Positions 1 through 64,000 of a stretch of DNA of 64,000 nt are shown here, in pieces (positions within the stretch are counted from its first letter, which is position 1; every line of letters begins with the position of its first letter). A program made the translations under genes and the position numbers. The notes below the pieces were generated by a model, which was given only the letters and a program-made list of their open reading frames with translations, made no database searches and was not told the origin of the DNA. Source of the stretch: an uncultured Bacteroidia bacterium. GTDB lineage: Bacteria; Bacteroidota; Bacteroidia; J057; CALLMJ01. The stretch lies in the NCBI GenBank assembly GCA_964493765.1, contig CAZBPK010000146.1:200-64199 (forward strand). The letters run 5' to 3'.

Positions 1-336
1 TTTATCAAATTATTTCGTTTAGCGGAGTATGGCGCAATGGATAAAGAAAAACAAAATGAATATTTAGATAGTCTTATGAAATACAACGAATTAAAAAATA
101 CCATTGATACTTACAAAGAAGAAGTAGAAATAGCAAAAAAAGAATTGGAGAAAAAAGAAAAAGAATTACGAGAAGAGCGAGAAAGAGCAGAACAAGAGCG
201 GGAAAGAGCAGAACAGGAAAGAATAAGAGCTGTTAGAATACTTTATTCAGTGGGTGTAAGTAAGCAGGAAATTGCTAATAAAACGGGTTATGATTTGGAT
301 TTTGTAAATAAAGTAATTAATGATTTGAAAGTATGA
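1..336 (+). CDS. 3' end of a coiled-coil protein with an HTH-like tail, 5'-truncated by the window edge (possibly the C-terminus of an Rpn/YhgA-like PD-(D/E)XK nuclease family protein)
   Basis: The frame is open from base 1 (FIKLFRLAEYGAMDKEKQNEY...), so the ATG at 37 is probably internal. An E/R/K-rich coiled coil with an ERERAEQ x2 tandem is followed by GVSKQEIANKTGYDLDFVNKVI. The stop overlaps the ispH start (ATGA at 333-336). Confidence 0.4.
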   Translation, partial: FIKLFRLAEYGAMDKEKQNEYLDSLMKYNELKNTIDTYKEEVEIAKKELEKKEKELREERERAEQERERAEQERIRAVRILYSVGVSKQEIANKTGYDLDFVNKVINDLKV

Positions 337-1202
337 GTTTAAGTGTTACTATTGACCAACAATCTGGATTTTGCTTTGGGGTAGTATATGCTATTCAAAT
401 GGCTGAAGATTTTTTAGAAAATCATGAAACTCTTTATTGCTTAGGGGATATCGTTCATAATGATTTAGAAGTTAATAGATTAAAAGCCAAAGGCTTACAA
501 ATAATTAATCATGATGATTTAATGAATTTAAAGAATACTTCTGTTCTAATAAGAGCACATGGAGAACCTCCTTCTACATACCAAATTGCTTTAGAAAATA
601 ATATAGAATTAATTGACGCATCTTGTCCTGTAGTATTAAAATTACAAAACCGAGTTCGTAACGCTTATGATTCGGATACTCAAATTATTATTTTTGGAAA
701 ACCTGGACATGCAGAAGTGAATGGTTTGCTTGGTCAAACTCAAAATCATGCTATTGTGATTACAAGTATTGAAGATTTAGATTCTGCTAACATTGATTAC
801 TCAAAACCTATTCAATTCTTTAGTCAAACTACAAAAAGTACTGCGAAATTCTATCAAATTAAACAGGAAATTGAAAAAAGAATTCAAAATGCATTCAAAG
901 CTAATGATACCATTTGTAGGCAAGTATCCAATCGAGAACCTCAACTAGACAAATTTGCAAAGAATTTTGATGTAATAATTTTTATTGCAGGGAAGAAAAG
1001 TTCCAATGGAAAAGTTTTATATGAAGTTTGCAAACAAGCCAACCCAAAATCGTATTTTATTAGTTCAATTGAAGAAATTGATATAAATTGGTTTGAAGGA
1101 GCTAATACAGTAGGCGTTTGCGGTGCAACTTCTACTCCAATGTGGCAAATGGAAGAAGCAAAAAAATGGATAGAAAGTCAATTCCCTTCTTCAAACAATT
1201 AG
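333..1202 (+). CDS. ispH: 4-hydroxy-3-methylbut-2-enyl diphosphate reductase
   Basis: 289 aa. The N-terminus GFCFGVVYAI, HNDLEVNRL, DASCPVVLK, FFSQTT and ICRQVSNRE with three conserved Cys contexts are typical of IspH/LytB. Confidence 0.93.
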   Translation: MSLSVTIDQQSGFCFGVVYAIQMAEDFLENHETLYCLGDIVHNDLEVNRLKAKGLQIINHDDLMNLKNTSVLIRAHGEPPSTYQIALENNIELIDASCPVVLKLQNRVRNAYDSDTQIIIFGKPGHAEVNGLLGQTQNHAIVITSIEDLDSANIDYSKPIQFFSQTTKSTAKFYQIKQEIEKRIQNAFKANDTICRQVSNREPQLDKFAKNFDVIIFIAGKKSSNGKVLYEVCKQANPKSYFISSIEEIDINWFEGANTVGVCGATSTPMWQMEEAKKWIESQFPSSNN

Positions 1203-2443
1203 TAAGTCCTAATTTACTTTTAATTTTTTGGATTTTTTCTATCATTTTCCATGGATTAAGTTATTTCATGGTAGTAAGGAACCAACAGTATTTACTGAAT
1301 GATTCTGTAATTTATTTGACAATGGCTCAAAATTTTCAAAACTATGGTATAATTTCGCAATCTTTTTTTGAACCTATATTACCGGATTTTCAACGAAGCC
1401 CATTATATCCAATATTTTTATCAGTCTTTTCCACGAAAATAATTTTAGCTTTGCAACATTTTTTCATACTTTTATCAGGCTTTTTTATTCAAAAACTTTC
1501 TAATAAATTCCATGACAAATTTTCATTTTTTAATTATTTAGGAGTAATATTTACTTTAAGTCCATATTCTTTGAATTTACCTTCTTTGATTATGTCAGAA
1601 AGTCTCTTTGTATTGTTTTTGACATGGTCATGTATATTTTTTATCAATTTTATTCAAAGTTCAAAATGGAATGATTTGATTTATACTGCGATTTTTGTTG
1701 TGATTAGTGCTTATATAAGGGCATCTATTTTGCCATTTATACTTTGGTTCATTATTACTATTTTTATTTACCATAAAAACTCTTGGAAAACCGCATTCTT
1801 TTCATTATTGATTTTATTAGGGATTTTTCCTTGGATGTTCAGAAATTTTACTTACACTCATCAATGGTTTTTTACTTCTGCTTCTCAAATAAGTACTTCT
1901 TACGGACGAATCGGAGGGAGCACTTTAGCTTTTGATAAAAATTTTAATAATGACTCTTACCTTAAAGTAAATGCTGATGAATTTATTCAACAATATCAAT
2001 CTCTGCAATCTATCAAAAAATATTATCAAGAAGTTATCAATGAAGAAAATGAATTCATTCAAGTCCCTTTAACATGGATTTACATAAAACAGCATTTTAT
2101 CATGCCTATTAATGCAATAATGTTTCATTTACGTTGTATTTATCAACAAATGACAGGATTAAGTTACAGAATGAGTTTGTATTTATATCAAAATCAGTAT
2201 TTTGCAATTTTTATGGCTTTTCTACAAGCAGCATTTATATTTGCAATTTATGGCTTATTTTCCTATTTAGGATTCAAAACATCCGATAAAAAACTATGGA
2301 TTTTATGGTTATTAGGTTTACTTTTTTGGTTATTTATACATAATGCGGCATGGGCTGATGGTCGTTATCGTTATATTACAGATTTATGGTGCATTTTAGG
2401 AATTATTGTACTCAATCAAAGAAATATTCAAAATAATCCATAA
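1166..2443 (+). CDS. polytopic membrane protein, GT-C (ArnT/PMT-like) glycosyltransferase-like
   Basis: Many hydrophobic segments and an N-terminal region resembling family-39 glycosyltransferases. The start was moved to the ATG at 1166 because the listed 1118 start overlaps the ispH 3' end by 85 nt. Confidence 0.5.
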   Translation: MDRKSIPFFKQLVSPNLLLIFWIFSIIFHGLSYFMVVRNQQYLLNDSVIYLTMAQNFQNYGIISQSFFEPILPDFQRSPLYPIFLSVFSTKIILALQHFFILLSGFFIQKLSNKFHDKFSFFNYLGVIFTLSPYSLNLPSLIMSESLFVLFLTWSCIFFINFIQSSKWNDLIYTAIFVVISAYIRASILPFILWFIITIFIYHKNSWKTAFFSLLILLGIFPWMFRNFTYTHQWFFTSASQISTSYGRIGGSTLAFDKNFNNDSYLKVNADEFIQQYQSLQSIKKYYQEVINEENEFIQVPLTWIYIKQHFIMPINAIMFHLRCIYQQMTGLSYRMSLYLYQNQYFAIFMAFLQAAFIFAIYGLFSYLGFKTSDKKLWILWLLGLLFWLFIHNAAWADGRYRYITDLWCILGIIVLNQRNIQNNP

Positions 2444-2447
2444 TATT

Positions 2448-3524
2448 TTACATATTACTCCAAATTTTTATACCATTCTCATTAACCACAACAGAAGTTT
2501 TATTTTCATAGAAAAATAACCAATAACCACAATGAAATTTTATAAAATCAGTAAATTCTGGTTTGATTATCCATTCTTGTTTTTCATTCATTATGCCCCA
2601 AAGGTTTTTGCTTCGTACTAATAACAAAGAATTTTCAAAAAATTGTATTTCATCAAATTCTAATGGAATTAAAATTTTACCAGAAGATTTTATGACCCCC
2701 CATTTACCTTTAAATTGTACTATTGCCTTACCTTTTTCAAAGGGATATATAAAATCATACATATAGGGAATTACCAATTGGTTGCTTTTGTTGATAGACC
2801 CCCAGCGGTTATTTCTTTCTACAGGAGCAAGCCCTTCTTGAAAATTCTGGGCATTTATAAACTCTTTTTGGGTTACCCAATTCCCTTTTTCATCAATAAA
2901 GCCATATAGCTCATCTTTCTTGACACAGGCAAGTTTTTCAGAAAAAAAGTTTGCTTCTTCAAATTTTTCAGAAATTCTTTTTTTGTGAGTGGTATCTACA
3001 AAATAATATCCATTATCTTCCAAAATAATTATATCTTTTCCGTTGGTTAAAACCTCGTCGTAAACCGGAGGAATTTTCCATTCTTTTTGGTAGTTCAAAA
3101 TGCCTTGTTTAGTATTCAGTTCTATATGAATAAAGTTAGAAAATGCTTGGTGAATAGTATCCACTTCAAAATAAACTTTTGATGAATCTTGCCAATACTT
3201 TAAAACATATTTTTTATTTTCTTGAACCAAATACTTTTGGGCATCAATCCAATAAATTACGGAGAAATTAGGTTCAGTGATTTCTTGAAAAGAAGAGTCT
3301 AAAATTCCGTATTTCAAGCCTTTACGATAAATCCAAAATTGATGATTATAGTTTTTGATATAGTCATATTTAGGTGGGAGAGTTTCCTTCAAACTATCAT
3401 TTAACAAACCCCATTTGTTAAATTCAATGTAAGGAAGGTAACATTGAGCGTTTAGTTTAGCATAACTGAATAATGAAACAATTGTTATTAGTAAATTTAA
3501 AAAAATTAATAATTTTGATTTCAT
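2448..3524 (-). CDS. secreted WG-repeat (KWG-type) protein
   Basis: Signal peptide MKSKLLIFLNLLITIVSLFSYAKLNAQ. Recurring motifs include KWGLLN, KYGILD, LYGFIDEKGNWV, RWGSINKSNQLVIPYMYD, KWGVIKSSGKILIPLEFD and LWGIMNEKQEWIIKPEF. Confidence 0.7.
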   Translation of the reverse strand: MKSKLLIFLNLLITIVSLFSYAKLNAQCYLPYIEFNKWGLLNDSLKETLPPKYDYIKNYNHQFWIYRKGLKYGILDSSFQEITEPNFSVIYWIDAQKYLVQENKKYVLKYWQDSSKVYFEVDTIHQAFSNFIHIELNTKQGILNYQKEWKIPPVYDEVLTNGKDIIILEDNGYYFVDTTHKKRISEKFEEANFFSEKLACVKKDELYGFIDEKGNWVTQKEFINAQNFQEGLAPVERNNRWGSINKSNQLVIPYMYDFIYPFEKGKAIVQFKGKWGVIKSSGKILIPLEFDEIQFFENSLLLVRSKNLWGIMNEKQEWIIKPEFTDFIKFHCGYWLFFYENKTSVVVNENGIKIWSNM

Positions 3525-3536
3525 CTGCTTTCTAAT

Positions 3537-5528
3537 TTATTCAACAAAAACTTCTACTTCCACTCTTCTATTTTTGGCTCGATTTTGAGGAGTATCTTCA
3601 GGGAATGCTAGTTGGCTTTCTCCTAAACCCTCAGTTTTAATCCTTTCTGATGAAATTTTATATTTGCTTACCAAAAATTCTTTAACCTTATTAGCTCTTT
3701 GTAAGGATAATTTTAAATTAAAGTCTTCAGGACCCGAAGAATCTGTATGACCAGTTAATTTTAACTTGATAATGGAATTAGACTGCAAATCTTTAGCGAA
3801 TTTTTCTAGAATGAGCTGTGATGGTTTATCAATGATGGAGCTTCCAAATTCAAAATAAATTTTATCTTTTTCAGTGATGATTTTATCAAAAACTACTTCA
3901 TTTATTTCATTGTTATTCAAAGAATTTTGTGTTGCAAGGGATTGATTTTCTAAAGAATTCTGAGAAACTACTTTTGAAGTATCAATTGAAACGTAATTAT
4001 TAGGGAAAATAGTATCGTTTGGAGTTTTAATTTCTGGTAGAGGAATAATGTTATGGTCAGGGTCTATCAAATCATAAACAGGACCAAAAGGCTGTAACCA
4101 AAAATCTTCTAATTTTTTTTCAATTTCTGAACCCTTTACATCTTCTGAATTCATTAAAAATCCAACAATGGGGTTTGGAATATTAATAGACTTTTGAAAA
4201 AATGATTGTAAGTCTTCAATAGTGATGGCTTCTAAGGTATCTAGATAATGTAAATAATCCAAACTTTGAAACATAAAAAAAGACTGTGAAATTTTATGTA
4301 GAATTAGCCAAGGAGTTTGATTTTGAATGAAATAATCAGTTTTTAAAAGGGTTTTCGCTAACTCTAAATCCCTAGAATTAATCCAGTTAGCGTGATATGC
4401 GTAAACTTGGAAATGCCTAATAAAATCCATAGCATAATCCAATTTTTCACGTTTGATAGCAATTGAAAATAAAAACTCAGAAAACAAAATAGAAGGTCTA
4501 TAATTACATAAAAGTTGATATCCTAAATCGTTTTTATAGAAAAATTTACCAATTTGTGAATATTTTGAATTAAAAATCTGTGCAATCAAATTTCCGATAA
4601 TATAATTCTTAAAGTTTAAAGAGTCCTGAAAAGGAAAAGATACAGCTACGATAGGAACTTGAGTTTTTTCAGAAGTGATTTTGAAGGCAGAAGCATTGTG
4701 TTTTAAATCAAATTTTAAACTATCTTTTACAGAGAAAGTTTTAGAATTACTCCAATCCGAAAATAAAGAGTCAGACCAATGCATAATGGTAGAAAAATCA
4801 TAAGAACTACTTATTGATAAAACAGTATTTTGAGGAGAAAAATATTGATTTTTAAAATCTTTAAGCTGTTGAAGATCAATTTTTTGAATATTATAATAAT
4901 CAGCTGCAATGGTTTGCCTACTAACATCCTTTTGACCTAAAACTTTTAACATCATTTCACGATACAAGAACCATGAGGGTGTTTGTTCTGATTGTTGAAT
5001 TTGCTTAGCTAATAATATTTTTTCTCTTTGAAATTCTAAATCAATCCATTTTGGATAAAACCAACAATCTTTTAAAAGAATCAAACCATCTCTTAAATAT
5101 TTATTGGGAACCACCCATTGAAAATGAATAGATTCTGTTAAAATTTCAGATTCATTTGATAATCCAATATCACTAATACGATTTTGAAATTGAATGGGAG
5201 AATTATCTTTTTGAGTAGTTCTTAAGAAGAATTTATCCAATAAAGCTAACATTCCTTCAAATTCTGCTTTTTGAACAATAGTACCTGGAAATAATGACCA
5301 TTCAATAGTTGCCAATGGGCTATTAGGATTTTTTAAATAAACAACTTTTAAATCATTGGATAAAATCCCAGTTTGAATAGAATAATCTAAATTTTTTAAA
5401 GTTGTTGAATCTTCCCATTGAGCGTATAGAACACAAAAAGGAAAACCACAAATTAAAAAAAATAAAAACTTTACGGTTTTTTTAAATATTCTAACATTGA
5501 TTGATTTTGAAGTTCTGATTGGATCCAT
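3537..5528 (-). CDS. M16 (pitrilysin)-like domain lacking HxxEH, fused to a C-terminal OmpA-family peptidoglycan-binding domain
   Basis: Signal peptide ...FPFCVLYAQ. The N-terminal ~450 aa resemble the M16 fold (LKVVYLKNPNSPLATIEWSL...). The C-terminus LTGHTDSSGPEDFNLKLSLQRANKVKEFL...NRAKNRRVEVEVF is a canonical OmpA_C. Confidence 0.7.
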   Translation of the reverse strand: MDPIRTSKSINVRIFKKTVKFLFFLICGFPFCVLYAQWEDSTTLKNLDYSIQTGILSNDLKVVYLKNPNSPLATIEWSLFPGTIVQKAEFEGMLALLDKFFLRTTQKDNSPIQFQNRISDIGLSNESEILTESIHFQWVVPNKYLRDGLILLKDCWFYPKWIDLEFQREKILLAKQIQQSEQTPSWFLYREMMLKVLGQKDVSRQTIAADYYNIQKIDLQQLKDFKNQYFSPQNTVLSISSSYDFSTIMHWSDSLFSDWSNSKTFSVKDSLKFDLKHNASAFKITSEKTQVPIVAVSFPFQDSLNFKNYIIGNLIAQIFNSKYSQIGKFFYKNDLGYQLLCNYRPSILFSEFLFSIAIKREKLDYAMDFIRHFQVYAYHANWINSRDLELAKTLLKTDYFIQNQTPWLILHKISQSFFMFQSLDYLHYLDTLEAITIEDLQSFFQKSINIPNPIVGFLMNSEDVKGSEIEKKLEDFWLQPFGPVYDLIDPDHNIIPLPEIKTPNDTIFPNNYVSIDTSKVVSQNSLENQSLATQNSLNNNEINEVVFDKIITEKDKIYFEFGSSIIDKPSQLILEKFAKDLQSNSIIKLKLTGHTDSSGPEDFNLKLSLQRANKVKEFLVSKYKISSERIKTEGLGESQLAFPEDTPQNRAKNRRVEVEVFVE

Positions 5529-6931
5529 GTAGAAATGTCAAAATTTTGTAATTCCATAAAATGGTTTTGGGAATCTATAAACTGGTTTAAAGTACTTAAA
5601 TCAGCCTCTAAAAACCAAGGTTTTAAAGCATTTAAGAATTGAATAAGATTCTGATAACCCGATTTTTGATTCAACCATTGAAGAAATAAATCAAATTTAT
5701 AAGGTATTTTATCAACATCTTTTAGTTTTACATTGGAAATTAAACTTAACCAAAAAATAAAAGGTTGATGATAGTCAGAATTTTCAAAGGATTTCCCTCT
5801 AATAAGCTCTAAATATTCTAAAACTTTTAAATAATTTCCTACACCAAAATAAGAATAAGCAATTTGAATCCAAATATTTAAAAGGATATGACTGGGAAAA
5901 ATAGATTGATAATCTGAATTTTTAGAAGTAAAGTTTTCAAAATACGCTACAGACTGGTCATATTTTCCCATGGAATTGTAAATATACAACAATTTATATA
6001 CGTAATTAGCGTCAAAATCTTCTTTTAAAGCCTTAATCTTATGAGTTTTTAGAGAATCATAAATTGATTTAGCACTCAAAATGGTTTGTAAGGCTTCAGG
6101 GAAAAATTTTAATTGGATAGCTGTATCAATTTGGATAGCCAAAAGTAAAAAATATCTTGTGGGTTTTTCTGCAATGAGTTCTTTATTTTTTAAAAAAAGT
6201 TTTTCTGCTTCCTTTAAGTGTTCAAAAGATTCGTGAATTTCACCGTGAATTTGAGAAATCAAAGCTTTTATAAATAAAATCAAGCTTTTTGTTGAAATAA
6301 ATTGATTAACAGGATGATTCTCATTGGGAAATTCCAAATTTAATAAAATTTTGGACACAGGATTCTCAAAATAGCGAATTAACTGGTATAAATATGCTTC
6401 TAACTTAGCATCCCAAGTAAAAACTTCAAGAATTTTGGATAATTCCTCTTCAGAATTTTGAAATTCTTCCATCTCAAGTTGAGGATCATAAAATTGAATT
6501 CTAGAAATCCATTGAAGTATTTCTAATATTTGAAGAAACAATTCATATTGATAAGCAGTTTTATAAGCCTTTGATAAGATTTTATAAGCTAAGTTATACT
6601 GTTTTTTTTGAGACAATATTTCAATTTCAACCAAAATATCTTTTAATTCTGATTCTTTAGAAAAACTTTGATGATAACTTCTTAAACTTCTTAAAATATT
6701 TTTGAGCAAATAATTTTTGGAAACATGTAAATGTTGGGCAGTTTTTTGGTCTTTAAAGTGGTCTTTGAGTTTATCTTCGGAATAGGATTTCATTTTGTCC
6801 AGAACATCAAAGATTTGAATACTGACGCTATCTTTTTTATCGGAATGAATGGAGGAATAACGCTTGAAATATCGTTTTTCAGAAGCGTCCATAGATTGAA
6901 TTAATTCATAAATATCATCGTTTTTTTGCAT
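5471..6931 (-). CDS. helical-repeat (TPR-like) protein of unknown function
   Basis: 486 aa with no signal peptide. The N-terminus is IQSMDASEKRYFKRY and the rest is long alpha-helical repeat-like sequence. It overlaps the downstream gene by 58 nt. Confidence 0.5.
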   Translation of the reverse strand: MQKNDDIYELIQSMDASEKRYFKRYSSIHSDKKDSVSIQIFDVLDKMKSYSEDKLKDHFKDQKTAQHLHVSKNYLLKNILRSLRSYHQSFSKESELKDILVEIEILSQKKQYNLAYKILSKAYKTAYQYELFLQILEILQWISRIQFYDPQLEMEEFQNSEEELSKILEVFTWDAKLEAYLYQLIRYFENPVSKILLNLEFPNENHPVNQFISTKSLILFIKALISQIHGEIHESFEHLKEAEKLFLKNKELIAEKPTRYFLLLAIQIDTAIQLKFFPEALQTILSAKSIYDSLKTHKIKALKEDFDANYVYKLLYIYNSMGKYDQSVAYFENFTSKNSDYQSIFPSHILLNIWIQIAYSYFGVGNYLKVLEYLELIRGKSFENSDYHQPFIFWLSLISNVKLKDVDKIPYKFDLFLQWLNQKSGYQNLIQFLNALKPWFLEADLSTLNQFIDSQNHFMELQNFDISTWIQSELQNQSMLEYLKKP

Positions 6932-6950
6932 AATTTTTCAATTTAAAAAT

Positions 6951-7514
6951 TTATTGAGGAAGCTTTGCTGCAATTTTTATGTCAGGAAATAAATCTTCAA
7001 TAAGAGGATTTTTTAAGCCGTTAGAATCAAAGTAATAAAATTTTTTACCTTGGTTTTCACTTAAAATTAAAAGATAAGCACTAGAATTTACGGGTGTTCC
7101 TTCAAAATTCATGGTTAATTTAAATGGTACAATTCCATAAATGATGTTATTGTAAATGGTAAAGTCTTTAGGGTCTTCAATGGTTACTTTATCGATGGTA
7201 AAATTACCCATAGCCTGCATTTCTAGTTGAGTATTTTCAATTAAAGTTTCTTTACCACCAGCCATGTCAATAATTTTGGGGTGCATTAAATCTTTTTTAA
7301 CGGCAATGCTAAAATCATTATTTAACCACCCTTTTTCAAGGGTTTTTAAATCATTTGAGATGATTTTAAGCATTTCAGGAGTGGGTTGAAAAGGTTTGGA
7401 TTTAAGTTTTTGTGCGTTGAGGTTAAGAATAAAAAATGAAAATATGAAAAATGGAATAAATTTGTAAAAGCGTGAGGGATGTGTAGGGCACGAAGTGGCA
7501 CTGCCTTTTTCCAC
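6951..7514 (-). CDS. small secreted protein of unknown function (start uncertain)
   Basis: A signal-peptide-like FYKFIPFFIFSFFILNLNAQ is followed by a ~150 aa mature part. No ATG, TTG or GTG lies between repeat copy A and the signal peptide. The nearest in-frame start is the GTG at 7514, inside the repeat. The listed ATG at 7643 would add about 55 aa translated from the repeat. Confidence 0.5.
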   Translation of the reverse strand: MEKGSATSCPTHPSRFYKFIPFFIFSFFILNLNAQKLKSKPFQPTPEMLKIISNDLKTLEKGWLNNDFSIAVKKDLMHPKIIDMAGGKETLIENTQLEMQAMGNFTIDKVTIEDPKDFTIYNNIIYGIVPFKLTMNFEGTPVNSSAYLLILSENQGKKFYYFDSNGLKNPLIEDLFPDIKIAAKLPQ

Positions 7515-7600
7515 TTTTAAAAAAAGTGGAAAAAGGATTGCCGAAGCGAAAGCGAAGCCCGAAGCAGCCCGACTCTGAGTGTTAGCGAAGAGGCACGCCC
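7470..7600 (+). repeat. GC-rich dispersed repeat, full copy A
   Basis: GCGTGAGGGATGTGTAGGGCACGAAGTGGCACTGCC, then a 15-bp perfect hairpin, then GGATTGCCGAAGCGAAAGCGAAGCCCGAAGCAGCCCGAC...GGCACGCCC. It aligns with copies at 13169, 19284, 44429 and 60733. Confidence 0.9.
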
Positions 7601-7617
7601 TAAAAAATAAAACAAAA

Positions 7618-9090
7618 TTAAATTTTTTGTCTATGACCATCATACACTCTGAAACAATTTAAACTTTGAGAAAAAAATTCTGGTTTCATAATAGATTTAC
7701 CCAGAAACATTCTTGCACATTCTTGAATACCTTCGATAATGGAGGGATGGGGGTGTATAAGCTCTGCAATGGCTTCAATGCTTAAATTTTGGGCAATCAA
7801 TAAAGCAACTCCTTGAATGGCAGTACTTGCATGCTCACCGATTGCTCGCATTCCTAATATTTTACGATGTTCATCATCAGATACTAAAATTTTAAAAAAG
7901 CCTCTAGGACACTGCATACACAAAGCTCTGCCAATATAATCATAAGTATAAGTAGCAACTTGGTATGGAATGCCTTTTTTCTGAGCTTCTAATTCGTTCA
8001 TACCCACACCCGCAACCTCAGGGTGTAAAAACATAATAGTGGATATATTTTCGTAAATCAAAGGTTGGTCTTTGCCATAAATTTTTTCTATAACATGCCT
8101 ACCTTCTAATTCCCCTACATTCACTAAACAAATATCAGCGGTTGTATCACCTACAAAATAAATATTTGGAATTTCTGATTGTCCATCTTTTGTATCAATA
8201 TAGCCCTTAGAATTAAAAGTTAGACCAGCGTTTTGTAAACCAAGCCCTTCAAAATTAGGAACTCTACCTACGGAAATTAAAGCTTTTTCTGCATAAAATG
8301 TTTGAGTTTTACCGTCTTTAAAATCTAAAATATATTTAACTTTTTCGTCTTCAATTTCCATGGAAATTAAAGAAGCGTTTTTATGAATATGCACACCTAG
8401 ATGTTCTAAATTTTGTGCAACCATAGTAGCAATATCTTCATCTTCAAAGGGTAAAATTCTATCGGTTTTATCAATTAGATAAACTTTAGTTTTACCAAAA
8501 TTAGCGAAAATAGTAGCAAATTCACAACCAATTACACCAGCTCCAAGAATTACTAAACTTTCTGGATAATCTTTTAAATTGTGAATACCATCGGAAGTCA
8601 TAATAATTTTTTCATCAATAGGAATGGTGGGTAATTTTCTGGGTCTTGAACCCGTAGCAATGATTATATGGTCAGCCCAAACTAATTCATTTGAGCCATC
8701 AGAATAAGAAATTTCAATTTGATTTTTATTGAGCAATGAGCCAGAACCATGAGCAAATTGAAAAAATTTGGAATGTAAGGTTTGAATTTGATTCAATTGA
8801 AATTGAAGTTGTTGTGTACGAGTTTGAACTGCATGATTCATGAGTTCAGAAATTTTAGAATAAGGAGGCAATGGGTAATTTTCAGAGGCTAACTCTGAAT
8901 GTTTCATATTGTAAACATTCTTGGAAAGTTCCCAAAGGGTTTTAGAAGACAAAGCACCATTGTGTAACCCAGCACCCCCAATTTTATCCCTTTCAATAAG
9001 TATAACTTTTTTTCCAAGGTCTAAAGCTCTCATAGTAGCTGCATATCCCGAAGGACCTCCACCAATCACAGCAATGTCGTATTTTTCCAT
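7618..9090 (-). CDS. FAD/NAD(P)-dependent pyridine nucleotide-disulfide oxidoreductase family protein (Lpd/SthA-like) without the redox-active cysteine pair
   Basis: DIAVIGGGPSGYAAT FAD fold, a second GAGVIGCEFA dinucleotide fold, and the C-terminal HPHPSIIEG interface motif. The CxxxxC position reads GGAGLHNGALSSK. Confidence 0.75.
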   Translation of the reverse strand: MEKYDIAVIGGGPSGYAATMRALDLGKKVILIERDKIGGAGLHNGALSSKTLWELSKNVYNMKHSELASENYPLPPYSKISELMNHAVQTRTQQLQFQLNQIQTLHSKFFQFAHGSGSLLNKNQIEISYSDGSNELVWADHIIIATGSRPRKLPTIPIDEKIIMTSDGIHNLKDYPESLVILGAGVIGCEFATIFANFGKTKVYLIDKTDRILPFEDEDIATMVAQNLEHLGVHIHKNASLISMEIEDEKVKYILDFKDGKTQTFYAEKALISVGRVPNFEGLGLQNAGLTFNSKGYIDTKDGQSEIPNIYFVGDTTADICLVNVGELEGRHVIEKIYGKDQPLIYENISTIMFLHPEVAGVGMNELEAQKKGIPYQVATYTYDYIGRALCMQCPRGFFKILVSDDEHRKILGMRAIGEHASTAIQGVALLIAQNLSIEAIAELIHPHPSIIEGIQECARMFLGKSIMKPEFFSQSLNCFRVYDGHRQKI

Positions 9091-9269
9091 ACCTCTAAAT
9101 CAAATAACAAAATTAAATATTTTTTGAAATGGAAAAAAGATTTGCGAAAAATTAGTATCCGTTTCCCTTATAATTTGTTTTTTTGTTATAGAGATTAGTC
9201 TGTTGAATTGATAGCCAGAGGCAAACGAATTTTGTTCTTAATAAATTCTTTTTTTATAAATTAAATTTC

Positions 9270-9277
9270 TATATTTG
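9270..9277 (+). promoter_or_regulatory. Bacteroidota-type -7 box (TATATTTG)
   Basis: Matches TAnnTTTG and lies 23 nt upstream of the ATG at 9300. Confidence 0.5.
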
Positions 9278-9299
9278 AGTTACCAATATAAATCATTTT

Positions 9300-10043
9300 A
9301 TGCAAAAAGTTATTGAAAAAAATTGGAATGATTATCAAAAGAAAGGAGATAAACCTCTTGTGGTAGTTTTAACAGGCGCAGGGATTTCTCAAGAAAGTGG
9401 AATTAGTACATTTAGAGATGCGAATGGCTTATGGGAAAATCACAGAATTGAAGATGTTGCCAGCCCAGAAGGTTTTGCTAAAAATCCTGAATTAGTTTTG
9501 CATTTTTATAATTTAAGACGAGCTCAAGCACAAGAAGTTAAGCCCAATGATGCTCATTTTGCTTTAAAGGATTTAGAAAAAGATTTTGAAGTTGTAATTA
9601 TTACTCAAAATGTGGATAATCTACATGAAAGAGCTGGTTCAACCAATGTTTTACATTTACATGGTGAATTATCAAAAGTAAGAAGCACAGCTTATCCAGA
9701 ATTAATATATGAAATCGGCGGATTACCCATAAAATTAGGAGATTTGTGTGAAAAAGGCTCCCAATTAAGACCTCATATTGTTTGGTTTGGTGAAGGTGTA
9801 CCTAATATTTATCCTGCTGCTGAAATTACTAAACAAGCAGACTTTTTTATGATTATTGGTACATCTTTGGTTGTTTATCCTGCTGCAGGATTGATTGATG
9901 AAATTCCTTTTAATTCCCCTATATTTGTAATTGACCCTAATATCCCTATTCATTTTCATGATTTTAAAAATTTATATATTTTCCCTGAAAAAGCTACAAC
10001 CGGAGTAATCAAAGCTATTGAAAAATTGAAATCCATAATTTGA
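9300..10043 (+). CDS. cobB: Sir2-family NAD-dependent protein deacylase
   Basis: GAGISQESGISTFRD, QNVDNLHERAG, LHLHGEL and HIVWFGE motifs. Confidence 0.88.
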   Translation: MQKVIEKNWNDYQKKGDKPLVVVLTGAGISQESGISTFRDANGLWENHRIEDVASPEGFAKNPELVLHFYNLRRAQAQEVKPNDAHFALKDLEKDFEVVIITQNVDNLHERAGSTNVLHLHGELSKVRSTAYPELIYEIGGLPIKLGDLCEKGSQLRPHIVWFGEGVPNIYPAAEITKQADFFMIIGTSLVVYPAAGLIDEIPFNSPIFVIDPNIPIHFHDFKNLYIFPEKATTGVIKAIEKLKSII

Positions 10044-10111
10044 TTTTTAGAAATTGTTCACATTTTTTTGTAAATAATTGAAATAATTGTTCCATATATT
10101 CATAAAAAAAA

Positions 10112-10119
10112 TATTTTTG
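10112..10119 (+). promoter_or_regulatory. Bacteroidota-type -7 box (TATTTTTG)
   Basis: Matches TAnnTTTG and lies 18 nt upstream of the ATG at 10137. Confidence 0.5.
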
Positions 10120-10136
10120 CTACAAATTTACTTTAT

Positions 10137-13100
10137 ATGGATTTTTTCAAATATTTTGCGCTTTCATTGACAATCCTTGTTTTTTGGTTTAACTCATCTG
10201 TTCTTTCTCAACCCGATATAAGAAAGAAAGGTACTAAAGAAGAAAAAAAAAATAATACCAATAATGAACAACAGCCCATTAAAACCGATAAAGGTTTTTA
10301 TCAAATTTCTGGAAAAGTTGTAGATGAAAACAAAGAACCTATGTCTGGAGTTTATGTTTTAATTGAAGGTACTTTAAACGGAACTATAACAAACAATGAA
10401 GGCTTTTTTACCATAAATTTAACGGAAAATAAACCTATAAAAATACGATTATCATATATTGGTTATGCTACTCAGTTTGTAGAGGTGAATCCAGAAATCA
10501 ACAAAGAGATTTCTGTTAATATGAAAGAAGAATTTTTGCAAGCCAATGAAGTCGTAATTAGTGCTTCTAGAATCCAAGAAAGGATTATTGAATCACCGGT
10601 AAGTATAGAAAAAATGGATTTAGTTACCATCAAAGAATCTCCATCAATTAGTGTTTATGAAGGTATAACAATGTTAAAAGGGATAGATCAATTAGGAGGT
10701 TCAATGCTTTTTAAAACCATAAATACAAGAGGTTTTAACTCTGCTACTAATCCTAGATTTGTGCAGATGTTAGATGGAATGGATATGCAAGCACCAGGAT
10801 TAAACTTTGGTATAGGTGTTTTAAATGGTGCATCTGATTTAGATGTAGAAAGTGTTGAATTGATTCCTGGAGTTGCTTCGGCTTTATATGGACCGAATGC
10901 TTTCTCGGGTCTTATGAATGTAAGAACTAAGAATCCATGGCAATATCAAGGGGCATCAGCATCTTTAAAGTTGGGTGCTAATCATATTGATAAATATGAC
11001 CCTCAGACAAGCCCTTTTGTTGATTTTAATGCTCGTTATGCGAAAGCATATAATGAAAAATTTGCATTTAAGATAAATTTGGGCTATTTAAAAGCCAATG
11101 ATTGGCAAGCAACAGATTACAGAGACATTGCTAATTATGCAGGTACAATTAATAATACATTAAGCGATAAACCCGGCTTTGATGGTCTAAATATGTATGG
11201 TGATGAAGTTTCTGCCATTTTTGATGCCACATCATCAGGCGGGTTAGTTACACAGCCTATTCGTATTGCAAGAACAGGTTATAGAGAAGTTGATTTGGTG
11301 GATTACAATACTTATAACTTAAAAGCAGATGTAAGTTTACATTACAAAATTAAACCCAATTTGGAATTCATTGGAATGGGCAGATGGAATAACGGAACTA
11401 CCGCTTACCAAGCCGTAAATAAGATTTCTATTAATCAGTTTTTTTATCATCTATACAAATTAGAGCTTAAAGCAGATAATTTTTATGTTAGGGGTGTGGT
11501 ATCTATGGAAGATGCTAATAAAACTTATGATTCAAGATTTGCCGCAATCAATTTGAACAGAATGGCTAAGCCTGATGAACAATGGTTTACACAATACTTG
11601 TTAGCATACGGTAATAATAATTTTTTAATTAACGCAATAAGGGGTTTTGCGGGTTTAGATCCCATTCAAGCAGGAAGTGACGCAGCAGCTAGGGCTTTTG
11701 CTGATGGAGACAACACAAACGTAATTCGTATTTTGCAAGAAAATCAAGACCCGTTTTATTTGGCTAACAAGCCATTTGTTGATTATGTTTTTGGTGGAAG
11801 AGGAAGATTTCAACCCGGAACTCCTGAATTTCAAAATGCTTTTAAAAGTATAACCTCAAAACCCGGCTTTTTAGATGGTGGCGCTTTGTTTGTAGATAAA
11901 ACTGCTATGTATTCTACCGACGGTCAATATGATTTTAAAAATTTGATTTCTTTTTTGCATTTAACTGCTGGTGGCAATATTAGAATATTTGATTTGAACT
12001 CTCAAGGTACTTTATTTTCTGATACGGTAGGAAATCCAATAAGAGTGTGGGAAGTAGGGGCTTATTTTCAAGCTACAAAAAGTTTAGTAAATGATAGATT
12101 AAAAATTATTGCTTCTGCAAGAGCAGATAAATCCAAAAATTTCCAAGTGGTTTTTAGTCCTAGATTAGCTACGGTTTACTCATTTGGAGAAAATAAAAAT
12201 CATAATATTCGTGTAAGTGCTCAAACGGGCTTCAGAAACCCCACTTTGCAATCTCAGTACATTGATTTGAATTTAGGCTTTTCTAAATATATTGGTGGTG
12301 TAAAAGACGCTTTTAGTCCGTATGGTGTAGAAAATAATTATTCTCAAGAATCAGTGAATCAATTTTTAACAGAATATCAAAGGCTTTTATCGCAAGGTAT
12401 GGATACCACAAGTGCTATAAACCAAGCTACACCTCTACTCAAAAAATTAGAAATGAAGAATGTTAGACCAGAACTCATCAAAACTTTTGAGTTTGGTTAC
12501 AAAGGTTTAATTCAACAAAAACTTTATATTGACGCTTATGCATATTACAGTTTATATGATTATTTTGAAGGTGCTGTGAATATTGTTGCTCCTGCAAGAA
12601 AATGGAATGAACAAACTAAAAGTTGGGAATATTCAGAGCTAAATCCCCAAGTAATTGCTAATAATTCTGCACCAAAAGCATATTATAGAAGATATTATAA
12701 CGCCTCTGAACAAGTAAGTGCGTGGGGAGCTTCTATTGGAGCAAGTTACAACTTAAACAACAAATGGTCTTTTAATGGTTCTTATACATATACAGATGCA
12801 TTATTTGATGAAAATGATGATAATCAATTAATAGCAAAATTTAATACACCACCCCATAAAGTTACAGCAGGTGTTGCAGGAAGGAATTTATTCCAAAACT
12901 GGGGTTTTTCTATTCAATACCGTTGGCAAGATGCTTTTGAATTAGAAGAAAGCTATGCACAAGGAATCGTTCCTGCTTTTCATAATTTAGATGCTCAAGT
13001 TTCTTATAAAATACCCTCAATGAAAACCACTTTAAGAATCGGTGCTACCAATGCTCTCAATTTGAGACGTGTGGAAATGTTAGGTGGTGGAACGATTGGG

Positions 13101-13145
13101 GTTTTACCGTATTTTCAAATCACTTATGACGAATTATTTAGGTAA
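10137..13145 (+). CDS. TonB-dependent outer-membrane receptor with an N-terminal carboxypeptidase-regulatory-like domain
   Basis: 1002 aa with a signal peptide. GKVVDENKEPMSGVYVLIEGT...YIGY is CarbopepD_reg-like. The plug region contains VELIPGVASALYGPNAFSGLMNV. A long beta-barrel-like C-terminus follows. Confidence 0.85.
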   Translation: MDFFKYFALSLTILVFWFNSSVLSQPDIRKKGTKEEKKNNTNNEQQPIKTDKGFYQISGKVVDENKEPMSGVYVLIEGTLNGTITNNEGFFTINLTENKPIKIRLSYIGYATQFVEVNPEINKEISVNMKEEFLQANEVVISASRIQERIIESPVSIEKMDLVTIKESPSISVYEGITMLKGIDQLGGSMLFKTINTRGFNSATNPRFVQMLDGMDMQAPGLNFGIGVLNGASDLDVESVELIPGVASALYGPNAFSGLMNVRTKNPWQYQGASASLKLGANHIDKYDPQTSPFVDFNARYAKAYNEKFAFKINLGYLKANDWQATDYRDIANYAGTINNTLSDKPGFDGLNMYGDEVSAIFDATSSGGLVTQPIRIARTGYREVDLVDYNTYNLKADVSLHYKIKPNLEFIGMGRWNNGTTAYQAVNKISINQFFYHLYKLELKADNFYVRGVVSMEDANKTYDSRFAAINLNRMAKPDEQWFTQYLLAYGNNNFLINAIRGFAGLDPIQAGSDAAARAFADGDNTNVIRILQENQDPFYLANKPFVDYVFGGRGRFQPGTPEFQNAFKSITSKPGFLDGGALFVDKTAMYSTDGQYDFKNLISFLHLTAGGNIRIFDLNSQGTLFSDTVGNPIRVWEVGAYFQATKSLVNDRLKIIASARADKSKNFQVVFSPRLATVYSFGENKNHNIRVSAQTGFRNPTLQSQYIDLNLGFSKYIGGVKDAFSPYGVENNYSQESVNQFLTEYQRLLSQGMDTTSAINQATPLLKKLEMKNVRPELIKTFEFGYKGLIQQKLYIDAYAYYSLYDYFEGAVNIVAPARKWNEQTKSWEYSELNPQVIANNSAPKAYYRRYYNASEQVSAWGASIGASYNLNNKWSFNGSYTYTDALFDENDDNQLIAKFNTPPHKVTAGVAGRNLFQNWGFSIQYRWQDAFELEESYAQGIVPAFHNLDAQVSYKIPSMKTTLRIGATNALNLRRVEMLGGGTIGVLPYFQITYDELFR

Positions 13146-13168
13146 AATCATCATTTCAAGAAGGATAA

Positions 13169-13300
13169 GCGTGAGGGAAGCGTAGGGCACGAAGTGGCAC
13201 TGCCTTTTGATGCTGAGTTTACCGAAGCAGAAAAAGGATTGCCGAAGCGAACAGCGAAGCCCGAAGCAGCCCGACCCGAACGAAGTGAGGGGCACGCCCA
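13169..13300 (+). repeat. GC-rich dispersed repeat, full copy B
   Basis: Both GC-rich arms match copies A and E. The central segment is different but still self-complementary (CCTTTTGATGCT...AGCAGAAAAAGG). Confidence 0.9.
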
Positions 13301-13352
13301 AATATTAACAAACCTAAAATCGCTATTTTTTTATCAATCCAAAAAATCTTAG

Positions 13353-13360
13353 TAATTTTG
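13353..13360 (+). promoter_or_regulatory. Bacteroidota-type -7 box (TAATTTTG)
   Basis: Lies 15 nt upstream of the guaB ATG at 13375. Confidence 0.5.
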
Positions 13361-13374
13361 CAGAAAATATTTTT

Positions 13375-14844
13375 ATGCAAGATTTTAATGAAAATATACC
13401 ATTAGGTTTAACTTATGATGATGTATTATTAGTGCCAGCTTATTCAGAAGTTTTACCGAAAGATGTAGATTTAACTACTCATTTAACAAAAGAAATTCAA
13501 TTAAATGTTCCAATTGTGAGTGCCGCAATGGATACTGTTACAGAATATCAGTTAGCGATTGCGATTGCTCAAGAAGGAGGAATAGGTTTTTTGCATAAAA
13601 ATATGAGTATTCAAAACCAATGTGATCAAGTAAGAAAAGTAAAACGCTCTGAAAGCGGTTTAATTGTGGATCCTATCACATTAACTCCTGAGCATACAAT
13701 TGCCGATGCTTTTTATATGATGTCGGAACATAAAATTGGTGGAATTCCTGTAATTGATGAAAATGGTAAATTGGTAGGAATTATTACTAATCGTGATTTA
13801 CGTTTTTATGAACCCTCTGAAAGAAAAATTTATGAAGTGATGACCAAAGATCATTTAATCACTGTTCCAGAGGGTACAACTTTAGAGGAAGCGGAATGGT
13901 TATTAAAACAACATAAAATAGAGAAGTTGCCTGTAGTGGATAAAAATTATAAGTTAATTGGATTGATTACTTATAAGGATATTCTCAAGAAACAATATTT
14001 TCCAAAGGCTTGTAAGGACCATTTAGGAAGATTGAGGGTGGGAGCCGCTGTGGGAATTGCAAAAGATACAGAGGAACGGGTAGGCTCATTGTTAGAGGCT
14101 TCTGTAGATGTCATTACTTTAGATACTGCACATGCTCATACCAAAACGGTTATAGATTTAACACGATTATTGACTAAAAAATATAAAAATATACAGTTGG
14201 TTGTTGGAAATATTGCAACAGGTGCCGCAGCTGAAGCCTTGATTGAAGCTGGAGCATCTGCAGTGAAAGTAGGAATTGGTCCTGGAAGTATTTGTACTAC
14301 ACGTGTAATTGCTGGGGTAGGAGTTCCTCAACTTTCTGCAATTATGAATGCAGCAAAAGTTGCAAATCAAAAAGGAATTCCTTTGATTGCTGATGGTGGA
14401 ATTAAGTATTCTGGGGATATTGTGAAGGCATTAGCCGCAGGAGCAGATTGTATTATGGCGGGTAACCTTTTTGCAGGCACAGACGAAAGCCCTGGAGAAA
14501 CCATTATTTATGAAGGAAGAAAATTTAAAACTTATAGAGGAATGGGTTCTTTAGGAGCAATGAAAGAAGGTTCTAAAGATCGTTATTTCCAAGATATGGA
14601 AGACGATATTAAAAAATTAGTTCCAGAAGGTATTGAAGGAAGAGTTGCTTATAAAGGAAAGCTTTCTGAAGTAATTTATCAATTAGTAGGTGGTATTAGA
14701 GCGGGTATGGGTTATTGTGGTGCAAAAAATATGAATGAAATTAAAAAAGCTCAATTTGTGCAAATTACAAATGCTGGATTAAAAGAAAATCACCCACATA
14801 ATATTCAAATTACCAAAGAAGCACCTAACTATTTTAGGTCTTAA
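13375..14844 (+). CDS. guaB: IMP dehydrogenase
   Basis: 489 aa. [10 protein letters not shown], tandem CBS region, [11 protein letters not shown] catalytic Cys loop, and [17 protein letters not shown]. Confidence 0.95.
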
Positions 14845-14858
14845 AACTGCCCTTTCGC

Positions 14859-16907
14859 TTGAGAAAATTCTTTAGAAAATATTTTTTTCAATTATTGCCC
14901 TCTTTTACAAGTTGGGTAATGATGTTTTCTATTCAGTTATTCCAAGCCATTTATGATTTGAACAAAGGAAAAATTTTATTCCCTATTCCTAACTATGTAT
15001 ATGATTTTTTCCATTTTTTATTTTTGGTTTTTATTTACCAAGCAGGAAAAACCATAGTAAAAAAAGAATCTAAACCCAAATCTTTAGAGGTTATTTGGTT
15101 AATTGTAGGTTTAGGCGGAACAGGTATTATAATTAATGCTTTAAGCAATTGGGTAAGCAATATTTACATGGCTAATTATTCGTCTATTTTTTGGTACAAT
15201 CTAGATAAACATATAGGAATTATTACAAATACTTACTTTTTTATAACACTGGTTTTTGTTTATAGGCAATTAATACTTTTCCGTTCTACAAAACCAAAAC
15301 AAAACGCTTGGTTTTTATTAGATATATCCATTTATAGTGGCTTTTTGCTCTTATTGGATAAGTATTTAAACATACCTCAATTGATTATTATTGCTTACTT
15401 TTTGGCAAGTATTGGGATTGTGTTATATCTATCAATTCATACAGAATGGGTGGCTTACTTAAACTTAAGAGAAAAATTTTTAGGCATATTTTTCATGTCT
15501 GTTATTTTGATGATTCAATTAAGCTATCTTTTTTTGGTAGATGTAAAATATGTTATGAATTATGACTTTAATTTTGCTGATAATTTACACTTGAACGTAA
15601 TCTACTTTTTTACTGTATTATATACATTTTTTTGTATTTTAGTTTTAGCCTTTAACCTACCCACTAGTTCATTATATGAATTAAGGCAATTAGAAAGAAA
15701 AGCAATCAGCGAAATCAATCAAGTTATCTTAAAATCTAAATTTGACCCTAACGAAGTATATAAAATATTGATTCATTACGGCATGCTTTGTGCTAAAGCA
15801 GATTTTGGTTGGATTCAAATTTTTCAAAATGGTGAGGTAAAATTAATTCAAATTAAAGGTTTCAATGAAAATTTAGCCTATGAAGTTCATCATATAATTA
15901 ACAAATATTGGACATATCAATTAGATAAAAAAAACTTCTTTATTGGTGATACTCAAAGACTTTCATTATTTAAAAGTAAATCTTTAGAAATGGAGTCTTT
16001 TTTTGCAACCAAAGTTTCTACACAAGACAAAGAATATGGGGAACTCCTCTTAGGTTGGAAACATAAAAATGCTTTTGAGTTAGAATTATATTCTTTTTTA
16101 TCTATAATTAGCGAACAAGCTGCTATTGCCATTGAAAATAAAGAATTATTTAAAAAATCTATTTCCTTAGAAAGATACCAAGAACAATTAAAAATTGCTA
16201 AGGATTTTCAAGAGAAAGTTTTACCTAAAATTAGTTCTATCGAAGGATTTGATATTCATGCTATCAACCAAGAAGCCGATGAAATTGGAGGTGATTATTT
16301 AGAGATTTATCAAGATGATGAATATATTAATATCATTATAGCAGATGTTGCTGGAAAAGGAACTACTGCTGCTTTTTATATGGCAGAACTCAAAGGTATG
16401 TTACAAATTCTTTTTCCTTTAAAATTAGAACCTTTAGACTTCATCAAAAAATTAAATTCAGCAGTTTCTCAATGCTTATCACCCAATTTATTTATTACGG
16501 TTAATTTTTTAAGAATACATAAATCTACTCTCCTTTGCCAATGGATTAGAGCAGGGCACACCCCTATATTACACTTCTCTTTTTTAAATAAAAAAATTTG
16601 GGAATATCAACCCAAAGGAATTGGTTTAGGAATATTAAGAAAGTCCATTTCTGAAAAAAATTTTGATATACATGAATTCCAATTACAAAAAAATGATGTA
16701 ATTTTATTATTTACAGATGGTATTGTGGAAGCAAGAAATGAAAACAATGAAGAATTAGGTACTTACATTTTAAAAGAATGGCTTGGTAGTTTTTTCTCTC
16801 TATCTTCTACAGAAATCAATTATTCTATTTTAGAGCAAATGATGGCTTTTACCAACGAAAATAAAATTGATGATGATTATACACTTTTAACATTGAAAGT
16901 TCAATAA
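14859..16907 (+). CDS. membrane-anchored GAF + SpoIIE/PP2C-type serine phosphatase (RsbU-like)
   Basis: The N-terminal ~270 aa are polytopic, followed by a GAF-like middle. The C-terminus has GGDYLEIY, DVAGKGTTAAFYMA, FTDGIVEA and DDDYTLL. The listed start is TTG, and the ATG at 14919 is an alternative. Confidence 0.8.
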   Translation: MRKFFRKYFFQLLPSFTSWVMMFSIQLFQAIYDLNKGKILFPIPNYVYDFFHFLFLVFIYQAGKTIVKKESKPKSLEVIWLIVGLGGTGIIINALSNWVSNIYMANYSSIFWYNLDKHIGIITNTYFFITLVFVYRQLILFRSTKPKQNAWFLLDISIYSGFLLLLDKYLNIPQLIIIAYFLASIGIVLYLSIHTEWVAYLNLREKFLGIFFMSVILMIQLSYLFLVDVKYVMNYDFNFADNLHLNVIYFFTVLYTFFCILVLAFNLPTSSLYELRQLERKAISEINQVILKSKFDPNEVYKILIHYGMLCAKADFGWIQIFQNGEVKLIQIKGFNENLAYEVHHIINKYWTYQLDKKNFFIGDTQRLSLFKSKSLEMESFFATKVSTQDKEYGELLLGWKHKNAFELELYSFLSIISEQAAIAIENKELFKKSISLERYQEQLKIAKDFQEKVLPKISSIEGFDIHAINQEADEIGGDYLEIYQDDEYINIIIADVAGKGTTAAFYMAELKGMLQILFPLKLEPLDFIKKLNSAVSQCLSPNLFITVNFLRIHKSTLLCQWIRAGHTPILHFSFLNKKIWEYQPKGIGLGILRKSISEKNFDIHEFQLQKNDVILLFTDGIVEARNENNEELGTYILKEWLGSFFSLSSTEINYSILEQMMAFTNENKIDDDYTLLTLKVQ

Positions 16908-16933
16908 TTTTTTTATATTTGCAAATTATTTTC

Positions 16934-17281
16934 ATGATTGCGATGAATGTTCAATTAAATGATTTTGAAAATTATACAACCGTTTATCTAATAGGAGAAA
17001 TTGATGCCTCAACTTCTATCAATATTCAAAATGCACTTCAAAATCTTTTAGATAATGGTCAAAAAAATATCCACATTAATTGTGAAAAACTTGAGTATAT
17101 TTCTAGCGCAGGGCTTGGAGCTCTTATGTCTTTTGTAGAAGAAATTGAAAATTCTAATGGTTTAATGGTTTTTTCAGATTTACAACCTAAAGTTTTTAAT
17201 GTTTTTCAACTTCTTGGTTTAGACCAAATCATGAAAATTGTGGACAATCATCAACAAGCTGTAACTTTTTTTCAGAATTAA
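16934..17281 (+). CDS. STAS-domain anti-sigma-factor antagonist (RsbV/SpoIIAA-like)
   Basis: LIGEIDASTS...LEYISSAGLGALMS carries the conserved phosphorylatable Ser context. A TATATTTG -7 box lies at 16914-16921. Confidence 0.8.
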   Translation: MIAMNVQLNDFENYTTVYLIGEIDASTSINIQNALQNLLDNGQKNIHINCEKLEYISSAGLGALMSFVEEIENSNGLMVFSDLQPKVFNVFQLLGLDQIMKIVDNHQQAVTFFQN

Positions 17282-17319
17282 CGTATCAATACAATATAAG
17301 ATTATTCTATTTTATTTTT

Positions 17320-17757
17320 ATGACAAATATGGCTAAACTCACTATAAATTGCGATTTAAAAAATCTAGAAATTATCAGAGATTTTATTCAAGAAAATTTG
17401 AATGATATCCCTTTAACTTGTGATATAACCTCCAACCAAATTGTTTTGGCAGTTGATGAAGCCTGCGCCAATTCTATTATTCATGGAAATCATTGCGACT
17501 CCAGAAAAGAACTCTCTGTTGAAATTTACAAAGATGATTTTAACGATTTACATATTAACCTTTACGATTCCGCTCCTCCTTTTGATATTACCAGTTTTAA
17601 AATGAAAAATATCAAAGAAAAAATCAAAAATGCGGAAAATGGTGGTATGGGAATTTGCTTAATTCAAAAAATTATGGATGAAATTGCTATTGAAAGATAT
17701 CCTGATTTTTGTGTCTATAAATTTGTTAAACACTTAAAAGACCCCGTTTCTAAATAA
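17320..17757 (+). CDS. anti-sigma regulatory factor / serine-protein kinase (RsbW/SpoIIAB-like, HATPase_c)
   Basis: DEACANSIIHG is an N-box-like motif and GGMGICLIQKIMDE is a G-box. At 145 aa it has the typical size and follows the STAS gene. Confidence 0.75.
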   Translation: MTNMAKLTINCDLKNLEIIRDFIQENLNDIPLTCDITSNQIVLAVDEACANSIIHGNHCDSRKELSVEIYKDDFNDLHINLYDSAPPFDITSFKMKNIKEKIKNAENGGMGICLIQKIMDEIAIERYPDFCVYKFVKHLKDPVSK

Positions 17758-17806
17758 TTTTTATGATAATCTTTACAAAACTTGCTTTATTGTTTAGTTT
17801 TGTATC

Positions 17807-19273
17807 ATGAAAAAACTTTTATTACTGATCGTCCCTATTTTTCTAATTCTTATTTATTATTTTCCTATTGAATTACAATCTCAACAAAAACAAAAATTAG
17901 ACCTACAAACTGCATTAGAGAATTTTAAAAAAGACCCTTCCATGCAAAATGCTTCTTGGGGTTTTTATGCTTATAATATCAACCAACAAAAAGTTGAAGC
18001 TAATTTTCAAGAAAATTTAAGTTTAATTCCAGCTTCAAGTTTTAAAACTTTAGCTTGTGGCAGTGCTTTATTAAAATTAGGACCAGATTACCAATATAAA
18101 ACCATTTTAGGATACAAGGGAACCATTGATAAAGGAATTTTAAAAGGGAATTTAATCATCAAAGGTAGTGGTGACCCCACATTAGGAACTGATAGAGTCA
18201 ATGGAGGTTTAAATATTGATGCTTTTTTAAAAAAATGGGCTTCAGCAGTGAAAACTAAAGGAATTACAAAAATTGAAGGAGACTTATTGGTTGATGTTTC
18301 TTGCGTAACACCAGATGCCATTGCCCCCAATTGGTTATGGTCAGATATAGGAAATTATTATGGATCAGGTTTTTATGGAGTAAATATTCGTGAAAATCAT
18401 TATGGCATCATTTTTAAATCAGGCTTTAAAGAAGGTGATTCTACTACTATTCGCTATACATTCCCAAGATTTCCTGATTTAGTGATAGAAAACGCCGTAA
18501 AAACTGGAAAAGCCGGTTCTACCGATGATGCTTATATTTACGGAAGTCCTGAAAGCAATTTTAGAAGAGTGGTTGGAACGATTCCCCCTAACCAAGAATA
18601 TTTTGAAGTAAAAGGAGCTTTACCCAATCCGCCTTATCAAGCTGGCAGATTCTTAAAAGACATGCTAAACGGTTTAGGGGTAATCTTCACAGGAAAAATT
18701 ATTGTAACCTATCAAAATCAAATTTTAACCGAAATCATTGATACCCACAGCTCCCCCAAACTTTTAAGTATTGTTTATACCGCTTTAGGACTCAGTCATA
18801 ATTTAATGACAGAAGCCATATTCCAAACTGCTTTTAAAAAATCTAATGAACCCATGAGTTTATTTTCCGCTATTGAGGGCTTGAAAAAAACTTTAGATAG
18901 TGCCAAAGTAGATACCAAAGGTTTATTTATTTCCGATGGAAGTGGATTATCCAGAACTAACCTTATAACAGCCAAACAAATGGTAGAAATTTTAAAATAT
19001 TATGACCAATCCAAAATCGGTAAGGATTTTGAAAAGTGTTTACCCGTAGTAGGCGAAAGCAATAATTTTATCATTTTAAATCAGCTAATTGAAAACAAAG
19101 GAAAAATTAAAATGAAAAGTGGTTATAAGTCTCGAGTAAGAAGTTTTGGTGGTTACGCTTATAATAAAAATAACGAAAAAATTGCATTTGCTTTTATCGT
19201 AAATTACTACACCTGTAGCAACATAGAGTCCTTATATAAAATGGCACCTGTTATAAATGCAATAGCAAATTAA
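17807..19273 (+). CDS. dacB: D-alanyl-D-alanine carboxypeptidase/endopeptidase, PBP4 (S13) family
   Basis: Signal peptide, PASSFKTL (SxxK), GSGDPTLG, DGSGLSRTN (SxN) and KSGY (KTG-like). Confidence 0.85.
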   Translation: MKKLLLLIVPIFLILIYYFPIELQSQQKQKLDLQTALENFKKDPSMQNASWGFYAYNINQQKVEANFQENLSLIPASSFKTLACGSALLKLGPDYQYKTILGYKGTIDKGILKGNLIIKGSGDPTLGTDRVNGGLNIDAFLKKWASAVKTKGITKIEGDLLVDVSCVTPDAIAPNWLWSDIGNYYGSGFYGVNIRENHYGIIFKSGFKEGDSTTIRYTFPRFPDLVIENAVKTGKAGSTDDAYIYGSPESNFRRVVGTIPPNQEYFEVKGALPNPPYQAGRFLKDMLNGLGVIFTGKIIVTYQNQILTEIIDTHSSPKLLSIVYTALGLSHNLMTEAIFQTAFKKSNEPMSLFSAIEGLKKTLDSAKVDTKGLFISDGSGLSRTNLITAKQMVEILKYYDQSKIGKDFEKCLPVVGESNNFIILNQLIENKGKIKMKSGYKSRVRSFGGYAYNKNNEKIAFAFIVNYYTCSNIESLYKMAPVINAIAN

Positions 19274-19283
19274 AAGAATAATT

Positions 19284-19418
19284 TGGGCGTGCCCCTTGCT
19301 TCGTTTCACTTCGCTGCGGGTCGGGCTGCTTCGGGCTTTGCTATCGCTTCGGCAATCCTTTTTCCACTTTTTTCAAAAGTGTCAAAAGGCAGTGCTAAAC
19401 CCTTTGCATCCCTCACGC
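19284..19418 (-). repeat. GC-rich dispersed repeat, full copy C (inverted orientation)
   Basis: TGGGCGTGCCCCTTGCTTCG...GGCAATCCTTTTTCCAC...GGCAGTGC...CATCCCTCACGC is the reverse complement of the A/B/E consensus. It lies between convergent genes. Confidence 0.9.
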
Positions 19419-19455
19419 ATTATCAAAGTAAACTTTGAATTTCTGCGTTAATAGC

Positions 19456-20037
19456 TTATATGTAATAATTGTAAGCAAATAAAAAACATACTATTCCTAA
19501 TCCATAACCTACTAATATTTGCCAAATATCATGGGATTTTAAAAACATTCTTGCCCAAGCAACCTGCTGAGAAAAAGCTATAGAGAAGAGTATATAAAAC
19601 CAATGAAACTCAAAATAAAGAAACATAAATACAGTAAATGCACCCATTCCAATCATGTGTAAGGAAATTTTCCAGAAGTAAGTAACTGGCAAAGCAAATG
19701 CAGTTAATAAAATGGAAGACAAAGTAATTACTTTCACAAAAACTGGCTCAGAATTAGAGTAAAAGAAATAAAATACAGTTGTTCCTACCAAAGCAAAAAG
19801 TAAAGGAAAAATTCTATATTCTTTAGGAACAACCCACTGATGAGTTTTGGGCATTTTAGAAAAACGTAAATAAACTAAAGAAAAAATTAAAGGTAAAATG
19901 AGAAAGTAAAGCCATACTGCCCACTGATTATTAGGTTGAGTGATTAAAAAAGAAGCCATTAAGGCTTGTAAAAAAGAGGGATAGAAAAGTAAAGAAATAA
20001 TCTTTGCATATACATCAATCCCTCTTAAGATATTCAT
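19456..20037 (-). CDS. polytopic membrane protein, possibly PAP2-family phosphatase
   Basis: About six TM segments. KISLHMIGMG and FLKSHDIWQILVGYGLG loosely resemble PAP2 motifs C2 and C3. Confidence 0.4.
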   Translation of the reverse strand: MNILRGIDVYAKIISLLFYPSFLQALMASFLITQPNNQWAVWLYFLILPLIFSLVYLRFSKMPKTHQWVVPKEYRIFPLLFALVGTTVFYFFYSNSEPVFVKVITLSSILLTAFALPVTYFWKISLHMIGMGAFTVFMFLYFEFHWFYILFSIAFSQQVAWARMFLKSHDIWQILVGYGLGIVCFLFAYNYYI

Positions 20038-20056
20038 AATTCAGTGTTTATGAGTT

Positions 20057-20347
20057 TTATGATGCAATACTTTTTATGGCTTCTTTTTCAAAAGTTAATT
20101 TAACATGGTTATCTACTTCAACGATAACTGTTTTTTCATCAATCTGAACAATTCTTCCATGCAAACCACCTATAGTAACAATTTTGTCTCCTTTTTTTAG
20201 GCTTTCTCGAAATTCTTTTTCTTTTTTGATTTTTTGTTGTTGTGGGCGTATCATGAAAAAATAGAAAATAATCATTATGCCACCAAACAACAATAAATTA
20301 CTTAATAAACTAGGACCTTGAGGCTGTTGAGTTTGTAATAAAATCAT
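20057..20347 (-). CDS. yajC: preprotein translocase subunit YajC
   Basis: MILLQTQQPQGPS...IIFYFFMIRPQQQKIKKEKEF...GDKIVTIGGLHGRIVQIDE is a canonical YajC. The start is set at the ATG at 20347. Confidence 0.85.
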   Translation of the reverse strand: MILLQTQQPQGPSLLSNLLLFGGIMIIFYFFMIRPQQQKIKKEKEFRESLKKGDKIVTIGGLHGRIVQIDEKTVIVEVDNHVKLTFEKEAIKSIAS

Positions 20348-20394
20348 GATTGCAAAATTATAGATTATTTTTACTTGTACCAAAATAAAATCAA

Positions 20395-20423
20395 TAAAAA
20401 GAGCCGTTGTAAAAACGGCTCTT
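20395..20423 (-). terminator. rho-independent terminator
   Basis: The minus strand reads AGAGCCGTT-tttac-AACGGCTCT followed by TTTTT, directly downstream of the PKD lipoprotein gene. Confidence 0.7.
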
Positions 20424-20449
20424 GTAATTATGATACAAATAAATTGATA

Positions 20450-21208
20450 TTATCTTTCTTCTAAATATATTTCTACTTCGTATCCATTATCACTCAAAAC
20501 CAATTTTCCATTGGTTAAAGTGGCAGTTTGGGGATTAAAAGTAAAAGTTTTCATGGGGGTATTAAAAGTATTTAAAGAAGGAGGTACTCCTAAAGTAATT
20601 GTAAAATCAGCATCACTAATTACAATCTGATAATCTTGGTCTAGAGTACGTATCCATTGATGTTCATAATTCCAAGTCAGAGGTAGTTGACTTTGAGTAA
20701 CATCATTAGTTGTTCCTAAATTTAAAGACCATGAATTATTGGAAGCTTTGAAAACGACATTAAGATCAGGTTCGGGCGCATTTCCAGGTAATGTAAAGGG
20801 CAGACCTCCAGTGGATTGTGTTGTATCCCAAGTACCCCCTTGAGAAGGAGCAGTAGGGAAAGATTTTAATAAAATTTTAGTAATAAAACGATCTTTTACT
20901 GGCTCTTTAACATTTACAACAATAGAGGCTTTGTCCCATTTCTTATCTTTTTTAGACTTTGCTGTCATTGTAACCAAATAAGAACCTGGTGTGTTAAAGG
21001 TTTGGCTTGCTGAATTTCCTTCAGCTTTACTGCCATTACCAAAATCCCAACTCACACTTTCAGCATCTGTTGCGCAAGAACTAAAATTCACCGTTTCACC
21101 TACATTAATACTTGTTTTATCTGCAGATAAACAAGCCGTAGGCTGTTTTTTACAAGATACCATCACTAAAGATGGAATTATCAAGATAATTGCTAGTACT
21201 TTTTTCAT
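20450..21208 (-). CDS. PKD-domain lipoprotein
   Basis: Lipobox LVMVSC. VNFSSCATDAESVSWDFGNGSKAEGNSASQTFNTPGSYLVTMTA is a PKD signature. Confidence 0.7.
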   Translation of the reverse strand: MKKVLAIILIIPSLVMVSCKKQPTACLSADKTSINVGETVNFSSCATDAESVSWDFGNGSKAEGNSASQTFNTPGSYLVTMTAKSKKDKKWDKASIVVNVKEPVKDRFITKILLKSFPTAPSQGGTWDTTQSTGGLPFTLPGNAPEPDLNVVFKASNNSWSLNLGTTNDVTQSQLPLTWNYEHQWIRTLDQDYQIVISDADFTITLGVPPSLNTFNTPMKTFTFNPQTATLTNGKLVLSDNGYEVEIYLEER

Positions 21209-21296
21209 AAATGTAAAATTCTTTGCAAATTTAGGATTAAATTTTGTTTTTCAAAATCAAACTTTTCAAAATTTTGAAATTTTATCCTAAATAAAA

Positions 21297-21902
21297 TTAA
21301 TCTATTTGGCTTTCAAATATTTGAATGGCAACTTTTTTAAGGTCTTTACCTTTAGATTTTATAGTTTTTAAATATGGAATATTTCTAGACGCTGAATAAT
21401 ACCATCTTGCATAGTAAGGTTCTCTTAAATCGCTTATAATTACTCCACCCCAAATCGCTGCATGAACAAACTTATGATTTCCTAAATATAAACCTACATG
21501 CGAAATGAATCGATTCCAACCAATTTTAAAGAATACCAAATCTCCTTCTTTTAAGTCAGATTTATTGACATGAAATCTTGGGTCGTATTGGTCATAAGCA
21601 GTTCTTGCCAAATCAAAACCATATAATGAATCACACAAAAGCCCAGTAAATCCAGAACAATCTGTTCCCCATTTTGATTTACCTCCATACATGTATCTTG
21701 TATGATACCATCTTTTAATAAAAGAGTATAATTCTATATCATTCTCGGATTCATTTAAATCTATTTGAAATTTTGACCAGTAAAATTCTTTTAATATTTC
21801 AAAACGGGTTTTGGCTTTTTTGGTGAAACTGCTATCTAAAGGTTCTGCTTTAATTTGAGTAGCAGTTAATATGAATAAAAATAAAATGATAAGAAGTCGC
21901 AT
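21297..21902 (-). CDS. NlpC/P60 (C40) family cell-wall peptidase
   Basis: Signal peptide. GTDCSGFTGLL carries the catalytic Cys, and GDLVFF...ISHVGLYLGNHKFVHA carries the His. Confidence 0.85.
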   Translation of the reverse strand: MRLLIILFLFILTATQIKAEPLDSSFTKKAKTRFEILKEFYWSKFQIDLNESENDIELYSFIKRWYHTRYMYGGKSKWGTDCSGFTGLLCDSLYGFDLARTAYDQYDPRFHVNKSDLKEGDLVFFKIGWNRFISHVGLYLGNHKFVHAAIWGGVIISDLREPYYARWYYSASRNIPYLKTIKSKGKDLKKVAIQIFESQID

Positions 21903-22050
21903 CGTAATAACAATTCGGGTGCAAAATTATGCTCAAATTTCTTATAAAGTTATAAAATTTTTGACTTTTAATGTTAATAAAATTTAAAAAAATATTAAAT
22001 ATTTGAAATTGAATTCTTTAATACTAGAAGAAATTAGATTAGTACCATAA

Positions 22051-23346
22051 TTATTCAACTTGACTTTTATAAGGTTTTAATATAGCATCTGCGTAACACT
22101 TCCATGAAAGCTTATCAGCAATGTTCTGTATATTCGTTTTGTTAATGGGATTTTCTATAAAATGATTCATAACCTTTGCCATATCCTGTATATTACCTGG
22201 CTCCGCTAAATATCCATTATAACCGTCTTGAATGGTCTCAGGGAAATGACCTACTTTAGTTGCTAAAACAGGTAATAAAAAGTTATAGGACAAGGATTCA
22301 ACTCCTGAGGGAGTAGCAGTTTCATAAAATGTTAATATTGCATCACTTACTTGAAAATATTGATGTACTTCTTCGTTTGGGATAAACCTATTGTACACTT
22401 TAACATATTCTTGAATGCCCAATTCTTCTATCATTTTAAGCGGCTGATAGTTTTCTTCTTCATTATCATTTTTACGGAGAACCAATTTTTTAGCTAAACC
22501 GAATAAGGCTTTTTTTAGTTTTGTACTCCATTTTTTATCATCTAATGTGTTCCAGAAGGATTCTCCAGCTATGATTAAAGAAATATCTTTTCTTTGCTTT
22601 AGGAGTTCTGCAAAAGCAGGTAAAACCCAATGTAAGCCTTTATATTTCCTAATAAATCCAAAAAATAAAAATACATGCTCATTAAGCCCCATTTCTTTTT
22701 TGACTTTTTCTTTATTAAAATCAGTATTGGGTTGAAATAAATCATAAATTGGATGATATAGCTTAATTATTGATGTATTATTTTGATTTCTTTCACCACT
22801 TTCTGTCAATTGGAATTTTTTTTCTGGAAATAGTTTTTGTAATTCTTCTGCTGTTTTATAGGCATGTACAATAAATGTATTGACATTTTTTAAACCAAAT
22901 TTAGTGCAAAATTTATCTACAGTACTTGATTCTTTTTGTTGAACCAAATGTAAATCAAAAATGATTTCAATATTAGGATTTCTTTTTTTTATTCCTTTTA
23001 CTATAAAACCTAATGGGATTCCTTGTAAAGCTATTGCCCATTGAAAAATTATTATTTTGGGATTAATCTCTAAAATTTTTTGAACAGTTTGGTTCCAAGT
23101 TAACGGGTTGTTATAATTGGTTAAATATTCAATGGGAATATTGGTGTGTTCTAAAAAATTTTGTTTAGAATTTCTATCTATAAAATCTCTGGGAATTATT
23201 GCTGGATATTGTTGTGTCCAAGAAAGGATGTATATTTCGGTATTTGGTTGGTTATACAATGCTTTTGCTAATGAAGTATTATAGTTGGAAATCCCCCCCT
23301 TGAATAGTGGACCTGGTCCGAATAAAACAATTTTATTTTTTTCCAT
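22051..23346 (-). CDS. GT-B fold glycosyltransferase (family 4/1-like)
   Basis: 431 aa. The C-terminal half has LIIAGE...PSGVE...LLPVLATKVGHFPETIQDGYNGYL, an EX7E-like region. Confidence 0.7.
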   Translation of the reverse strand: MEKNKIVLFGPGPLFKGGISNYNTSLAKALYNQPNTEIYILSWTQQYPAIIPRDFIDRNSKQNFLEHTNIPIEYLTNYNNPLTWNQTVQKILEINPKIIIFQWAIALQGIPLGFIVKGIKKRNPNIEIIFDLHLVQQKESSTVDKFCTKFGLKNVNTFIVHAYKTAEELQKLFPEKKFQLTESGERNQNNTSIIKLYHPIYDLFQPNTDFNKEKVKKEMGLNEHVFLFFGFIRKYKGLHWVLPAFAELLKQRKDISLIIAGESFWNTLDDKKWSTKLKKALFGLAKKLVLRKNDNEEENYQPLKMIEELGIQEYVKVYNRFIPNEEVHQYFQVSDAILTFYETATPSGVESLSYNFLLPVLATKVGHFPETIQDGYNGYLAEPGNIQDMAKVMNHFIENPINKTNIQNIADKLSWKCYADAILKPYKSQVE

Positions 23347-23355
23347 TTTGCAAAA

Positions 23356-23388
23356 ATAAAAAAAAGCTGGTAAAAAATTTACCAGCTT
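23356..23388 (-). terminator. rho-independent terminator after nuoL
   Basis: The minus strand reads AAGCTGGTAAA-ttt-TTTACCAGCTT followed by a T-run. Confidence 0.7.
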
Positions 23389-23415
23389 AAAAAGTATGAC
23401 TTTATAAGATAAAAT

Positions 23416-25407
23416 TTATATCATTAAATAAGCAATGATTGCGATTACTCCACAAACCATTATCAATGCATAATTTTGTACTACGCCAGATTGTAATTTC
23501 TTGATAATATCACCTGTTGTATCTGTTAAATCTCCAGCACCATTTACTGCACCATCAACAATTTCTTTATCCAAAAACATGATAAATCTATCAGAAATAA
23601 ATACAAATGGTCTTACAATTACAGCATTATAAAATTCGTCTACATAGAATTTGTTTTCTAAAACAGTATAGAAATTTCCTAATTTAGATTTTACTACTTC
23701 ATCACCTTTTAGACCTTGGGTAGTATATAATTTCCAAGCTAAGCTGACTCCAGAAACACCAATTCCTATGGAAAGTAAAATTAAAATGATTTCGGTTAAA
23801 AAAGAAGCATGATGGGTTACATTTTTTACTAATGGAGAACCACCACCACCTAACCAATGATGAGAAATCCAATTGTAATGTCCATGACCAATAATTTCTG
23901 GTAAACCTAAAAAACCACCAACAATTGCTAATCCCGCTAAAATCCATAAAGGAATAGTAACAATGGCAGGTGATTCATGGGGTTCATGGTGGTGATGATC
24001 CTCATGAGAGTGATGACCATGATGTTCATCATGTGTATTTTGATATTGAAATCTTTCTTTTCCTTCAAAAGTTAATACATAAAGACGAGTCATGTAAAAT
24101 GCAGTCATAAAGGCAGTACAAATACCAATAAACCATACTAAATAATAAATGGTGTTTTCATGACCCGCCGCAAAAGCTTTTCCTAAGATTTCATCTTTTG
24201 AGAAGAAACCCGCCAAAGGAGGAATACCAGCAATAGCCATAGTTGAAATTAAAAATGTTTTACTGGTGTGTGGCATGTACTTTTTAAGGTTTCCCATAAA
24301 GCGGATATCTTGGGGGTCTGGGGCAGCGTGTGCATGGTCCATAGCATGGATTACAGAACCAGAGCCCAAGAATAAACAAGCCTTAAAGAAAGCGTGTGTC
24401 ATAACATGGAATATAGCAGTTGTAAAAGAACCAGTTCCTAAAGCCATAAACATAAATCCTAATTGAGAAACTGTAGAATAAGCCAGAACTTTTTTAATAT
24501 CATTTTGTGCGATGGCTGTCATAGCAGCGGAAACGGCTGTTAATGCACCAATAATAGAAATAAATGCTAAAACATCTTGTGCATTATAGAACATCCGGCT
24601 CATTCTTGCAATTAAATAAATACCTGAGGTAACCATGGTTGCAGCGTGTATAAGTGCTGATACAGGTGTAGGACCAGCCATAGCATCTGGTAACCAAACA
24701 TACAAAGGAATTTGAGCTGATTTACCCGTTGCAGCTATAAACACTAATAAGCAAATCCATTTTAAAGTTACTGGGTCAAAACCTGTGTAAACAAATTCTC
24801 TAAATGTTAAAGTACCTGTTGAGCTATAAATTAAAAACATTGCTGTTAATAAAGCAAAATCACCAATTCTGTTAGCAACAAATGCTTTTTGAGCAGCTTT
24901 GGCTTTTTCCATATCATTAAACCAATAACCAATTAGGAAGTAAGAACATGCACCTACACCTTCCCAACCTAGGAATAAAACAACTAAGTTATCTCCAAGG
25001 ATTAAGTTGGTCATTGCAAAAATAAATAAGTTTAGGTATAAGAAATATTTGTAGAAGCCTTTATCACCATGCATGTAACTTATTGAATATAAATGGATTA
25101 ATGAACCTACACCAGTTACAATCATGCCCATTAAAAGGGAAAGCTGGTCTAATTCATAAGAAAATCTAATTTTCAAGTCTGGAGTTTCCATCCAAGAAAA
25201 TAGGTCAAATAATAGAGGTTTTCCATCAAAATTTAAAAATGCTATTAAATAAATTACAAAAGGTATAGCAACCATTGAAGCCGCTAAAGTACCAATTAGA
25301 CTTTCTTGTTTACGGAAATTAGGGGATAAAAAACCTAATAACCCTATAATTGTTGCACCCAAAAAAGGTAGTATTACTACCAAAGGCAATAAACTTTGTA
25401 TATCCAT
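23416..25407 (-). CDS. nuoL: NADH-quinone oxidoreductase subunit L (proton-pumping antiporter-like)
   Basis: 663 aa. It has WEGVGACSYFLIGYW, KSAQIPLYVWLPDAMAGPTPVSALIHAATMV and the HESP segment before the long C-terminal helix and TM. Confidence 0.9.
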   Translation of the reverse strand: MDIQSLLPLVVILPFLGATIIGLLGFLSPNFRKQESLIGTLAASMVAIPFVIYLIAFLNFDGKPLLFDLFSWMETPDLKIRFSYELDQLSLLMGMIVTGVGSLIHLYSISYMHGDKGFYKYFLYLNLFIFAMTNLILGDNLVVLFLGWEGVGACSYFLIGYWFNDMEKAKAAQKAFVANRIGDFALLTAMFLIYSSTGTLTFREFVYTGFDPVTLKWICLLVFIAATGKSAQIPLYVWLPDAMAGPTPVSALIHAATMVTSGIYLIARMSRMFYNAQDVLAFISIIGALTAVSAAMTAIAQNDIKKVLAYSTVSQLGFMFMALGTGSFTTAIFHVMTHAFFKACLFLGSGSVIHAMDHAHAAPDPQDIRFMGNLKKYMPHTSKTFLISTMAIAGIPPLAGFFSKDEILGKAFAAGHENTIYYLVWFIGICTAFMTAFYMTRLYVLTFEGKERFQYQNTHDEHHGHHSHEDHHHHEPHESPAIVTIPLWILAGLAIVGGFLGLPEIIGHGHYNWISHHWLGGGGSPLVKNVTHHASFLTEIILILLSIGIGVSGVSLAWKLYTTQGLKGDEVVKSKLGNFYTVLENKFYVDEFYNAVIVRPFVFISDRFIMFLDKEIVDGAVNGAGDLTDTTGDIIKKLQSGVVQNYALIMVCGVIAIIAYLMI

Positions 25408-25415
25408 AACTCAAA

Positions 25416-25727
25416 TTACCACTTAAATAAATTAAAATTGTTGATGTTTATGTCTTGTTTATTTCTAAAAAGAGCAATGATGATAGCTAAACCCACTACG
25501 GCTTCAGCTGCTGCAACACACATTACAAAGAAAACAAACATAGAACCTGCGGGGTCATTGTAATAACGTGAAAAAGTAACTAATGATAAATTTACTGCAT
25601 TAAGCATTAACTCAACACACATAAATACCACAATAGCGTTTTTTCTTGTAATTACTCCAATCATTCCAATTGTGAATAATGCAACACTAATTGCTAAATA
25701 CCCATATAAATATTCTTGAACTAACAT
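25416..25727 (-). CDS. nuoK: NADH-quinone oxidoreductase subunit K
   Basis: 103 aa with 3 TM segments. [12 protein letters not shown] and [17 protein letters not shown] are typical of NuoK. Confidence 0.9.
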
Positions 25728-25905
25728 ATACTGACCTTAATTTTTTCGGTTTATCAAAACGTAAAATTCTAATGAAACTTTTTACCTACCAAATTTTTTT
25801 GAAAAAAAATCTATATGTATTTAATTAAATTCAATTTAATTTTTTGATTATGAATTATTTATATTTTTTTTCAATGAATTTTGAAACAAATTATTTTGTA
25901 ATACG

Positions 25906-25913
25906 TATATTTG
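25906..25913 (+). promoter_or_regulatory. Bacteroidota-type -7 box (TATATTTG) within ACGTATATTTG
   Basis: Lies 21 nt upstream of the ATG at 25934. The same extended box recurs at 50600 and 54801. Confidence 0.5.
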
Positions 25914-25933
25914 TACAATAATTAATATCATAT

Positions 25934-28900
25934 ATGAATAAATTTTTACTTTTACTAGTTTTAAGTTTGGTAATTTTTACAAAATCAGTGATTCATGCAC
26001 AAGTTTTGTCTACTGGTGCTGGAACTGGAAATTGGAATGATCCCAATACTTGGAGTTGTACTTGCATTCCATCTGCAACTAGTGATGTAGTAATTCAGGC
26101 AGGGCATACTGTAAATTTGACTTCAAATCAAACCATTGCAAATGTTACCTTACAAGGTTTACTTAGTTTGAATACTAATTCAAGGACACTAACTGTAACA
26201 GGAAATTTTACGGTTACTGGAAATAGTACTATATTTGGTGGAGCGACCAGTAGGGTTATTAATATTGCTGGAAATTTAGAGATCAATAATTCTGCATCCT
26301 TAGCTATGGGTGCATTTAATATGACGGTTACTGGAAACATTATTAACAATGGAACTTTATCCATTAATTCTAATACTGGTGTTAGAACTTTTAATGGTTT
26401 AGTAATCAATAATGGAACATGGACAACTACCACAGTAATAACAAGCACTAACCTTTTATTTAGGAACGGAATCAATAACTTTGGCACTTTCAATGCTGGA
26501 GCTGCACGTTTCACAAATAACAATCAATCAATTGGTGGAACAAATTTAATAACTTTTAATAACCAAGTAATTATTGCTGGTGCAATTACTGTTATTAATA
26601 ATAATCCCAGTTTGGTCTTTAATAACGCTGCTAGTATCGATGGAACAGTGGCTGGTTCTACCTTAACTGCTGGCGCTGGTTCTCAAATTTTCTATGCTTC
26701 TTCTGTAAGACCTATGATTACTGGGGTTTTGGATGCAGGTTCTAATCCTAATACTTTTACTTATAATCGTACAGCGAACCAAGATATAAGGACTGGTGAT
26801 TATTATAATTTAATAATAGAGGGCACTGGTGATAAAGTTTTAAACGGTGCTGGTAATTTAAATATAGTAAACAATATAACTGTAGAAAATACTATTAATC
26901 AATTGTCTTGTAATGGAAAAAACACTACAACTGCTGGTACTTTCACTTTAAAGTCCACGTTTAATCATACTGAAGGGGTTGTTACCCAGCATCAAATGGG
27001 GAATTTTGTTCTAGATGGTGGGTACTTAGACCTAGGAAACAGTGTTTTAGATGGTTGGGTAATCAACAATGATTTTATTGTAACTTCAAACGGGGGGACA
27101 ATTCATACAGCAGGTGAACCAACCAATGGTTTTACAGTGAATGGTAATACTTACATCAATGGGGCTTTTATTTTTACTCATAATAACGTTTACTCATAAT
27201 AACGTTAATGCAAGAGCATTTTTTAATGGGTTAGTAACTATTAACATGGGAGGTTCTTGGAACTCCACGGCTGTTACAAGCTTTGAGATCATTAGATTTC
27301 GTGCAAATATCGTAAATAATGGTTCTTTCAATGCTGGAGGAGTTACTTTTGATATTAACAATCAAAATCTAACAGGCAATACATATAACAAAGCTACTGC
27401 TAATATAGAGGGAGTAACACTAGATAATCAAGCTATCGTATATTTAACTTCTAATGGTACTTGTTTAACAGGAACAGGAACATGGCTACAATCCCCCAAT
27501 TCTGAACTTTATTTAAGGGGAGATGCAGATGTTACAGTATTTAATGCTTCTGCTGCCCCCAATATCGTTACTTATTATGATAATAAAAATAATCATGCGG
27601 TAAATCCTGGAACGTATTATAATCTAACTATTAATAAGACCGCTGGTAGTGATGCTGATATTGCAGGGACCAATGCTGGAGCAGTTTCTGTGCTTAACAG
27701 CTTAATCGTTCAGAATGGTAGACTTGGACTTAATACTGCAGGAGACCAGATTAATGTGGCTTCAGGAGCAACTACTTTAATTACAGGCGCTTCTTCAGAT
27801 ATTTATTTCACAAATGCTACAACAACAGCCGATTTAGCGGTACTAACTATTCAGAATGGCGGTTCTATCTCGGGGAGTGCTACAGGTAATGTTCTTGCAT
27901 CCTCTTTTACTACTGCCGGTACAGGAGCCAATTTAGGCAGATGCAATTTTACAGTGAATGGATTAACTACTTTGAATGCTAATCTTAACTTCACTTTAGA
28001 TGATGGTGTAAAAACGTTTGTGGGATTAGTAGATATACTCGCCGGATCTGCTTGGAGCTCTACAATTATTAATACTGCAGGAAATCTTAATTTTAGAGGA
28101 GGTATCAATAGTAATGGAAGTTCTTTTTTAGCGAACAATGCTACCTTCAATACCAATAATCAAGATTTGAATGGTACAACTCCATTAATCTTTAATGGTA
28201 CTGTAACTATTAATGGAGTGCGAGTGAATAACTATACTACCGTAGATTTAGCATCAACAGCAACTTCATTAACAGGTACAGGAGGTGCACAATGGATACA
28301 ACAGCCTAGCTCTTATTTGAAGATTGCTGGTGATGTGAATTCTGTTACCATGGGAACCAGTGCTTTAAATAATACTGTTGAATATTATAATAATGTACAA
28401 CAAAATGTGGGTGCAGGAACTTATCATCACTTACTCATCAATAAATCAGGAAATCGTGCTGATGTTGCAGGGGCTGCTGCCGGCACAATTAACGTGAATG
28501 GCTCATTAGTGGTTCAGCAAGGTGAATTAAGACTCAACAACGTTGGTGATGTTATTGATGTTGCTTCCTCTGCATTTACGTTAATTTCAGGTTCTACTTC
28601 TAGATTAGAGTTTACCGCTGGGGGTACTGCAAATTTAAATGATTTTACTTTCTCCAATTCTGCTGCTATTGGTACAGGAACTTCTACATCTACTGGTAAT
28701 ATTACTACCAACACCTTTACCGTTTCAGGAACTGGAACTATGAATTTAGGTAGATGTAATTTTACTACTAATGGTGTAACCAATGTTAATGGCAATTTAT
28801 CGCTCAATAGTAATACAGGTGTAAAAATTTTTAACGATTTAGTAACTATTGGCGCCTCTGGTTCATGGACTTCTACTACCATTACAACCACTGCAAATTT

Positions 28901-30680
28901 AGTTTTTAGAAATAGCATTGTTAATAATAATACATTTACTGCTGGTGCAGCAACTTTTGACACTAACGACCAATCCATAAGTGGTAATACTTTTAATTTC
29001 TCAGGTCAAATTACGGTTACTGACATAAATCTTACTAACCAAACCACAGTGAATCATACATCTACAGCCGCTGCATCTCTAACAGGTACAGGAACTTGGA
29101 CGCAAGCCGCAAATTCTACTTATAATACTACCGCTTCTACTATCACTATCAATGCAATGAACGCTTCGGCAAGCAATAATACGGTAAATTATAATAGAAA
29201 TAACACACAAACAATATTCCACCCCGTTAATGGAGAATATTTTCATTTAATTCTTTCTAACACATCTGGAAAAACCGCTTCTGCTGGTACAAAAATTATT
29301 TTAGGCAATTTAACGATTAGTGGAACTGCACAACTTAACGTATCTACTAATAACGTTGATTTAGAAATTAGAGGCGATTGGACAAATTCAAGCAATAATG
29401 CTGATGCATTTGTAGAAGGAACTCGTACTGTTACATTTAATGGCTCATCTGCTCAAACTATTTCTAATACAGCAAATCAATCTGGAACTGATTTTTATAA
29501 TCTGGTTATTAATAACTCTTCTTCTACCGGAGTAATTGTTTCGGGTAATGCTGGCTTACATACCCGTATCGTTGCAAATGGAACTTTAACCTTAACCAAT
29601 GGTTATGTTTATACAAACTCTAATAATATGATTGTGGTACTTAACAATGGTGGTTCTACTGGTGGTAGTATCAATAGTTTTGTAAATGGTCCTATTAGAA
29701 AAATTGGTAATCAGGCATTTATATTCCCAACAGGGCAAGATGTTTTACCGATGGGTAAAGGACCCGAAGATGTTTGGGCGAGAATAGGTATTTCAGCCCC
29801 TACTAATAATAATACCCAGTTTACTGCCCAGTACTTCTTTACATCTTATGGCGATATGACCAAAGATGCTACTTTAACTCACGTTTCATTCCATGAATAT
29901 TGGACATTAGACAGAGCAGTTACTACTAATGCCGTTCAAGTTACTTTATATTACGAAAGTGCAACTCGTAGTTTTATTACAGATTACACTTCTGGTGATT
30001 TAGTGGTCGCAAGATATACAGCAGGTAATTTCTGGACTTCAGAAGGTCAGTCTGCTAGAAGCAATTCTGATCCAGGTTGGATAACTTCTAATACCGTTAC
30101 AAATTTTAGTCCTTTCACTTTTGGTTCTATTACTGGCGGCAATCCTTTCCCCGTTGAATTAGCGAATTTTTCTGCAAATGCTTTATCTAATAAAGTTCAA
30201 TTAGATTGGACAACCGCTTCTGAAATTAATACAGATTATTTCCAAGTTGAAAAATCTATTGATGGAATCAATTTTGAAAAAGTATTTACTCAAAAAGCCG
30301 CTGGAAATTCTAACATGGCTTTAGATTATCAAGGTTTTGACTATGAGCCATTTAAAGGTATTTCTTACTATCGTTTAAAAACTGTTGATCTTGATGGTAA
30401 GTATGTTTATAGTAATGTTGTAGCTGTAAACTTTCAAAGTGCATTTGCAATTTCTGTTTATCCTAACCCAACGAAAGATCACTTAAATGTTCAATTGTCT
30501 GAAAATTCCAATGAAATACATATTTCAATTTTTGATTTAACTGGAAGATTGGTTTTTGAAGATCACAAACAATATACTAACAAAGTTGAGATTAATACTC
30601 AAAATTGGACTCCCGGTATGTATATTGCTAAAGTTAAAACCCAAAGTGGTGAATTCTCCAAGAAGATTGTAAAAGAGTAA
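25934..30680 (+). pseudogene. ~1576-aa T9SS-secreted repetitive adhesin-like protein, split into two ORFs (25934-27199 and 27141-30680) by a 16-nt tandem duplication
   Basis: ORF1 ends ...FIFTHNNVYS* and the ORF2 frame contains FTHNNVNARAFF. Removing one 16-nt copy gives a single frame of 4731 nt. Signal peptide MNKFLLLLVLSLVIFTKSVIHAQ. The C-terminus VYPNPTKDHLNVQL...GMYIAKVKTQSGEFSKKIVKE is a T9SS type-A sorting domain. Confidence 0.8.
27175..27206 (+). repeat. perfect 16-nt tandem duplication (TACTCATAATAACGTT x2)
   Basis: 27175-27190 is identical to 27191-27206. It creates the stop at 27197-27199. Confidence 0.95.
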
Positions 30681-30701
30681 TTTCAAGAAATTCTAAAGAA
30701 T

Positions 30702-30724
30702 AGGGCAGCCAAAAAGGTTGCCCT
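30702..30724 (+). terminator. probable rho-independent terminator
   Basis: AGGGCAGCC-aaaaa-GGTTGCCCT (one G-U pair), 22 nt after the adhesin stop, followed by AAATTTTT. Confidence 0.55.
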
Positions 30725-30749
30725 AAATTTTTATACAAAAAACTCTAAA

Positions 30750-31313
30750 ATGAAAATTTTCTATAATTTGCATCCTAAAATTCCCAGTGTTATGAAATTA
30801 TATTTAAAGTTATTATTTTCAGTTTTATTGATGATTTACTCAAATCATGTTTTTTGCAATAATGTACCTATTTTGAAATCAAACCAAGAGAATATTACCA
30901 ACTCTTCAAAGAAAAGTTTAAAAATTAAAAGAAAGAAACTTGAAAAAGCAAATAGGCATAAATACTATTTATGGGTTTCTATTTTATCATTAGTACTTAT
31001 AGGTGGAATTTTTGTATTTATTAATTTTTACCCAAATTTGAGTATGGCATGGGCAATTTCTGGAGTTTTATTGATCATTTTACTTTTAATAAATGCAATA
31101 AGTTTTTTGATATTTTTTTTAGTTTTTAAAAATAAAAAATGGAGCCTAAATAAGAAAAAAATTATCGCATTGATAAGTCAGATTTTACTGGGTTTGTTAA
31201 TTGTTTGGGTTTTTAATTCAAATATTACATTATTGTTATTTTTAGTAAGCCTACCTACTTTAATGTCTTTGATTTTAACCATTTCTTTAATTTTCAATAA
31301 AAGAAATGGTTAA
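30750..31313 (+). CDS. small polytopic membrane protein of unknown function
   Basis: A signal-like segment and four hydrophobic segments. The alternative ATG at 30792 gives MKLYLKLLFSVLL. Confidence 0.4.
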   Translation: MKIFYNLHPKIPSVMKLYLKLLFSVLLMIYSNHVFCNNVPILKSNQENITNSSKKSLKIKRKKLEKANRHKYYLWVSILSLVLIGGIFVFINFYPNLSMAWAISGVLLIILLLINAISFLIFFLVFKNKKWSLNKKKIIALISQILLGLLIVWVFNSNITLLLFLVSLPTLMSLILTISLIFNKRNG

Positions 31314-31363
31314 ATTTTCTTTGATTTGCGATTTAAGATCCCTTCGTATTTTTTAGAAGGATT

Positions 31364-33571
31364 TTAATCATTTTTCAAAATTTTAAATATCATTAACTGC
31401 TCATTTGCATGAACTTTCAATATGTAAAATCCTGATTGATAATTTTGAAGATATATATCTGTATTATATTGATTAACAAATTCTTGAAGTATTAACTGTC
31501 CTTGGATATTATAAATTTGATAGTTAAAATTAGGGGCATTGGTTTGGATCCTCAATATGGAGTTTGTAGGATTAGGAAATATTTTACAATCTAAATGAAA
31601 GGGAACATTGGCAATTTGAGAGGTTGTGAAACCTTGTGGAATTCTATATAAATAAACCCCCCCTTTGGTATTACCTACAAAAATAGAAACACTATCTGAG
31701 GGTTGAAATTTAACAAAATAGGGATTTACAGACTCTGAAATTCTTTCACCAAATAAAATACCTTTATTTATAAAACTTGCAGTATCATTAGGTTCATAGA
31801 TATGAATTTCACCTTGATAGTTTCCAACTAGTAGTTCAAAAATTCCATCTTGGTTATAATCAAACCAAAAAGGTTTCGCATTAGCAACAAAAGGGTTAAA
31901 AAAGTCTGAAACATCAATTCCTCCCCAATTATAAATAGGGTTTGCCCAAATAGCAGCATTTGCGTTACCTATATTTTCCACAAAAGTAATTTTTCCATTT
32001 TCTCTTCCAATGATTAAATCTAAATCATTATCGTTATCAATATCCGCAAAATGGGGGAAGCAACCTTTTCCTGTTAAGGTTAAGCCTAAATAATCTGTAG
32101 AAGCTAATTGAAAATTGGCAGAACCAGAATTGGAAATATTTTCCATAAATACGATTTTTCCATCATAATGCCCAACAAACAAATCTTGGTCTCCATCATT
32201 ATCAATATCTGCTAAAGCAGCATAAGGAACTTTTAAGTTATCCAAAGTAGTTAAGTTGTTGAATCCTTTATAATTGGAAGTTACTAATTTAAAAATCGGG
32301 TTAGAGTTGTTTGAAATATTTTCATAAAATCTCCATTCTTTACGTTGAGCATAATTTAATCCCGTCCAAATTGTTTTTTGTTGAGTTAGAATGAGTAAAT
32401 CTAAATCTCCGTCTCTATCTTCATCCCAAATTATAGGTACAGAATGGCTCCCCCCATCAATGGTATGGTCAAAGAAAATATCTTTTTTTTGTAGTTGAAA
32501 GTTAGGAATATTCTGAGAACCATTATTTTTGTAGAAATGAGCCGCTTCGCCCCAATTGAGGACGTAGGTTGGGTTTGAAGGAGAGGGAAAATCAAGCCCA
32601 TTAACAGCTGCTACTAAATCTTTGAGTCCATCTGCATCTATATCCACATGATACAAAGCAGGGAAATAGTGTAAATTAACGGGAGTATTATAATTTGGAA
32701 ATGTTGTATCTTTTTGAGTAAAATGGGCAAATCTACGGGAGCCTCCATTAATCAGTGCAACTGCATTATTAGGTCCGTCATCTGTAAAAAGTAAATCTAT
32801 CAAAGTATCACCATTGAGTTGTAAAGCTAAATAAGCGCCACCGGCGTGCATGGTTTTGTATTCCCCTAAACAAGGCTGGTTTAGTCCCGCTCCTGCATAT
32901 ACATCAGAAATTTCTACAAAATGACCCCAGCACATAGAATGTAGTTCTAATTCAAAATTTCCGCATATAGTAGCAACATTTCTATGAAGTTCCAATCTAC
33001 TCCCTAATCCGTCTTGTGTTAAGATATCAATATCTCCATCAAAATCTATATCTGCAATAGCTGGAATATCGCCCGATGTTAATTGATATCCATTGGTTTG
33101 TCCTACATTTTTAGACCAAATTTCTTGAGGTATATTTTCAAAACTTAAGTATCCATTTTGCAAAGTAGTATTTTTATAAACAACTATTGTTGCTGGATTG
33201 GCTTTTCTCGTAAATATATCCGGTTGATTATCACAATTGTAGTCTAGAATTAACATCCAATTGGAAATTTCTTTTGGAAATACTGAAATATATTCAGGTG
33301 CAAAACGATACTTGACTTCTCCAGGATTTCCATCATGTATAAAAGTTAATAGTTTCTGATCTTTCCTATCAAAAATGATAATATCTTGCCTACCGTCTTG
33401 ATTTAAGTCTAAATTGTTGAAACGAGGATTATCAAAACCTCCAGTCCATGGGAATGCTATAGTATCAATTCCATGAATTACTTTGAAAGAATTGCTAAGT
33501 AACTGGGCAATTGAGTAATTATAAACAAGTAAATAAAAAAAAGCAAGTAAAAAATAATTTCGGGATTTCAT
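31364..33571 (-). CDS. FG-GAP/VCBS-repeat protein with a T9SS C-terminal sorting domain
   Basis: Repeated DxDxDGxxD calcium-binding loops (DIDFDGDIDIL, DEDRDGDLDLL, DIDNDGDQDLFVG, DIDNDNDLDLIIG). The C-terminus is KIFPNPTNSILRIQ...GFYILKVHANEQLMIFKILK. The start is set at 33571 (MKSRNYFLLAFF...AQ), with TATTTTTG 15 nt upstream on the minus strand. Confidence 0.8.
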   Translation of the reverse strand: MKSRNYFLLAFFYLLVYNYSIAQLLSNSFKVIHGIDTIAFPWTGGFDNPRFNNLDLNQDGRQDIIIFDRKDQKLLTFIHDGNPGEVKYRFAPEYISVFPKEISNWMLILDYNCDNQPDIFTRKANPATIVVYKNTTLQNGYLSFENIPQEIWSKNVGQTNGYQLTSGDIPAIADIDFDGDIDILTQDGLGSRLELHRNVATICGNFELELHSMCWGHFVEISDVYAGAGLNQPCLGEYKTMHAGGAYLALQLNGDTLIDLLFTDDGPNNAVALINGGSRRFAHFTQKDTTFPNYNTPVNLHYFPALYHVDIDADGLKDLVAAVNGLDFPSPSNPTYVLNWGEAAHFYKNNGSQNIPNFQLQKKDIFFDHTIDGGSHSVPIIWDEDRDGDLDLLILTQQKTIWTGLNYAQRKEWRFYENISNNSNPIFKLVTSNYKGFNNLTTLDNLKVPYAALADIDNDGDQDLFVGHYDGKIVFMENISNSGSANFQLASTDYLGLTLTGKGCFPHFADIDNDNDLDLIIGRENGKITFVENIGNANAAIWANPIYNWGGIDVSDFFNPFVANAKPFWFDYNQDGIFELLVGNYQGEIHIYEPNDTASFINKGILFGERISESVNPYFVKFQPSDSVSIFVGNTKGGVYLYRIPQGFTTSQIANVPFHLDCKIFPNPTNSILRIQTNAPNFNYQIYNIQGQLILQEFVNQYNTDIYLQNYQSGFYILKVHANEQLMIFKILKND

Positions 33572-33718
33572 TGAAATATTTACACAAAAATAGAAAAAAT
33601 AATTCAAGTTTTTAAAGATATTGTTTTTTTGTTTATAGTTCTACTTATTATCCCAATTGAGTATGAAACTAGAGGATATGCAATAAAAATTTCAAAATAT
33701 AAATTTGATTTTGGTTTT

Positions 33719-33743
33719 ACCACTTTTTACCATTTTACAACAC
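33719..33743 (-). promoter_or_regulatory. distal triple array of GTGGT-like boxes (candidate MraZ operator, inverted orientation)
   Basis: The plus strand reads ACCAC(33719) n5 ACCAT(33729) n5 AACAC(33739). In reverse complement this is GTGTT / ATGGT / GTGGT with exact 10-bp phasing. Confidence 0.45.
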
Positions 33744-33835
33744 TTTTAGTTCATATTTGGGTTACAAGGATTTGATAAATTTATGATAATGATTTTAAAA
33801 TTTGATATTCAATGATTTATAATTTTTCCACAATG

Positions 33836-33867
33836 GTGGGAAAAAGTGGTAAATAGTGGTAACTTTG
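33836..33867 (+). promoter_or_regulatory. proximal triple array of GTGGG/GTGGT boxes overlapping the mraZ -7 promoter box
   Basis: GTGGG(33836) aaaaa GTGGT(33846) aaata GTGGT(33856), with 10-bp phasing. TAACTTTG (33860-33867) matches TAnnTTTG and lies 14 nt before the mraZ ATG. Confidence 0.6.
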
Positions 33868-33880
33868 CCACGTTAGATTG

Positions 33881-34330
33881 ATGAAAAAACCTCTATTTGG
33901 AGAATATGATTGCAAAGTTGATGCAAAAGGAAGATTTTTATTTCCTTCTGTGCTACTTTCTTTTTTCTCTGAAGAGGAACAAAATGAATTTGTTATCAAT
34001 AAAAGTATGGATTCTTGTTTAGTGCTTTATCCTCAAAAAGTTTGGGAACAAGAAATTGAAAAAATTTACTCTAAAAATCAATTTTTAGAGAAGAATAGAG
34101 CCTTTGCAAGAATGTTTCAAAGTGGTGCTCAACCGGTTCATTTAGATAATCAAAAAAGAATTTTAATTCCTAAAAAACTTTTAGAGGCTTCTGAAATTCA
34201 AAATGATATTGTTTTGATTGGTGCTTATGACCGTATTGAAATTTGGTCTAAAGAAAAGTTTGAAAATTGGTTAAATTCTCATCAACAGGATTTTACAACT
34301 TTATCAGAGGAGGTGATGAAAGATGAATAA
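33881..34330 (+). CDS. mraZ: division/cell wall cluster transcriptional regulator MraZ
   Basis: FGEYDCKVDAKGRFLFPS and a second HLDNQKRILIPKKL SpoVT-AbrB repeat. About 150 aa, first gene of the dcw cluster. Confidence 0.93.
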   Translation: MKKPLFGEYDCKVDAKGRFLFPSVLLSFFSEEEQNEFVINKSMDSCLVLYPQKVWEQEIEKIYSKNQFLEKNRAFARMFQSGAQPVHLDNQKRILIPKKLLEASEIQNDIVLIGAYDRIEIWSKEKFENWLNSHQQDFTTLSEEVMKDE

Positions 34331-35228
34331 TGTTTATCATATCCCCGCATTAAAAAATGAATGTATTGATTTTCTTCAAATAAAACCCAATGGTGTTTAT
34401 ATTGATGCCACCTTTGGAGGGGGCGGTCATTCTTTAGCTATTTTAGAACATTTAACTACTGGTAAACTTTTGGGTTTTGACCAAGACATTAATACTCAAA
34501 AAAATATCCCTATAAACCCTCGTTTCCGCTGGATTAACGATAATTTTTCTAATATCACCCATCAAATTCACCATCAAGGAATTGAAAAAGTTGACGGAAT
34601 TCTTGCAGACTTAGGCGTTTCTTTTCATCAATTTGATACTTCTGAAAGAGGCTTTAGTTTTCGTTTTGAAAATGCTGATTTGGATATGAGAATGAATCTC
34701 CATTCCGATTTAACGGCTGCTAAAGTTTTGAATGAGTATTCTGAAGGCATTCTTGCGGATATTTTTTATTATTATGGTGAAATTAAATCTTCCAAAAAAT
34801 TAGCATTTCAGGTTATTCAGTATAGAAAAAATACAAATATTCAGAAAGTTAAGGATTTATTGAATATTTGTTCATATATTTTCCCAGAACATTTAATTAA
34901 AAGTTTTTTGCCTCAAATATTTCAAGCATTAAGAATTGAGGTGAATCAAGAATTAGAACATCTTAAATCTTTTCTTCAACAAACTACTGATTTGCTTAAT
35001 ACGGGTGGTAGATTGGTAATTATTAGTTATCACTCCTTAGAAGACAGAATAGTCAAAAATTTTATGAAATCAGGAAATGTTGAGGGGGTTTTAGAAAAAG
35101 ATTTTTATGGAAACCTTCAAGTTCCTTGGAGACTAATTACAAAAAAACCGATTGTGCCTAGTGATGAAGAAATATTTGAAAATCCAAGGTCTAGAAGTGC
35201 AAAATTAAGAGTAGTAGAAAAAATATAA
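34323..35228 (+). CDS. rsmH: 16S rRNA (cytosine1402-N4)-methyltransferase
   Basis: YHIPALKNE, DATFGGGGHS, DLGVSFHQFD, ISYHSLEDRIVKNF and NPRSRSAKLR. Confidence 0.93.
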   Translation: MNNVYHIPALKNECIDFLQIKPNGVYIDATFGGGGHSLAILEHLTTGKLLGFDQDINTQKNIPINPRFRWINDNFSNITHQIHHQGIEKVDGILADLGVSFHQFDTSERGFSFRFENADLDMRMNLHSDLTAAKVLNEYSEGILADIFYYYGEIKSSKKLAFQVIQYRKNTNIQKVKDLLNICSYIFPEHLIKSFLPQIFQALRIEVNQELEHLKSFLQQTTDLLNTGGRLVIISYHSLEDRIVKNFMKSGNVEGVLEKDFYGNLQVPWRLITKKPIVPSDEEIFENPRSRSAKLRVVEKI

Positions 35229-35256
35229 ATCAAAAAAACAATCAACTAATTTAAAA

Positions 35257-35691
35257 ATGCAAAAAAATAAACCCAAAAATACTTTAAAATCAGAATCAAC
35301 TAATCCCAAAACAACGACTTCGGGGGCATCTGCTTTCAGTAAAAAATATTCTAAGCTGTTAGCAGATTTAGCCTTTGATTTTCAATCATTAAATTGGGTT
35401 AAGGAGAATTTTTATTTTATTATTTTTATTTTTGGAGTAGGGTTAGTTTATATTGCCAACAGCCATTTTGCGGAAAAACAAACCCGTAAAATGGAAGCAT
35501 TAACCAATGAAATCAAAGAACTAAAATCTGAGGCTATGACTATCAATGCACAATTGTGCAGAATGAAAAAACAATCAGAGTTAAGTAAAAATTTAGAAAA
35601 CAAAGGTATTCAAGCATTGAAGGATATACCTTATAAAGTAGTGAACGAAACCCGTAATACCCAACGAACTCCCAAAAAAGAACTTGAATGA
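35257..35691 (+). CDS. ftsL: FtsL-like cell division protein (Bacteroidota type)
   Basis: A single TM (FYFIIFIFGVGLVYIA) followed by a coiled coil, positioned between rsmH and ftsI. Confidence 0.55.
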   Translation: MQKNKPKNTLKSESTNPKTTTSGASAFSKKYSKLLADLAFDFQSLNWVKENFYFIIFIFGVGLVYIANSHFAEKQTRKMEALTNEIKELKSEAMTINAQLCRMKKQSELSKNLENKGIQALKDIPYKVVNETRNTQRTPKKELE

Positions 35692-37808
35692 TAGCTATGG
35701 CAAAAGTAAATGATCGTATATTAAGAAGAATTTATTTGATGTTTGCAGCAGTTCTGCTGTTTAGTTTATTGATTGTACTTCAAATACTAAAAATTCAATG
35801 GATAGAAGGTGATAGATGGGTTGAAAAGCAGGAAAAAGAAAGAGTTTATTTAAAAAATGTATCTGCTACAAGGGGCAGCATTTTAGCTGCTGGAGGTGAA
35901 GTGTTTGCAACTACTCTCCCTTTTTACCGAATTGCTATTGACGCTACTGTATTAAAAGAAAGCAATTTTCCCAATTTTCAAGATAGCCTTTCAATGTTGT
36001 GCAATAAATTAGCACGTTACTTTGGTGATAATAAATTAGATGCACAGTATTTTAAGAATAAAATTTTAGATGCTAAAAAAAATAAAGACCATCACGTTTA
36101 TTTATTTCCCGTAGGGCGAACTTTTAAGTACCAAGAAATGAAACAAATTAAATCGTTTCCGATTTTTAATCATCCCAACAGAAATGTAAGTGGTCTTATC
36201 ATAGAAAAAATTAACAATAAACGATTTTACCCTTATGAAGAGTTAGCTAAAAGTACTTTAGGCATTTTAAAAGACGATACATTGGGAGTTAGAGGCTTAG
36301 AGCATGCTTATAATAGAGAGTTAAGAGGGACAGATGGGTTAATGTTGGTTCAAAAAATTGCTGGTGGTGCAGAAATTCCATTAAGTGATTTTGAAATGCA
36401 AGAACCCAAAGACGGATTTGATGTTCAAACTACTTTGAATGTAGAACTTCAAGATGTAGTCTATACTGCATTAGAAAAAGGGGTTTTGCAAAATGAAGCT
36501 CAAGGAGGAGTTGCTATTTTAATGGAAGTACAAACAGGTAAAATTATTGCTCTTGCAAATTATCCTGAACATTACAACCATGCAATTGGTACACCTATTG
36601 AACCCGGATCTACTTTTAAAATTGCCTCATTAATGGCATTTTTAGAAGATAAGGCTATTGGTTTACAAGATACTATCAACACTTATGGTGGGCAAAAAGA
36701 TTTGTATGGACTAAAAATGAAAGACGAAGCGGCTTACAGCAAATTAACCCTAAAAGAAGCCTTTCAAAAATCCTCTAATATTGCATTTGCTGAAGTATCT
36801 GAAAATTATTACTTAGAGAAACCTCAAAAATTTATTGATAGGCTTTATGAAATTGGTATTTTAAAACATACTGGTTCTCAGATTAAAGGAGAACCCGAAC
36901 CCTATGTTATTAAACCTAATCATAGATTGTGGTCTAAATCCTCTTTGCCTTGGCTTTCTATTGGTTATAATGTTAAACTTACTCCTTTACAAACCTTAAC
37001 CTTTGTCAATGGAATTGCTAACAACGGGAAATTAATTTCTCCTGTATTGGTTTCACAAATTAAAGATGGCTCTAAAGTGATTGAAGAATTTGAATCTCAT
37101 GTTATTGTTCAAAGAATGTGTTCTAAATCTACTCTTCATACCGTTCAAGAATTTATGTTGAGTGTAGTAGAAAATGGAACAGCTAAAGGAATTAAAGATA
37201 CTGTCTATAAAATTGCTGGAAAAACCGGTACTGTCCAAAAATATATTGATGGTAAATATCAAAAGAAGTATCGTTCTTCTTTTGTAGGGTATTTTCCTGC
37301 CGATAATCCTAAGTACTCTTGTTATGTGATGATTGATGAACCTGAAAAAGGGGAATACTATGGTTCTCGGGTTGCTGCTCCAGTATTTAAAGAAATAGCA
37401 GATTATATTTTTTATAGAGATTTAGAAATTCATCAAAACCGTATAAAATCCAATAAATTTGCCTCTCAACAAAAACCTTATAACCGTATCACCCATCGTG
37501 AAGATATTTTAAAACTCTATTCTTTATTAAACATTCCCGTTCCTGAAGATTTACAAGTAGAAACTGAGTATGTAAGAACTCATAATAAAGGAAAGTTTGT
37601 GGCGATTGATGACTTTAAATTATCAGGCAAATATGTTCCAAACGTAAAAGGAATGACAGCTAAAGATGCAGTTCCATTATTAGAAAATATGGGTTTTTGG
37701 GTAAAATTACATGGTAGTGGGAGAGTCAAATATCAATCTATTGCACCCGGAGAACCGATTACACACGACCCTAGAAAAAAACAATTTATTTCCTTAACAC
37801 TTGAATAA
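35688..37808 (+). CDS. ftsI: class B penicillin-binding protein (FtsI/PBP3-like) with a C-terminal PASTA domain
   Basis: N-terminal TM, dimerisation domain, STFK (SxxK), SSN, KTGT, and the C-terminal VPNVKGMTAKDAVPLLENMGFWVKLHGSG. Confidence 0.88.
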   Translation: MIAMAKVNDRILRRIYLMFAAVLLFSLLIVLQILKIQWIEGDRWVEKQEKERVYLKNVSATRGSILAAGGEVFATTLPFYRIAIDATVLKESNFPNFQDSLSMLCNKLARYFGDNKLDAQYFKNKILDAKKNKDHHVYLFPVGRTFKYQEMKQIKSFPIFNHPNRNVSGLIIEKINNKRFYPYEELAKSTLGILKDDTLGVRGLEHAYNRELRGTDGLMLVQKIAGGAEIPLSDFEMQEPKDGFDVQTTLNVELQDVVYTALEKGVLQNEAQGGVAILMEVQTGKIIALANYPEHYNHAIGTPIEPGSTFKIASLMAFLEDKAIGLQDTINTYGGQKDLYGLKMKDEAAYSKLTLKEAFQKSSNIAFAEVSENYYLEKPQKFIDRLYEIGILKHTGSQIKGEPEPYVIKPNHRLWSKSSLPWLSIGYNVKLTPLQTLTFVNGIANNGKLISPVLVSQIKDGSKVIEEFESHVIVQRMCSKSTLHTVQEFMLSVVENGTAKGIKDTVYKIAGKTGTVQKYIDGKYQKKYRSSFVGYFPADNPKYSCYVMIDEPEKGEYYGSRVAAPVFKEIADYIFYRDLEIHQNRIKSNKFASQQKPYNRITHREDILKLYSLLNIPVPEDLQVETEYVRTHNKGKFVAIDDFKLSGKYVPNVKGMTAKDAVPLLENMGFWVKLHGSGRVKYQSIAPGEPITHDPRKKQFISLTLE

Positions 37809-37814
37809 TCATTT

Positions 37815-39275
37815 ATGAAGCAACTCAAAGATTTATTATACAAAGTCCATCTTAAAGAACTATACGGGGAAACTACCGTAATCCCTAATGATTTTCATTT
37901 TGATTCTCGTAAAGTTAAAAAAGGTGATTTATTTATTGCAATAAAAGGTACTCAAACTGATGGGCATAAATATATTTTTAAAGCTATTGAACAAGGTGCA
38001 ATAGCAATTGTTTGTGAGGATTTACCAAAAGATTTTGTTAAATATCCTCTTATTCAGTGGGTTGTAACTAGTAATAGTCATGAAGCTTTAGGAATCATTG
38101 CTTCTAATTATTATGATAACCCCTCTGAAAAATTAAAAGTGGTAGGAGTAACAGGCACGAATGGTAAAACCACCGTTGCTACCTTGCTTTATAAATTATT
38201 TACAGACTTAGGTTTTCCTTGTGGCTTAGTTTCAACGGTAGAAAATCGTATTAACGAAAGTGTTATTCCTGCAAATTTAACTACACCAGATGCAAAATAT
38301 CTACAAAACTTATTTCATTTGATGGAACAAGCTGGTTGTGAATATTGCTTTATGGAAGTAAGTTCTATTGCTGTTCATCAACATAGAATTTCAGGCACTT
38401 TTTTTACAGGTGGAATTTTTACGAATATTACCCATGACCATTTAGATTATCACGGAACTTTTGATAATTATTTAAAATGTAAACAAGCATTTTTTACATT
38501 TCTTCCTTCTAAAGCTTTTGCTATTAGTAATTTAGATGATAAGAATGGGGAAATAATGCTTCAAAATTCAAATGCAAAAAGAATTTATTACGCTTTAAAT
38601 CGTTTAGCTCATTACAATGCAAAAATTGTAGAAAATACCTTAGAAGGTTTACATTTAATTATTGATAGTAGAGAACTTTGGGTTCCTTTGGTAGGTAAAT
38701 TTAATGCATATAATTTATTAGCAGTTTATACTGCTGCGAAGCAATTAGGAGTTCCCTCTGATGAAATTTTAAAAAAGTTAAGTTTAATTTCTTCTGTAAA
38801 AGGACGTTTTCAAATTTATAAACATCCTAATCAACCCAAATTTGCTATCATTGATTATGCTCATACTCCAGATGCTTTAAAAAATGTTTTAGAAACTTTG
38901 AATGATATGAAAATCAATAATTTAATTGTAGTTTTTGGCTGTGGTGGTAATCGAGATAAAGAAAAAAGACCCCTAATGGGAAAAATTGCATCGGAATTAG
39001 CGGATAAAGTGATTCTTACCTCAGACAACCCCAGAAATGAAGACCCCAAAAAAATTATTGAAGATATTCAAAAAGGTATTTCTAAAGAAAATTTAAGTAA
39101 AGTTACAACCTTGGTGGATAGAGAAGAAGCTATTGCAGCAGCCTTAAAATTTGCACAAAATCATGATGTAGTTTTAATTGCAGGTAAAGGACACGAAGAT
39201 TATCAAGAAATCAATGATTTGAAACTCCCCTTTGATGACAGCGTTTTGGTTCAAAAAATTTTTAATCAAATCTAA
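37815..39275 (+). CDS. murE: UDP-N-acetylmuramoyl-L-alanyl-D-glutamate--2,6-diaminopimelate ligase
   Basis: GVTGTNGKTT P-loop, NITHDHLDYHG, and DNPRNEDP followed by GKGHE. Confidence 0.92.
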   Translation: MKQLKDLLYKVHLKELYGETTVIPNDFHFDSRKVKKGDLFIAIKGTQTDGHKYIFKAIEQGAIAIVCEDLPKDFVKYPLIQWVVTSNSHEALGIIASNYYDNPSEKLKVVGVTGTNGKTTVATLLYKLFTDLGFPCGLVSTVENRINESVIPANLTTPDAKYLQNLFHLMEQAGCEYCFMEVSSIAVHQHRISGTFFTGGIFTNITHDHLDYHGTFDNYLKCKQAFFTFLPSKAFAISNLDDKNGEIMLQNSNAKRIYYALNRLAHYNAKIVENTLEGLHLIIDSRELWVPLVGKFNAYNLLAVYTAAKQLGVPSDEILKKLSLISSVKGRFQIYKHPNQPKFAIIDYAHTPDALKNVLETLNDMKINNLIVVFGCGGNRDKEKRPLMGKIASELADKVILTSDNPRNEDPKKIIEDIQKGISKENLSKVTTLVDREEAIAAALKFAQNHDVVLIAGKGHEDYQEINDLKLPFDDSVLVQKIFNQI

Positions 39276-39278
39276 TTT

Positions 39279-40679
39279 ATGTTATACCAATTTTTAGCAT
39301 GGCTTAACCAACTTTTTGATATACCCGGTTTTGGTGTTTTTCAATACCTTACTTTTCGTGCCATTTTAGCCGCTGTATTTTCTTTGGGTTTATGTTTACT
39401 TTTTGGTAATCCAATTATACAATTTTTAAAAAGAAAATCCATAGGAGAAACCATTAGACAAGAAGGTCCTCAAAACCACCTTTCCAAAGCTGGAACTCCA
39501 ACTATGGGTGGAATTATGATTATTTTGGCTATTATTATACCTACTTTATTATGGGCTAACCTCGCTAATGCTTATGTCATTCTTTTACTCGTTGGTACCC
39601 TTTGGATGGGCATTATTGGTTTCGCTGATGACTATATTAAAGTTTTCAAAAAAAATAAACAAGGATTAAAAGGTAAATTTAAAATTTATGGTCAATTAGG
39701 TTTAGGATTGATTGTGGGTTTAACCATGGTTTTTCACCCTCATTTTCAAGGTCTTGAACCTAAAGTAGATTCTCATTTAATTATACACCCTAACAGCATT
39801 CTAGAAAAATCAGGATTTAAAGAAGGCGATAAATTAATTGCTTTAGATGGAAAAAATATTGCAGAACTTCCCAAAGGCTACCATAACCCTATTTTTACCA
39901 TTTTCACGATTGAAAGAGAAGGTAAAAGAATGAACCTAGTAATTCCTAAAGACGAAAAAATTAGAGTTTCTGAGTTTTTATTAGGCACTAAAAATTACGG
40001 GTTTTCAACTAGTACCAATGTCCCATTTTTCAAAAATTACACTTTTAACTACGATTATCTTGCATTTTGGGACGAGCCCAATGGTATTTGGGGTAAAATT
40101 ATTTATGTTTTGGTTATTATTTTTATTGTAACTGCGGTTTCTAATGGCGTAAATATAACGGATGGTTTAGATGGTTTAGCAGCAGGAGTAACAGGAATTG
40201 TAGCGGCTACCTTAGGAATTATGGCTTATGTTTCTGGCAATGTTGTTTTTGCTAATTATCTGAATATTAGCTTTATACCAATGAGTGGAGAAGTATTTAT
40301 TTTTTGTGCTGCTCTCATAGGTGCTTGTGTAGGATTCCTTTGGTTTAATGCTTTTCCTGCACAAGTTTTTATGGGGGATACGGGTAGCCTTGCATTAGGA
40401 GGTGCAATTGCAGTTTTGGCACTGATTATCAAAAAAGAACTATTAATTCCTATTTTTTGCGGAATTTATTTCATTGAAAATTTATCGGTGATTATTCAAG
40501 TTTCTTATTTCAAATATACCAAAAAAAAATACGGAGAAGGAAAACGTATCTTTTTGATGGCTCCTATCCATCATCACTTTGAAAAAAAAGGTTTACACGA
40601 ATCCAAAATTGTGATTCGCTTTTGGATTGTTACTGTTTTATTATGTATCATCACTTTTGCAACCCTTAAACTCAGATAA
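39279..40679 (+). CDS. mraY: phospho-N-acetylmuramoyl-pentapeptide transferase with an enlarged TM4-TM5 loop
   Basis: KAGTPTMGGI, FADDYIKV, NITDGLDGLA, VFMGDTGSLALGG and MAPIHHHFE. 466 aa because of an insertion at about aa 153-243. Confidence 0.93.
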   Translation: MLYQFLAWLNQLFDIPGFGVFQYLTFRAILAAVFSLGLCLLFGNPIIQFLKRKSIGETIRQEGPQNHLSKAGTPTMGGIMIILAIIIPTLLWANLANAYVILLLVGTLWMGIIGFADDYIKVFKKNKQGLKGKFKIYGQLGLGLIVGLTMVFHPHFQGLEPKVDSHLIIHPNSILEKSGFKEGDKLIALDGKNIAELPKGYHNPIFTIFTIEREGKRMNLVIPKDEKIRVSEFLLGTKNYGFSTSTNVPFFKNYTFNYDYLAFWDEPNGIWGKIIYVLVIIFIVTAVSNGVNITDGLDGLAAGVTGIVAATLGIMAYVSGNVVFANYLNISFIPMSGEVFIFCAALIGACVGFLWFNAFPAQVFMGDTGSLALGGAIAVLALIIKKELLIPIFCGIYFIENLSVIIQVSYFKYTKKKYGEGKRIFLMAPIHHHFEKKGLHESKIVIRFWIVTVLLCIITFATLKLR

Positions 40680-40682
40680 TCT

Positions 40683-42083
40683 ATGGATAAAAATCAAATC
40701 AAAAAAATTGTAATATTAGGAGGCGGTGAATCAGGTGTAGGAGCAGCTATTTTCGCCAAACAAAAAGGATATGACGTTTTTTTATCAGAAGGAGGTTCTT
40801 TAAAACCTCATTTTGAAAAAGAATTACTTGATTATCAAATTCCTTATGAAACTCAAAATCATAGCATTGGTAAAATTCTTTCCGCAGATTTAATTATTAA
40901 AAGCCCGGGTATTTCTCCCAAAACAAACATAGTACAACAAATTACAGAAAAAAATATACCCATAGTTTCTGAAATAGAATTTGGTTCTTGGTTTACTAAT
41001 GCTACTATTATTGCAATCTCTGGTTCAGCTGGCAAAACAACTACCACATCTATGATTTACAAGATTTTAAAAGATGGTGGGTTAAATGTAGCAGTTTGTG
41101 GTAATATAGGAACTTCACTCGCCAGAACCTTAGCTTTTGCTCAAAAAGAATATGAATATTTAGTCATTGAGGTATCTAGTTTTCAATTAGAAAACGTAAT
41201 AGATTTTCACCCCCATATTGCAGTTTTAACGAATATCAGTGAAAATCATTTAGATAGATACGAATATAATTTATCAAAGTATGCTCAAACCAAAATTCAA
41301 GGATTACTAAAGAATTCAACTTCAGAAGATTTTTTAATTTACTGTATGGATTCTGATTATTTAGTTCAAGAATTAGAAAAATTTCCATTTGAAGCAGAAA
41401 AAATTGGGTATAGCTTAGAAATGAAACAAGGAAGCTCAGCTTATGTCATTGAAAAAGAATTAAAAAGGTTTATAAATATCAACATTATGTCTAAAAACAA
41501 GAAAAAAAACGGCTTAGCCTTTGATTTTCCTATTGAGGAACTTCAAATAAAAGGCAAACACAATGAATACAACAGCATGGCAAGTTCTGTTGTAGGAAAC
41601 TTATTACAAATAAGAAATGAATCAATAAGAGAAAGTTTAAAAGACTTTGCGAGTTTAGAGCATCGTCTAGAACAAGTAGCAATTATTGATGGAGTTTTTT
41701 ATGTCAATGATTCAAAAGCAACCAGTGCATTAGCGGTTTGGTATGCCTTAGAAAGTATTACAACTCCTGTAATTTGGATTGCTGGTGGTGTAGATAAAGG
41801 AAATGATTGGGGAATTTTATTGCGGTTAGTGAGTGATAAAGTTAAAGGTATTGTTTTACTTTCCAAAGAATTAGATACGGTAAAGGACATCAAAAATGCT
41901 TTTGAAAATACTGTTGAAATGATGAAACATGCCAACAATATGGCTGATGCTGTGCGTATTGCAAAAGAAATGGCTTCAGCTGGAGATACTATCTTACTTT
42001 CTCCCGGTTGTGCAAGTTTTGATTTATTTGCTAACTACGAAGAAAGAGGTAACCAATTCAAAGACGAAGTTTTAAAAAAATAA
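40683..42083 (+). CDS. murD: UDP-N-acetylmuramoylalanine--D-glutamate ligase
   Basis: ILGGGESGVGAA, ISGSAGKTTT, NISENHLDRY, NDSKATS and SPGCASFD. Confidence 0.92.
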   Translation: MDKNQIKKIVILGGGESGVGAAIFAKQKGYDVFLSEGGSLKPHFEKELLDYQIPYETQNHSIGKILSADLIIKSPGISPKTNIVQQITEKNIPIVSEIEFGSWFTNATIIAISGSAGKTTTTSMIYKILKDGGLNVAVCGNIGTSLARTLAFAQKEYEYLVIEVSSFQLENVIDFHPHIAVLTNISENHLDRYEYNLSKYAQTKIQGLLKNSTSEDFLIYCMDSDYLVQELEKFPFEAEKIGYSLEMKQGSSAYVIEKELKRFININIMSKNKKKNGLAFDFPIEELQIKGKHNEYNSMASSVVGNLLQIRNESIRESLKDFASLEHRLEQVAIIDGVFYVNDSKATSALAVWYALESITTPVIWIAGGVDKGNDWGILLRLVSDKVKGIVLLSKELDTVKDIKNAFENTVEMMKHANNMADAVRIAKEMASAGDTILLSPGCASFDLFANYEERGNQFKDEVLKK

Positions 42084-42204
42084 ATTTTCAATAAATTTCT
42101 ATTCTTCTAGCGCTGCCATTTTTTTATAAAATAGGAGTCATTTTCTATTTTTTAGGAGTTTCCATTTTTTATTTTTTCCTATCACAAAATGATTGATAGA
42201 GTTT

Positions 42205-42247
42205 AAAAAAAATCAGAATTTTCAAATAATTGAAAATTCTGATTTTT
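42205..42247. terminator. bidirectional rho-independent terminator
   Basis: An A8 run, then a perfect 13-bp stem TCAGAATTTTCAA-ataa-TTGAAAATTCTGA, then T5. It lies between the convergent murD and the 42267-42740 gene. Confidence 0.8.
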
Positions 42248-42266
42248 GAAGTAATGCTTACATTTT

Positions 42267-42740
42267 CTATTTAGTCAATGACCAACTGTTACTTGCTTTA
42301 TTGTAACCATACTTCCAAGTCCCGCCTGAGGTTTCAATGATCAAACCTATTTGAGAATTTTGCATTTTATCAGCTTTAAATTTAAAACTATTTGTATTAG
42401 CTTGCTTGGTTAAATTGTAGGTATTTAAAACCTTAACCGTTTGTTCATTAAAAATAGAAATCCAAGTATAGAACTTTCCTCCACTTTCTTGTACCCAAGT
42501 ATAAGCAAACAAACCTGGATTAATAGCCAATTTTCCCACGGGATAAATAATATCATTTTCCCCTATTTTAGTAAATTGTGCTTTTAAAGAAGCATGTAAA
42601 GGACGAACAGAAGGCTTAGTGGAACCATTAAACTCAAAAGGTAATGATTTTTCTGGAAAAATATCCTTCATTTTTTGAAATTGTTGCCCAAATACTTGAG
42701 CATTAAACCACATAAACAAAATTAATAACCAATTTTTCAT
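42267..42740 (-). CDS. small secreted protein of unknown function
   Basis: Signal peptide MKNWLLILFMWFNAQVFGQ. Beta-rich sequence with no recognisable motif. Confidence 0.4.
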   Translation of the reverse strand: MKNWLLILFMWFNAQVFGQQFQKMKDIFPEKSLPFEFNGSTKPSVRPLHASLKAQFTKIGENDIIYPVGKLAINPGLFAYTWVQESGGKFYTWISIFNEQTVKVLNTYNLTKQANTNSFKFKADKMQNSQIGLIIETSGGTWKYGYNKASNSWSLTK

Positions 42741-42828
42741 TTGTTGAAATTTTAATATAAGGTTTACAGCAAAATTTGTGCCTACTTATAAATTCAATAA
42801 AAATTTATATTTGCAAACTCATAATCGT

Positions 42829-44394
42829 ATGAATATCAAAAAGCGAGAAAACTTACTGTTTTTTCTCATCATTTTTCTTTTAAGTATTCTCATTTACAAT
42901 GGAACTAGACACTTTGTAACTTTACCTTACGGAATCCACCAATGGAGGCAAAGTATGAACTATTCAATAGTTCAAAATTTTCAAGAGTCTAATACCCATT
43001 TTGGGAAACCCGCTATGGACAATTTGCTGAACCCAGACAATACAGGTTATTTAGTATTAGAATTTCCCATTTTTCAATGGATAATTTCTTTCTTCCCTAG
43101 AGAATTTTTTCCTTATTTTAGATGGTTAATTTATTTAAGCTCCTTATCGGGTCTTTATTTTGCTTTTCTTTGGAGTTATCAAGTATTAAAAAATTATTAT
43201 CTTGCTTTTGCTTCCATTTTAATTTTATTTTTTGTCCCTTTGTTTTTATTTTACAATGCCAATTATTTTGTGGATTTACCTGCTATTCTTTGGAGCATAA
43301 GCACAGCTTACTTCTGGAATAAAGGAATTACCGAAAATTATACCCCAAAATCCATATTGCTAGGCACTTTTTTTTACACTTTAACAGGTTTGTTGAGACC
43401 CGTTGGTTTAGCTTTGCCTTTTGCTTTTATGATTTATTATTTTTTGAATCATTTTAAAAAAAGCAAATTTCTTTTCTGGAACTTTTTGATTAGTACTACT
43501 TTAATTAGCATTTGGTACATTTATCAACAAAAAACGAATATTACTTATGAAGTTCATACTCCCCCTCAAACTTCTATTTTTTACAGTTCAAAAGAGGAAA
43601 TCAAAAACGTTCTTTATGCTTTTAGAGATTTTCATTTTAATCAATTTGGTTTTGTATTTGGAAATATTTTGGGTTATATTCTTTGTTTTTTAATGATTGG
43701 TTTTCATTGGAAAAACTATGATAAAAATCTAAAAACTATATTTATATGGACATTTTTGGGTACAATTGCTTATTTAACTTTATGGTTTAAAGTTTTTCAA
43801 GACCATGATTATTATTTGATCCCTTGTTTATCTTTTTTCTTTATTACTACTCTCATGACCTTAATGGCCTTAAATCATTATATCCCTTTAAAATCTTTAT
43901 ACGTTACTCTCTCAATCATTCTTTTCTTTAGCTTTTATCATGGTTATGAAAATTATAGATTAAGGGACTTTAGAGGTTGGTATGGCTTCAGTTTAAATAC
44001 TTCCAAATTTGAGGAAGGGATGTTATGGTGGGTTCATCATGAAGATCAAATGATATGGTCAAAAATTAGAGAATTGTCCAATAACATGGATAAACTTGAA
44101 AAAGCAGGTATTCAAAAAAAAGATACCGTAATTTGTAATTTTGACCCAACTCCCACTTACGTTTTGAGTTTATTACAATTAAAAGGTTGGGCTTTATCCA
44201 ATGAAGGTGGGAAGATGAATCGTTTTGAGCAATATCAATATTACATCAATCGTGGTGCAAAATATCTCATTCATTATGGTGATAGAGTAGCAGTGGAGGA
44301 TGAATCTGAAAAAGATAATTTACTAAAGCAAAATTTAATTTTTCAATACGATAGTATCAAATTTTATAAAATTGACCATTTAAAAAATCAGTAA
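42829..44394 (+). CDS. polytopic membrane protein, GT-C (ArnT/PMT-like) glycosyltransferase-like
   Basis: About 11 hydrophobic segments plus a soluble C-terminal domain. The start is set at the ATG at 42829 because TATATTTG (42806-42813) lies inside the listed GTG-start ORF. Confidence 0.5.
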   Translation: MNIKKRENLLFFLIIFLLSILIYNGTRHFVTLPYGIHQWRQSMNYSIVQNFQESNTHFGKPAMDNLLNPDNTGYLVLEFPIFQWIISFFPREFFPYFRWLIYLSSLSGLYFAFLWSYQVLKNYYLAFASILILFFVPLFLFYNANYFVDLPAILWSISTAYFWNKGITENYTPKSILLGTFFYTLTGLLRPVGLALPFAFMIYYFLNHFKKSKFLFWNFLISTTLISIWYIYQQKTNITYEVHTPPQTSIFYSSKEEIKNVLYAFRDFHFNQFGFVFGNILGYILCFLMIGFHWKNYDKNLKTIFIWTFLGTIAYLTLWFKVFQDHDYYLIPCLSFFFITTLMTLMALNHYIPLKSLYVTLSIILFFSFYHGYENYRLRDFRGWYGFSLNTSKFEEGMLWWVHHEDQMIWSKIRELSNNMDKLEKAGIQKKDTVICNFDPTPTYVLSLLQLKGWALSNEGGKMNRFEQYQYYINRGAKYLIHYGDRVAVEDESEKDNLLKQNLIFQYDSIKFYKIDHLKNQ

Positions 44395-44428
44395 ACCAAG
44401 ATTTCAGCTTTCTTGATAGATGATTGGT

Positions 44429-44558
44429 TGGGCGTGCCCCTTGCTACGCTGCGGGTCGGGCTGCTTCGGGTTTCACTTTGTTTCAGCAATCCTTTTGACA
44501 CTTTTTATCAAAAGTGTCAAAAGGCAGTGCCACTTTGTGCCCTTCGCATCCCTCACGC
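44429..44558 (-). repeat. GC-rich dispersed repeat, full copy D (inverted orientation)
   Basis: TGGGCGTGCCCCTTGCTACGCTGCGGGTCGGGCTGCTTCGGG...CAATCC, then a perfect 15-bp hairpin (44491-44524), then CAGTGCCACTTTGTGCCCTTCGCATCCCTCACGC. Confidence 0.9.
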
Positions 44559-44632
44559 TTTTCCCAAAGCTTCGCTTCTAATCCCTACTATTACATGCTT
44601 TACTACAAGCTATTCTTTATTATTTTTGTATC

Positions 44633-44960
44633 ATGATGAAACAACTTCCTATTGGTATCAATTCCTTTGAAAAAATCATTTCCGATATTGTATGCTTTTT
44701 TTAAGGGTCTGGGTTTGAACTGCATATTAGAAGATCATACCAATAAAGGTAGAATAGATTTAAGTATCCTATTGAAAGAAGCGATATACATATTTGAGTT
44801 CAAGGTGAGGAGAGTTGGAAATGAAGCCCCTTTAGAGCAGATTAAATCTAAGCGTTATTACGAAAAATATTTAAGTGAAGGTAAACCGATTTATTTAGTT
44901 GGAGTAATATTGGATGTGCAAAGTAAAAATATAACCACCATAGATTGGGAACTAATATAA
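44633..44960 (+). pseudogene. internally deleted, frameshifted remnant of an AAA-ATPase-like / PD-(D/E)XK (DUF1703-type) gene
   Basis: Frame a (44633-44704) gives MMKQLPIGINSFEKIISD..., the typical N-terminus of this family. Frame b (to 44960) gives ...NKGRIDLSILLKEAIYIFEFKV...LEQIKSKRYYEKY...IYLVGVI, the typical C-terminal nuclease core. The ~400 aa in between are missing. Confidence 0.6.
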
Positions 44961-45013
44961 TGCAGAGTTTAACTTATTGATTATCTTATATATATAAGCC
45001 ACAAATTGGTTGA

Positions 45014-46930
45014 TTATTTTTTCTTTTTTTTGATTCTTACATCAAACTTATCAAGCTCTAATACATTTCTGTCTATTAGATTTCTTAAAGCAGCTTTGGC
45101 TTCCTCAGGGTTACCTTTTTGAGTTTTTTGAATAATTTTTTGATATTTTGTTTCACCCTCTTGCACAAGGTGCAAAATTTCTTCTTCTAAGCTATAGGAA
45201 TGGGAGTTCACTTTATGACGTCCCAAGCATACATCACATTTCCCACAGTTTTTTGTTTCTTGTTCTCCAAAATATTTTAATATACTCTTGCTTCTGCAAA
45301 CTTGCTTATCTTCAGCATATTGAATCATAAATTTCAATCTCTCAAGAGCCTGTTCTTTTAGAAAAGTTATTTTTCTCCATTGGCAGTTCTCTAAATGAAA
45401 ATTTTCTCTGGGTTTCGTAAAATCTATTTTAGATTCTTGACTTGGGGGAATAAAATCTATGATTTTGTATTGATGTAAAAAATTAAGTTTTTGAATAAAT
45501 TCTTTTTCGTTAATTTCATGTTTTACAACAAAATCTTTGATAGAAAACGGTAAATAGTTAGTAAATAATTCCCCACCAATATCTCTCAACAAGATTTCCA
45601 TATAGAGGTCACAAGAAGGATATTTTCTCAAAAATTCATGTAAAGTATCTGGAGTAACCAAAATTTTTAATTTGGAATAATGTTCAGTAGAATCCTCTAT
45701 TTTGATAAATTCAGCTAATTCTAAAATTTTAAGGGTAGATTTTAAATCAGTTGTTGATAATAATTTGTTATTCAGTAAATTTCGGAAAACAGAAAGTGTT
45801 ATAGAATGAAAAGGTTTTTCACTAATAGGAATTTTTAGATAGTCATAAACAAGGTTAGCATTTTTTTTAAATAATTCAAAATCAGGGTATTGATTAATAA
45901 TTTGTTCATATTGATTTTGTGAGTCAATCGGTTTATAAAACAAAATAGCGAAAGATTTTTTTTCGTCTCTTCCCGCGCGTCCTGCTTCTTGATAATAGCT
46001 TTCTAAATCTGGAGGTATTTCCCAGTGAATCACTAAGCGTACATCGGGTTTGTCTATACCCATACCAAAAGCATTCGTACAAACAATAATTCTTGTTTCA
46101 TTATTTAACCATCGTTTTTGAATTTGATTTTTTATCTCTGATGATAACCCACCATGATAAGGTTCTGAAGAAATCCCATTTTTTACTAATAAATCTGCAA
46201 TTTCAAAAGTCTTTTTTCTAGAACGCACATAGATAAGCCCAGTTCCTTGAACTTTACTTAAAATCTCAAAAAGCTTATCGTATTGATTTTCATCATATAA
46301 AACAACATATTGAATATTTTGTCTGAAAAAGGATTTTTTGAAAATTTGTGAACTCTTAAAGTGTAATTTCTCACAAATATCCTTTTGAACTTGCGGAGTA
46401 GCGGATGCTGTTAATGCAATACAAGGAACATTGCTTAATAGGGTTCTAACTTCAGCAATTTTTAAATAATCTGGACGAAAATTATAACCCCATTGTGAAA
46501 TACAATGCGCTTCATCAATAGCTAACAGGCTGATATTGAGTTCTTTTATATAGCTTATAAACTCTTCATTTTGAAGTCTTTCAGGAGAAAGATATAAAAA
46601 CTTAAAAAATCCTTTTTTAACGCCTTCTAAACGATAGCGTTGTTCTGTTCGGGTTAAGGTAGAATTAATAAAAGTAGCGGAAATATTGCGTTTGATAAGA
46701 TTTTCTACTTGGTCTTGCATCAAAGCAATTAATGGGGAAATAACAAGAGTAACACCCTCAAAAATCAATCCAGGTATTTGAAAACATATAGATTTACCAC
46801 CACCTGTAGGTAAAAGAGCTAATGTATCATTTTTATTTAGAACGCTTTCTATAATAGCATATTGGGGTTCTCGAAAATTATCGTAACCCCAATACTGTTT
46901 TAAAACTTGATGCGGTTTACGCACATTCAT
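45014..46930 (-). CDS. recQ: RecQ-family ATP-dependent DNA helicase
   Basis: GYDNFREPQ, LLPTGGGKSICFQIP, DEAHCISQWGYNFRPDY, TASAT, TNAFGMGIDKPDVRLVIH, QEAGRAGRD, and the Zn motif CRSKSILKYFGE...CGKCDVC. Confidence 0.88.
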   Translation of the reverse strand: MNVRKPHQVLKQYWGYDNFREPQYAIIESVLNKNDTLALLPTGGGKSICFQIPGLIFEGVTLVISPLIALMQDQVENLIKRNISATFINSTLTRTEQRYRLEGVKKGFFKFLYLSPERLQNEEFISYIKELNISLLAIDEAHCISQWGYNFRPDYLKIAEVRTLLSNVPCIALTASATPQVQKDICEKLHFKSSQIFKKSFFRQNIQYVVLYDENQYDKLFEILSKVQGTGLIYVRSRKKTFEIADLLVKNGISSEPYHGGLSSEIKNQIQKRWLNNETRIIVCTNAFGMGIDKPDVRLVIHWEIPPDLESYYQEAGRAGRDEKKSFAILFYKPIDSQNQYEQIINQYPDFELFKKNANLVYDYLKIPISEKPFHSITLSVFRNLLNNKLLSTTDLKSTLKILELAEFIKIEDSTEHYSKLKILVTPDTLHEFLRKYPSCDLYMEILLRDIGGELFTNYLPFSIKDFVVKHEINEKEFIQKLNFLHQYKIIDFIPPSQESKIDFTKPRENFHLENCQWRKITFLKEQALERLKFMIQYAEDKQVCRSKSILKYFGEQETKNCGKCDVCLGRHKVNSHSYSLEEEILHLVQEGETKYQKIIQKTQKGNPEEAKAALRNLIDRNVLELDKFDVRIKKKKK

Positions 46931-46931
46931 T

Positions 46932-48719
46932 TTATTCTACATATAAGCTTTCTATTTCTTTTTTATAATTTTCCATAACAACTCTACGTTTCATTTTTAG
47001 GGAAGGCGTTAACTCGCCACTATCTATTGTCCATTCTTTGGATAGTAAAGCGAATTTTTTTACCTTTTCAAACTGTGCTAAATTCTCATTGGCTTTATCT
47101 ACCTCTTCTTGTATTTTTTGAATAACTTTGGGGTGTTTAATCATTTCTTCGTTAGAAGATACCTGAATACCATGCAGTTTACACCATTCTTGTAAGTTTA
47201 CAAAATTAGGGACAAGTAAAGCACCAGGGAATTTTTTTTCTGCACCTACTACCATTACTTGCTCTATGTAAAGAGAAGCTTTGATGAGATTTTCTATGTA
47301 CTGGGGAGCGATATATTTTCCACCTGAGGTTTTGAAAAGTTCTTTTTTTCTATCTGTAATTTTAATGAAACCGTCAATTATCATACCGATATCTCCTGTA
47401 TGCAGCCAACCATCGGGTTCAATAGTTTCTTTGGTAGCTTCAGGATTTTTATAATAACCTTGCATTACATTAGGACCTTTCACTAAAATTTCTCCTTCGC
47501 CTTCTCTATAACCCTGTTCTTGTAAAATTTTTACCTCAACGCCTTCAATTTTTTTCCCTACCGTACCAAATCTAAAACCTTTTATAGGCTCAAGAGTACC
47601 TACAGAAACCACAGGAGAAGTTTCGGTTTGTCCGTATCCTTCTAGAACGGGTATTCCAGCACCCCAAAAAACTCGGGATAACCTTTCTTGTAAAGCCGAA
47701 GCCCCTGAAACGATTGCAACGATATTGCCCCCTAAAGCGGCTTTCCATTTAGAAAATACCAATTTCCTTGCAATTCTTAATTGGAACATATACCACCAAT
47801 CTTTTTCTTTTTCAAAATCATATTGCAAGCCTAAATTTAAAGCCCAAAAGAAAAGTTTCTTTTTTAAGCCCTTTAATCCTGTTCCTGTTAAAACAATTTT
47901 ATCATAGACTTTTTCCAATAAACGGGGAACCGTAGTAAAGAAATGAGGTTTTACTTCTTGCAAATTATCACGAATGGTATCTAAACTTTCTGCATAATAT
48001 ATAGAAACTCCAACATACATATAAACAAAAAATACCATCCTTTCAAAAATATGATTTAAGGGTAAGAAACTTAGAGCCTTCATGGTGCTATCCACTGGAA
48101 GCAACTTTACTGAAGTTACAATATTAGACACTACATTATGATGGCTTAACATTACGCCTTTAGGGACGCCTGTTGTACCAGAGGTATAAACTATCGTGGC
48201 AATATCAGAAGGCAGAACCGCATCACGGTAAGACTTCAAAATCTCGGGGTTATCATGTTTCCCTAACTCTAAAAATTCCGAGAAGTGTTTTACTCCTTCA
48301 ATTTTTTGAATAGAATAAATTTCTTGAACTAAGGGTATTTCTGAACGAATTTTTTGAATTTTGTCATAATGTTCTTTACCGTAAACAAAAACCACTTTAC
48401 TTTCTGAGTGATTGATTGTGTATTGAAAATCTGAGGGAGTAGAAGTGGGGTATAAGGGTACTAATTGACAACCTAATTGTAAAGTACCAAAATCTATGAA
48501 ATTCCATTCTGGACAATTCGGCGAAATTAATGCAACTTTATCATCTTTTTTTAAGCCCAATTTTAATAAGGATAAACTTACATTATCCACAATTTGCTTT
48601 ACCTCTTGAGTACTGTAATTTTTCCATCGTCCATTTTCTTTTGCTGATATAGAATCAGGTTTAGGAAAATTAGCCAATTGATAATCCAGCACATCAAATA
48701 GTCTTGATATTTCCTTCAT
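46932..48719 (-). CDS. long-chain-fatty-acid--CoA ligase (AMP-forming)
   Basis: YTSGTTGVPKGVMLSH AMP-binding motif, GYGQTETS, TGDIG and SGGKYIAPQ. The start is set at the ATG at 48719 because the listed start is TTG. Confidence 0.85.
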   Translation of the reverse strand: MKEISRLFDVLDYQLANFPKPDSISAKENGRWKNYSTQEVKQIVDNVSLSLLKLGLKKDDKVALISPNCPEWNFIDFGTLQLGCQLVPLYPTSTPSDFQYTINHSESKVVFVYGKEHYDKIQKIRSEIPLVQEIYSIQKIEGVKHFSEFLELGKHDNPEILKSYRDAVLPSDIATIVYTSGTTGVPKGVMLSHHNVVSNIVTSVKLLPVDSTMKALSFLPLNHIFERMVFFVYMYVGVSIYYAESLDTIRDNLQEVKPHFFTTVPRLLEKVYDKIVLTGTGLKGLKKKLFFWALNLGLQYDFEKEKDWWYMFQLRIARKLVFSKWKAALGGNIVAIVSGASALQERLSRVFWGAGIPVLEGYGQTETSPVVSVGTLEPIKGFRFGTVGKKIEGVEVKILQEQGYREGEGEILVKGPNVMQGYYKNPEATKETIEPDGWLHTGDIGMIIDGFIKITDRKKELFKTSGGKYIAPQYIENLIKASLYIEQVMVVGAEKKFPGALLVPNFVNLQEWCKLHGIQVSSNEEMIKHPKVIQKIQEEVDKANENLAQFEKVKKFALLSKEWTIDSGELTPSLKMKRRVVMENYKKEIESLYVE

Positions 48720-48889
48720 AATTAATTTTTGTAAAATTGTTCGCAATTTAAAGCATTTATAAATTTTGTCAATGATTTTTTTAAAAAATTTGAGTATATT
48801 CCTGAATTCATTAAGAAATAACTTTTTTGTATCTGAAAAAATGCTATAAAACGTTCATTAAATTCTATACATTGTTTTGCTTTTTAATT

Positions 48890-48921
48890 GAGTTGCCAAA
48901 GGATAGCAAGGGGCATGCCTA
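48890..48921 (+). repeat. degenerate remnant of the GC-rich repeat (3' arm with an internal deletion)
   Basis: GAGTTGCCAAAGGATAGCAAGGGGCATGCCTA compares with GGATTGCCGAAGCGATAGCAA[...]GGGGCACGCCCA of copy C. Confidence 0.55.
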
Positions 48922-49035
48922 AAATAATCAACTATAATGAAATATGTATCTTTGAAATTTTTACCCATTCCATAAAACCATCTATAAGAAAATCATGTTT
49001 TTAGTAAATAATTTACTAAATTTGCAGGTTTGAAG

Positions 49036-50490
49036 ATGCCAATGCAAAAAATATTTTTTCTGATTTTACTCAATTTTTGTGGTTTATTTTTACATGCAAA
49101 AAAAGAATTACAATTTTTTGTGGATTATTGCCGTTTTCAAAATATTGAAGGTAAACCCTATATAGAAATTTATGTTTCATTAGATCCTAATTCTTTGACT
49201 TTCAAAAAAAATGCTAATGGTTTTATGAATCAAACTCAAATTTTAGTTGCGATTTCCCCATCCAATGACCCTGATAAAATTATTTTAGCTGATAAATTTA
49301 CCTTAACCACTGAAGTCAAAGATACAACTTTTGGAAACTCTATCATTTGGGATCAAAAAAGGTACAACCTCAATCCAAACCAATCTTACAGGGTGGAAGT
49401 TATTTTAAAAGATTTATCTCAAGATTCGGCTTCAAGTTATGGAGTAGCTAAAGAAGTTGAAATTAAAAAAGAATTATTTTCTGATGTTTTATTTCTTGAG
49501 AAAATTCAAAAATCTTCAGACCCCACTGACAAAAAATCTAGATACGGCTATCAAATTATGCCCTTAATTACCAACTCTACTTTTTTTGATTCCGATACTT
49601 TAAAATTTTGGTTAGAAGTTTATCAAAAAGATAGTTTATTTTCTCTACCTTACTATTACGAATATTACATTTTGCCAGCTAATCAAGAAGAAAAATTAAA
49701 AGAGACGGTAAAAGTAACGAAACCACAATCCGCTAAAAGCTTTGATGTTCTTACTGGTAAAATCCCTATAAAATCTTTACCTTCACAAACGTATTGGTTA
49801 GTTATTGAAATAAAAACTAACGAAGGAATTACCTTAGCAATTAAAAGACAAAAATTCTTTGTTTTTAGCAGTGAAGATTATTTGTCTAATACAGAACAAA
49901 CCAATTTATACGAAGTTTTTTATGGTTATAAAGAAACTGAGCTAGATGAATTTTTAAAAACATTAGTTGTTATTGCAACACCAACAGAAGTAAGTTTTAT
50001 TCAGTCTTTAAAGACCTTTGAAGAAAAGAAAAACTTTTTTGTTAATTTTTGGGCAAAAAGGGTAGAAGGTACTCAATCTCCTACAAGACCTTGGAAAGAC
50101 CACCTTTCTCGTGTTCAATATGCAAATTCCAAGTTTAGTTCAAATATTCGTAAAGGTTATTTAACTGATAGAGGTAGAACTTTGTTATTGTATGGTCCTC
50201 CAAATGATATACAATCCTATACTCAAGATGGTGATAAGTACCCTTACGAAATATGGTTTTATAATAAATTAGGCAGGCAACAGGGAGTCATTTTTGTGTT
50301 TTTTGACCCTGACTTAATTTCTAATGAATATCCTTTATTGCATTCTAATAAAATCGGAGAGTTCAATAATAAAAGTTGGAGGAATGACTTGTTAAGAGGT
50401 AAAGCAGGTACTCTCGGCGCTGATGACCCAGAATTTAATAAAATTGAAAGAACAAAATTTAGAGATACCCTTCCTTTGGATATGAGGTAA
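49036..50490 (+). CDS. GWxTD-domain protein (secreted)
   Basis: Signal peptide. The C-terminal region FWAKR...RKGYLTDRGRTLLLYGPPNDI...YPYEIWFY matches the GWxTD domain pattern. Confidence 0.7.
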   Translation: MPMQKIFFLILLNFCGLFLHAKKELQFFVDYCRFQNIEGKPYIEIYVSLDPNSLTFKKNANGFMNQTQILVAISPSNDPDKIILADKFTLTTEVKDTTFGNSIIWDQKRYNLNPNQSYRVEVILKDLSQDSASSYGVAKEVEIKKELFSDVLFLEKIQKSSDPTDKKSRYGYQIMPLITNSTFFDSDTLKFWLEVYQKDSLFSLPYYYEYYILPANQEEKLKETVKVTKPQSAKSFDVLTGKIPIKSLPSQTYWLVIEIKTNEGITLAIKRQKFFVFSSEDYLSNTEQTNLYEVFYGYKETELDEFLKTLVVIATPTEVSFIQSLKTFEEKKNFFVNFWAKRVEGTQSPTRPWKDHLSRVQYANSKFSSNIRKGYLTDRGRTLLLYGPPNDIQSYTQDGDKYPYEIWFYNKLGRQQGVIFVFFDPDLISNEYPLLHSNKIGEFNNKSWRNDLLRGKAGTLGADDPEFNKIERTKFRDTLPLDMR

Positions 50491-50599
50491 AATAGTTCAC
50501 AAATCTAGGATGTTGTAACAGTTTGCTCTATAATTTCTTACAGTTCATTCTTATTTTTTTACCATTTAAAGCAAAAATGTAACTTTTCAATCAATGACT

Positions 50600-50723
50600 A
50601 CGTATATTTGCATAGTAATACAATCTACAAAATAAATAAATTTATGTTTTTACTTTTACTTACGTATATTTTAGTAGTCTTAAATTTTTACAAAATGAAT
50701 AAATTTTTACTTTTACTTTACTT
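50600..50723 (+). repeat. ~62-bp tandem duplication of a promoter-leader-start cassette
   Basis: Copy 1 (50600-50661) keeps ACGTATATTTG but reads ATA where the ATG would be. Copy 2 (50662-50723) has the degraded box ACGTATATTTT but the real ATG at 50695. Confidence 0.7.
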
Positions 50724-52536
50724 TTTTGCTTTTAGTTCATTACGGTTGCACGCTCAAATCAATGCTTATGCCAGAGTTGTTAGTATCAGCGGAACAACTT
50801 TGACATTGGCTAATGTAAATGAAACTTACCATACCTTTAATGTAGGGGAGAAGGCTATTATTATGCAAATGCAAGATAATGTTATTGGTACCAATACTGC
50901 AGACAATGCAAGTTTTGGAGATTTAGCGGCTATTGGCTCTGCAGGGCTGTATGAAGTAGTCACTATCACCAATAAATCTTTGCCTAATCTTGAAGTTTCC
51001 GCTTTGTCTAATACTTACAACACTTGTGCCAATTGTAGGGTTCAAATAGTGAGTTTTAGAAGATTAGGTAGTCCTAATTATACAACCACAGCTAATATTA
51101 CTGCTTTGAATTGGGATGGTAATGTTGGTGGAATTATCGCTATGGAAGTGCTAGGTACTTTAACCTTAAATCATAACATTTCTGCTGATGGTGCAGGTTT
51201 TAGAGGCGGGAATCGTTCTAATAATTATTATGATGGGTCATTTGGTTGTTATGCAACTCCTTATAGAGTAAATAGCACTAACCATGCTTTCAAAGGCGAG
51301 GGGATTTATCGTAACACTTCTGCTACTTATAATAACGCAAGGGCAAAAATTATTAATGGAGGGGGAGGTGGCAACCATATTAATGCAGGTGGTGGCGGCG
51401 GCGGTAATTTTACAGCAGGGGGAATAGGGGGACCAGGTTGGAATGGAACAGCGCCAGGTTGTCCTGTTGCTACGGGAGGATACGGCTATGGAGGGATTGC
51501 CTTGAGCCCTTATATTTCTGTAAATCGTTTATTTATGGGAGGCGGTGGCGGAGGCGGCCAAATGAATAACACCGTAGGAACGAATGGAGGAAATGGAGGA
51601 GGTATTATATTCCTTAAAGCCAATATGCTGGTTACTACTGGTGCCTGTGCCTCTCGTTCTATTACCGCTAATGGATTGAACGCCGTAAATTCTGGTAATG
51701 ATGGAAGTGGGGGAGCAGGAGGTAGTATCGTTTTACAAGTAGAAAATTTTTCTTTACTAGCTTCATGTCCTTTAATAGTAAGTGCTAATGGTGGGAACGG
51801 CGGAACAGTAGTTGCTAGCACACATGGTGCAGGAGGAGCAGGTGGGCAGGGTGCCATTATGGCTTCTGTAGCTTCTCAACCTACAAACTCAACATTCCAA
51901 ACTTTAAACGGGAACCCCGGATGTAATAACAATTCTTCCCCTTGCAATAGTTTCGCAGGAAGTGCATCAGGTAGCAACAATCAAGGAATTTTCTTTTTAG
52001 GATACGGAACTCCTTTGCCTGTTCATTCATGGAATTTTCAAGCTGAGTATATCACAGACCTGAATAATATTATTTTATCATGGCAAAATGATGATATGAA
52101 CTTTCAAGGTACTTTTCAAATTTTAAAATCTTATGATGGTTTAAGTTGGTCAGTGTTAAAGGATAACATATCCACTAATTCTCAGAATGCTATTGCTACT
52201 TATGAAAAAATAGACGACCAAGTTGCTCCTATCAATTATTATCAATTAGTATTCAAAGATTGGAATGGCAATATTACCCAATCTGAAGTAAAAATAGTGA
52301 AAATTCCTTCCCAATTAAAAATATTCCCTAATCCTTTCCAACAGGAAATCCATATAGAAGAAAATTTAGATTATAATCATATTGCTGTTTATAATGAACT
52401 AGGGCAAATGATTTACAACTGTGCCATAGAGCCATCTCATAAGATTATTACCGAAGAATGGCATTCAGGGTTTTATTGGATTAAATTGTATCATACTAAC
52501 GGTAACTATATTACTTTCAAGCTCTTTAAGAATTAA
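50695..52536 (+). CDS. glycine-rich secreted protein with a T9SS C-terminal sorting domain
   Basis: Signal peptide MNKFLLLLYFFAFSSLRLHAQ, poly-Gly blocks (GGGGGNHINAGGGGGGNF, GGGGGGGQ, GGNGGG), and the C-terminus KIFPNPFQQEIHIE...GFYWIKLYHTNGNYITFKLFK. Confidence 0.7.
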   Translation: MNKFLLLLYFFAFSSLRLHAQINAYARVVSISGTTLTLANVNETYHTFNVGEKAIIMQMQDNVIGTNTADNASFGDLAAIGSAGLYEVVTITNKSLPNLEVSALSNTYNTCANCRVQIVSFRRLGSPNYTTTANITALNWDGNVGGIIAMEVLGTLTLNHNISADGAGFRGGNRSNNYYDGSFGCYATPYRVNSTNHAFKGEGIYRNTSATYNNARAKIINGGGGGNHINAGGGGGGNFTAGGIGGPGWNGTAPGCPVATGGYGYGGIALSPYISVNRLFMGGGGGGGQMNNTVGTNGGNGGGIIFLKANMLVTTGACASRSITANGLNAVNSGNDGSGGAGGSIVLQVENFSLLASCPLIVSANGGNGGTVVASTHGAGGAGGQGAIMASVASQPTNSTFQTLNGNPGCNNNSSPCNSFAGSASGSNNQGIFFLGYGTPLPVHSWNFQAEYITDLNNIILSWQNDDMNFQGTFQILKSYDGLSWSVLKDNISTNSQNAIATYEKIDDQVAPINYYQLVFKDWNGNITQSEVKIVKIPSQLKIFPNPFQQEIHIEENLDYNHIAVYNELGQMIYNCAIEPSHKIITEEWHSGFYWIKLYHTNGNYITFKLFKN

Positions 52537-52547
52537 AAGAAAGAAAG

Positions 52548-52578
52548 AAAGACTATCCATCTGAGGGTAGTCTTTTTT
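52548..52578 (+). terminator. probable rho-independent terminator
   Basis: AAAGACTA(t)CC-atctga-GGTAGTCTTT followed by TTT, 12 nt after the stop at 52536. Confidence 0.6.
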
Positions 52579-52819
52579 ATAGTGTTCGTTGCTACTGGAT
52601 AAAAATAAGTGAGTTAATTGTTGAACTTTATTTTTGTACTCTTCATCTTCTTGGCTGAAAAATTCTATTTGAAAATCTTCGTTTAGAATTTCATTAATTT
52701 GTGAAATTAATATTTAATAATCATCAGGTTTGCTAACTTTAATACAATAAAGAATAGTGAGATAAGTGGTAAAGAATTACACTCTAATTTCCTTTGACTA
52801 CTCATATTTTGCAACAAAT

Positions 52820-52852
52820 GCAGTGCCACTTGCTGCCCTTCGCATCTCTCAC
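52820..52852 (-). repeat. terminal fragment of the GC-rich repeat
   Basis: GCAGTGCCACTTGCTGCCCTTCGCATCTCTCAC compares with GGCAGTGCCACTTTGTGCCCTTCGCATCCCTCACGC of copy D. Only this arm is present. Confidence 0.65.
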
Positions 52853-52883
52853 CATTCATAAGTTTTAATTCATACTATTCATT

Positions 52884-52919
52884 AAAAAAAAATACCGAAA
52901 CAAATTTCGGTATTTTTTA
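52884..52919. terminator. bidirectional rho-independent terminator
   Basis: An A-run, then ATACCGAAA-caaa-TTTCGGTAT, then a T-run. It lies downstream of the minus-strand gene ending at 52944. Confidence 0.75.
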
Positions 52920-52943
52920 TTTAATGAATAGTATATTCACTCA

Positions 52944-53381
52944 TTATTGTGCTTCAGGCATATTCGCATTACGAATACGTTCACTCATGCTTTCAATTTT
53001 TTGAATGGTTTCTTGCATAAACATAATTGCGTCCATAATATCTTTTTTATCAGAATATGGAATAATGTTATACAAATTATCTTCTACTACCTTATTGAAT
53101 TCTTTTTCTTTCTTTTTATAATTAGCCATATTTTTATCATTAATGGAATGTGAAGGAATTCTTAAAGATTTTGTATCTTTAGGTTCAATCACACCAAAAG
53201 ACATGTAAGGACTAATTCTAACAAGACGGTTGTATTTATTCAAATAAACTTTGGTAAGTTGAAGTTTATCCATTTTTTCTAAATCCCCTAAAACATAGGT
53301 CATGTCTGCAGTTTGGTTTTGTGCAAACATATTAGAAACTAATGCAATGAAAACAAAAATGGTTAAAAAGTATTTTTTCAT
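52944..53381 (-). CDS. small secreted protein, paralog 1 of a tandem pair (unknown function)
   Basis: Signal peptide ...NMFAQ. It shares YVLGDLE, LTK(V/I)Y, LRIP, IPY(S/A)DKKDIMDAI(M/I)FMQE and IESM with the 53507-53956 product. Confidence 0.5.
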   Translation of the reverse strand: MKKYFLTIFVFIALVSNMFAQNQTADMTYVLGDLEKMDKLQLTKVYLNKYNRLVRISPYMSFGVIEPKDTKSLRIPSHSINDKNMANYKKKEKEFNKVVEDNLYNIIPYSDKKDIMDAIMFMQETIQKIESMSERIRNANMPEAQ

Positions 53382-53443
53382 ATCTTAATTATTTTTTCGT
53401 TATTGTAATTGGTTTAAAAAATTGAAAATAGATAATCAACTAT

Positions 53444-53468
53444 AAAAACCTCAACATAAGAGTTGAGG
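53444..53468 (-). terminator. rho-independent terminator
   Basis: The minus strand reads CCTCAAC-tcttat-GTTGAGG followed by TTTTT, downstream of the gene ending at 53507. Confidence 0.6.
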
Positions 53469-53506
53469 CTCTACAATCAACTAATCTAAAAACAGCTAAA
53501 TGCAAA

Positions 53507-53956
53507 TTATTCCGTAGTATTTGCACCTTTTTTATATTGATTTTTAATTTTTTCACCCATAGACTCAATTTTATCAATCATTTCTTGCATGAAGATGATT
53601 GCATCCATGATGTCTTTTTTATCAGCATAAGGAATCAGATTACTTAAAGCAGCATCTGAATCTTGATTATAAGCTTCAATAGTTTTGCTATAACTATCCA
53701 TAGCTTTTTCATTAATACTTGTAGCAGGTATTCTTAATTCCGAGGGATTTTTCGGTTGTAATTCCCCAAATGGAATATAAGGTGTAATGCTAGAAAGTTT
53801 GTTTAATTTTGCAACATAAATTTTTGTTAAATCGATTTTGTCTAATACTTCTAAATCTCCTAAAACATAATTTACATTAGCAGCATTTTTCATATCTTGT
53901 GCATAAGAAGCTAGATTGAAAAATAGAAATACTAAAAGAAAAATGTACTTACTCAT
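53507..53956 (-). CDS. small secreted protein, paralog 2 of a tandem pair (unknown function)
   Basis: Signal peptide ...LASYAQ. About half its residues are identical to the neighbouring paralog by eye. Confidence 0.5.
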   Translation of the reverse strand: MSKYIFLLVFLFFNLASYAQDMKNAANVNYVLGDLEVLDKIDLTKIYVAKLNKLSSITPYIPFGELQPKNPSELRIPATSINEKAMDSYSKTIEAYNQDSDAALSNLIPYADKKDIMDAIIFMQEMIDKIESMGEKIKNQYKKGANTTE

Positions 53957-54116
53957 ATTTTTTTGTTCTATTTTTTTGTTTTTAGATTTACTGCAAAAAT
54001 ATAGAGTTTTTCATTCAGTCATACACATTCCACAAAAAATTAATTCACATTTTATATTTTTTTGTGGAAAACGGTATATCATTTGCTATATTTGCAATCA
54101 TAATCAATTTTGTATC

Positions 54117-54791
54117 ATGAAAAATTTCGTTTCATTATTTTTTGTAATTATTTTATTTTCAAACTTTTTGAATGCTCAAAATTTAAAAGTTGAGGAAGTT
54201 GTAGAAAATATGAGCAAGGGTGCTCAAAAAGGTATGGCTATAGAAATTCCTGAAATTTCTGAAGACTTTTTATTAAAAGAATTCAAAGACTGGGTAGATA
54301 AATTTAAAGGTAAAACCAAAATGGATAAAAAAAATAGCGAAATTTTTTCTGATGATGCTTTTATTAAAGAAGTTTCTGCTAATACTTTTGACATTTATGG
54401 TAAAGTTTTCAATAAAGGAAAAAGCCAAAAGTTAGTAATGTTTATTGATTTAGGAGGTGCATTTTTGAATACTCAAATGCACGCTGATAAATATAAAATT
54501 ATGGAAGGGCATTTATTAGAATTTGGTAAATCAGTGATTAAAAATGATTTAAAAAATCGTTTAGATGAAGCAGAAGATGTTCTTAAAAAATTAGAAAAAG
54601 AGAAAAAAGATTTGGAACAAGACCAATCTAAAAGTTTAAAAAATATTGAAGAAGCGAAAAATACCATCAAAAAAGAAGAAGAAAACATAGAAGCCAACAA
54701 AAAGAAACAAGCAGAAAAAGATAAACAAATTGGAGAGCAAGCTAAAGTTGTTGAAGGTTTGAAAAATGAATATCAAAAAGTAAGAAAATAA
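54117..54791 (+). CDS. secreted protein with a C-terminal K/E-rich coiled coil (unknown function)
   Basis: The start is set at MKNFVSLFFVIILFSNFLNAQ, with TATATTTG about 30 nt upstream. The listed 53916 start overlaps the divergent gene. Confidence 0.5.
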   Translation: MKNFVSLFFVIILFSNFLNAQNLKVEEVVENMSKGAQKGMAIEIPEISEDFLLKEFKDWVDKFKGKTKMDKKNSEIFSDDAFIKEVSANTFDIYGKVFNKGKSQKLVMFIDLGGAFLNTQMHADKYKIMEGHLLEFGKSVIKNDLKNRLDEAEDVLKKLEKEKKDLEQDQSKSLKNIEEAKNTIKKEEENIEANKKKQAEKDKQIGEQAKVVEGLKNEYQKVRK

Positions 54792-54829
54792 AAAAATGTA
54801 ACGTATATTTGCATTTTTATAGATTTTTC

Positions 54830-55495
54830 ATGAATTGGGAAACCATAGTGGAGTTTTTTAAAGAACTTACACACCCTCAAAGTATTATTCATTATGGCGG
54901 TTTAACCCTTTTGGTTTTAGTAGTTTTTGCAGAAACAGGTATCATGATTGGTTTTTTTTTACCTGGTGATTCTTTGTTATTTACTGCAGGCTTATTAACT
55001 GCAACAGGTATTTTAGATCATAGCATTATTACTGTTCTTTTAGCTGTATCTGCTGCAGCTATTCTTGGAGATAGTTTTGGATTTTATATTGGAAAAAAAA
55101 TGGGTCAATCCCTTTTTAAAAAGAAAGAATCCTTACTATTTAAACCTGAATATGTAATTTTAACGAAACAGTTTTATGATAAACATGGGGGCAAAGCCTT
55201 AGTTTTAGGAAGATTTTTACCCATTATTAGAACTTTTGCTCCTATTTTAGCAGGTGTTGTTAATTTGGAATATAGTAAATTTATTTTCTATAATGTAACA
55301 GGCGGTGTTTTGTGGGTCTTCTCTTTAATTTTGATTGGTTATTTTTTAGGCGTTTGGATACCCGGAATAAAAGATTATTTAGAATACATCATTATTTTTA
55401 TGATAATTGTAACAACGATTCCTGTTGTTAGAACTTTTCTGAAAGAACGTGAAGAAGCCAAAAAAAGAAAAGCTATTCAAGACGATGAAATGTAG
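54830..55495 (+). CDS. dedA: DedA/VTT-domain membrane protein
   Basis: FAETGIMIGFFLPGDSLLFTAG and GRFLPIIRTFAPILAG are hallmark DedA motifs. The -7 box TATATTTG lies at 54804-54811. Confidence 0.85.
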   Translation: MNWETIVEFFKELTHPQSIIHYGGLTLLVLVVFAETGIMIGFFLPGDSLLFTAGLLTATGILDHSIITVLLAVSAAAILGDSFGFYIGKKMGQSLFKKKESLLFKPEYVILTKQFYDKHGGKALVLGRFLPIIRTFAPILAGVVNLEYSKFIFYNVTGGVLWVFSLILIGYFLGVWIPGIKDYLEYIIIFMIIVTTIPVVRTFLKEREEAKKRKAIQDDEM

Positions 55496-56162
55496 AATAT
55501 TTAAACTCTTTTTGCTTACTTTTATACTTTCTTCTTCATTTCACCAGCCTTATGTAGTTTCAACTGTTAGTGAATATAAAAAATTAATTCAAAAAGACCC
55601 TTCAAAATCTTTAATTGATTTAAAAAAGGTTTGTCCTTCTATTATTTTGGATATACGTTATGCAAGTTCTAATAATTTTTTAGGATTTCCAGTTTATAAA
55701 TTAGCAAAAGCATACGCAAGATTTCCTATTGCTTTAGCTATAATTGATATACAAAAAGAACTAGAACCTCTTGGTCTTTCTTTAAAAATATTTGATGCCT
55801 ACAGACCCTATTCTGTAACTAAAAAAATGTGGGAATTAACGAATGGTTCACCTTTTGTTGCGAATCCTGCTTATGGTTCAATTCACAATAGAGGTACTGC
55901 TTTAGACTTAACTTTAGTGAATTTAGAAGATTCTACGGAAGTGCCAATGCCTTCACAGTATGATGAATTTAATGTAAAAGCTTCCCATCAATACTATAAC
56001 ATCAATCGTTCTTATATCAATAACAGAAATTTATTGAAAAGAATCATGGAAAAACATGGTTTTAAAGCTAATGAACATGAATGGTGGCATTACGATTTAA
56101 AAAACTATAAACAATATGAACTTTTGGATATTTCCTTTGAAGACCTAGAAAAACTGGAATAA
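55485..56162 (+). CDS. M15-family D-alanyl-D-alanine dipeptidase (VanX/DdpX-like)
   Basis: Signal-like N-terminus, DAYRPYSVTKKMWE, SIHNRGTALDLTL and HEWWHYD (Zn ligands and catalytic Glu context). Confidence 0.8.
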   Translation: MKCRIFKLFLLTFILSSSFHQPYVVSTVSEYKKLIQKDPSKSLIDLKKVCPSIILDIRYASSNNFLGFPVYKLAKAYARFPIALAIIDIQKELEPLGLSLKIFDAYRPYSVTKKMWELTNGSPFVANPAYGSIHNRGTALDLTLVNLEDSTEVPMPSQYDEFNVKASHQYYNINRSYINNRNLLKRIMEKHGFKANEHEWWHYDLKNYKQYELLDISFEDLEKLE

Positions 56163-56253
56163 ATAAAATTTTATCCTATTTTCCAAAATGAACCTTTATA
56201 ACAAAATACTTGTAAACAAATAAATAAAATTGTATTTTTGCGTTTTGAAAAAA

Positions 56254-56781
56254 ATGAGTGTATCATTAGAGGATAACAAACAAAAATTTATTGAAGCTTG
56301 GGCGGATATGGCTACTCATTGGGGAATATCAAAAACTATGGCTCAAGTACATGCTTTACTTTATTCCTCCGATGTTCCTTTAGATACTGATACTATCATG
56401 GAAAAATTGGATATCAGTAGAGGAAATGCGAATATGACTCTCCGTAATTTACTTTCTTGGGGGTTAATTAAAAAAGTTGATAAACCAGATTCTAGAAAAG
56501 ATTTATTTGAAGCTGAAAAAGATGTTTGGAAAATTACAGCCAGCATAATTTTTGAAAGAAGCCAAAGAGAAATTAAGCCTATTCGTGAATCTATCGTAGA
56601 AATTTTAAGCAATATGGGGCGCCCTGAAACTTTCTCAGAAGAAGAAATGAAATTCTACGAAAATATTAACAAACTCATTGAATTTTTAAATCTAGTAAAC
56701 GATTTTTCTAGTAAAATATTACCTTTGCTCCATAAAAAGAACTTTGATAAAATTGATGCGTTTATTAAGTTGTTAAAGTAA
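56254..56781 (+). CDS. GbsR/MarR-like winged-helix transcriptional regulator
   Basis: FIEAWADMATHWGISKTMAQVHALLYSS...MEKLDISRGNANMTLRNLLSWGLI. The -7 box TATTTTTG lies at 56233-56240. Confidence 0.65.
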   Translation: MSVSLEDNKQKFIEAWADMATHWGISKTMAQVHALLYSSDVPLDTDTIMEKLDISRGNANMTLRNLLSWGLIKKVDKPDSRKDLFEAEKDVWKITASIIFERSQREIKPIRESIVEILSNMGRPETFSEEEMKFYENINKLIEFLNLVNDFSSKILPLLHKKNFDKIDAFIKLLK

Positions 56782-56788
56782 AAATTCT

Positions 56789-57253
56789 ATGAACCATAAT
56801 GCACTTTATGAAAAAACCATTTCCTATTTAAAAGACCTTCATGCTCGCGAAAGCATGCGTTTGGGTTGGTATCGTCAATGGCAAAATCATGATAAAATCA
56901 AACAACTACGTGAAAGAAAATCTATACATACAGCTTTCTTGCATGATTTATTAAGAAAAAGGGGCTTAAAACCCGCTTGGTATTCTAGATGGTTTTACTT
57001 CATAGGACATGCTTTTGGTTTTTTTACAGCCTTATTACCCAATTCTTTAGCTTCCAAAATTGAAAATACTTTAGAAACTTGGATTTTAATTCGTTATGAA
57101 AAATATTTAGAACAACTAAAATTAGACCATAGCCTTCGTTCTATGATTGAAGCTATTCAATTAAAAAAACTCAATCACAATGAGCCTGCAATTGATGTTT
57201 TACAACTTCTTGAAATTTGCATTTCCAATGAAGAAAATTTATTAAAATCTTAA
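56789..57253 (+). CDS. hypothetical helical protein, probably co-transcribed with the GbsR-like regulator
   Basis: 154 aa, 7 nt after the upstream stop, with one hydrophobic segment. No diagnostic motif recognised. Confidence 0.35.
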   Translation: MNHNALYEKTISYLKDLHARESMRLGWYRQWQNHDKIKQLRERKSIHTAFLHDLLRKRGLKPAWYSRWFYFIGHAFGFFTALLPNSLASKIENTLETWILIRYEKYLEQLKLDHSLRSMIEAIQLKKLNHNEPAIDVLQLLEICISNEENLLKS

Positions 57254-57949
57254 ATGAACTTCAGTTTAGTGATTGATACTTCTACGTCAATTTGTGCAGT
57301 TGCGTTGTATCAAAATGAAATCTTATTATCAACGATTGCTTTGCATCAACCGAATTCACATTCTGAAAAAGCCGCTTTTTTAATTGATGAATTACTAAAA
57401 ATTACTAAAATACCTATTCAAGCATTAACCCATTTGGCTATAGCCAAAGGGCCAGGTTCTTATACTGGTTTAAGAATTGGTTTCTCCCTAATTAAAAGTA
57501 TAAGCTATGGGTTAAATTTACCCGTTATTGGATATTCTTCGTTACTGGGTCAATCTGCCGCTTTTTTTTCTTTAGCTCAACAACTCCAAAAACCCATAAT
57601 TTCTTGTTTAGATGCTGGAAGAAACGAAGTTTATACTTCTATTTATCATTATGATCTTCATTTACTTCATGATTTAGGTCCAACACTCTTACCTCATGAT
57701 GAATTAGAAAAGTTTTTGAATCATAATCAAGTGATTATCGTTGGGAATGGTGCATTAAAAATTAAAAATTATCATTCTAGTTCAACCAATAATGCGATTT
57801 TTATTTCTCATATAGAAAATCCGACAGTAGGTCTTGGAAATTATTTACAAACACAAATTCATCAAAATAATTATGAAAATTTGATTACTTTTGAACCAGA
57901 TTATCTAAAACCTGTAAATATTACTCAAAGCAAAGAGCCAAAAGTATGA
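57254..57949 (+). CDS. tsaB: tRNA threonylcarbamoyladenosine biosynthesis protein TsaB
   Basis: LVIDTSTSICAVAL and IAKGPGSYTGLRIG. About 230 aa. Confidence 0.82.
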   Translation: MNFSLVIDTSTSICAVALYQNEILLSTIALHQPNSHSEKAAFLIDELLKITKIPIQALTHLAIAKGPGSYTGLRIGFSLIKSISYGLNLPVIGYSSLLGQSAAFFSLAQQLQKPIISCLDAGRNEVYTSIYHYDLHLLHDLGPTLLPHDELEKFLNHNQVIIVGNGALKIKNYHSSSTNNAIFISHIENPTVGLGNYLQTQIHQNNYENLITFEPDYLKPVNITQSKEPKV

Positions 57950-58545
57950 AAATAGAGACCGCAAAATTTATATCTTCCAAAGTTCATTTAAAGGACTTGC
58001 CCAATACAAATTTGCCAGAATTTGCGTTTATTGGTCGTTCTAATGTTGGAAAGTCCTCCTTAATCAACTATCTTACTAATCAAGCTAAGTTAGCTAAGAC
58101 TTCATCAACTCCAGGAAAAACCCAAACTATTAATCATTATTTAATCAATCAGAATTTTTATTTTGTGGATTTGCCAGGCTATGGTTATGCTGAAGTTCCT
58201 TTATCCATAAAAAAACAATTTGAAAAAATGATTCAAGATTATTTACAGAAAAGGGATACTTTAGCTTGTTTATTTGTTTTAATTGATGTTCGCCATGATC
58301 CATTAAAAGTAGATTTAGAGTTTATTCAATGGGTAGGGGAAAATCAAATTCCTTTTTGTTTAATTTTTACCAAATGTGATAAACTTTCACAAAGCCAGTT
58401 AGATACTAAAATTCAAAATTATAAAAATAAGTTATTGGAGAGTTGGGAGGAATTGCCTCCTTATTTCTTAACATCTGCGGATAAAAAAATGGGTGCTAAT
58501 GAACTTTTGGCGTTTATGGATAAAGTAATTAAGGAAATTTTATAA
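57946..58545 (+). CDS. engB: ribosome biogenesis GTP-binding protein EngB/YsxC
   Basis: EFAFIGRSNVGKSSLIN (G1), PGKTQ (G2), DLPGYGYA (G3) and TKCDK (G4). Confidence 0.9.
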   Translation: MKIETAKFISSKVHLKDLPNTNLPEFAFIGRSNVGKSSLINYLTNQAKLAKTSSTPGKTQTINHYLINQNFYFVDLPGYGYAEVPLSIKKQFEKMIQDYLQKRDTLACLFVLIDVRHDPLKVDLEFIQWVGENQIPFCLIFTKCDKLSQSQLDTKIQNYKNKLLESWEELPPYFLTSADKKMGANELLAFMDKVIKEIL

Positions 58546-58596
58546 TTTAACTATTCAGAATTTACAAAGGCTTTTCATAAAGAAATAAATACTTTT

Positions 58597-59401
58597 TTAT
58601 TTTTTTATCCAAACGCTACTAGGTATAGCTTCTTCTTTCCAATTAGGAAAACCTATAAATGTTTCATAAAAACCGTCTTGAACTTCTTCAGGAATAAAAA
58701 CCAACTCTGTAATGGTTTTATCTAAAAAAGCGGAATTTTCTAAAGAATAATTTTTTAATTTCTGATTCCAAAAAATATGGTGATTACTCAAATAGCCTTC
58801 ATCAAAAGCTTTATCCAAAGAGGGAATATCTACAATTAAATGTTTAAATCCTAAGTCTGTAATTAAGGCAATAGCATCATTGGAAAAAAAAGGAGCAGGG
58901 TTTAAGTTATAATCATTCTTTTTTTTTTATCAAATCATTGGGTTTAGTTCTAATAATTAACCCTTCAACTTTTGAGTTCTCAGTTTGGTCAGAATAAAGA
59001 CTTAAAGCCTCTTCAATATCTTTTTTTATCAAAAGTTTGTCACCTTTTTCTAGTCTTGGCAGGTAATTTTCATTAACCCCAAAATCATCATTATTTTCAA
59101 GAGTATGAAAAGGAATAGTAATCAAAAGAGAGAAGAAAACAGGATTTACCAGAATATCTGGAAGAAAAATTTTATCATTAACTATGTGTCCAATACATTC
59201 AGTATGTGTACCGTTACAATGAGGAGTGATATGGAGCGTTTGGAAGTTACAAGAACCGCCGAGTTCTGTACTTCCAACCCATTCTCCTGACCTGTAAGGT
59301 TTTGAACTTGCCGTAGGCACATCATACATTCTTATTTGTTTCTCTGGGTTTTGTAAATCCAAATCTAAACTTATATTGATAAACATATATATATATTGCA
59401 A
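58597..59401 (-). pseudogene. cyclase/arylformamidase-family gene interrupted by a frameshift in an A10 tract
   Basis: The upstream ORF (59401-58913) has HITPHCNGTHTECIGH and ends ...LIKKKE*. The downstream frame opens inside the same homopolymer as KKKNDYNLNPAPFFSNDAIALITDLGFKHLIVDIPSLDKAFDEG... and runs to 58597. The frames differ by one base. Confidence 0.7.
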
Positions 59402-59573
59402 ATCTAATAACTTTTACATAACTTTTTGTACTTAAAAATACGTATTTTGTATATATTTTTTTAAAAACGCAACTTTTAATGGATTTCATTCGTTAAATTT
59501 GTAGTGTTTTTCATGGTTTAGTTTAGGTTAAATGCCTCTCATTTTGTACTTTTGTGCGAATGGGAGGTTTTTT

Positions 59574-60710
59574 ATGCTGAGGTTAATAATTATTTATTTA
59601 TTTTTATTTCAAATCGCTTTTTGTCAAAATTTTCAATGGGAAAATTATGTTCCTACTGATACGAGATTTTATCCTGTTGCAAGATTGAAAATTGTTATTC
59701 ATGTTTTACAAAAGAGTGATGGAACTAATAATTTTCAAAATAATGAAGAACATAAAGAAGCAATTTTAAAGATAGTTTTTCATGCTCATAGTCTTTTTGC
59801 AAACTTAAAACCCTTAAAAATTGGAAAAACAAATTATATTTCTGATTCAAGAATACGTTTAGATTTTGATAAAGAGGAAATTTATTTTCATCAAAATGAC
59901 CGTTATAATGATTTAAGTTGTATAGGGAAACAGGGAACTTGTGGAATGTTGATGCAAGAAATCTATAGAGAATTAGTTACTAAAAATTCCCAACAAAACC
60001 CTAATGCTTTACATGTTTTTTTCGGTGAGGAAGAGGAAGGCAAAGGCGAGGCTTGTGGCATAGGTTGTAAAAGATGGTGTTACATTGCAGGTGCCTATAA
60101 ACAGTATGTAAAAGCAAAAAATTTTTGGGATAGCGGAGCTTTGTTGGCTCATGAAATTGGACACAATTTGGGTTTGTATCATACTGTTTTTAAGAAAAGA
60201 CCTTCTAATGATTATTGTGATGATACTCCTACTTGGCCTGAAAATCCTGATTGTTGGAATGGAGACTCTTGCTCTAATAATATGATGGATTATAATGCGA
60301 ATAAAGATGGGCTTTCGCCTTGCCAATTAGGTAGAATTCATTTTTATATTTCTTCTAAAGGTCATGGTGATATTAAAGAAGCTATTTTAAAAGATTGGTG
60401 TATTTTCAATTCAGACTCTACTGTAATTCTTCAAAATTTTGAAAAAATTACATTAAATGGAGAATATCGTTTACAAGGGAATCTGGTTTTGTATCCCAAT
60501 TCAGAACTTACTATAAATGGAACTTTGCATTTGCCTCAAAATGCTTCAATTTATCTATATCCAAAATCTAAAATTATTATCAATGGAAGCATTACTAATT
60601 TTTGTGGTGATCAATGGCAAGGTATTTTTCCTTTGAAAAAGAAGAAACAAAAATTGGAAGAACAAGTGATTCTTAAAGGTAAATTAGAGAATTGTTTACA
60701 GAAATGGTAA
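59574..60710 (+). CDS. secreted zinc metalloprotease, M43 (pappalysin-like) family
   Basis: Signal peptide MLRLIIIYLFLFQIAFCQ. LAHEIGHNLGLYHT is the HExxHxxGxxH metzincin motif in the M43 style. NMMDY follows downstream as a Met-turn candidate. Confidence 0.7.
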   Translation: MLRLIIIYLFLFQIAFCQNFQWENYVPTDTRFYPVARLKIVIHVLQKSDGTNNFQNNEEHKEAILKIVFHAHSLFANLKPLKIGKTNYISDSRIRLDFDKEEIYFHQNDRYNDLSCIGKQGTCGMLMQEIYRELVTKNSQQNPNALHVFFGEEEEGKGEACGIGCKRWCYIAGAYKQYVKAKNFWDSGALLAHEIGHNLGLYHTVFKKRPSNDYCDDTPTWPENPDCWNGDSCSNNMMDYNANKDGLSPCQLGRIHFYISSKGHGDIKEAILKDWCIFNSDSTVILQNFEKITLNGEYRLQGNLVLYPNSELTINGTLHLPQNASIYLYPKSKIIINGSITNFCGDQWQGIFPLKKKKQKLEEQVILKGKLENCLQKW

Positions 60711-60732
60711 TGCAGTTTATTTGCATAGTTTA

Positions 60733-60868
60733 GCGTGAGGGATGCGAAGGGCACGAAGTGGCACTGCCTTTTAACGCTTTTGAAAAAAGTGGAAAAAGGA
60801 TTGCCGAAGCGAACAGCGAAGCCCGTAGCAAGCCCGACCCGAATGCGAAGCATGAGGGACACGCCCCA
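60733..60868 (+). repeat. GC-rich dispersed repeat, full copy E
   Basis: GCGTGAGGGATGCGAAGGGCACGAAGTGGCACTGCC...GGATTGCCGAAGCGAACAGCGAAGCCCGTAGCAAGCCCGACCCG...GAGGGACACGCCCCA. Confidence 0.9.
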
Positions 60869-60946
60869 ATAATTATTTTCTAATTTCCCATTTACTCTCT
60901 CAATAGCGTTTAATAAAATAAAAATTCTTTATTTTTGCAGGTTAAT

Positions 60947-62152
60947 ATGGATTTGCTTTTAAGAAACGTCAAAATATTTCAGCCAAATTCTGAATTTCAT
61001 TTACAAACAAAAGATATTTTTATTGAAAAAGGGACTATTCAAGCTATAGAAAACCCTATTAAATCTGAAAATAACGAGGAAACTTTTTTAAGTTTGGGAT
61101 GGATTGATACGCATTTACCATTAACAATACCAGGAGACGAAAGACGGGAAACTTTTGAATCCCTATCATTGGCAGCTAAAGCTGGTGGATTTACCGATAT
61201 AATTTGTTTACCAACCGCTCTATCCTCCATTGATACTCCCGAATCCTTGATTTCCTTAAAAGCATTAACCAAAAATTTGCCTGTAAAATTTCATTTTGTA
61301 GCTGCAGCTACCCAACATTTGAATGGAAAAGATTTAACAGAAATGGGTTTATTGGTTCAAGCGGGTGCTATTGCTTTTTCTAATGGTAATTCTCCTATTA
61401 CAGATTCCAATTTACTTATTCGAATTCTTCAATACCTCCAACAATTTGATTTGCCATTTATAATTAATCCACACTTGCCTTTTTTTAATGATGGTCAAGT
61501 TAATGATTCTGGGATTGCATTGCAATTAGGTTTTAAGGGTATTCCTAAAATTTCTGAAACCCTTACCATTGTTCAAACGTTGGAAATTTTGAAATTTATT
61601 CCGGCAAAAATACATTTTTCACCGGTTACTACTCAAGAAGGCTGGGAGCTAATTTTACATGCTCAAAAAAATGGGTTTCATGTAACTGCTGATATAGCAA
61701 GTAATTACTTTTTTTTCAATGAATCTGCTTGTTTGAATTATAATGTTTTAGGGAAAGTTTTTCCTCCCTACAGAAATTCTCAAAACCAAAATCAAATTTT
61801 AAATTATATTCCTAATTTACAAGGTTTAGCTTCTTTACATTATCCTGTAATTTCCGAAGATAAAAACTTAGAATTTGGGTTATCAGAGCCCGGAATTATT
61901 AACTTACAAACTTCTGTGCCGGCATTTTCTCAATTTACATCTTTAGAAACCTTAATTTTAACCCTAACTCAAAAGCCTAGTTATTTATTTTCACAGGTAA
62001 AAAATGAAATAAAAATAGGAAACCGTGCATGCTTTACTTTATTCAAAAAAGAAAATTGGCAATTTAAAAAAGAAAATAATTTGAGTTTGTCCAATAATTC
62101 TCCTTACTTTGAGCAAATTTTTGATTTAAAAGTTATTGATACCATCGTATGA
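60947..62152 (+). CDS. dihydroorotase-like amidohydrolase with degenerate metal/catalytic residues
   Basis: It has the overall DHOase layout (LLRNVKIF..., AAKAGGFTDIICLP), but the HxH position reads THL and the DHAPH position reads SLHYPV. The start is set at the ATG at 60947, with the -7 box TATTTTTG at 60930-60937. Confidence 0.6.
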   Translation: MDLLLRNVKIFQPNSEFHLQTKDIFIEKGTIQAIENPIKSENNEETFLSLGWIDTHLPLTIPGDERRETFESLSLAAKAGGFTDIICLPTALSSIDTPESLISLKALTKNLPVKFHFVAAATQHLNGKDLTEMGLLVQAGAIAFSNGNSPITDSNLLIRILQYLQQFDLPFIINPHLPFFNDGQVNDSGIALQLGFKGIPKISETLTIVQTLEILKFIPAKIHFSPVTTQEGWELILHAQKNGFHVTADIASNYFFFNESACLNYNVLGKVFPPYRNSQNQNQILNYIPNLQGLASLHYPVISEDKNLEFGLSEPGIINLQTSVPAFSQFTSLETLILTLTQKPSYLFSQVKNEIKIGNRACFTLFKKENWQFKKENNLSLSNNSPYFEQIFDLKVIDTIV

Positions 62153-62679
62153 ACGAAAATTTATTAGAACTCATAAAATATACTATACCAGCTTTAGCGG
62201 CAATTGGTGCAACTTATCTTATTCATTATTTACAAAATGAAAAATTAGATAAAGAAACTTCCAATAAAATGAAGTTAAATCTTCAAGATAAAGTGCTACC
62301 ATTACGTTTGCAGGCTTATGAACGTTCTATTCTTTTTTTAGAGCGTATTCAACCTTATTCTATTTTTCCAAGGCTCAATCCTCATAACAGAACTTTAGCT
62401 AATTTCCATGAATTAATGATTAAAGAAATCAATGAAGAATTTGAGTACAATGTTGTTCAACAGCTTTATGTTTCCCCAATTGCTTGGAAAATGCTTGTGA
62501 ATACCAAAAATACTTACATTAAATTGATTGATGATTTGGCTGCAAAATATACTCCACAAGAACCCGCACTAGAATTAGCAAATGCCATTTTATTAGCTAT
62601 GAAAGAAGAAGAGACTGCTCCTCCTTTTAAATCTACTATTGAATTTTTCAAAAAAGAATTGACAACCCTGTTTTTTTAG
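62149..62679 (+). CDS. hypothetical protein with an N-terminal TM segment
   Basis: 176 aa. Its start overlaps the upstream stop (ATGA). No diagnostic motif. Confidence 0.4.
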   Translation: MNENLLELIKYTIPALAAIGATYLIHYLQNEKLDKETSNKMKLNLQDKVLPLRLQAYERSILFLERIQPYSIFPRLNPHNRTLANFHELMIKEINEEFEYNVVQQLYVSPIAWKMLVNTKNTYIKLIDDLAAKYTPQEPALELANAILLAMKEEETAPPFKSTIEFFKKELTTLFF

Positions 62680-62730
62680 AACTTATTTTCTTGTAATTTT
62701 GTAATGGCTTTCAAATGACTTTGAATCATT

Positions 62731-63285
62731 ATGAATATTTATACAGAATTAACACCCAATCCTAGTAGTATTAAGTTTATTACAGAAGATTATCAACAAT
62801 CTTTTCCGACTTATGATTTTCCTAATGCAGAAATTGCTGAAAAATCGGAATTAGCTAAAAATTTATTTTCTTTAAATTATGTTACTGGAGTAATGTTTTC
62901 TCGCGACAACTTTAAAAGAAATTTTGTTACTGTTTCCAAAACTGATGATGTAAAATGGGAAAATATTATACCAGAAATAAAAAAAATAATCCATGAATTT
63001 TTAGAAACAGCAAAGCCATTAATTGAGGGTTATGAAGAAACTCAACAAACTTATGGAGATGATGTAATTGATAGAATTAAATCGTTGATTGATAACGAAA
63101 TACGTCCAGCTGTTGCAATGGATGGAGGTGATATCACCTTTGAAAGTTTTGAAGAAGGTGTTGTTAAGTTACATTTAAAAGGCTCTTGTTCGGGTTGTCC
63201 CTCTTCATTAATCACTTTGAAACAAGGTATCCAAGCTTTGCTAACCAGAATGGTTCCCGAAGTAAAGTCTGTGGAAGCTTTGTAA
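62731..63285 (+). CDS. NifU/Nfu-type Fe-S cluster assembly protein (Nfu_N + NifU C-terminal domain)
   Basis: The N-terminus is TELTPNPSSIKF. The C-terminus has IRPAVAMDGGDITF...LKGSCSGCPSS, the CxxC cluster-binding motif. Confidence 0.85.
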   Translation: MNIYTELTPNPSSIKFITEDYQQSFPTYDFPNAEIAEKSELAKNLFSLNYVTGVMFSRDNFKRNFVTVSKTDDVKWENIIPEIKKIIHEFLETAKPLIEGYEETQQTYGDDVIDRIKSLIDNEIRPAVAMDGGDITFESFEEGVVKLHLKGSCSGCPSSLITLKQGIQALLTRMVPEVKSVEAL

Positions 63286-63355
63286 AATAATCAAATAGTT
63301 GTACTAAATTTTTTTTATAACTTTTTGATTATGATACTTAATCTGTAATAAAAGT

Positions 63356-63384
63356 TTAGGCTACTTAATGAAAAAGTAGCCTAA
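63356..63384 (+). terminator. rho-independent terminator
   Basis: An 11-bp stem TTAGGCTACTT-aatgaaa-AAGTAGCCTAA followed by TTAATGTTTTTT. Confidence 0.65.
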
Positions 63385-63503
63385 TTAATGTTTTTTGTAT
63401 AACTTTTTTTTTTACAAGAAATTTTTGTAATTATTATGATTTTGTTGTGAATTGGTTAGTAGTTTATTGAATTTTTTTTTAGCTTTGTGGAAAATATTCA
63501 TAT

Positions 63504-64000
63504 ATGAAAAAAAAATATTTTTTTATTTCAATTCTTTTATGTTTATCCATGAATATAAATGCACAACAGCTTTATTTTCAAGGGTTTGAGCCTGGGAATA
63601 ATTGGGGAATACTTCAAGGAAATGCACAGATAAGTAACGATAATGGAGCTTCATATTTTCCTGCAAATCAAACGATTCTTTCGGATAGTAATTTTTGGAA
63701 AGTAAATAATTCTACTGATACTTTAATCTTGGAATCAAAAAGTGTAGTTGGGCAAAATAATATTAAAGTAATAGTAAGAATTGCTTCTATAAGTGTTACT
63801 TCTGCGAATGGATCTGAAAATACTGATTCTGTACAAGTTTTTGCTATTATTAATGGAGTTACGCCAAATCAAGCTGATGCTACTATCGTAGGAGCAACTA
63901 ATTCTAGATGGGGTTATAATGCAACATTAGTAGGTACAACCAATGCAGGCACACCCGCAACATTTGTTTCTCCACAAGGAGGAACTAGTACCAACAATTA
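63504..64000 (+). CDS. secreted protein, 3'-truncated by the window edge
   Basis: ATG at 63504 gives MKKKYFFISILLCLSMNINAQQLYFQGFEPGNNWG..., open to the last base. TAGCTTTG lies about 20 nt upstream. It is missing from the ORF track because no stop lies in the window. Confidence 0.6.
   Translation, partial: MKKKYFFISILLCLSMNINAQQLYFQGFEPGNNWGILQGNAQISNDNGASYFPANQTILSDSNFWKVNNSTDTLILESKSVVGQNNIKVIVRIASISVTSANGSENTDSVQVFAIINGVTPNQADATIVGATNSRWGYNATLVGTTNAGTPATFVSPQGGTSTNN

Follow-up and report, generated by a model that had tools for sequence, protein, structure and literature searches.

A folded, modular family of intergenic repeats in Bacteroidota that appears to be undescribed

The window, a 64,000-nucleotide stretch of DNA from an uncultured Bacteroidia bacterium, contains five full copies (c1 to c5) and two remnants (r1 and r2) of one GC-rich repeat of about 130 bases (130 to 136 bp). 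We interpret this repeat as probably a non-autonomous, non-coding interspersed DNA element, similar in kind to REP/BIME, BOX, or ERIC, from a family spread across Bacteroidota. This interpretation is based on the dispersed, non-coding copies, the swapping of modules, and the decay or replacement of copies at orthologous sites. An initial annotation of the sequence had placed five full copies and two remnants; all five were borne out in position and strand, and both remnants proved real. The copies, and the parts of c2, are as follows:

c1, 7470..7600 (+): full length; cmsearch 146.9 bits, E 2e-28; antisense to transcription of a minus-strand oxidoreductase gene (7618-9090), whose stop codon lies 17 nt from the 3' end of the copy; within a long ORF, 6951-7643(-)
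c2, 13169..13300 (+): full length, sense; cmsearch 135.2 bits; starts 23 nt past the stop codon of a TonB-dependent receptor gene (10137-13145); 74 nt separate its end from the IMP dehydrogenase start
c2 5' arm, 13169..13202 (+): 5' strands of helices P1 (GCGTG), P2 (GGG), P3, P4 (GGGC), and P5 (GGCA), and a local mini-hairpin, CAC-GAA-GTG
c2 central variable hairpin, 13203..13237 (+): closing stem CCTTTT/AAAAGG
c2 3' core, 13238..13274 (+): ATTGCC GAAGCGAACAGCGAA GCCC GAA GCA G CCC GA, with the 3' strands of P5, P4, P3, and P2 and the GCGAAYAGCGA block
c2 3' end, 13275..13299 (+): variable 3' hairpin P8 (CCCG...GGGG), P1 3' strand CACGC, and CC tail
c3, 19284..19418 (-): full length, 5 nt being deleted from the 5' arm; between convergent genes, one of which, an S13 carboxypeptidase gene (17807-19273), has its stop codon 10 nt from the 3' end of the copy
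c4, 44429..44558 (-): full length; 3' end 34 nt from the stop codon of a 538-aa gene (42778-44394), 5' end 94 nt from a PD-(D/E)XK gene fragment (44652-44960)
c5, 60733..60868 (+): full length, sense; starts 22 nt past the stop codon of a metallopeptidase gene (59532-60710)
r1, 48890..48921 (+): remnant of the 3' half, which has lost an internal segment between AGCAA repeats
r2, 52816..52852 (-): remnant in which only a 5' arm is left, with 89% identity to that of c5; nhmmer E 6e-6, cmsearch E 0.55

The full copies share 79 to 87% pairwise identity, with E values of 1e-32 to 1e-38 by nhmmer and 1e-25 to 1e-28 by cmsearch. A 22-nt 5' arm pattern, allowing up to three mismatches, matched four times in the window, compared with no match in 100 shuffles. 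The copies are GC-rich islands in an AT-rich genome, as had been described (53 to 60% GC versus about 30% for the window and genome), and are the only intergenic GC-rich islands of the window. According to the ORF table, one end of each full copy lies 10, 17, 22, 23, or 34 nt from the nearest stop codon, exactly the distances first noted. Relative to the gene with that stop codon, two copies are sense (c2 and c5) and three antisense (c1, c3, and c4), in agreement with the 3-versus-2 split reported earlier. Along the window, copies and remnants are ordered + + - - + - + by strand, with no alternation and no inverted doublets. Remnant r1 lies between divergent genes and thus does not follow a stop codon, and r2 lies between convergent genes, adjoining a native terminator-like hairpin.

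The window copies sit in unrelated housekeeping contexts, with no tie to any gene function. Pfam confirmed four of the five upstream gene identities proposed in the initial annotation: an S13 D-Ala-D-Ala carboxypeptidase, a pyridine-nucleotide disulphide oxidoreductase, a TonB-dependent receptor, and, through weak M43/reprolysin matches, the metallopeptidase; the 538-aa protein, which had been called GT-C-like, had no Pfam match. Since ORF 6951-7643(-) reads through c1, this copy may not be strictly intergenic and may be translated. The ORF is open in two species despite indels of 18, 27, and 21 nt. A short-read (Logan) assembly of this organism has a break within c2.

The purine-rich "sense" strand of the element can adopt a rod shape, with five short helices plus two variable hairpins. 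Helices P1 to P5 arise from pairing between the 5' and 3' arms and are separated by GAA/GAA internal loops, while the two exchangeable hairpins are placed centrally and near the 3' end. The central hairpin varies in sequence among copies and is of two types; the GCGAAYAGCGA block is conserved and is common to the window copies and to Saprospira. All copies share the sense-strand fold, with z scores of -2.6 to -5.5 as RNA and -1.9 to -5.4 as DNA, and in every copy the sense strand is more stable than its complement. The tips of the element are inverted over 5 bp only (GCGTG/CACGC). The element begins GCGTGAGGG, and its sole GTGG is inside the 5' arm.

A covariance model built from window-type copies alone matched Saprospira elements end to end, with E values down to 3e-5. 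These elements are 115 to 140 nt long and occur on three plasmids at 22 to 23 per 54 kb, extending the family to another class of Bacteroidota. With both lineages aligned, in an alignment fitted to the covariance model itself, 95.3% of pair cells were paired versus 79.5% in shuffles, and 18 of 28 pairs had double changes (on both sides), which was reached by 0 of 500 shuffles. The covariation score was 0.313, compared with 0.013 to 0.037 in slid controls. Run independently on 33 Saprospira copies, RNAalifold found double changes in 10 of 20 pairs, and G-U/G-T pairs were kept on the sense strand. The structure is real. Some of the covariation could come from hairpin-templated mutation instead of selection; a loop inversion, AAA to TTT, is one sign of such mutation.

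Hairpin tips and junctions are made of C-GAA-G, the DNA mini-hairpin motif. In the window copies, the sense-strand ratio of CGAAG to CTTCG is 22:0, and in 48 Saprospira copies it is 58:1; CGAAG occurs 22 times in 660 nt of window copies, versus 35 times in 126,680 nt elsewhere. The CGAAG motifs that were initially described as direct repeats are one-strand GAA mini-hairpin motifs. As DNA, GCGAAGC, GCGAAAGC, and CCGAAGG form extraordinarily stable mini-hairpins, and their RNA versions are much weaker (PMC13037366). Such tips are also present in genuine RAYT-associated REPs (PMC6006769, supplement). Orientation to transcription is mixed, with four sense and three antisense in the window lineage and, by hand count, five sense and seven antisense in co-directional Saprospira gaps. 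One-strand motifs combined with mixed orientation argue that the form that matters is probably single-stranded DNA, and that a part in host mRNA is improbable.

Further copies were found in an uncultured Bacteroidia MAG, in two metagenome contigs, and in relatives of the source organism. In relatives, tandem arrays of small hairpin modules are nested in the element: at loci L013 and L014, intact arms enclose one to three modules of 45 nt plus at least two to three of 31 nt (the L014 element runs off the contig end), and a further locus (L005) has insertions at three hairpin positions. In a sister genome with 86% DNA identity (L011), the sites of c1, c2, and c3 carry truncated, converted, or decayed copies, and the flanks are 92 to 100% identical. 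Among three Saprospira strains, orthologous copies differ by subfamily and hairpin module, and the flanks are 95 to 100% identical. Empty sites or presence-absence polymorphism were seen neither at the c1, c2, and c3 sites in the sister genome nor at comparable sites on the three Saprospira plasmids (the c5 site is outside this comparison, as synteny breaks there), so we infer transposition rather than observe it. Sister-genome synteny stops inside c3, and c5 is a synteny breakpoint relative to three relatives. Membership of a second Bacteroidota class, the GAA mini-hairpins, the exchangeable hairpin modules, and the possible translation of one copy go beyond the initial annotation.

Saprospira copies lie 3 to 10 nt past stop codons within operons, and others occupy the promoter side of gaps that separate divergent genes. 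By our own tally, the copies in four such gaps of the Saprospira plasmid each point to the adjacent gene. Orientation alternates almost perfectly among the 22 to 23 copies per plasmid (p about 5e-6), where the three orthologous plasmids amount to one observation. Some neighbours form tight head-to-head pairs, 190 to 320 bp apart, and such a pair may be one unit. Conservation of the junctions across classes, together with the strict alternation in Saprospira, suggests that the element is more than junk.

We searched for known families, enzymes, and target sites. At or above gathering thresholds, Rfam 15 gave no match in the window (only noise at E ≤ 10 around c2), in keeping with the initial annotation, which had matched the element to no named RNA family, and for the Saprospira plasmid and related loci it gave nothing except a tRNA elsewhere. 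A literature search by the element's sequence strings also gave no match. Pfam contained no transposase match for any of the 54 window ORFs, as previously stated; transposases and RAYTs were absent from about 150 kb of related loci, and no RAYT (Y1_Tnp) gene flanked by repeat copies was present among the 54 ORFs or in the related loci. Pfam scans found no integrase, and no IS, parental or otherwise, was present in any locus examined. No conserved promoter or terminator is next to the copies. The sense strand ends ...CACGCCC AAA, UUUU follows the antisense strand only at c1 and c4, and a conserved U-tract after the structure is absent on both strands. The flanks are A-rich (aaaa before and aaat after the element); TAAAA is a possible duplication at c1, the other copies share at most AA, and no consistent target-site duplication is readable in the AT-rich flanks.

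Several other explanations could account for parts of these data. The rod could be a cis-acting mRNA element, transcribed with the upstream gene and serving as a terminator or as a 3'-end guard against exonucleases, as for enterobacterial REP and ERIC. The very stable fold, the 10 to 34 nt between a stop codon and one end of each full window copy, the 3 to 10 nt past stop codons in Saprospira operons, and the large hairpin followed by UUUU in antisense c1 and c4 are all consistent with this. We nevertheless consider it unlikely: orientation to the upstream gene is mixed, yet the GAA motifs and G-U pairs are on one strand only; neither side has a conserved U-tract, which also speaks against the general terminator role suggested initially; r1 and Saprospira copies lie on the promoter side between divergent genes; and copies are found within co-transcribed pur and paa operons, where terminating would be harmful; and the counterparts of the window copies are left to decay in the sister genome. 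A role as part of the mRNA, as in the 3'-UTR option raised at first, fits badly with strand-specific motifs in mixed orientation. A family of structured non-coding RNA genes, acting in trans or in a ribonucleoprotein, could use the junctions as binding or catalytic sites and the hairpins as peripheral decoration. A conserved core with peripheral hairpins of variable length, strong covariation over two classes, purine-rich GA junctions, the stabler sense strand, and the copies pointing to adjacent genes in four Saprospira gaps are in line with such a family. Its probability would also be low, given the density of up to one copy per 2.4 kb, the quick replacement or decay of orthologous copies, the lack of gene association, of an Rfam match, and of a conserved adjoining promoter or terminator, and C-GAA-G triloops that stabilize DNA, not RNA.

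Very unlikely is a classical MITE, that is, a deletion derivative of a DDE-transposase IS with double-stranded terminal inverted repeats recognised and an A/T-rich target. The 130-bp size fits, the inverted termini GCGTG...CACGC co-vary between subfamilies, A-rich flanks on both sides leave room for a 2- to 5-bp duplication such as TAAAA at c1, and two copies are at synteny breakpoints. However, the terminal inverted repeat is just 5 bp where about 10 bp or more is expected, pairing runs through the whole element with one-strand-specific loops, target-site duplication is inconsistent, and neither a parent IS in any locus nor presence-absence polymorphism was seen. We give as slim a chance to a host-recruited single-strand DNA signal in inverted pairs, for example one for priming or replication restart, or one marking a boundary at which a structuring or recombination protein acts. 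The near-perfect alternation on Saprospira plasmids points to it, as do the junction core conserved across classes and the strand-specific mini-hairpin motifs, of a type documented at single-strand initiation sites and poorly bound by SSB. Against it, that alternation is one observation with possible single units among the tight pairs, the window order has no alternation, and copies decay freely in the sister genome; we know of no partner protein. The repeat-family interpretation corresponds to the REP-like part of the MITE/REP-like option in the initial annotation, which is the best supported of the options: the element is a dispersed, non-coding, strongly folded repeat whose orthologous copies are replaced or decay. 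The accompanying idea that the element targets terminators gained no support, as no empty site was found and Saprospira copies are also in promoter-side divergent gaps.

For such a repeat family, the relevant form would be the single strand exposed in replication, repair, or transposition. The copies would be spread and kept alike by a trans-acting enzyme that works on folded single strands, and a HUH/Y1 transposase of RAYT or IS200 type is the leading, if tentative, candidate. Gene conversion between copies may also contribute. In a tightly packed genome, the element would persist only where it does little harm, within a few bases past a stop codon, whichever way it faces. Effects on termination, translation, or mRNA 3' ends, if any, would be incidental.

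The element resembles REP, BIME, and REPIN sequences, which are high-copy extragenic palindromes past stop codons and within operons, in both orientations, and which form single-strand hairpins with mismatches and bulges, with GCGAAGC-type tips in genuine REPs. Its modules form mosaics like those of BIMEs, the inverted neighbours in Saprospira may parallel REPINs and BIMEs, and copies decay in a related genome, as after RAYT loss in REP-RAYT systems. RAYT subclass 2.6 is Bacteroidetes-specific and on record with "atypical" repeats. Unlike a REP, a 20- to 40-nt hairpin, the element has 115 to 140 nt and five long-range helices, and it lacks the conserved 5' GT[AG]G tag of canonical REPs. The subclass 2.6 repeats are listed as 24- to 35-nt hairpins such as GCTAGCGCGAGCGTCCCGCTCGTG, and as none is contained in the element, we rejected them as a match.

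Pneumococcal BOX is modular, boxA-boxB(n)-boxC, with end modules that pair. The element has a BOX-like build, in which conserved 5' and 3' modules pair and internal hairpin modules vary in number (L013 and L014), and like BOX it is intergenic, stably folded, and without its own transposase. We regard this modular likeness as an analogy and do not claim homology; the phylum differs, and we know of no sequence relation. ERIC (IRU, enterobacteria) and Correia (Neisseria) elements are likewise imperfect palindromes of about 100 to 155 bp in transcribed intergenic gaps, in both orientations, and their copy number differs greatly among related species. They have long terminal inverted repeats and a TA target duplication, whereas the element has termini of just 5 bp and GAA motifs on one strand, and shows no clear duplication. 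Integron attC sites (e.g., Vibrio VCRs) are also similar, as 57- to 141-bp imperfect palindromes right after the stop codons of successive genes; a folded single strand is the form that is recognised, and structure is kept more than sequence. We rejected attC as an identity for the element, which has no RYYYAAC/GTTRRRY core sites, termini of GCGTG...CACGC, mixed or alternating rather than uniform orientation, and no integrase nearby; its neighbours are operon genes, while those of attC are cassettes. Rickettsia palindromic elements (RPE) are 100- to 150-bp palindromic repeats of an AT-rich genome that can be in frame in coding genes. The element has no known sequence relation to RPE, and only one of its copies, c1, is possibly translated.

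A family of GC-rich repeats of 130 to 136 bp had been described in the window, and the finding proved to be real and correctly described. The five full copies were confirmed at the coordinates and on the strands claimed for them, with copy-profile E values of 1e-32 to 1e-38 and covariance-model scores of 130 to 147 bits, and both remnants are genuine.

7470-7600, plus strand, full copy c1
13169-13300, plus strand, full copy c2
19284-19418, minus strand, full copy c3
44429-44558, minus strand, full copy c4
60733-60868, plus strand, full copy c5
48890-48921, plus strand, remnant r1, the 3' half with an internal deletion
52816-52852, minus strand, remnant r2, the 5' arm

Pairwise identity among the full copies is 79 to 87%, and the first 22 nt of the 5' arm match four times at three or fewer mismatches versus never in 100 shuffles. 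At 53 to 60% GC against a window average of about 30%, the copies are the GC-rich islands they were said to be, and the sole ones outside coding sequence. The reported spacing to stop codons was exact: one end of each copy lies 10, 17, 22, 23, or 34 nt from the nearest stop. The gene names given beside the copies were upheld in four of five cases, but the 538-amino-acid protein has no Pfam hit. A Pfam search of the 54 window open reading frames (ORFs) bore out the absence of a transposase. The source is an AT-rich member of the Bacteroidota; the window encodes SusC-type receptors, a Bacteroidetes FtsL-like protein, and type IX secretion sorting domains, and the IMP dehydrogenases nearest to that of the window come from uncultured "Bacteroidia" genomes.

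The element has a purine-rich strand (60 to 63% purine), referred to here as the sense strand. The fold predicted for this strand is the same in every copy, whether computed as RNA or as DNA, and the complement strand is predicted to fold less well in all cases.

Parts of the predicted sense-strand fold, with helix versions of the Saprospira plasmid elements for comparison
P1, outer helix: GCGUG / CACGC in the window; GGCCU/AGGCC, GGCUG/CAGCC, and GGCUU/AAGCC in Saprospira
P2: GGG / CCC
P3: UGC / GCA
P4: GGGC / GCCC in the window; GCAG/CUGC, AGGG/CCCU, and GGGG/CCCC in Saprospira
P5: GGCA / UGCC
Internal loops between helices P1 to P5: GAA/GAA
Central hairpin: closed by CCUUUU / AAAAGG
P8, second hairpin, near the 3' end: CCCG...GGGG
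Tail: CC, then A-rich sequence

The central hairpin and P8 differ between copies in sequence and length while keeping their hairpin form. What the initial annotation called CGAAG direct repeats are present, but they are C-GAA-G motifs confined to one strand: all 22 in the five copies are on the sense strand, and the remaining 126,680 nt of both strands hold 35. GCGAAGC, GCGAAAGC, and CCGAAGG are known as DNA "mini-hairpin" sequences, which are exceptionally stable, nuclease resistant, and poorly bound by SSB; their RNA versions are far weaker (PMC13037366).

Relatives of the element were sought by several routes. Exact-pattern scans found one copy in an uncultured Bacteroidia metagenome-assembled genome (L002) and one on a metagenome contig (L004). 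The genome-collection scan used a gapped pattern, and the matches listed comprised at least this L002 copy and at least one spurious match, inside a coding region of Christensenella; the viral scan and the phage collection gave no copy. Searching the protein database with concatenated antisense frames, aimed at copies miscalled as genes, matched only the window's own ORF and a 606-bp metagenome contig (L005) that has the same core interrupted at three hairpin positions by insertions. On this contig, at 380-606, a hairpin repeat occurs three times (CCCCCTCTCTAAGTGAATTAGAGAGGGGGAACAAT with spacers) immediately upstream of the element.

Further relatives are on three Saprospira plasmids of 53 to 55 kb, each of which carries 22 to 23 elements of 111 to 141 nt with the same plan, at a density of up to one per 2.4 kb. 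The link between these and the window was made by a BLASTN match of c2 to intergenic plasmid DNA (E = 2e-3) and by a covariance model built from window-type copies alone, which recovered the Saprospira elements over their full length, with the same boundaries as had been drawn by eye and with E values down to 3e-5. Helices P1, P2, and P4 of the Saprospira elements each occur in several complementary versions, and the junction blocks GCC-GA(A)G-CGAAYAGCG-A(A)G and CAGCCCGACCCG are common to both sets. In the alignment, which was itself fitted to the model, standard pairs fill 95.3% of pair cells versus 79.5% in shuffles, and 18 of 28 pairs show double-sided changes, a count reached by none of 500 shuffles. 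Sliding the partner by 1 to 3 columns collapsed every covariation measure. An independent RNAalifold analysis of 33 Saprospira copies found double changes in 10 of 20 pairs and conserved G-U pairs on the sense strand. Since a sequence-only profile hidden Markov model of the Saprospira copies did not find the window copies, much of the signal is carried by structure.

Orientation relative to transcription is mixed. Among window-type copies, c2, c5, and those of L002 and L004 are sense, and c1, c3, and c4 are antisense; a hand count of Saprospira gaps between codirectional genes gave 5 sense and 7 antisense, among them consecutive gaps within the pur and paa operons. Around the circle of each of the three plasmids, element orientation alternates almost perfectly, a pattern absent from the window copies. 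The order on the WH plasmid is +-+-+-+-+-+-+-+-+-+-+--, and if orientation were random, the chance of this pattern would be 46/2^23 = 5.5e-6 (23 copies on a circle, for which one same-orientation neighbor pair is the minimum). Because the plasmids are orthologous, the alternation counts as one observation, and some of the neighbors are tight pairs: the pattern includes head-to-head pairs 190 to 320 bp apart as well as pairs flanking single genes such as purH, purD, and paaZ.

Comparison of orthologous sites shows how the copies change. Every comparable site in the three Saprospira strains is occupied, with flanks 95 to 100% identical, and orthologous copies often belong to different subfamilies, bear different hairpin modules, or have a loop inverted (AAA versus TTT). 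One such loop inversion is seen between two of the plasmids, at L008 16787-16902 (GCCAGCAAAGCTGGC) and L009 29663-29779 (GCCAGCTTTGCTGGC). Hairpin-loop inversion is a signature of template switching within a palindrome, which could produce apparent compensatory changes without selection. One Saprospira element has, in place of its body, an unrelated 45-nt module (ACAACAAGGC...GCAGTTCGACGACCAAAGGGAGTAAC), which is also nested once or twice in others (sites at L008 49690-49740 and 36269-36365 and, on the third plasmid, L010 30574-30770); it looks like a separate tiny insertion module. Many Saprospira elements also adjoin an AT-rich palindromic repeat (AATAAAGATTCCGTTAAATAAAGAATTAAAGAAATAACGGAATCTTTATT; for example, L008 6150-6260 and 11560-11600, L009 2780-2840), which belongs either to a second family of repeats or to a composite unit.

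The sister genome L011 is close to the window (IMP dehydrogenase identity of 97%; DNA identity of 86% over 13 kb). Its c1, c2, and c3 sites are all occupied, with flanks 92 to 100% identical, by copies that are truncated, carry insertions, or are AT-decayed; the one at the c2 site resembles the c3 type of the window. A further 21 kb of L011 contained no copy. In two more distant relatives, L013 (8294-8489) and L014 (5978-6303), tandem hairpin modules of 45 nt (GCGAAACCACCCCGTCCTTCGGACACCCCTCCTATGTTAGGAGGG) and 31 nt (TATCCCTCCTAATAGGAGGGAAGGGAGGTTG) sit inside intact arms. Two of the five window copies lie at rearrangement breakpoints: synteny with L011 stops inside c3 (window position 19328), and synteny also stops at the stop codon before c5 (60697-60733), where the downstream gene is different in each of three relatives. 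Logan short-read assemblies of the source organism (L003, 1-30) and of a sister species (L012, 1-162) end inside element copies. These comparisons show a repeat family whose copies are exchanged or homogenized, decay if nothing maintains them, and mark points of rearrangement; transposition is not part of what they show. None of the comparable orthologous sites, which are those of c1, c2, and c3 in L011 and those on the three Saprospira plasmids, is empty, and no clear target duplication was found.

We conclude that the element is a new family, with some unusual traits, within an established type of bacterial repeat, most likely a non-autonomous DNA repeat working like REP/BIME, BOX, or ERIC. 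Such an element would fold as single-stranded DNA, would be spread or homogenized by a trans-acting enzyme, by gene conversion, or by both, and would persist only where a compact genome tolerates it, in the short stretches that follow stop codons. The Bacteroidetes have a RAYT subclass of their own with "atypical" repeats, but the repeats listed for it are short hairpins that the element does not match (PMC6006769), so we place the element beside REP and BOX as one that works in their manner and not as a member of either. We searched the literature with sequence strings and for repeats of Saprospira and MITEs of Bacteroidetes, and no description of the element turned up.

The rivals are an mRNA element acting at 3' ends, a trans-acting structured RNA, a classical MITE, and a host single-strand DNA signal; together they hold a substantial share of the probability, though short of an even one. 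An mRNA role has to be set against orientation. The motifs and wobble pairs are strictly one-stranded, which argues that a single-stranded form is what is shaped, and a structure that is strand specific yet indifferent to which way transcription runs is more easily reconciled with single-stranded DNA than with mRNA. We infer, rather than demonstrate, that single-stranded DNA is the form under shaping. The preference for C-GAA-G tips also points that way, and such tips are carried by real REP hairpins bound by RAYT transposases (PMC6006769). As for a trans-acting RNA, covariation would suit it; a promoter belonging to the element itself was rejected, as the 70 nt upstream of nine copies have nothing in common, and the flanks have no common promoter and no common U-tract. 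A TTTG lies 5 to 6 nt upstream of c1, c3, and c4, partly explained by local hairpins. Rfam gave no match at gathering or permissive thresholds, in keeping with the initial failure to name an RNA family, and likenesses to hammerhead, twister, K-turn, and SRP were dropped for want of their defining cores and of any Rfam score.

The Saprospira alternation is predicted by neither the repeat-family explanation nor any of these rivals, and chiefly for this reason a further reading is kept open. Under this reading, which we consider unlikely, the element is not junk and would be a strand-specific single-stranded DNA signal conserved across Bacteroidota classes and working in inverted pairs. It would fit the conserved junctions, the one-strand GAA mini-hairpins, and the near-perfect alternation. 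Such a signal could be the repeat partner of a putative Bacteroidota HUH enzyme, in a REPIN-like long-term symbiont system whose fold would be new and much more elaborate. Alternatively, the host could have recruited it to serve in priming, in restart, or at domain boundaries.

The interspersed palindromic repeats of Proteobacteria and Firmicutes have been studied in depth; to our knowledge, those of Bacteroidota have received hardly any attention. This family offers a defined predicted fold, a conserved junction core, in-place module swapping, and a sequence and structure model that works in two distant classes; should the family have a cognate enzyme, the two would form a new pairing of folded single-stranded DNA with a protein. 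In practical terms, the element breaks short-read assemblies, marks synteny breakpoints, leads annotation to call spurious ORFs and spurious N-terminal extensions, and would confound structured-RNA searches based on GC-rich intergenic regions.

A coding origin of the element was ruled out by stop codons in its sense frames; its antisense frames are open only because the antisense strand is pyrimidine rich. An annotated 229-amino-acid protein (P0001 in the NCBI annotation; 6951-7643, minus strand) reads through c1 on the antisense strand. The long ORF through c1 is also open in L011, even though the copy there differs by indels of 18, 27, and 21 nt, each divisible by three. Just past the element, L011 also has an ATG with a signal-peptide-like start after it, and that ATG is absent from the window. 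Judging from sequence, c1 may be translated as an N-terminal extension of the protein.

Three minor features lie elsewhere in the window. A 102-amino-acid ORF (44652-44960, plus strand), 94 nt from the 5' end of c4, encodes a nearly full PD-(D/E)XK nuclease domain (PDDEXK_9, E = 4e-17) and looks like a piece of a larger gene. A 106-nt direct repeat of 75% identity (52980-53085 and 53552-53657) falls in two small ORFs with no Pfam hit (52944-53381 and 53507-53956), probably tandem paralogues. Beside r2, between convergent genes, an AT-rich hairpin with runs of A and T at its sides (52888-52920, aaaaaaaataccgaaacaaatttcggtatttttta) shows what an ordinary bidirectional terminator of the source genome is like, and the element is unlike it.

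Follow-up and report, generated by a model that had tools for sequence, protein, structure and literature searches.

A GC-rich, rod-folding dispersed repeat of uncultured Bacteroidia and the probable origin of its perfect apical hairpins

The locus and its GC-rich repeat

The window analyzed here, a 64-kb stretch of DNA from an uncultured Bacteroidia bacterium, is ordinary Bacteroidota chromosome that carries the dcw cluster, nuo genes, guaB, an lpd-like gene and genes for T9SS cargo proteins. It holds five full copies (A to E) and one partial copy (F) of a repeat, in both orientations (Table 1). The core of the repeat measures ~130 nt, or about 150 nt counting its AT-rich ends, and the copies have a GC content of 53-69% in a window and genome of ~30% GC. 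The initial annotation of this DNA had described five hairpins, with perfect 15-bp stems in A and D; the position and sequence of all five, and the perfect stems, were confirmed in the window. The five hairpins are homologous and each is the centre of one ~130-nt repeat. As its apical stem-loop, the hairpin forms part of a dispersed repeat that is GC-rich, non-coding and non-autonomous.

Table 1. Positions of the repeat copies, their apical hairpins and associated features in the window
Feature	Position	Strand	Description
230-aa ORF, secreted-protein candidate	6951..7643	-	Reads in frame through copy A
Left 9-bp target-site duplication	7455..7463	+	AATAAATTT
Inserted segment of copy A	7464..7616	+	GTAAAA + core + TAAAAAATAAAACAAA; missing in L035, L036, L045 and L046
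Copy A core	7470..7600	+	GCGTGAGGG...GGCACGCCC; 53% GC; rod fold
Apical hairpin A	7504-7536	+	CCTTTTTCCACTTTT-AAA-AAAAGTGGAAAAAGG; perfect 15-bp stem; both arms of the right-arm type (TCCAC/GTGGA)
Right 9-bp target-site duplication	7617..7625	+	ATTAAATTT; holds the stop codon of the lpd-like gene, 7618-7620
Copy B	13169..13298	+	24 nt past the stop of a TonB-dependent receptor gene; upstream of guaB
Hairpin B	13203-13237	+	CCTTTT-GA-TGCT...AGCA-GA-AAAAGG
Copy C	19286..19418	-	Between convergent genes
Hairpin C	19357-19389	-	Two mismatches; consensus T-type stem with tandem G·A/A·G
Copy D	44431..44558	-	Full copy
Hairpin D	44491-44524	-	CCTTTTGACACTTTT-TATC-AAAAGTGTCAAAAGG; perfect 15-bp stem; both arms of the left-arm type (GACAC/GTGTC)
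Partial copy F	52790..52855	-	Decayed; left scaffold half alone, up to GCACTGC
Copy E	60733..60865	+	Full copy
Hairpin E	60767-60799	+	AA/GA (two mismatches), plus one G·T

On its canonical strand, which is 60-66% purine, the repeat runs in the order GCGTGAGGGATGCGAAGGGCACGAAGTGGCACTG, tip hairpin, ATTGCCGAAGCGAAAGCGAAGCCCGAAGCAGCCCGACCC, small variable hairpin and GGGGCACGCCC. The predicted architecture is a rod in which nested scaffold helices are accompanied by a side hairpin and an exchangeable tip; five of the scaffold helices are conserved (GCGUG/CACGC, GGG/CCC, UGC/GCA, GGGC/GCCC and GGCAC/UUGCC). Folding of the whole element gave z scores of -4.0 to -5.3 for A, D and E, -2.5 for B and -0.8 for C. 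When 11 copies were aligned, the consensus structure, which was derived from the same sequences it was scored on, paired 96% of the cells, with 11 pairs changed on both sides; none of 500 shuffles scored as high, and slid controls were ~40% paired.

Folding energies of the apical hairpins, a comparison proposed when they were first described, lie below those of shuffled controls in all five. As DNA, hairpin A reaches -14.0 kcal/mol (z = -5.5) and hairpin D -14.7 kcal/mol (z = -7.9) against dinucleotide shuffles, and B, C and E, which contain an internal 2x2 loop, have z ~ -3.5 each with DNA parameters. Perfect hairpins with a stem of at least 11 bp are present in the window as 14 matches at 6 distinct sites, compared with an expectation of ~0.5 matches per window in order-1 Markov simulations; the stems of A and D are far outside chance.

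The cores lie about 10-130 nt past stop codons, the window copies 12-38 nt. Their orientation relative to the flanking genes is mixed (about 5 sense, 5 antisense and 3 convergent), and there is no replication-strand bias in the window, where the canonical strand falls three times on the plus and three times on the minus strand under a monotonic GC skew. Sequence inspection revealed no conserved promoter upstream of the copies. A candidate promoter belonging to the element itself, TAnnTTTG, was rejected, as it fits upstream of A alone and is partly target sequence.

Insertion, distribution and reading frame

The insertion of copy A can be read from its empty alleles. Four related loci (L035, L036, L045 and L046; 84-85% lpd identity) have a single AAATTTAAT at the site, and copy A in the window is bordered by AAATTTAAT and AAATTTATT, a duplication identical at 8 of 9 positions. 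The site is filled at the same point in the window, in L037 (93%) and in L033/L034 (88%). At L016 an exact direct repeat of 11 bp flanks the element, and C and L030 have candidate repeats; the chance rate of flanking direct repeats is 0.18 per copy, and in AT-rich flanks they are near chance. A search of all copies found clear target duplications in A, where the empty alleles validate it, and in L016 alone. The inverted ends of the core (GCGTG...CACGC) are just 5-7 bp long, and no transposase is encoded among the window ORFs. Copy F and the orthologue of B in L037 are decayed, and short-read contigs terminate within copies. The repeat is, or was, mobile, and insertion with target duplication is demonstrated at one site. 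We propose that its targets are A/T-rich sites directly following stop codons, which it enters in both orientations and with a target duplication of ~9 bp.

Elements with this scaffold are also present in the Bacteroidia MAG AMR_MDS_3733 (L004, L016 and L026) and in the Flavobacteriales MAG SKYG26 (L013), and a metagenome scan yielded two copies, on contigs L030 and L031. A scan of a genome collection with a flank-anchored pattern gave 4 real relatives among the 28 loci listed, the others being mostly random GC-rich sequence. The collected sample comprises at least about 14 family members, with six T-type hairpins. Relatives at 64-79% identity contain no copies in about 80 kb and hence no orthologue of D, and the viral, phage and plasmid collections gave no real match, L032 being a chance match. 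Nothing in the window reached the gathering score in Rfam, and at E<=10 generic hairpin matches alone were returned, with 11-19 bits against cut-offs of 42-106. A full-text search of the literature for the element strings gave no relevant match, and the MITE literature examined does not describe the element. The repeat family, found in uncultured Bacteroidia, is apparently undescribed.

Copy A also lies within an open reading frame, 6951-7643, whose orthologues without the element (L035, L036, L045 and L046) are 174-175 aa long. The gene downstream of the lpd-like gene begins with MMVIDKKFN, followed by a signal-peptide-like stretch, and no in-frame ATG, GTG or TTG is found between the element and that stretch. 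The three filled alleles are open in the same frame, and the indels between them are 48, 6 and 3 nt; the chance of all three being multiples of three is about 1 in 27. In most copies two of the three frames on the reverse, pyrimidine-rich strand of the element are open, which makes openness through copy A by itself weak evidence; the multiples of three are the stronger part of the in-frame evidence. Differences within the element are distributed 8/7/8 over the codon positions, compared with 40/20/68 in the rest of the gene. Given this even spread, protein-level constraint on copy A was rejected and its conservation is not owed to the encoded peptide, in agreement with the initial annotation, which had held that the hairpin is not a coding feature.

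Constraint on the element and the relevant strand

Between the window and L033 the cores of copy A are 86% identical, while the fourfold-type third positions of lpd are 38% identical (saturated); between the window and L037 the corresponding values are 87% and 61%. The element is constrained at the nucleic-acid level, and the near-constancy of its scaffold could be caused by a putative sequence-specific partner or by continual homogenisation between copies. Conservation so far above neutral is unusual for an inserted copy of plain selfish DNA and leaves room for a host or RNA function. A repeat family that is conserved in this way, breaks short-read assemblies and can insert in frame may also be misread by annotation pipelines and ncRNA screens, for instance as ORFs that traverse the element or as "novel RNA motifs".

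In 11 of 11 copies the fold of the purine-rich strand is better than that of its complement, and the one-sided pair changes on this strand include 6 G-C to G·U events versus 2 A·C events; both results hint that the form that matters is one single strand, as DNA or RNA. Among the motifs present are GCGAAGC, GCGTAGC, GCGAAAGC and tandem G·A. Mini-hairpins of the d(GCGAAGC) type and sheared G·A pairs are equally stable as single-stranded DNA and as RNA. A K-turn at the tip was rejected because the tandem G·A has no adjoining 3-nt bulge.

These features raise the question of whether the repeat works as a structured RNA, be it a multi-copy small RNA or a 3'-UTR stabiliser or terminator, in which compensatory substitutions keep the stem and the tandem G·A serves as an RNA motif. 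We consider this unlikely. The stronger fold of the purine-rich strand and its excess of G·U over A·C would be expected of such an RNA, and GNRA-like loops (GCGAAAGC) with tandem sheared G·A are classic RNA motifs, but the same motifs are equally stable in single-stranded DNA. Most copies lie directly behind stop codons, yet in the mixture of sense, antisense and convergent placements no strand is consistently present in mRNA. The scaffold is well above neutral conservation at the orthologous site and is kept across distant MAGs as well; against this stand the missing Rfam match, the want of a conserved upstream promoter, and the empty-site polymorphism with its target duplication, the decayed copies and the intragenic copy, all of which point to mobile DNA.

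A further reading, to which we assign a low probability, is that the repeat represents a novel class of strand-asymmetric structured element, different from ordinary selfish DNA, which is recognised, as single-stranded DNA or as RNA, by a dedicated putative protein. If true, such a partner would account for 86% identity beside saturated synonymous sites and for the recurrence of the scaffold in distant Bacteroidia, and a scaffold that is the substrate of a dedicated enzyme would constitute a new REP/RAYT-like system in the phylum Bacteroidota.

The conserved features of such an element would be the tandem sheared G·A, the GCGNAGC/GNRA mini-hairpins, the invariant scaffold and the exchangeable tips. 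The putative partner might be a Bacteroidia counterpart of the REP-RAYT or attC-integrase systems or an RNA-binding protein.

Among the six T-type tips 92% of the cells pair, with four pairs changed on both sides, a result matched in 1 of 500 shuffles. L033, the 88% orthologue of A, accounts for most of this signal; its interior has been rewritten on both arms and still pairs (CCTTTGCTTAC.../...GGAAGCAAAGG; GCTTAC/GGAAGC), one A·G mismatch being left. Subfamilies hold a stem at the tip with other sequences (CCTTT..., CCCT... and CCTTTGG...). Since pairing is kept across orthologues and subfamilies, the explanation should be sought in a process that acts on structure, whether of DNA or of RNA. 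To this extent the earlier proposal that selection or a mechanism acts on hairpin pairing stands, pairing being kept above chance; the A/D pair that had been offered as evidence for it does not.

The stem of C, compared like all others in canonical orientation, reads CCTTTT-GA-CACTTTT / AAAAGTG-GA-AAAAGG, in which 6 bp of outer stem and 7 bp of inner stem enclose a tandem G·A/A·G. GA/GA adjoins the outer stem in B, C, L037A (the 93% orthologue of A), L004, L016 and L026. It is present in B although the inner stem there is unrelated (TGCT/AGCA), and the stem of L016 and L026 is CCCT-GA-AC...GT-GA-AGGG; E and L030 have AA/GA at that spot. In the consensus, stem positions 7-8 are occupied by a tandem G·A/A·G mismatch. 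Because GA/GA is common to several subfamilies and to the orthologue of A, it is the family consensus, and it is most likely the ancestral stem state, as judged from few and related sequences. Judging by the consensus that three subfamilies share with one orthologue, the ancestral tip would have had 4-6 bp in its outer stem, followed by the 2x2 tandem G·A/A·G mismatch and then the inner stem.

Perfect stems are found in A and D alone, each of them a singleton. The left arm of A is the reverse complement of the right arm of C, GA having become TC, and the right arm of D is the reverse complement of the left arm of C with the same replacement; the other stem positions are identical. A and D each depart from the consensus on one arm only. 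The two-sided compensation that the initial annotation had seen between them, TCCAC/GTGGA to GACAC/GTGTC on both arms, is not borne out; it appears when two derivatives are compared directly with each other. The loops carry private changes (AAA in A, GATA in D), which indicates that neither is a fresh conversion.

Template switching has been found to perfect quasi-palindromes in a way that mimics compensatory change (PMC8794818, PMC7202029, PMC8604942), and the change in A and D relative to C is of the kind by which it is recognised, several bases of one arm having turned into the exact complement of the other. We therefore propose that the perfect stems are secondary and that one arm of a mismatched hairpin was copied onto the other, the left arm being rewritten from the right in A and the right arm from the left in D. 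Intra-strand template switching or hairpin-templated repair at the quasi-palindrome would yield both stems; a templated correction of this type would alter several adjacent bases in one event and would not require selection, and gene conversion between copies would swap modules and add mosaics. From the stem sequences, one-arm templated correction appears to explain A and D better than compensation does. The chance that both carry the same-arm pattern is about 1 in 4, so a single templated event is not proven, and the end states would be equal if selection for pairing had fixed two point substitutions on one arm. On balance we think it reasonably probable that the repeat is a mobile, rod-folding element with an ancestral G·A/A·G tip, that A and D are one-arm templated corrections of it, and that the hairpin is not a canonical terminator. 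The A/D pair would then be a clean natural case of "compensatory" covariation that arises from a mutational mechanism and not from selection, and users of covariation as evidence of functional RNA should weigh arm-templating.

The opposite polarity had been suggested by the initial annotation, with the perfect palindromes of A and D as parental forms produced by two-sided compensation and C and E as recombinant chimeras. C has exactly the left arm of D and the right arm of A, and exchange between copies does occur in the family: in L037 the orthologue of B bears a T-type centre, and variants of the scaffold are shared by different sets of copies, B with E, C with D and D with L033. That part of the suggestion holds, but C itself is of the consensus type. 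GA/GA is found also in the B-type, in the AMR_MDS_3733 type from another organism and in the 93% orthologue of A, and recombination would have to make the same chimera many times from two forms that are each represented once; we regard this polarity as quite improbable.

The central hairpin had also been taken for a symmetric, bidirectional intrinsic terminator with flanking runs, an identification that now seems very improbable. Its location would suit a terminator, in that a strong stem-loop lies soon after stop codons in copies of both orientations, the duplication at copy A includes the lpd stop, and several genes before a copy have no other obvious terminator by sequence inspection. The sequence around the stem speaks against it. 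The hairpin is bordered by GCACTG and ATTGCC on its two sides, and its T and A runs fall within the stem, with no A tract before it and no T tract after it. A terminator scan covering 7000-20000 passed over the three copies there, at 7504, 13203 and 19357. The classical A-run/stem/T-run form belongs to the true bidirectional terminators of the window, at 42208-42247 and 52887-52918, and in related copies from other MAGs the T/A-rich stem is replaced by a purine-rich stem that is predicted to be very weak. The hairpin does not qualify as a canonical intrinsic terminator; it is possibly a 3' structure that slows exonucleases or polymerase in either orientation. An integron attC site was rejected, since GTTRRRY is absent from the ends and the copies, spaced 5-25 kb apart amid housekeeping genes, point in both directions.

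Comparison with known systems

The repeat shares with intrinsic terminators a stem-loop soon after stop codons and differs from them in that the hairpin is placed within a larger rod and has no U tract. The proposed history of A and D resembles template switching at quasi-palindromes (Ripley model; PMC7202029, PMC8604942, PMC8794818), in which an imperfect inverted repeat is made perfect via one arm; here, however, the event is deduced from paralogous and orthologous copies, and the mismatch that was corrected is itself conserved in the family.

As in MITEs, the repeat is small, non-coding, multi-copy and mostly intergenic, with an empty-site polymorphism and a 9-bp target duplication at the one checkable site (A), and its distribution across lineages is patchy. 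Unlike MITEs, it has a terminal inverted repeat of only about 5-7 bp (GCGTG...CACGC) and no parental IS or transposase among the window ORFs, its conservation extends over the whole scaffold and is not focused on the ends, and its tip modules are exchangeable.

REP/BIME sequences are palindromic units of 20-40 nt with GTAG/CGTC tags and are associated with RAYT (Y1) transposases (PMC3733652). The present repeat is like them in consisting of GC-rich imperfect palindromes behind genes, in both orientations, with a sequence kept across species, and in having a conserved stem imperfection that gives the two strands different hairpins; it differs in being composite and ~130 nt long and in its target duplication. 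Assignment to REP was rejected, there being no conserved tag: GTAG occurs in A and B alone (GTAGGGC), and the others have GAAGGGC or GGAGGGC. No RAYT (Y1 transposase) gene was found in the 64-kb window or in the short loci of relatives.

The Rickettsia palindromic elements (RPE) reportedly described by Ogata et al. in 2000 are palindromic repeats of 100-150 nt that can lie in frame within protein-coding genes. Copy A, in frame within ORF 6951-7643 with the reading frame left open, is reminiscent of them, and the likeness is one of resemblance only; the phylum is another, the sequence is unrelated, and one of the six window copies is intragenic. The element is a new family among the known small structured dispersed repeats of the MITE, REP or RPE-like kind.

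Copy A within a secreted-protein candidate gene

The full repeat copy A is placed in frame, directly past codon 9 of an ORF for a small candidate secreted protein. The start of this ORF overlaps the stop of the adjacent lpd-like gene, and its reading frame is preserved across three diverged alleles. Insertion of copy A is documented by a 9-bp target duplication around it and by empty-site alleles in relatives.

Positions of the copy A insertion and of the intrinsic terminators in the window
Feature	Position	Strand	Context	Structure
ORF with copy A inside, small secreted-protein candidate	6951-7643	-		
9-bp target duplication	7455-7463 and 7617-7625		around copy A	
Classical bidirectional intrinsic terminator	42208-42247		between convergent genes	A run, perfect 18-bp stem, T run
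Classical bidirectional intrinsic terminator	52887-52918		between convergent genes	A run, perfect 14-bp stem, T run

Module changes and copy number in relatives

An enlarged repeat copy is found in the relative L035 (4069-4330), where a hairpin module of about 36 nt (CCCTCCTATTAGGAGGGAAGGGAGGTTATAT) occurs three times in tandem within the right scaffold and an additional hairpin is placed 3ˊ of GGGC; the repeat scaffold therefore accepts inserted modules in more than one place. Where the window has copy B (13169-13298), the orthologous site of the 93% relative L037 has a truncated copy (2154-2218), the centre of which is T-type (GACGCTTTTGAAAAGTG) and not B-type as in the window, which implies either exchange of the module or a second insertion into this site. 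In Logan short-read contigs from several samples, contig ends fall within repeat copies (L029, L037 and L043), which fits a repeat with many copies in the genome, at which assemblies break.

Other genes in the window

In the stretch 44636-44960 (+), adjoining copy D, an N-terminus (MKQLPIGINSFEKII) typical of AAA-ATPase-like proteins is followed by a 102-aa PDDEXK_9 ORF in a different frame, and the two are probably remains of a broken gene. The region 25934-30680 (+) looks like a repetitive surface protein; its internal repeats (families D5, D13 and D14), spaced about 800-840 and 1600 nt, fall inside two long ORFs, one with a terminal T9SS sorting domain. The adjacent small genes 52944-53381 and 53507-53956 (both -), of unknown function, share a 106-nt direct repeat (52980-53085 and 53552-53657; 75% identity) and are probably tandem paralogues.

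Half-copy F and bidirectional terminators

F is a decayed half-copy of the repeat (52790-52855, -), of which the left scaffold alone is left, and it lies about 30 nt away from the second of the two terminators tabulated. Both of these classical terminators serve as a contrast within the window to the repeat hairpin.
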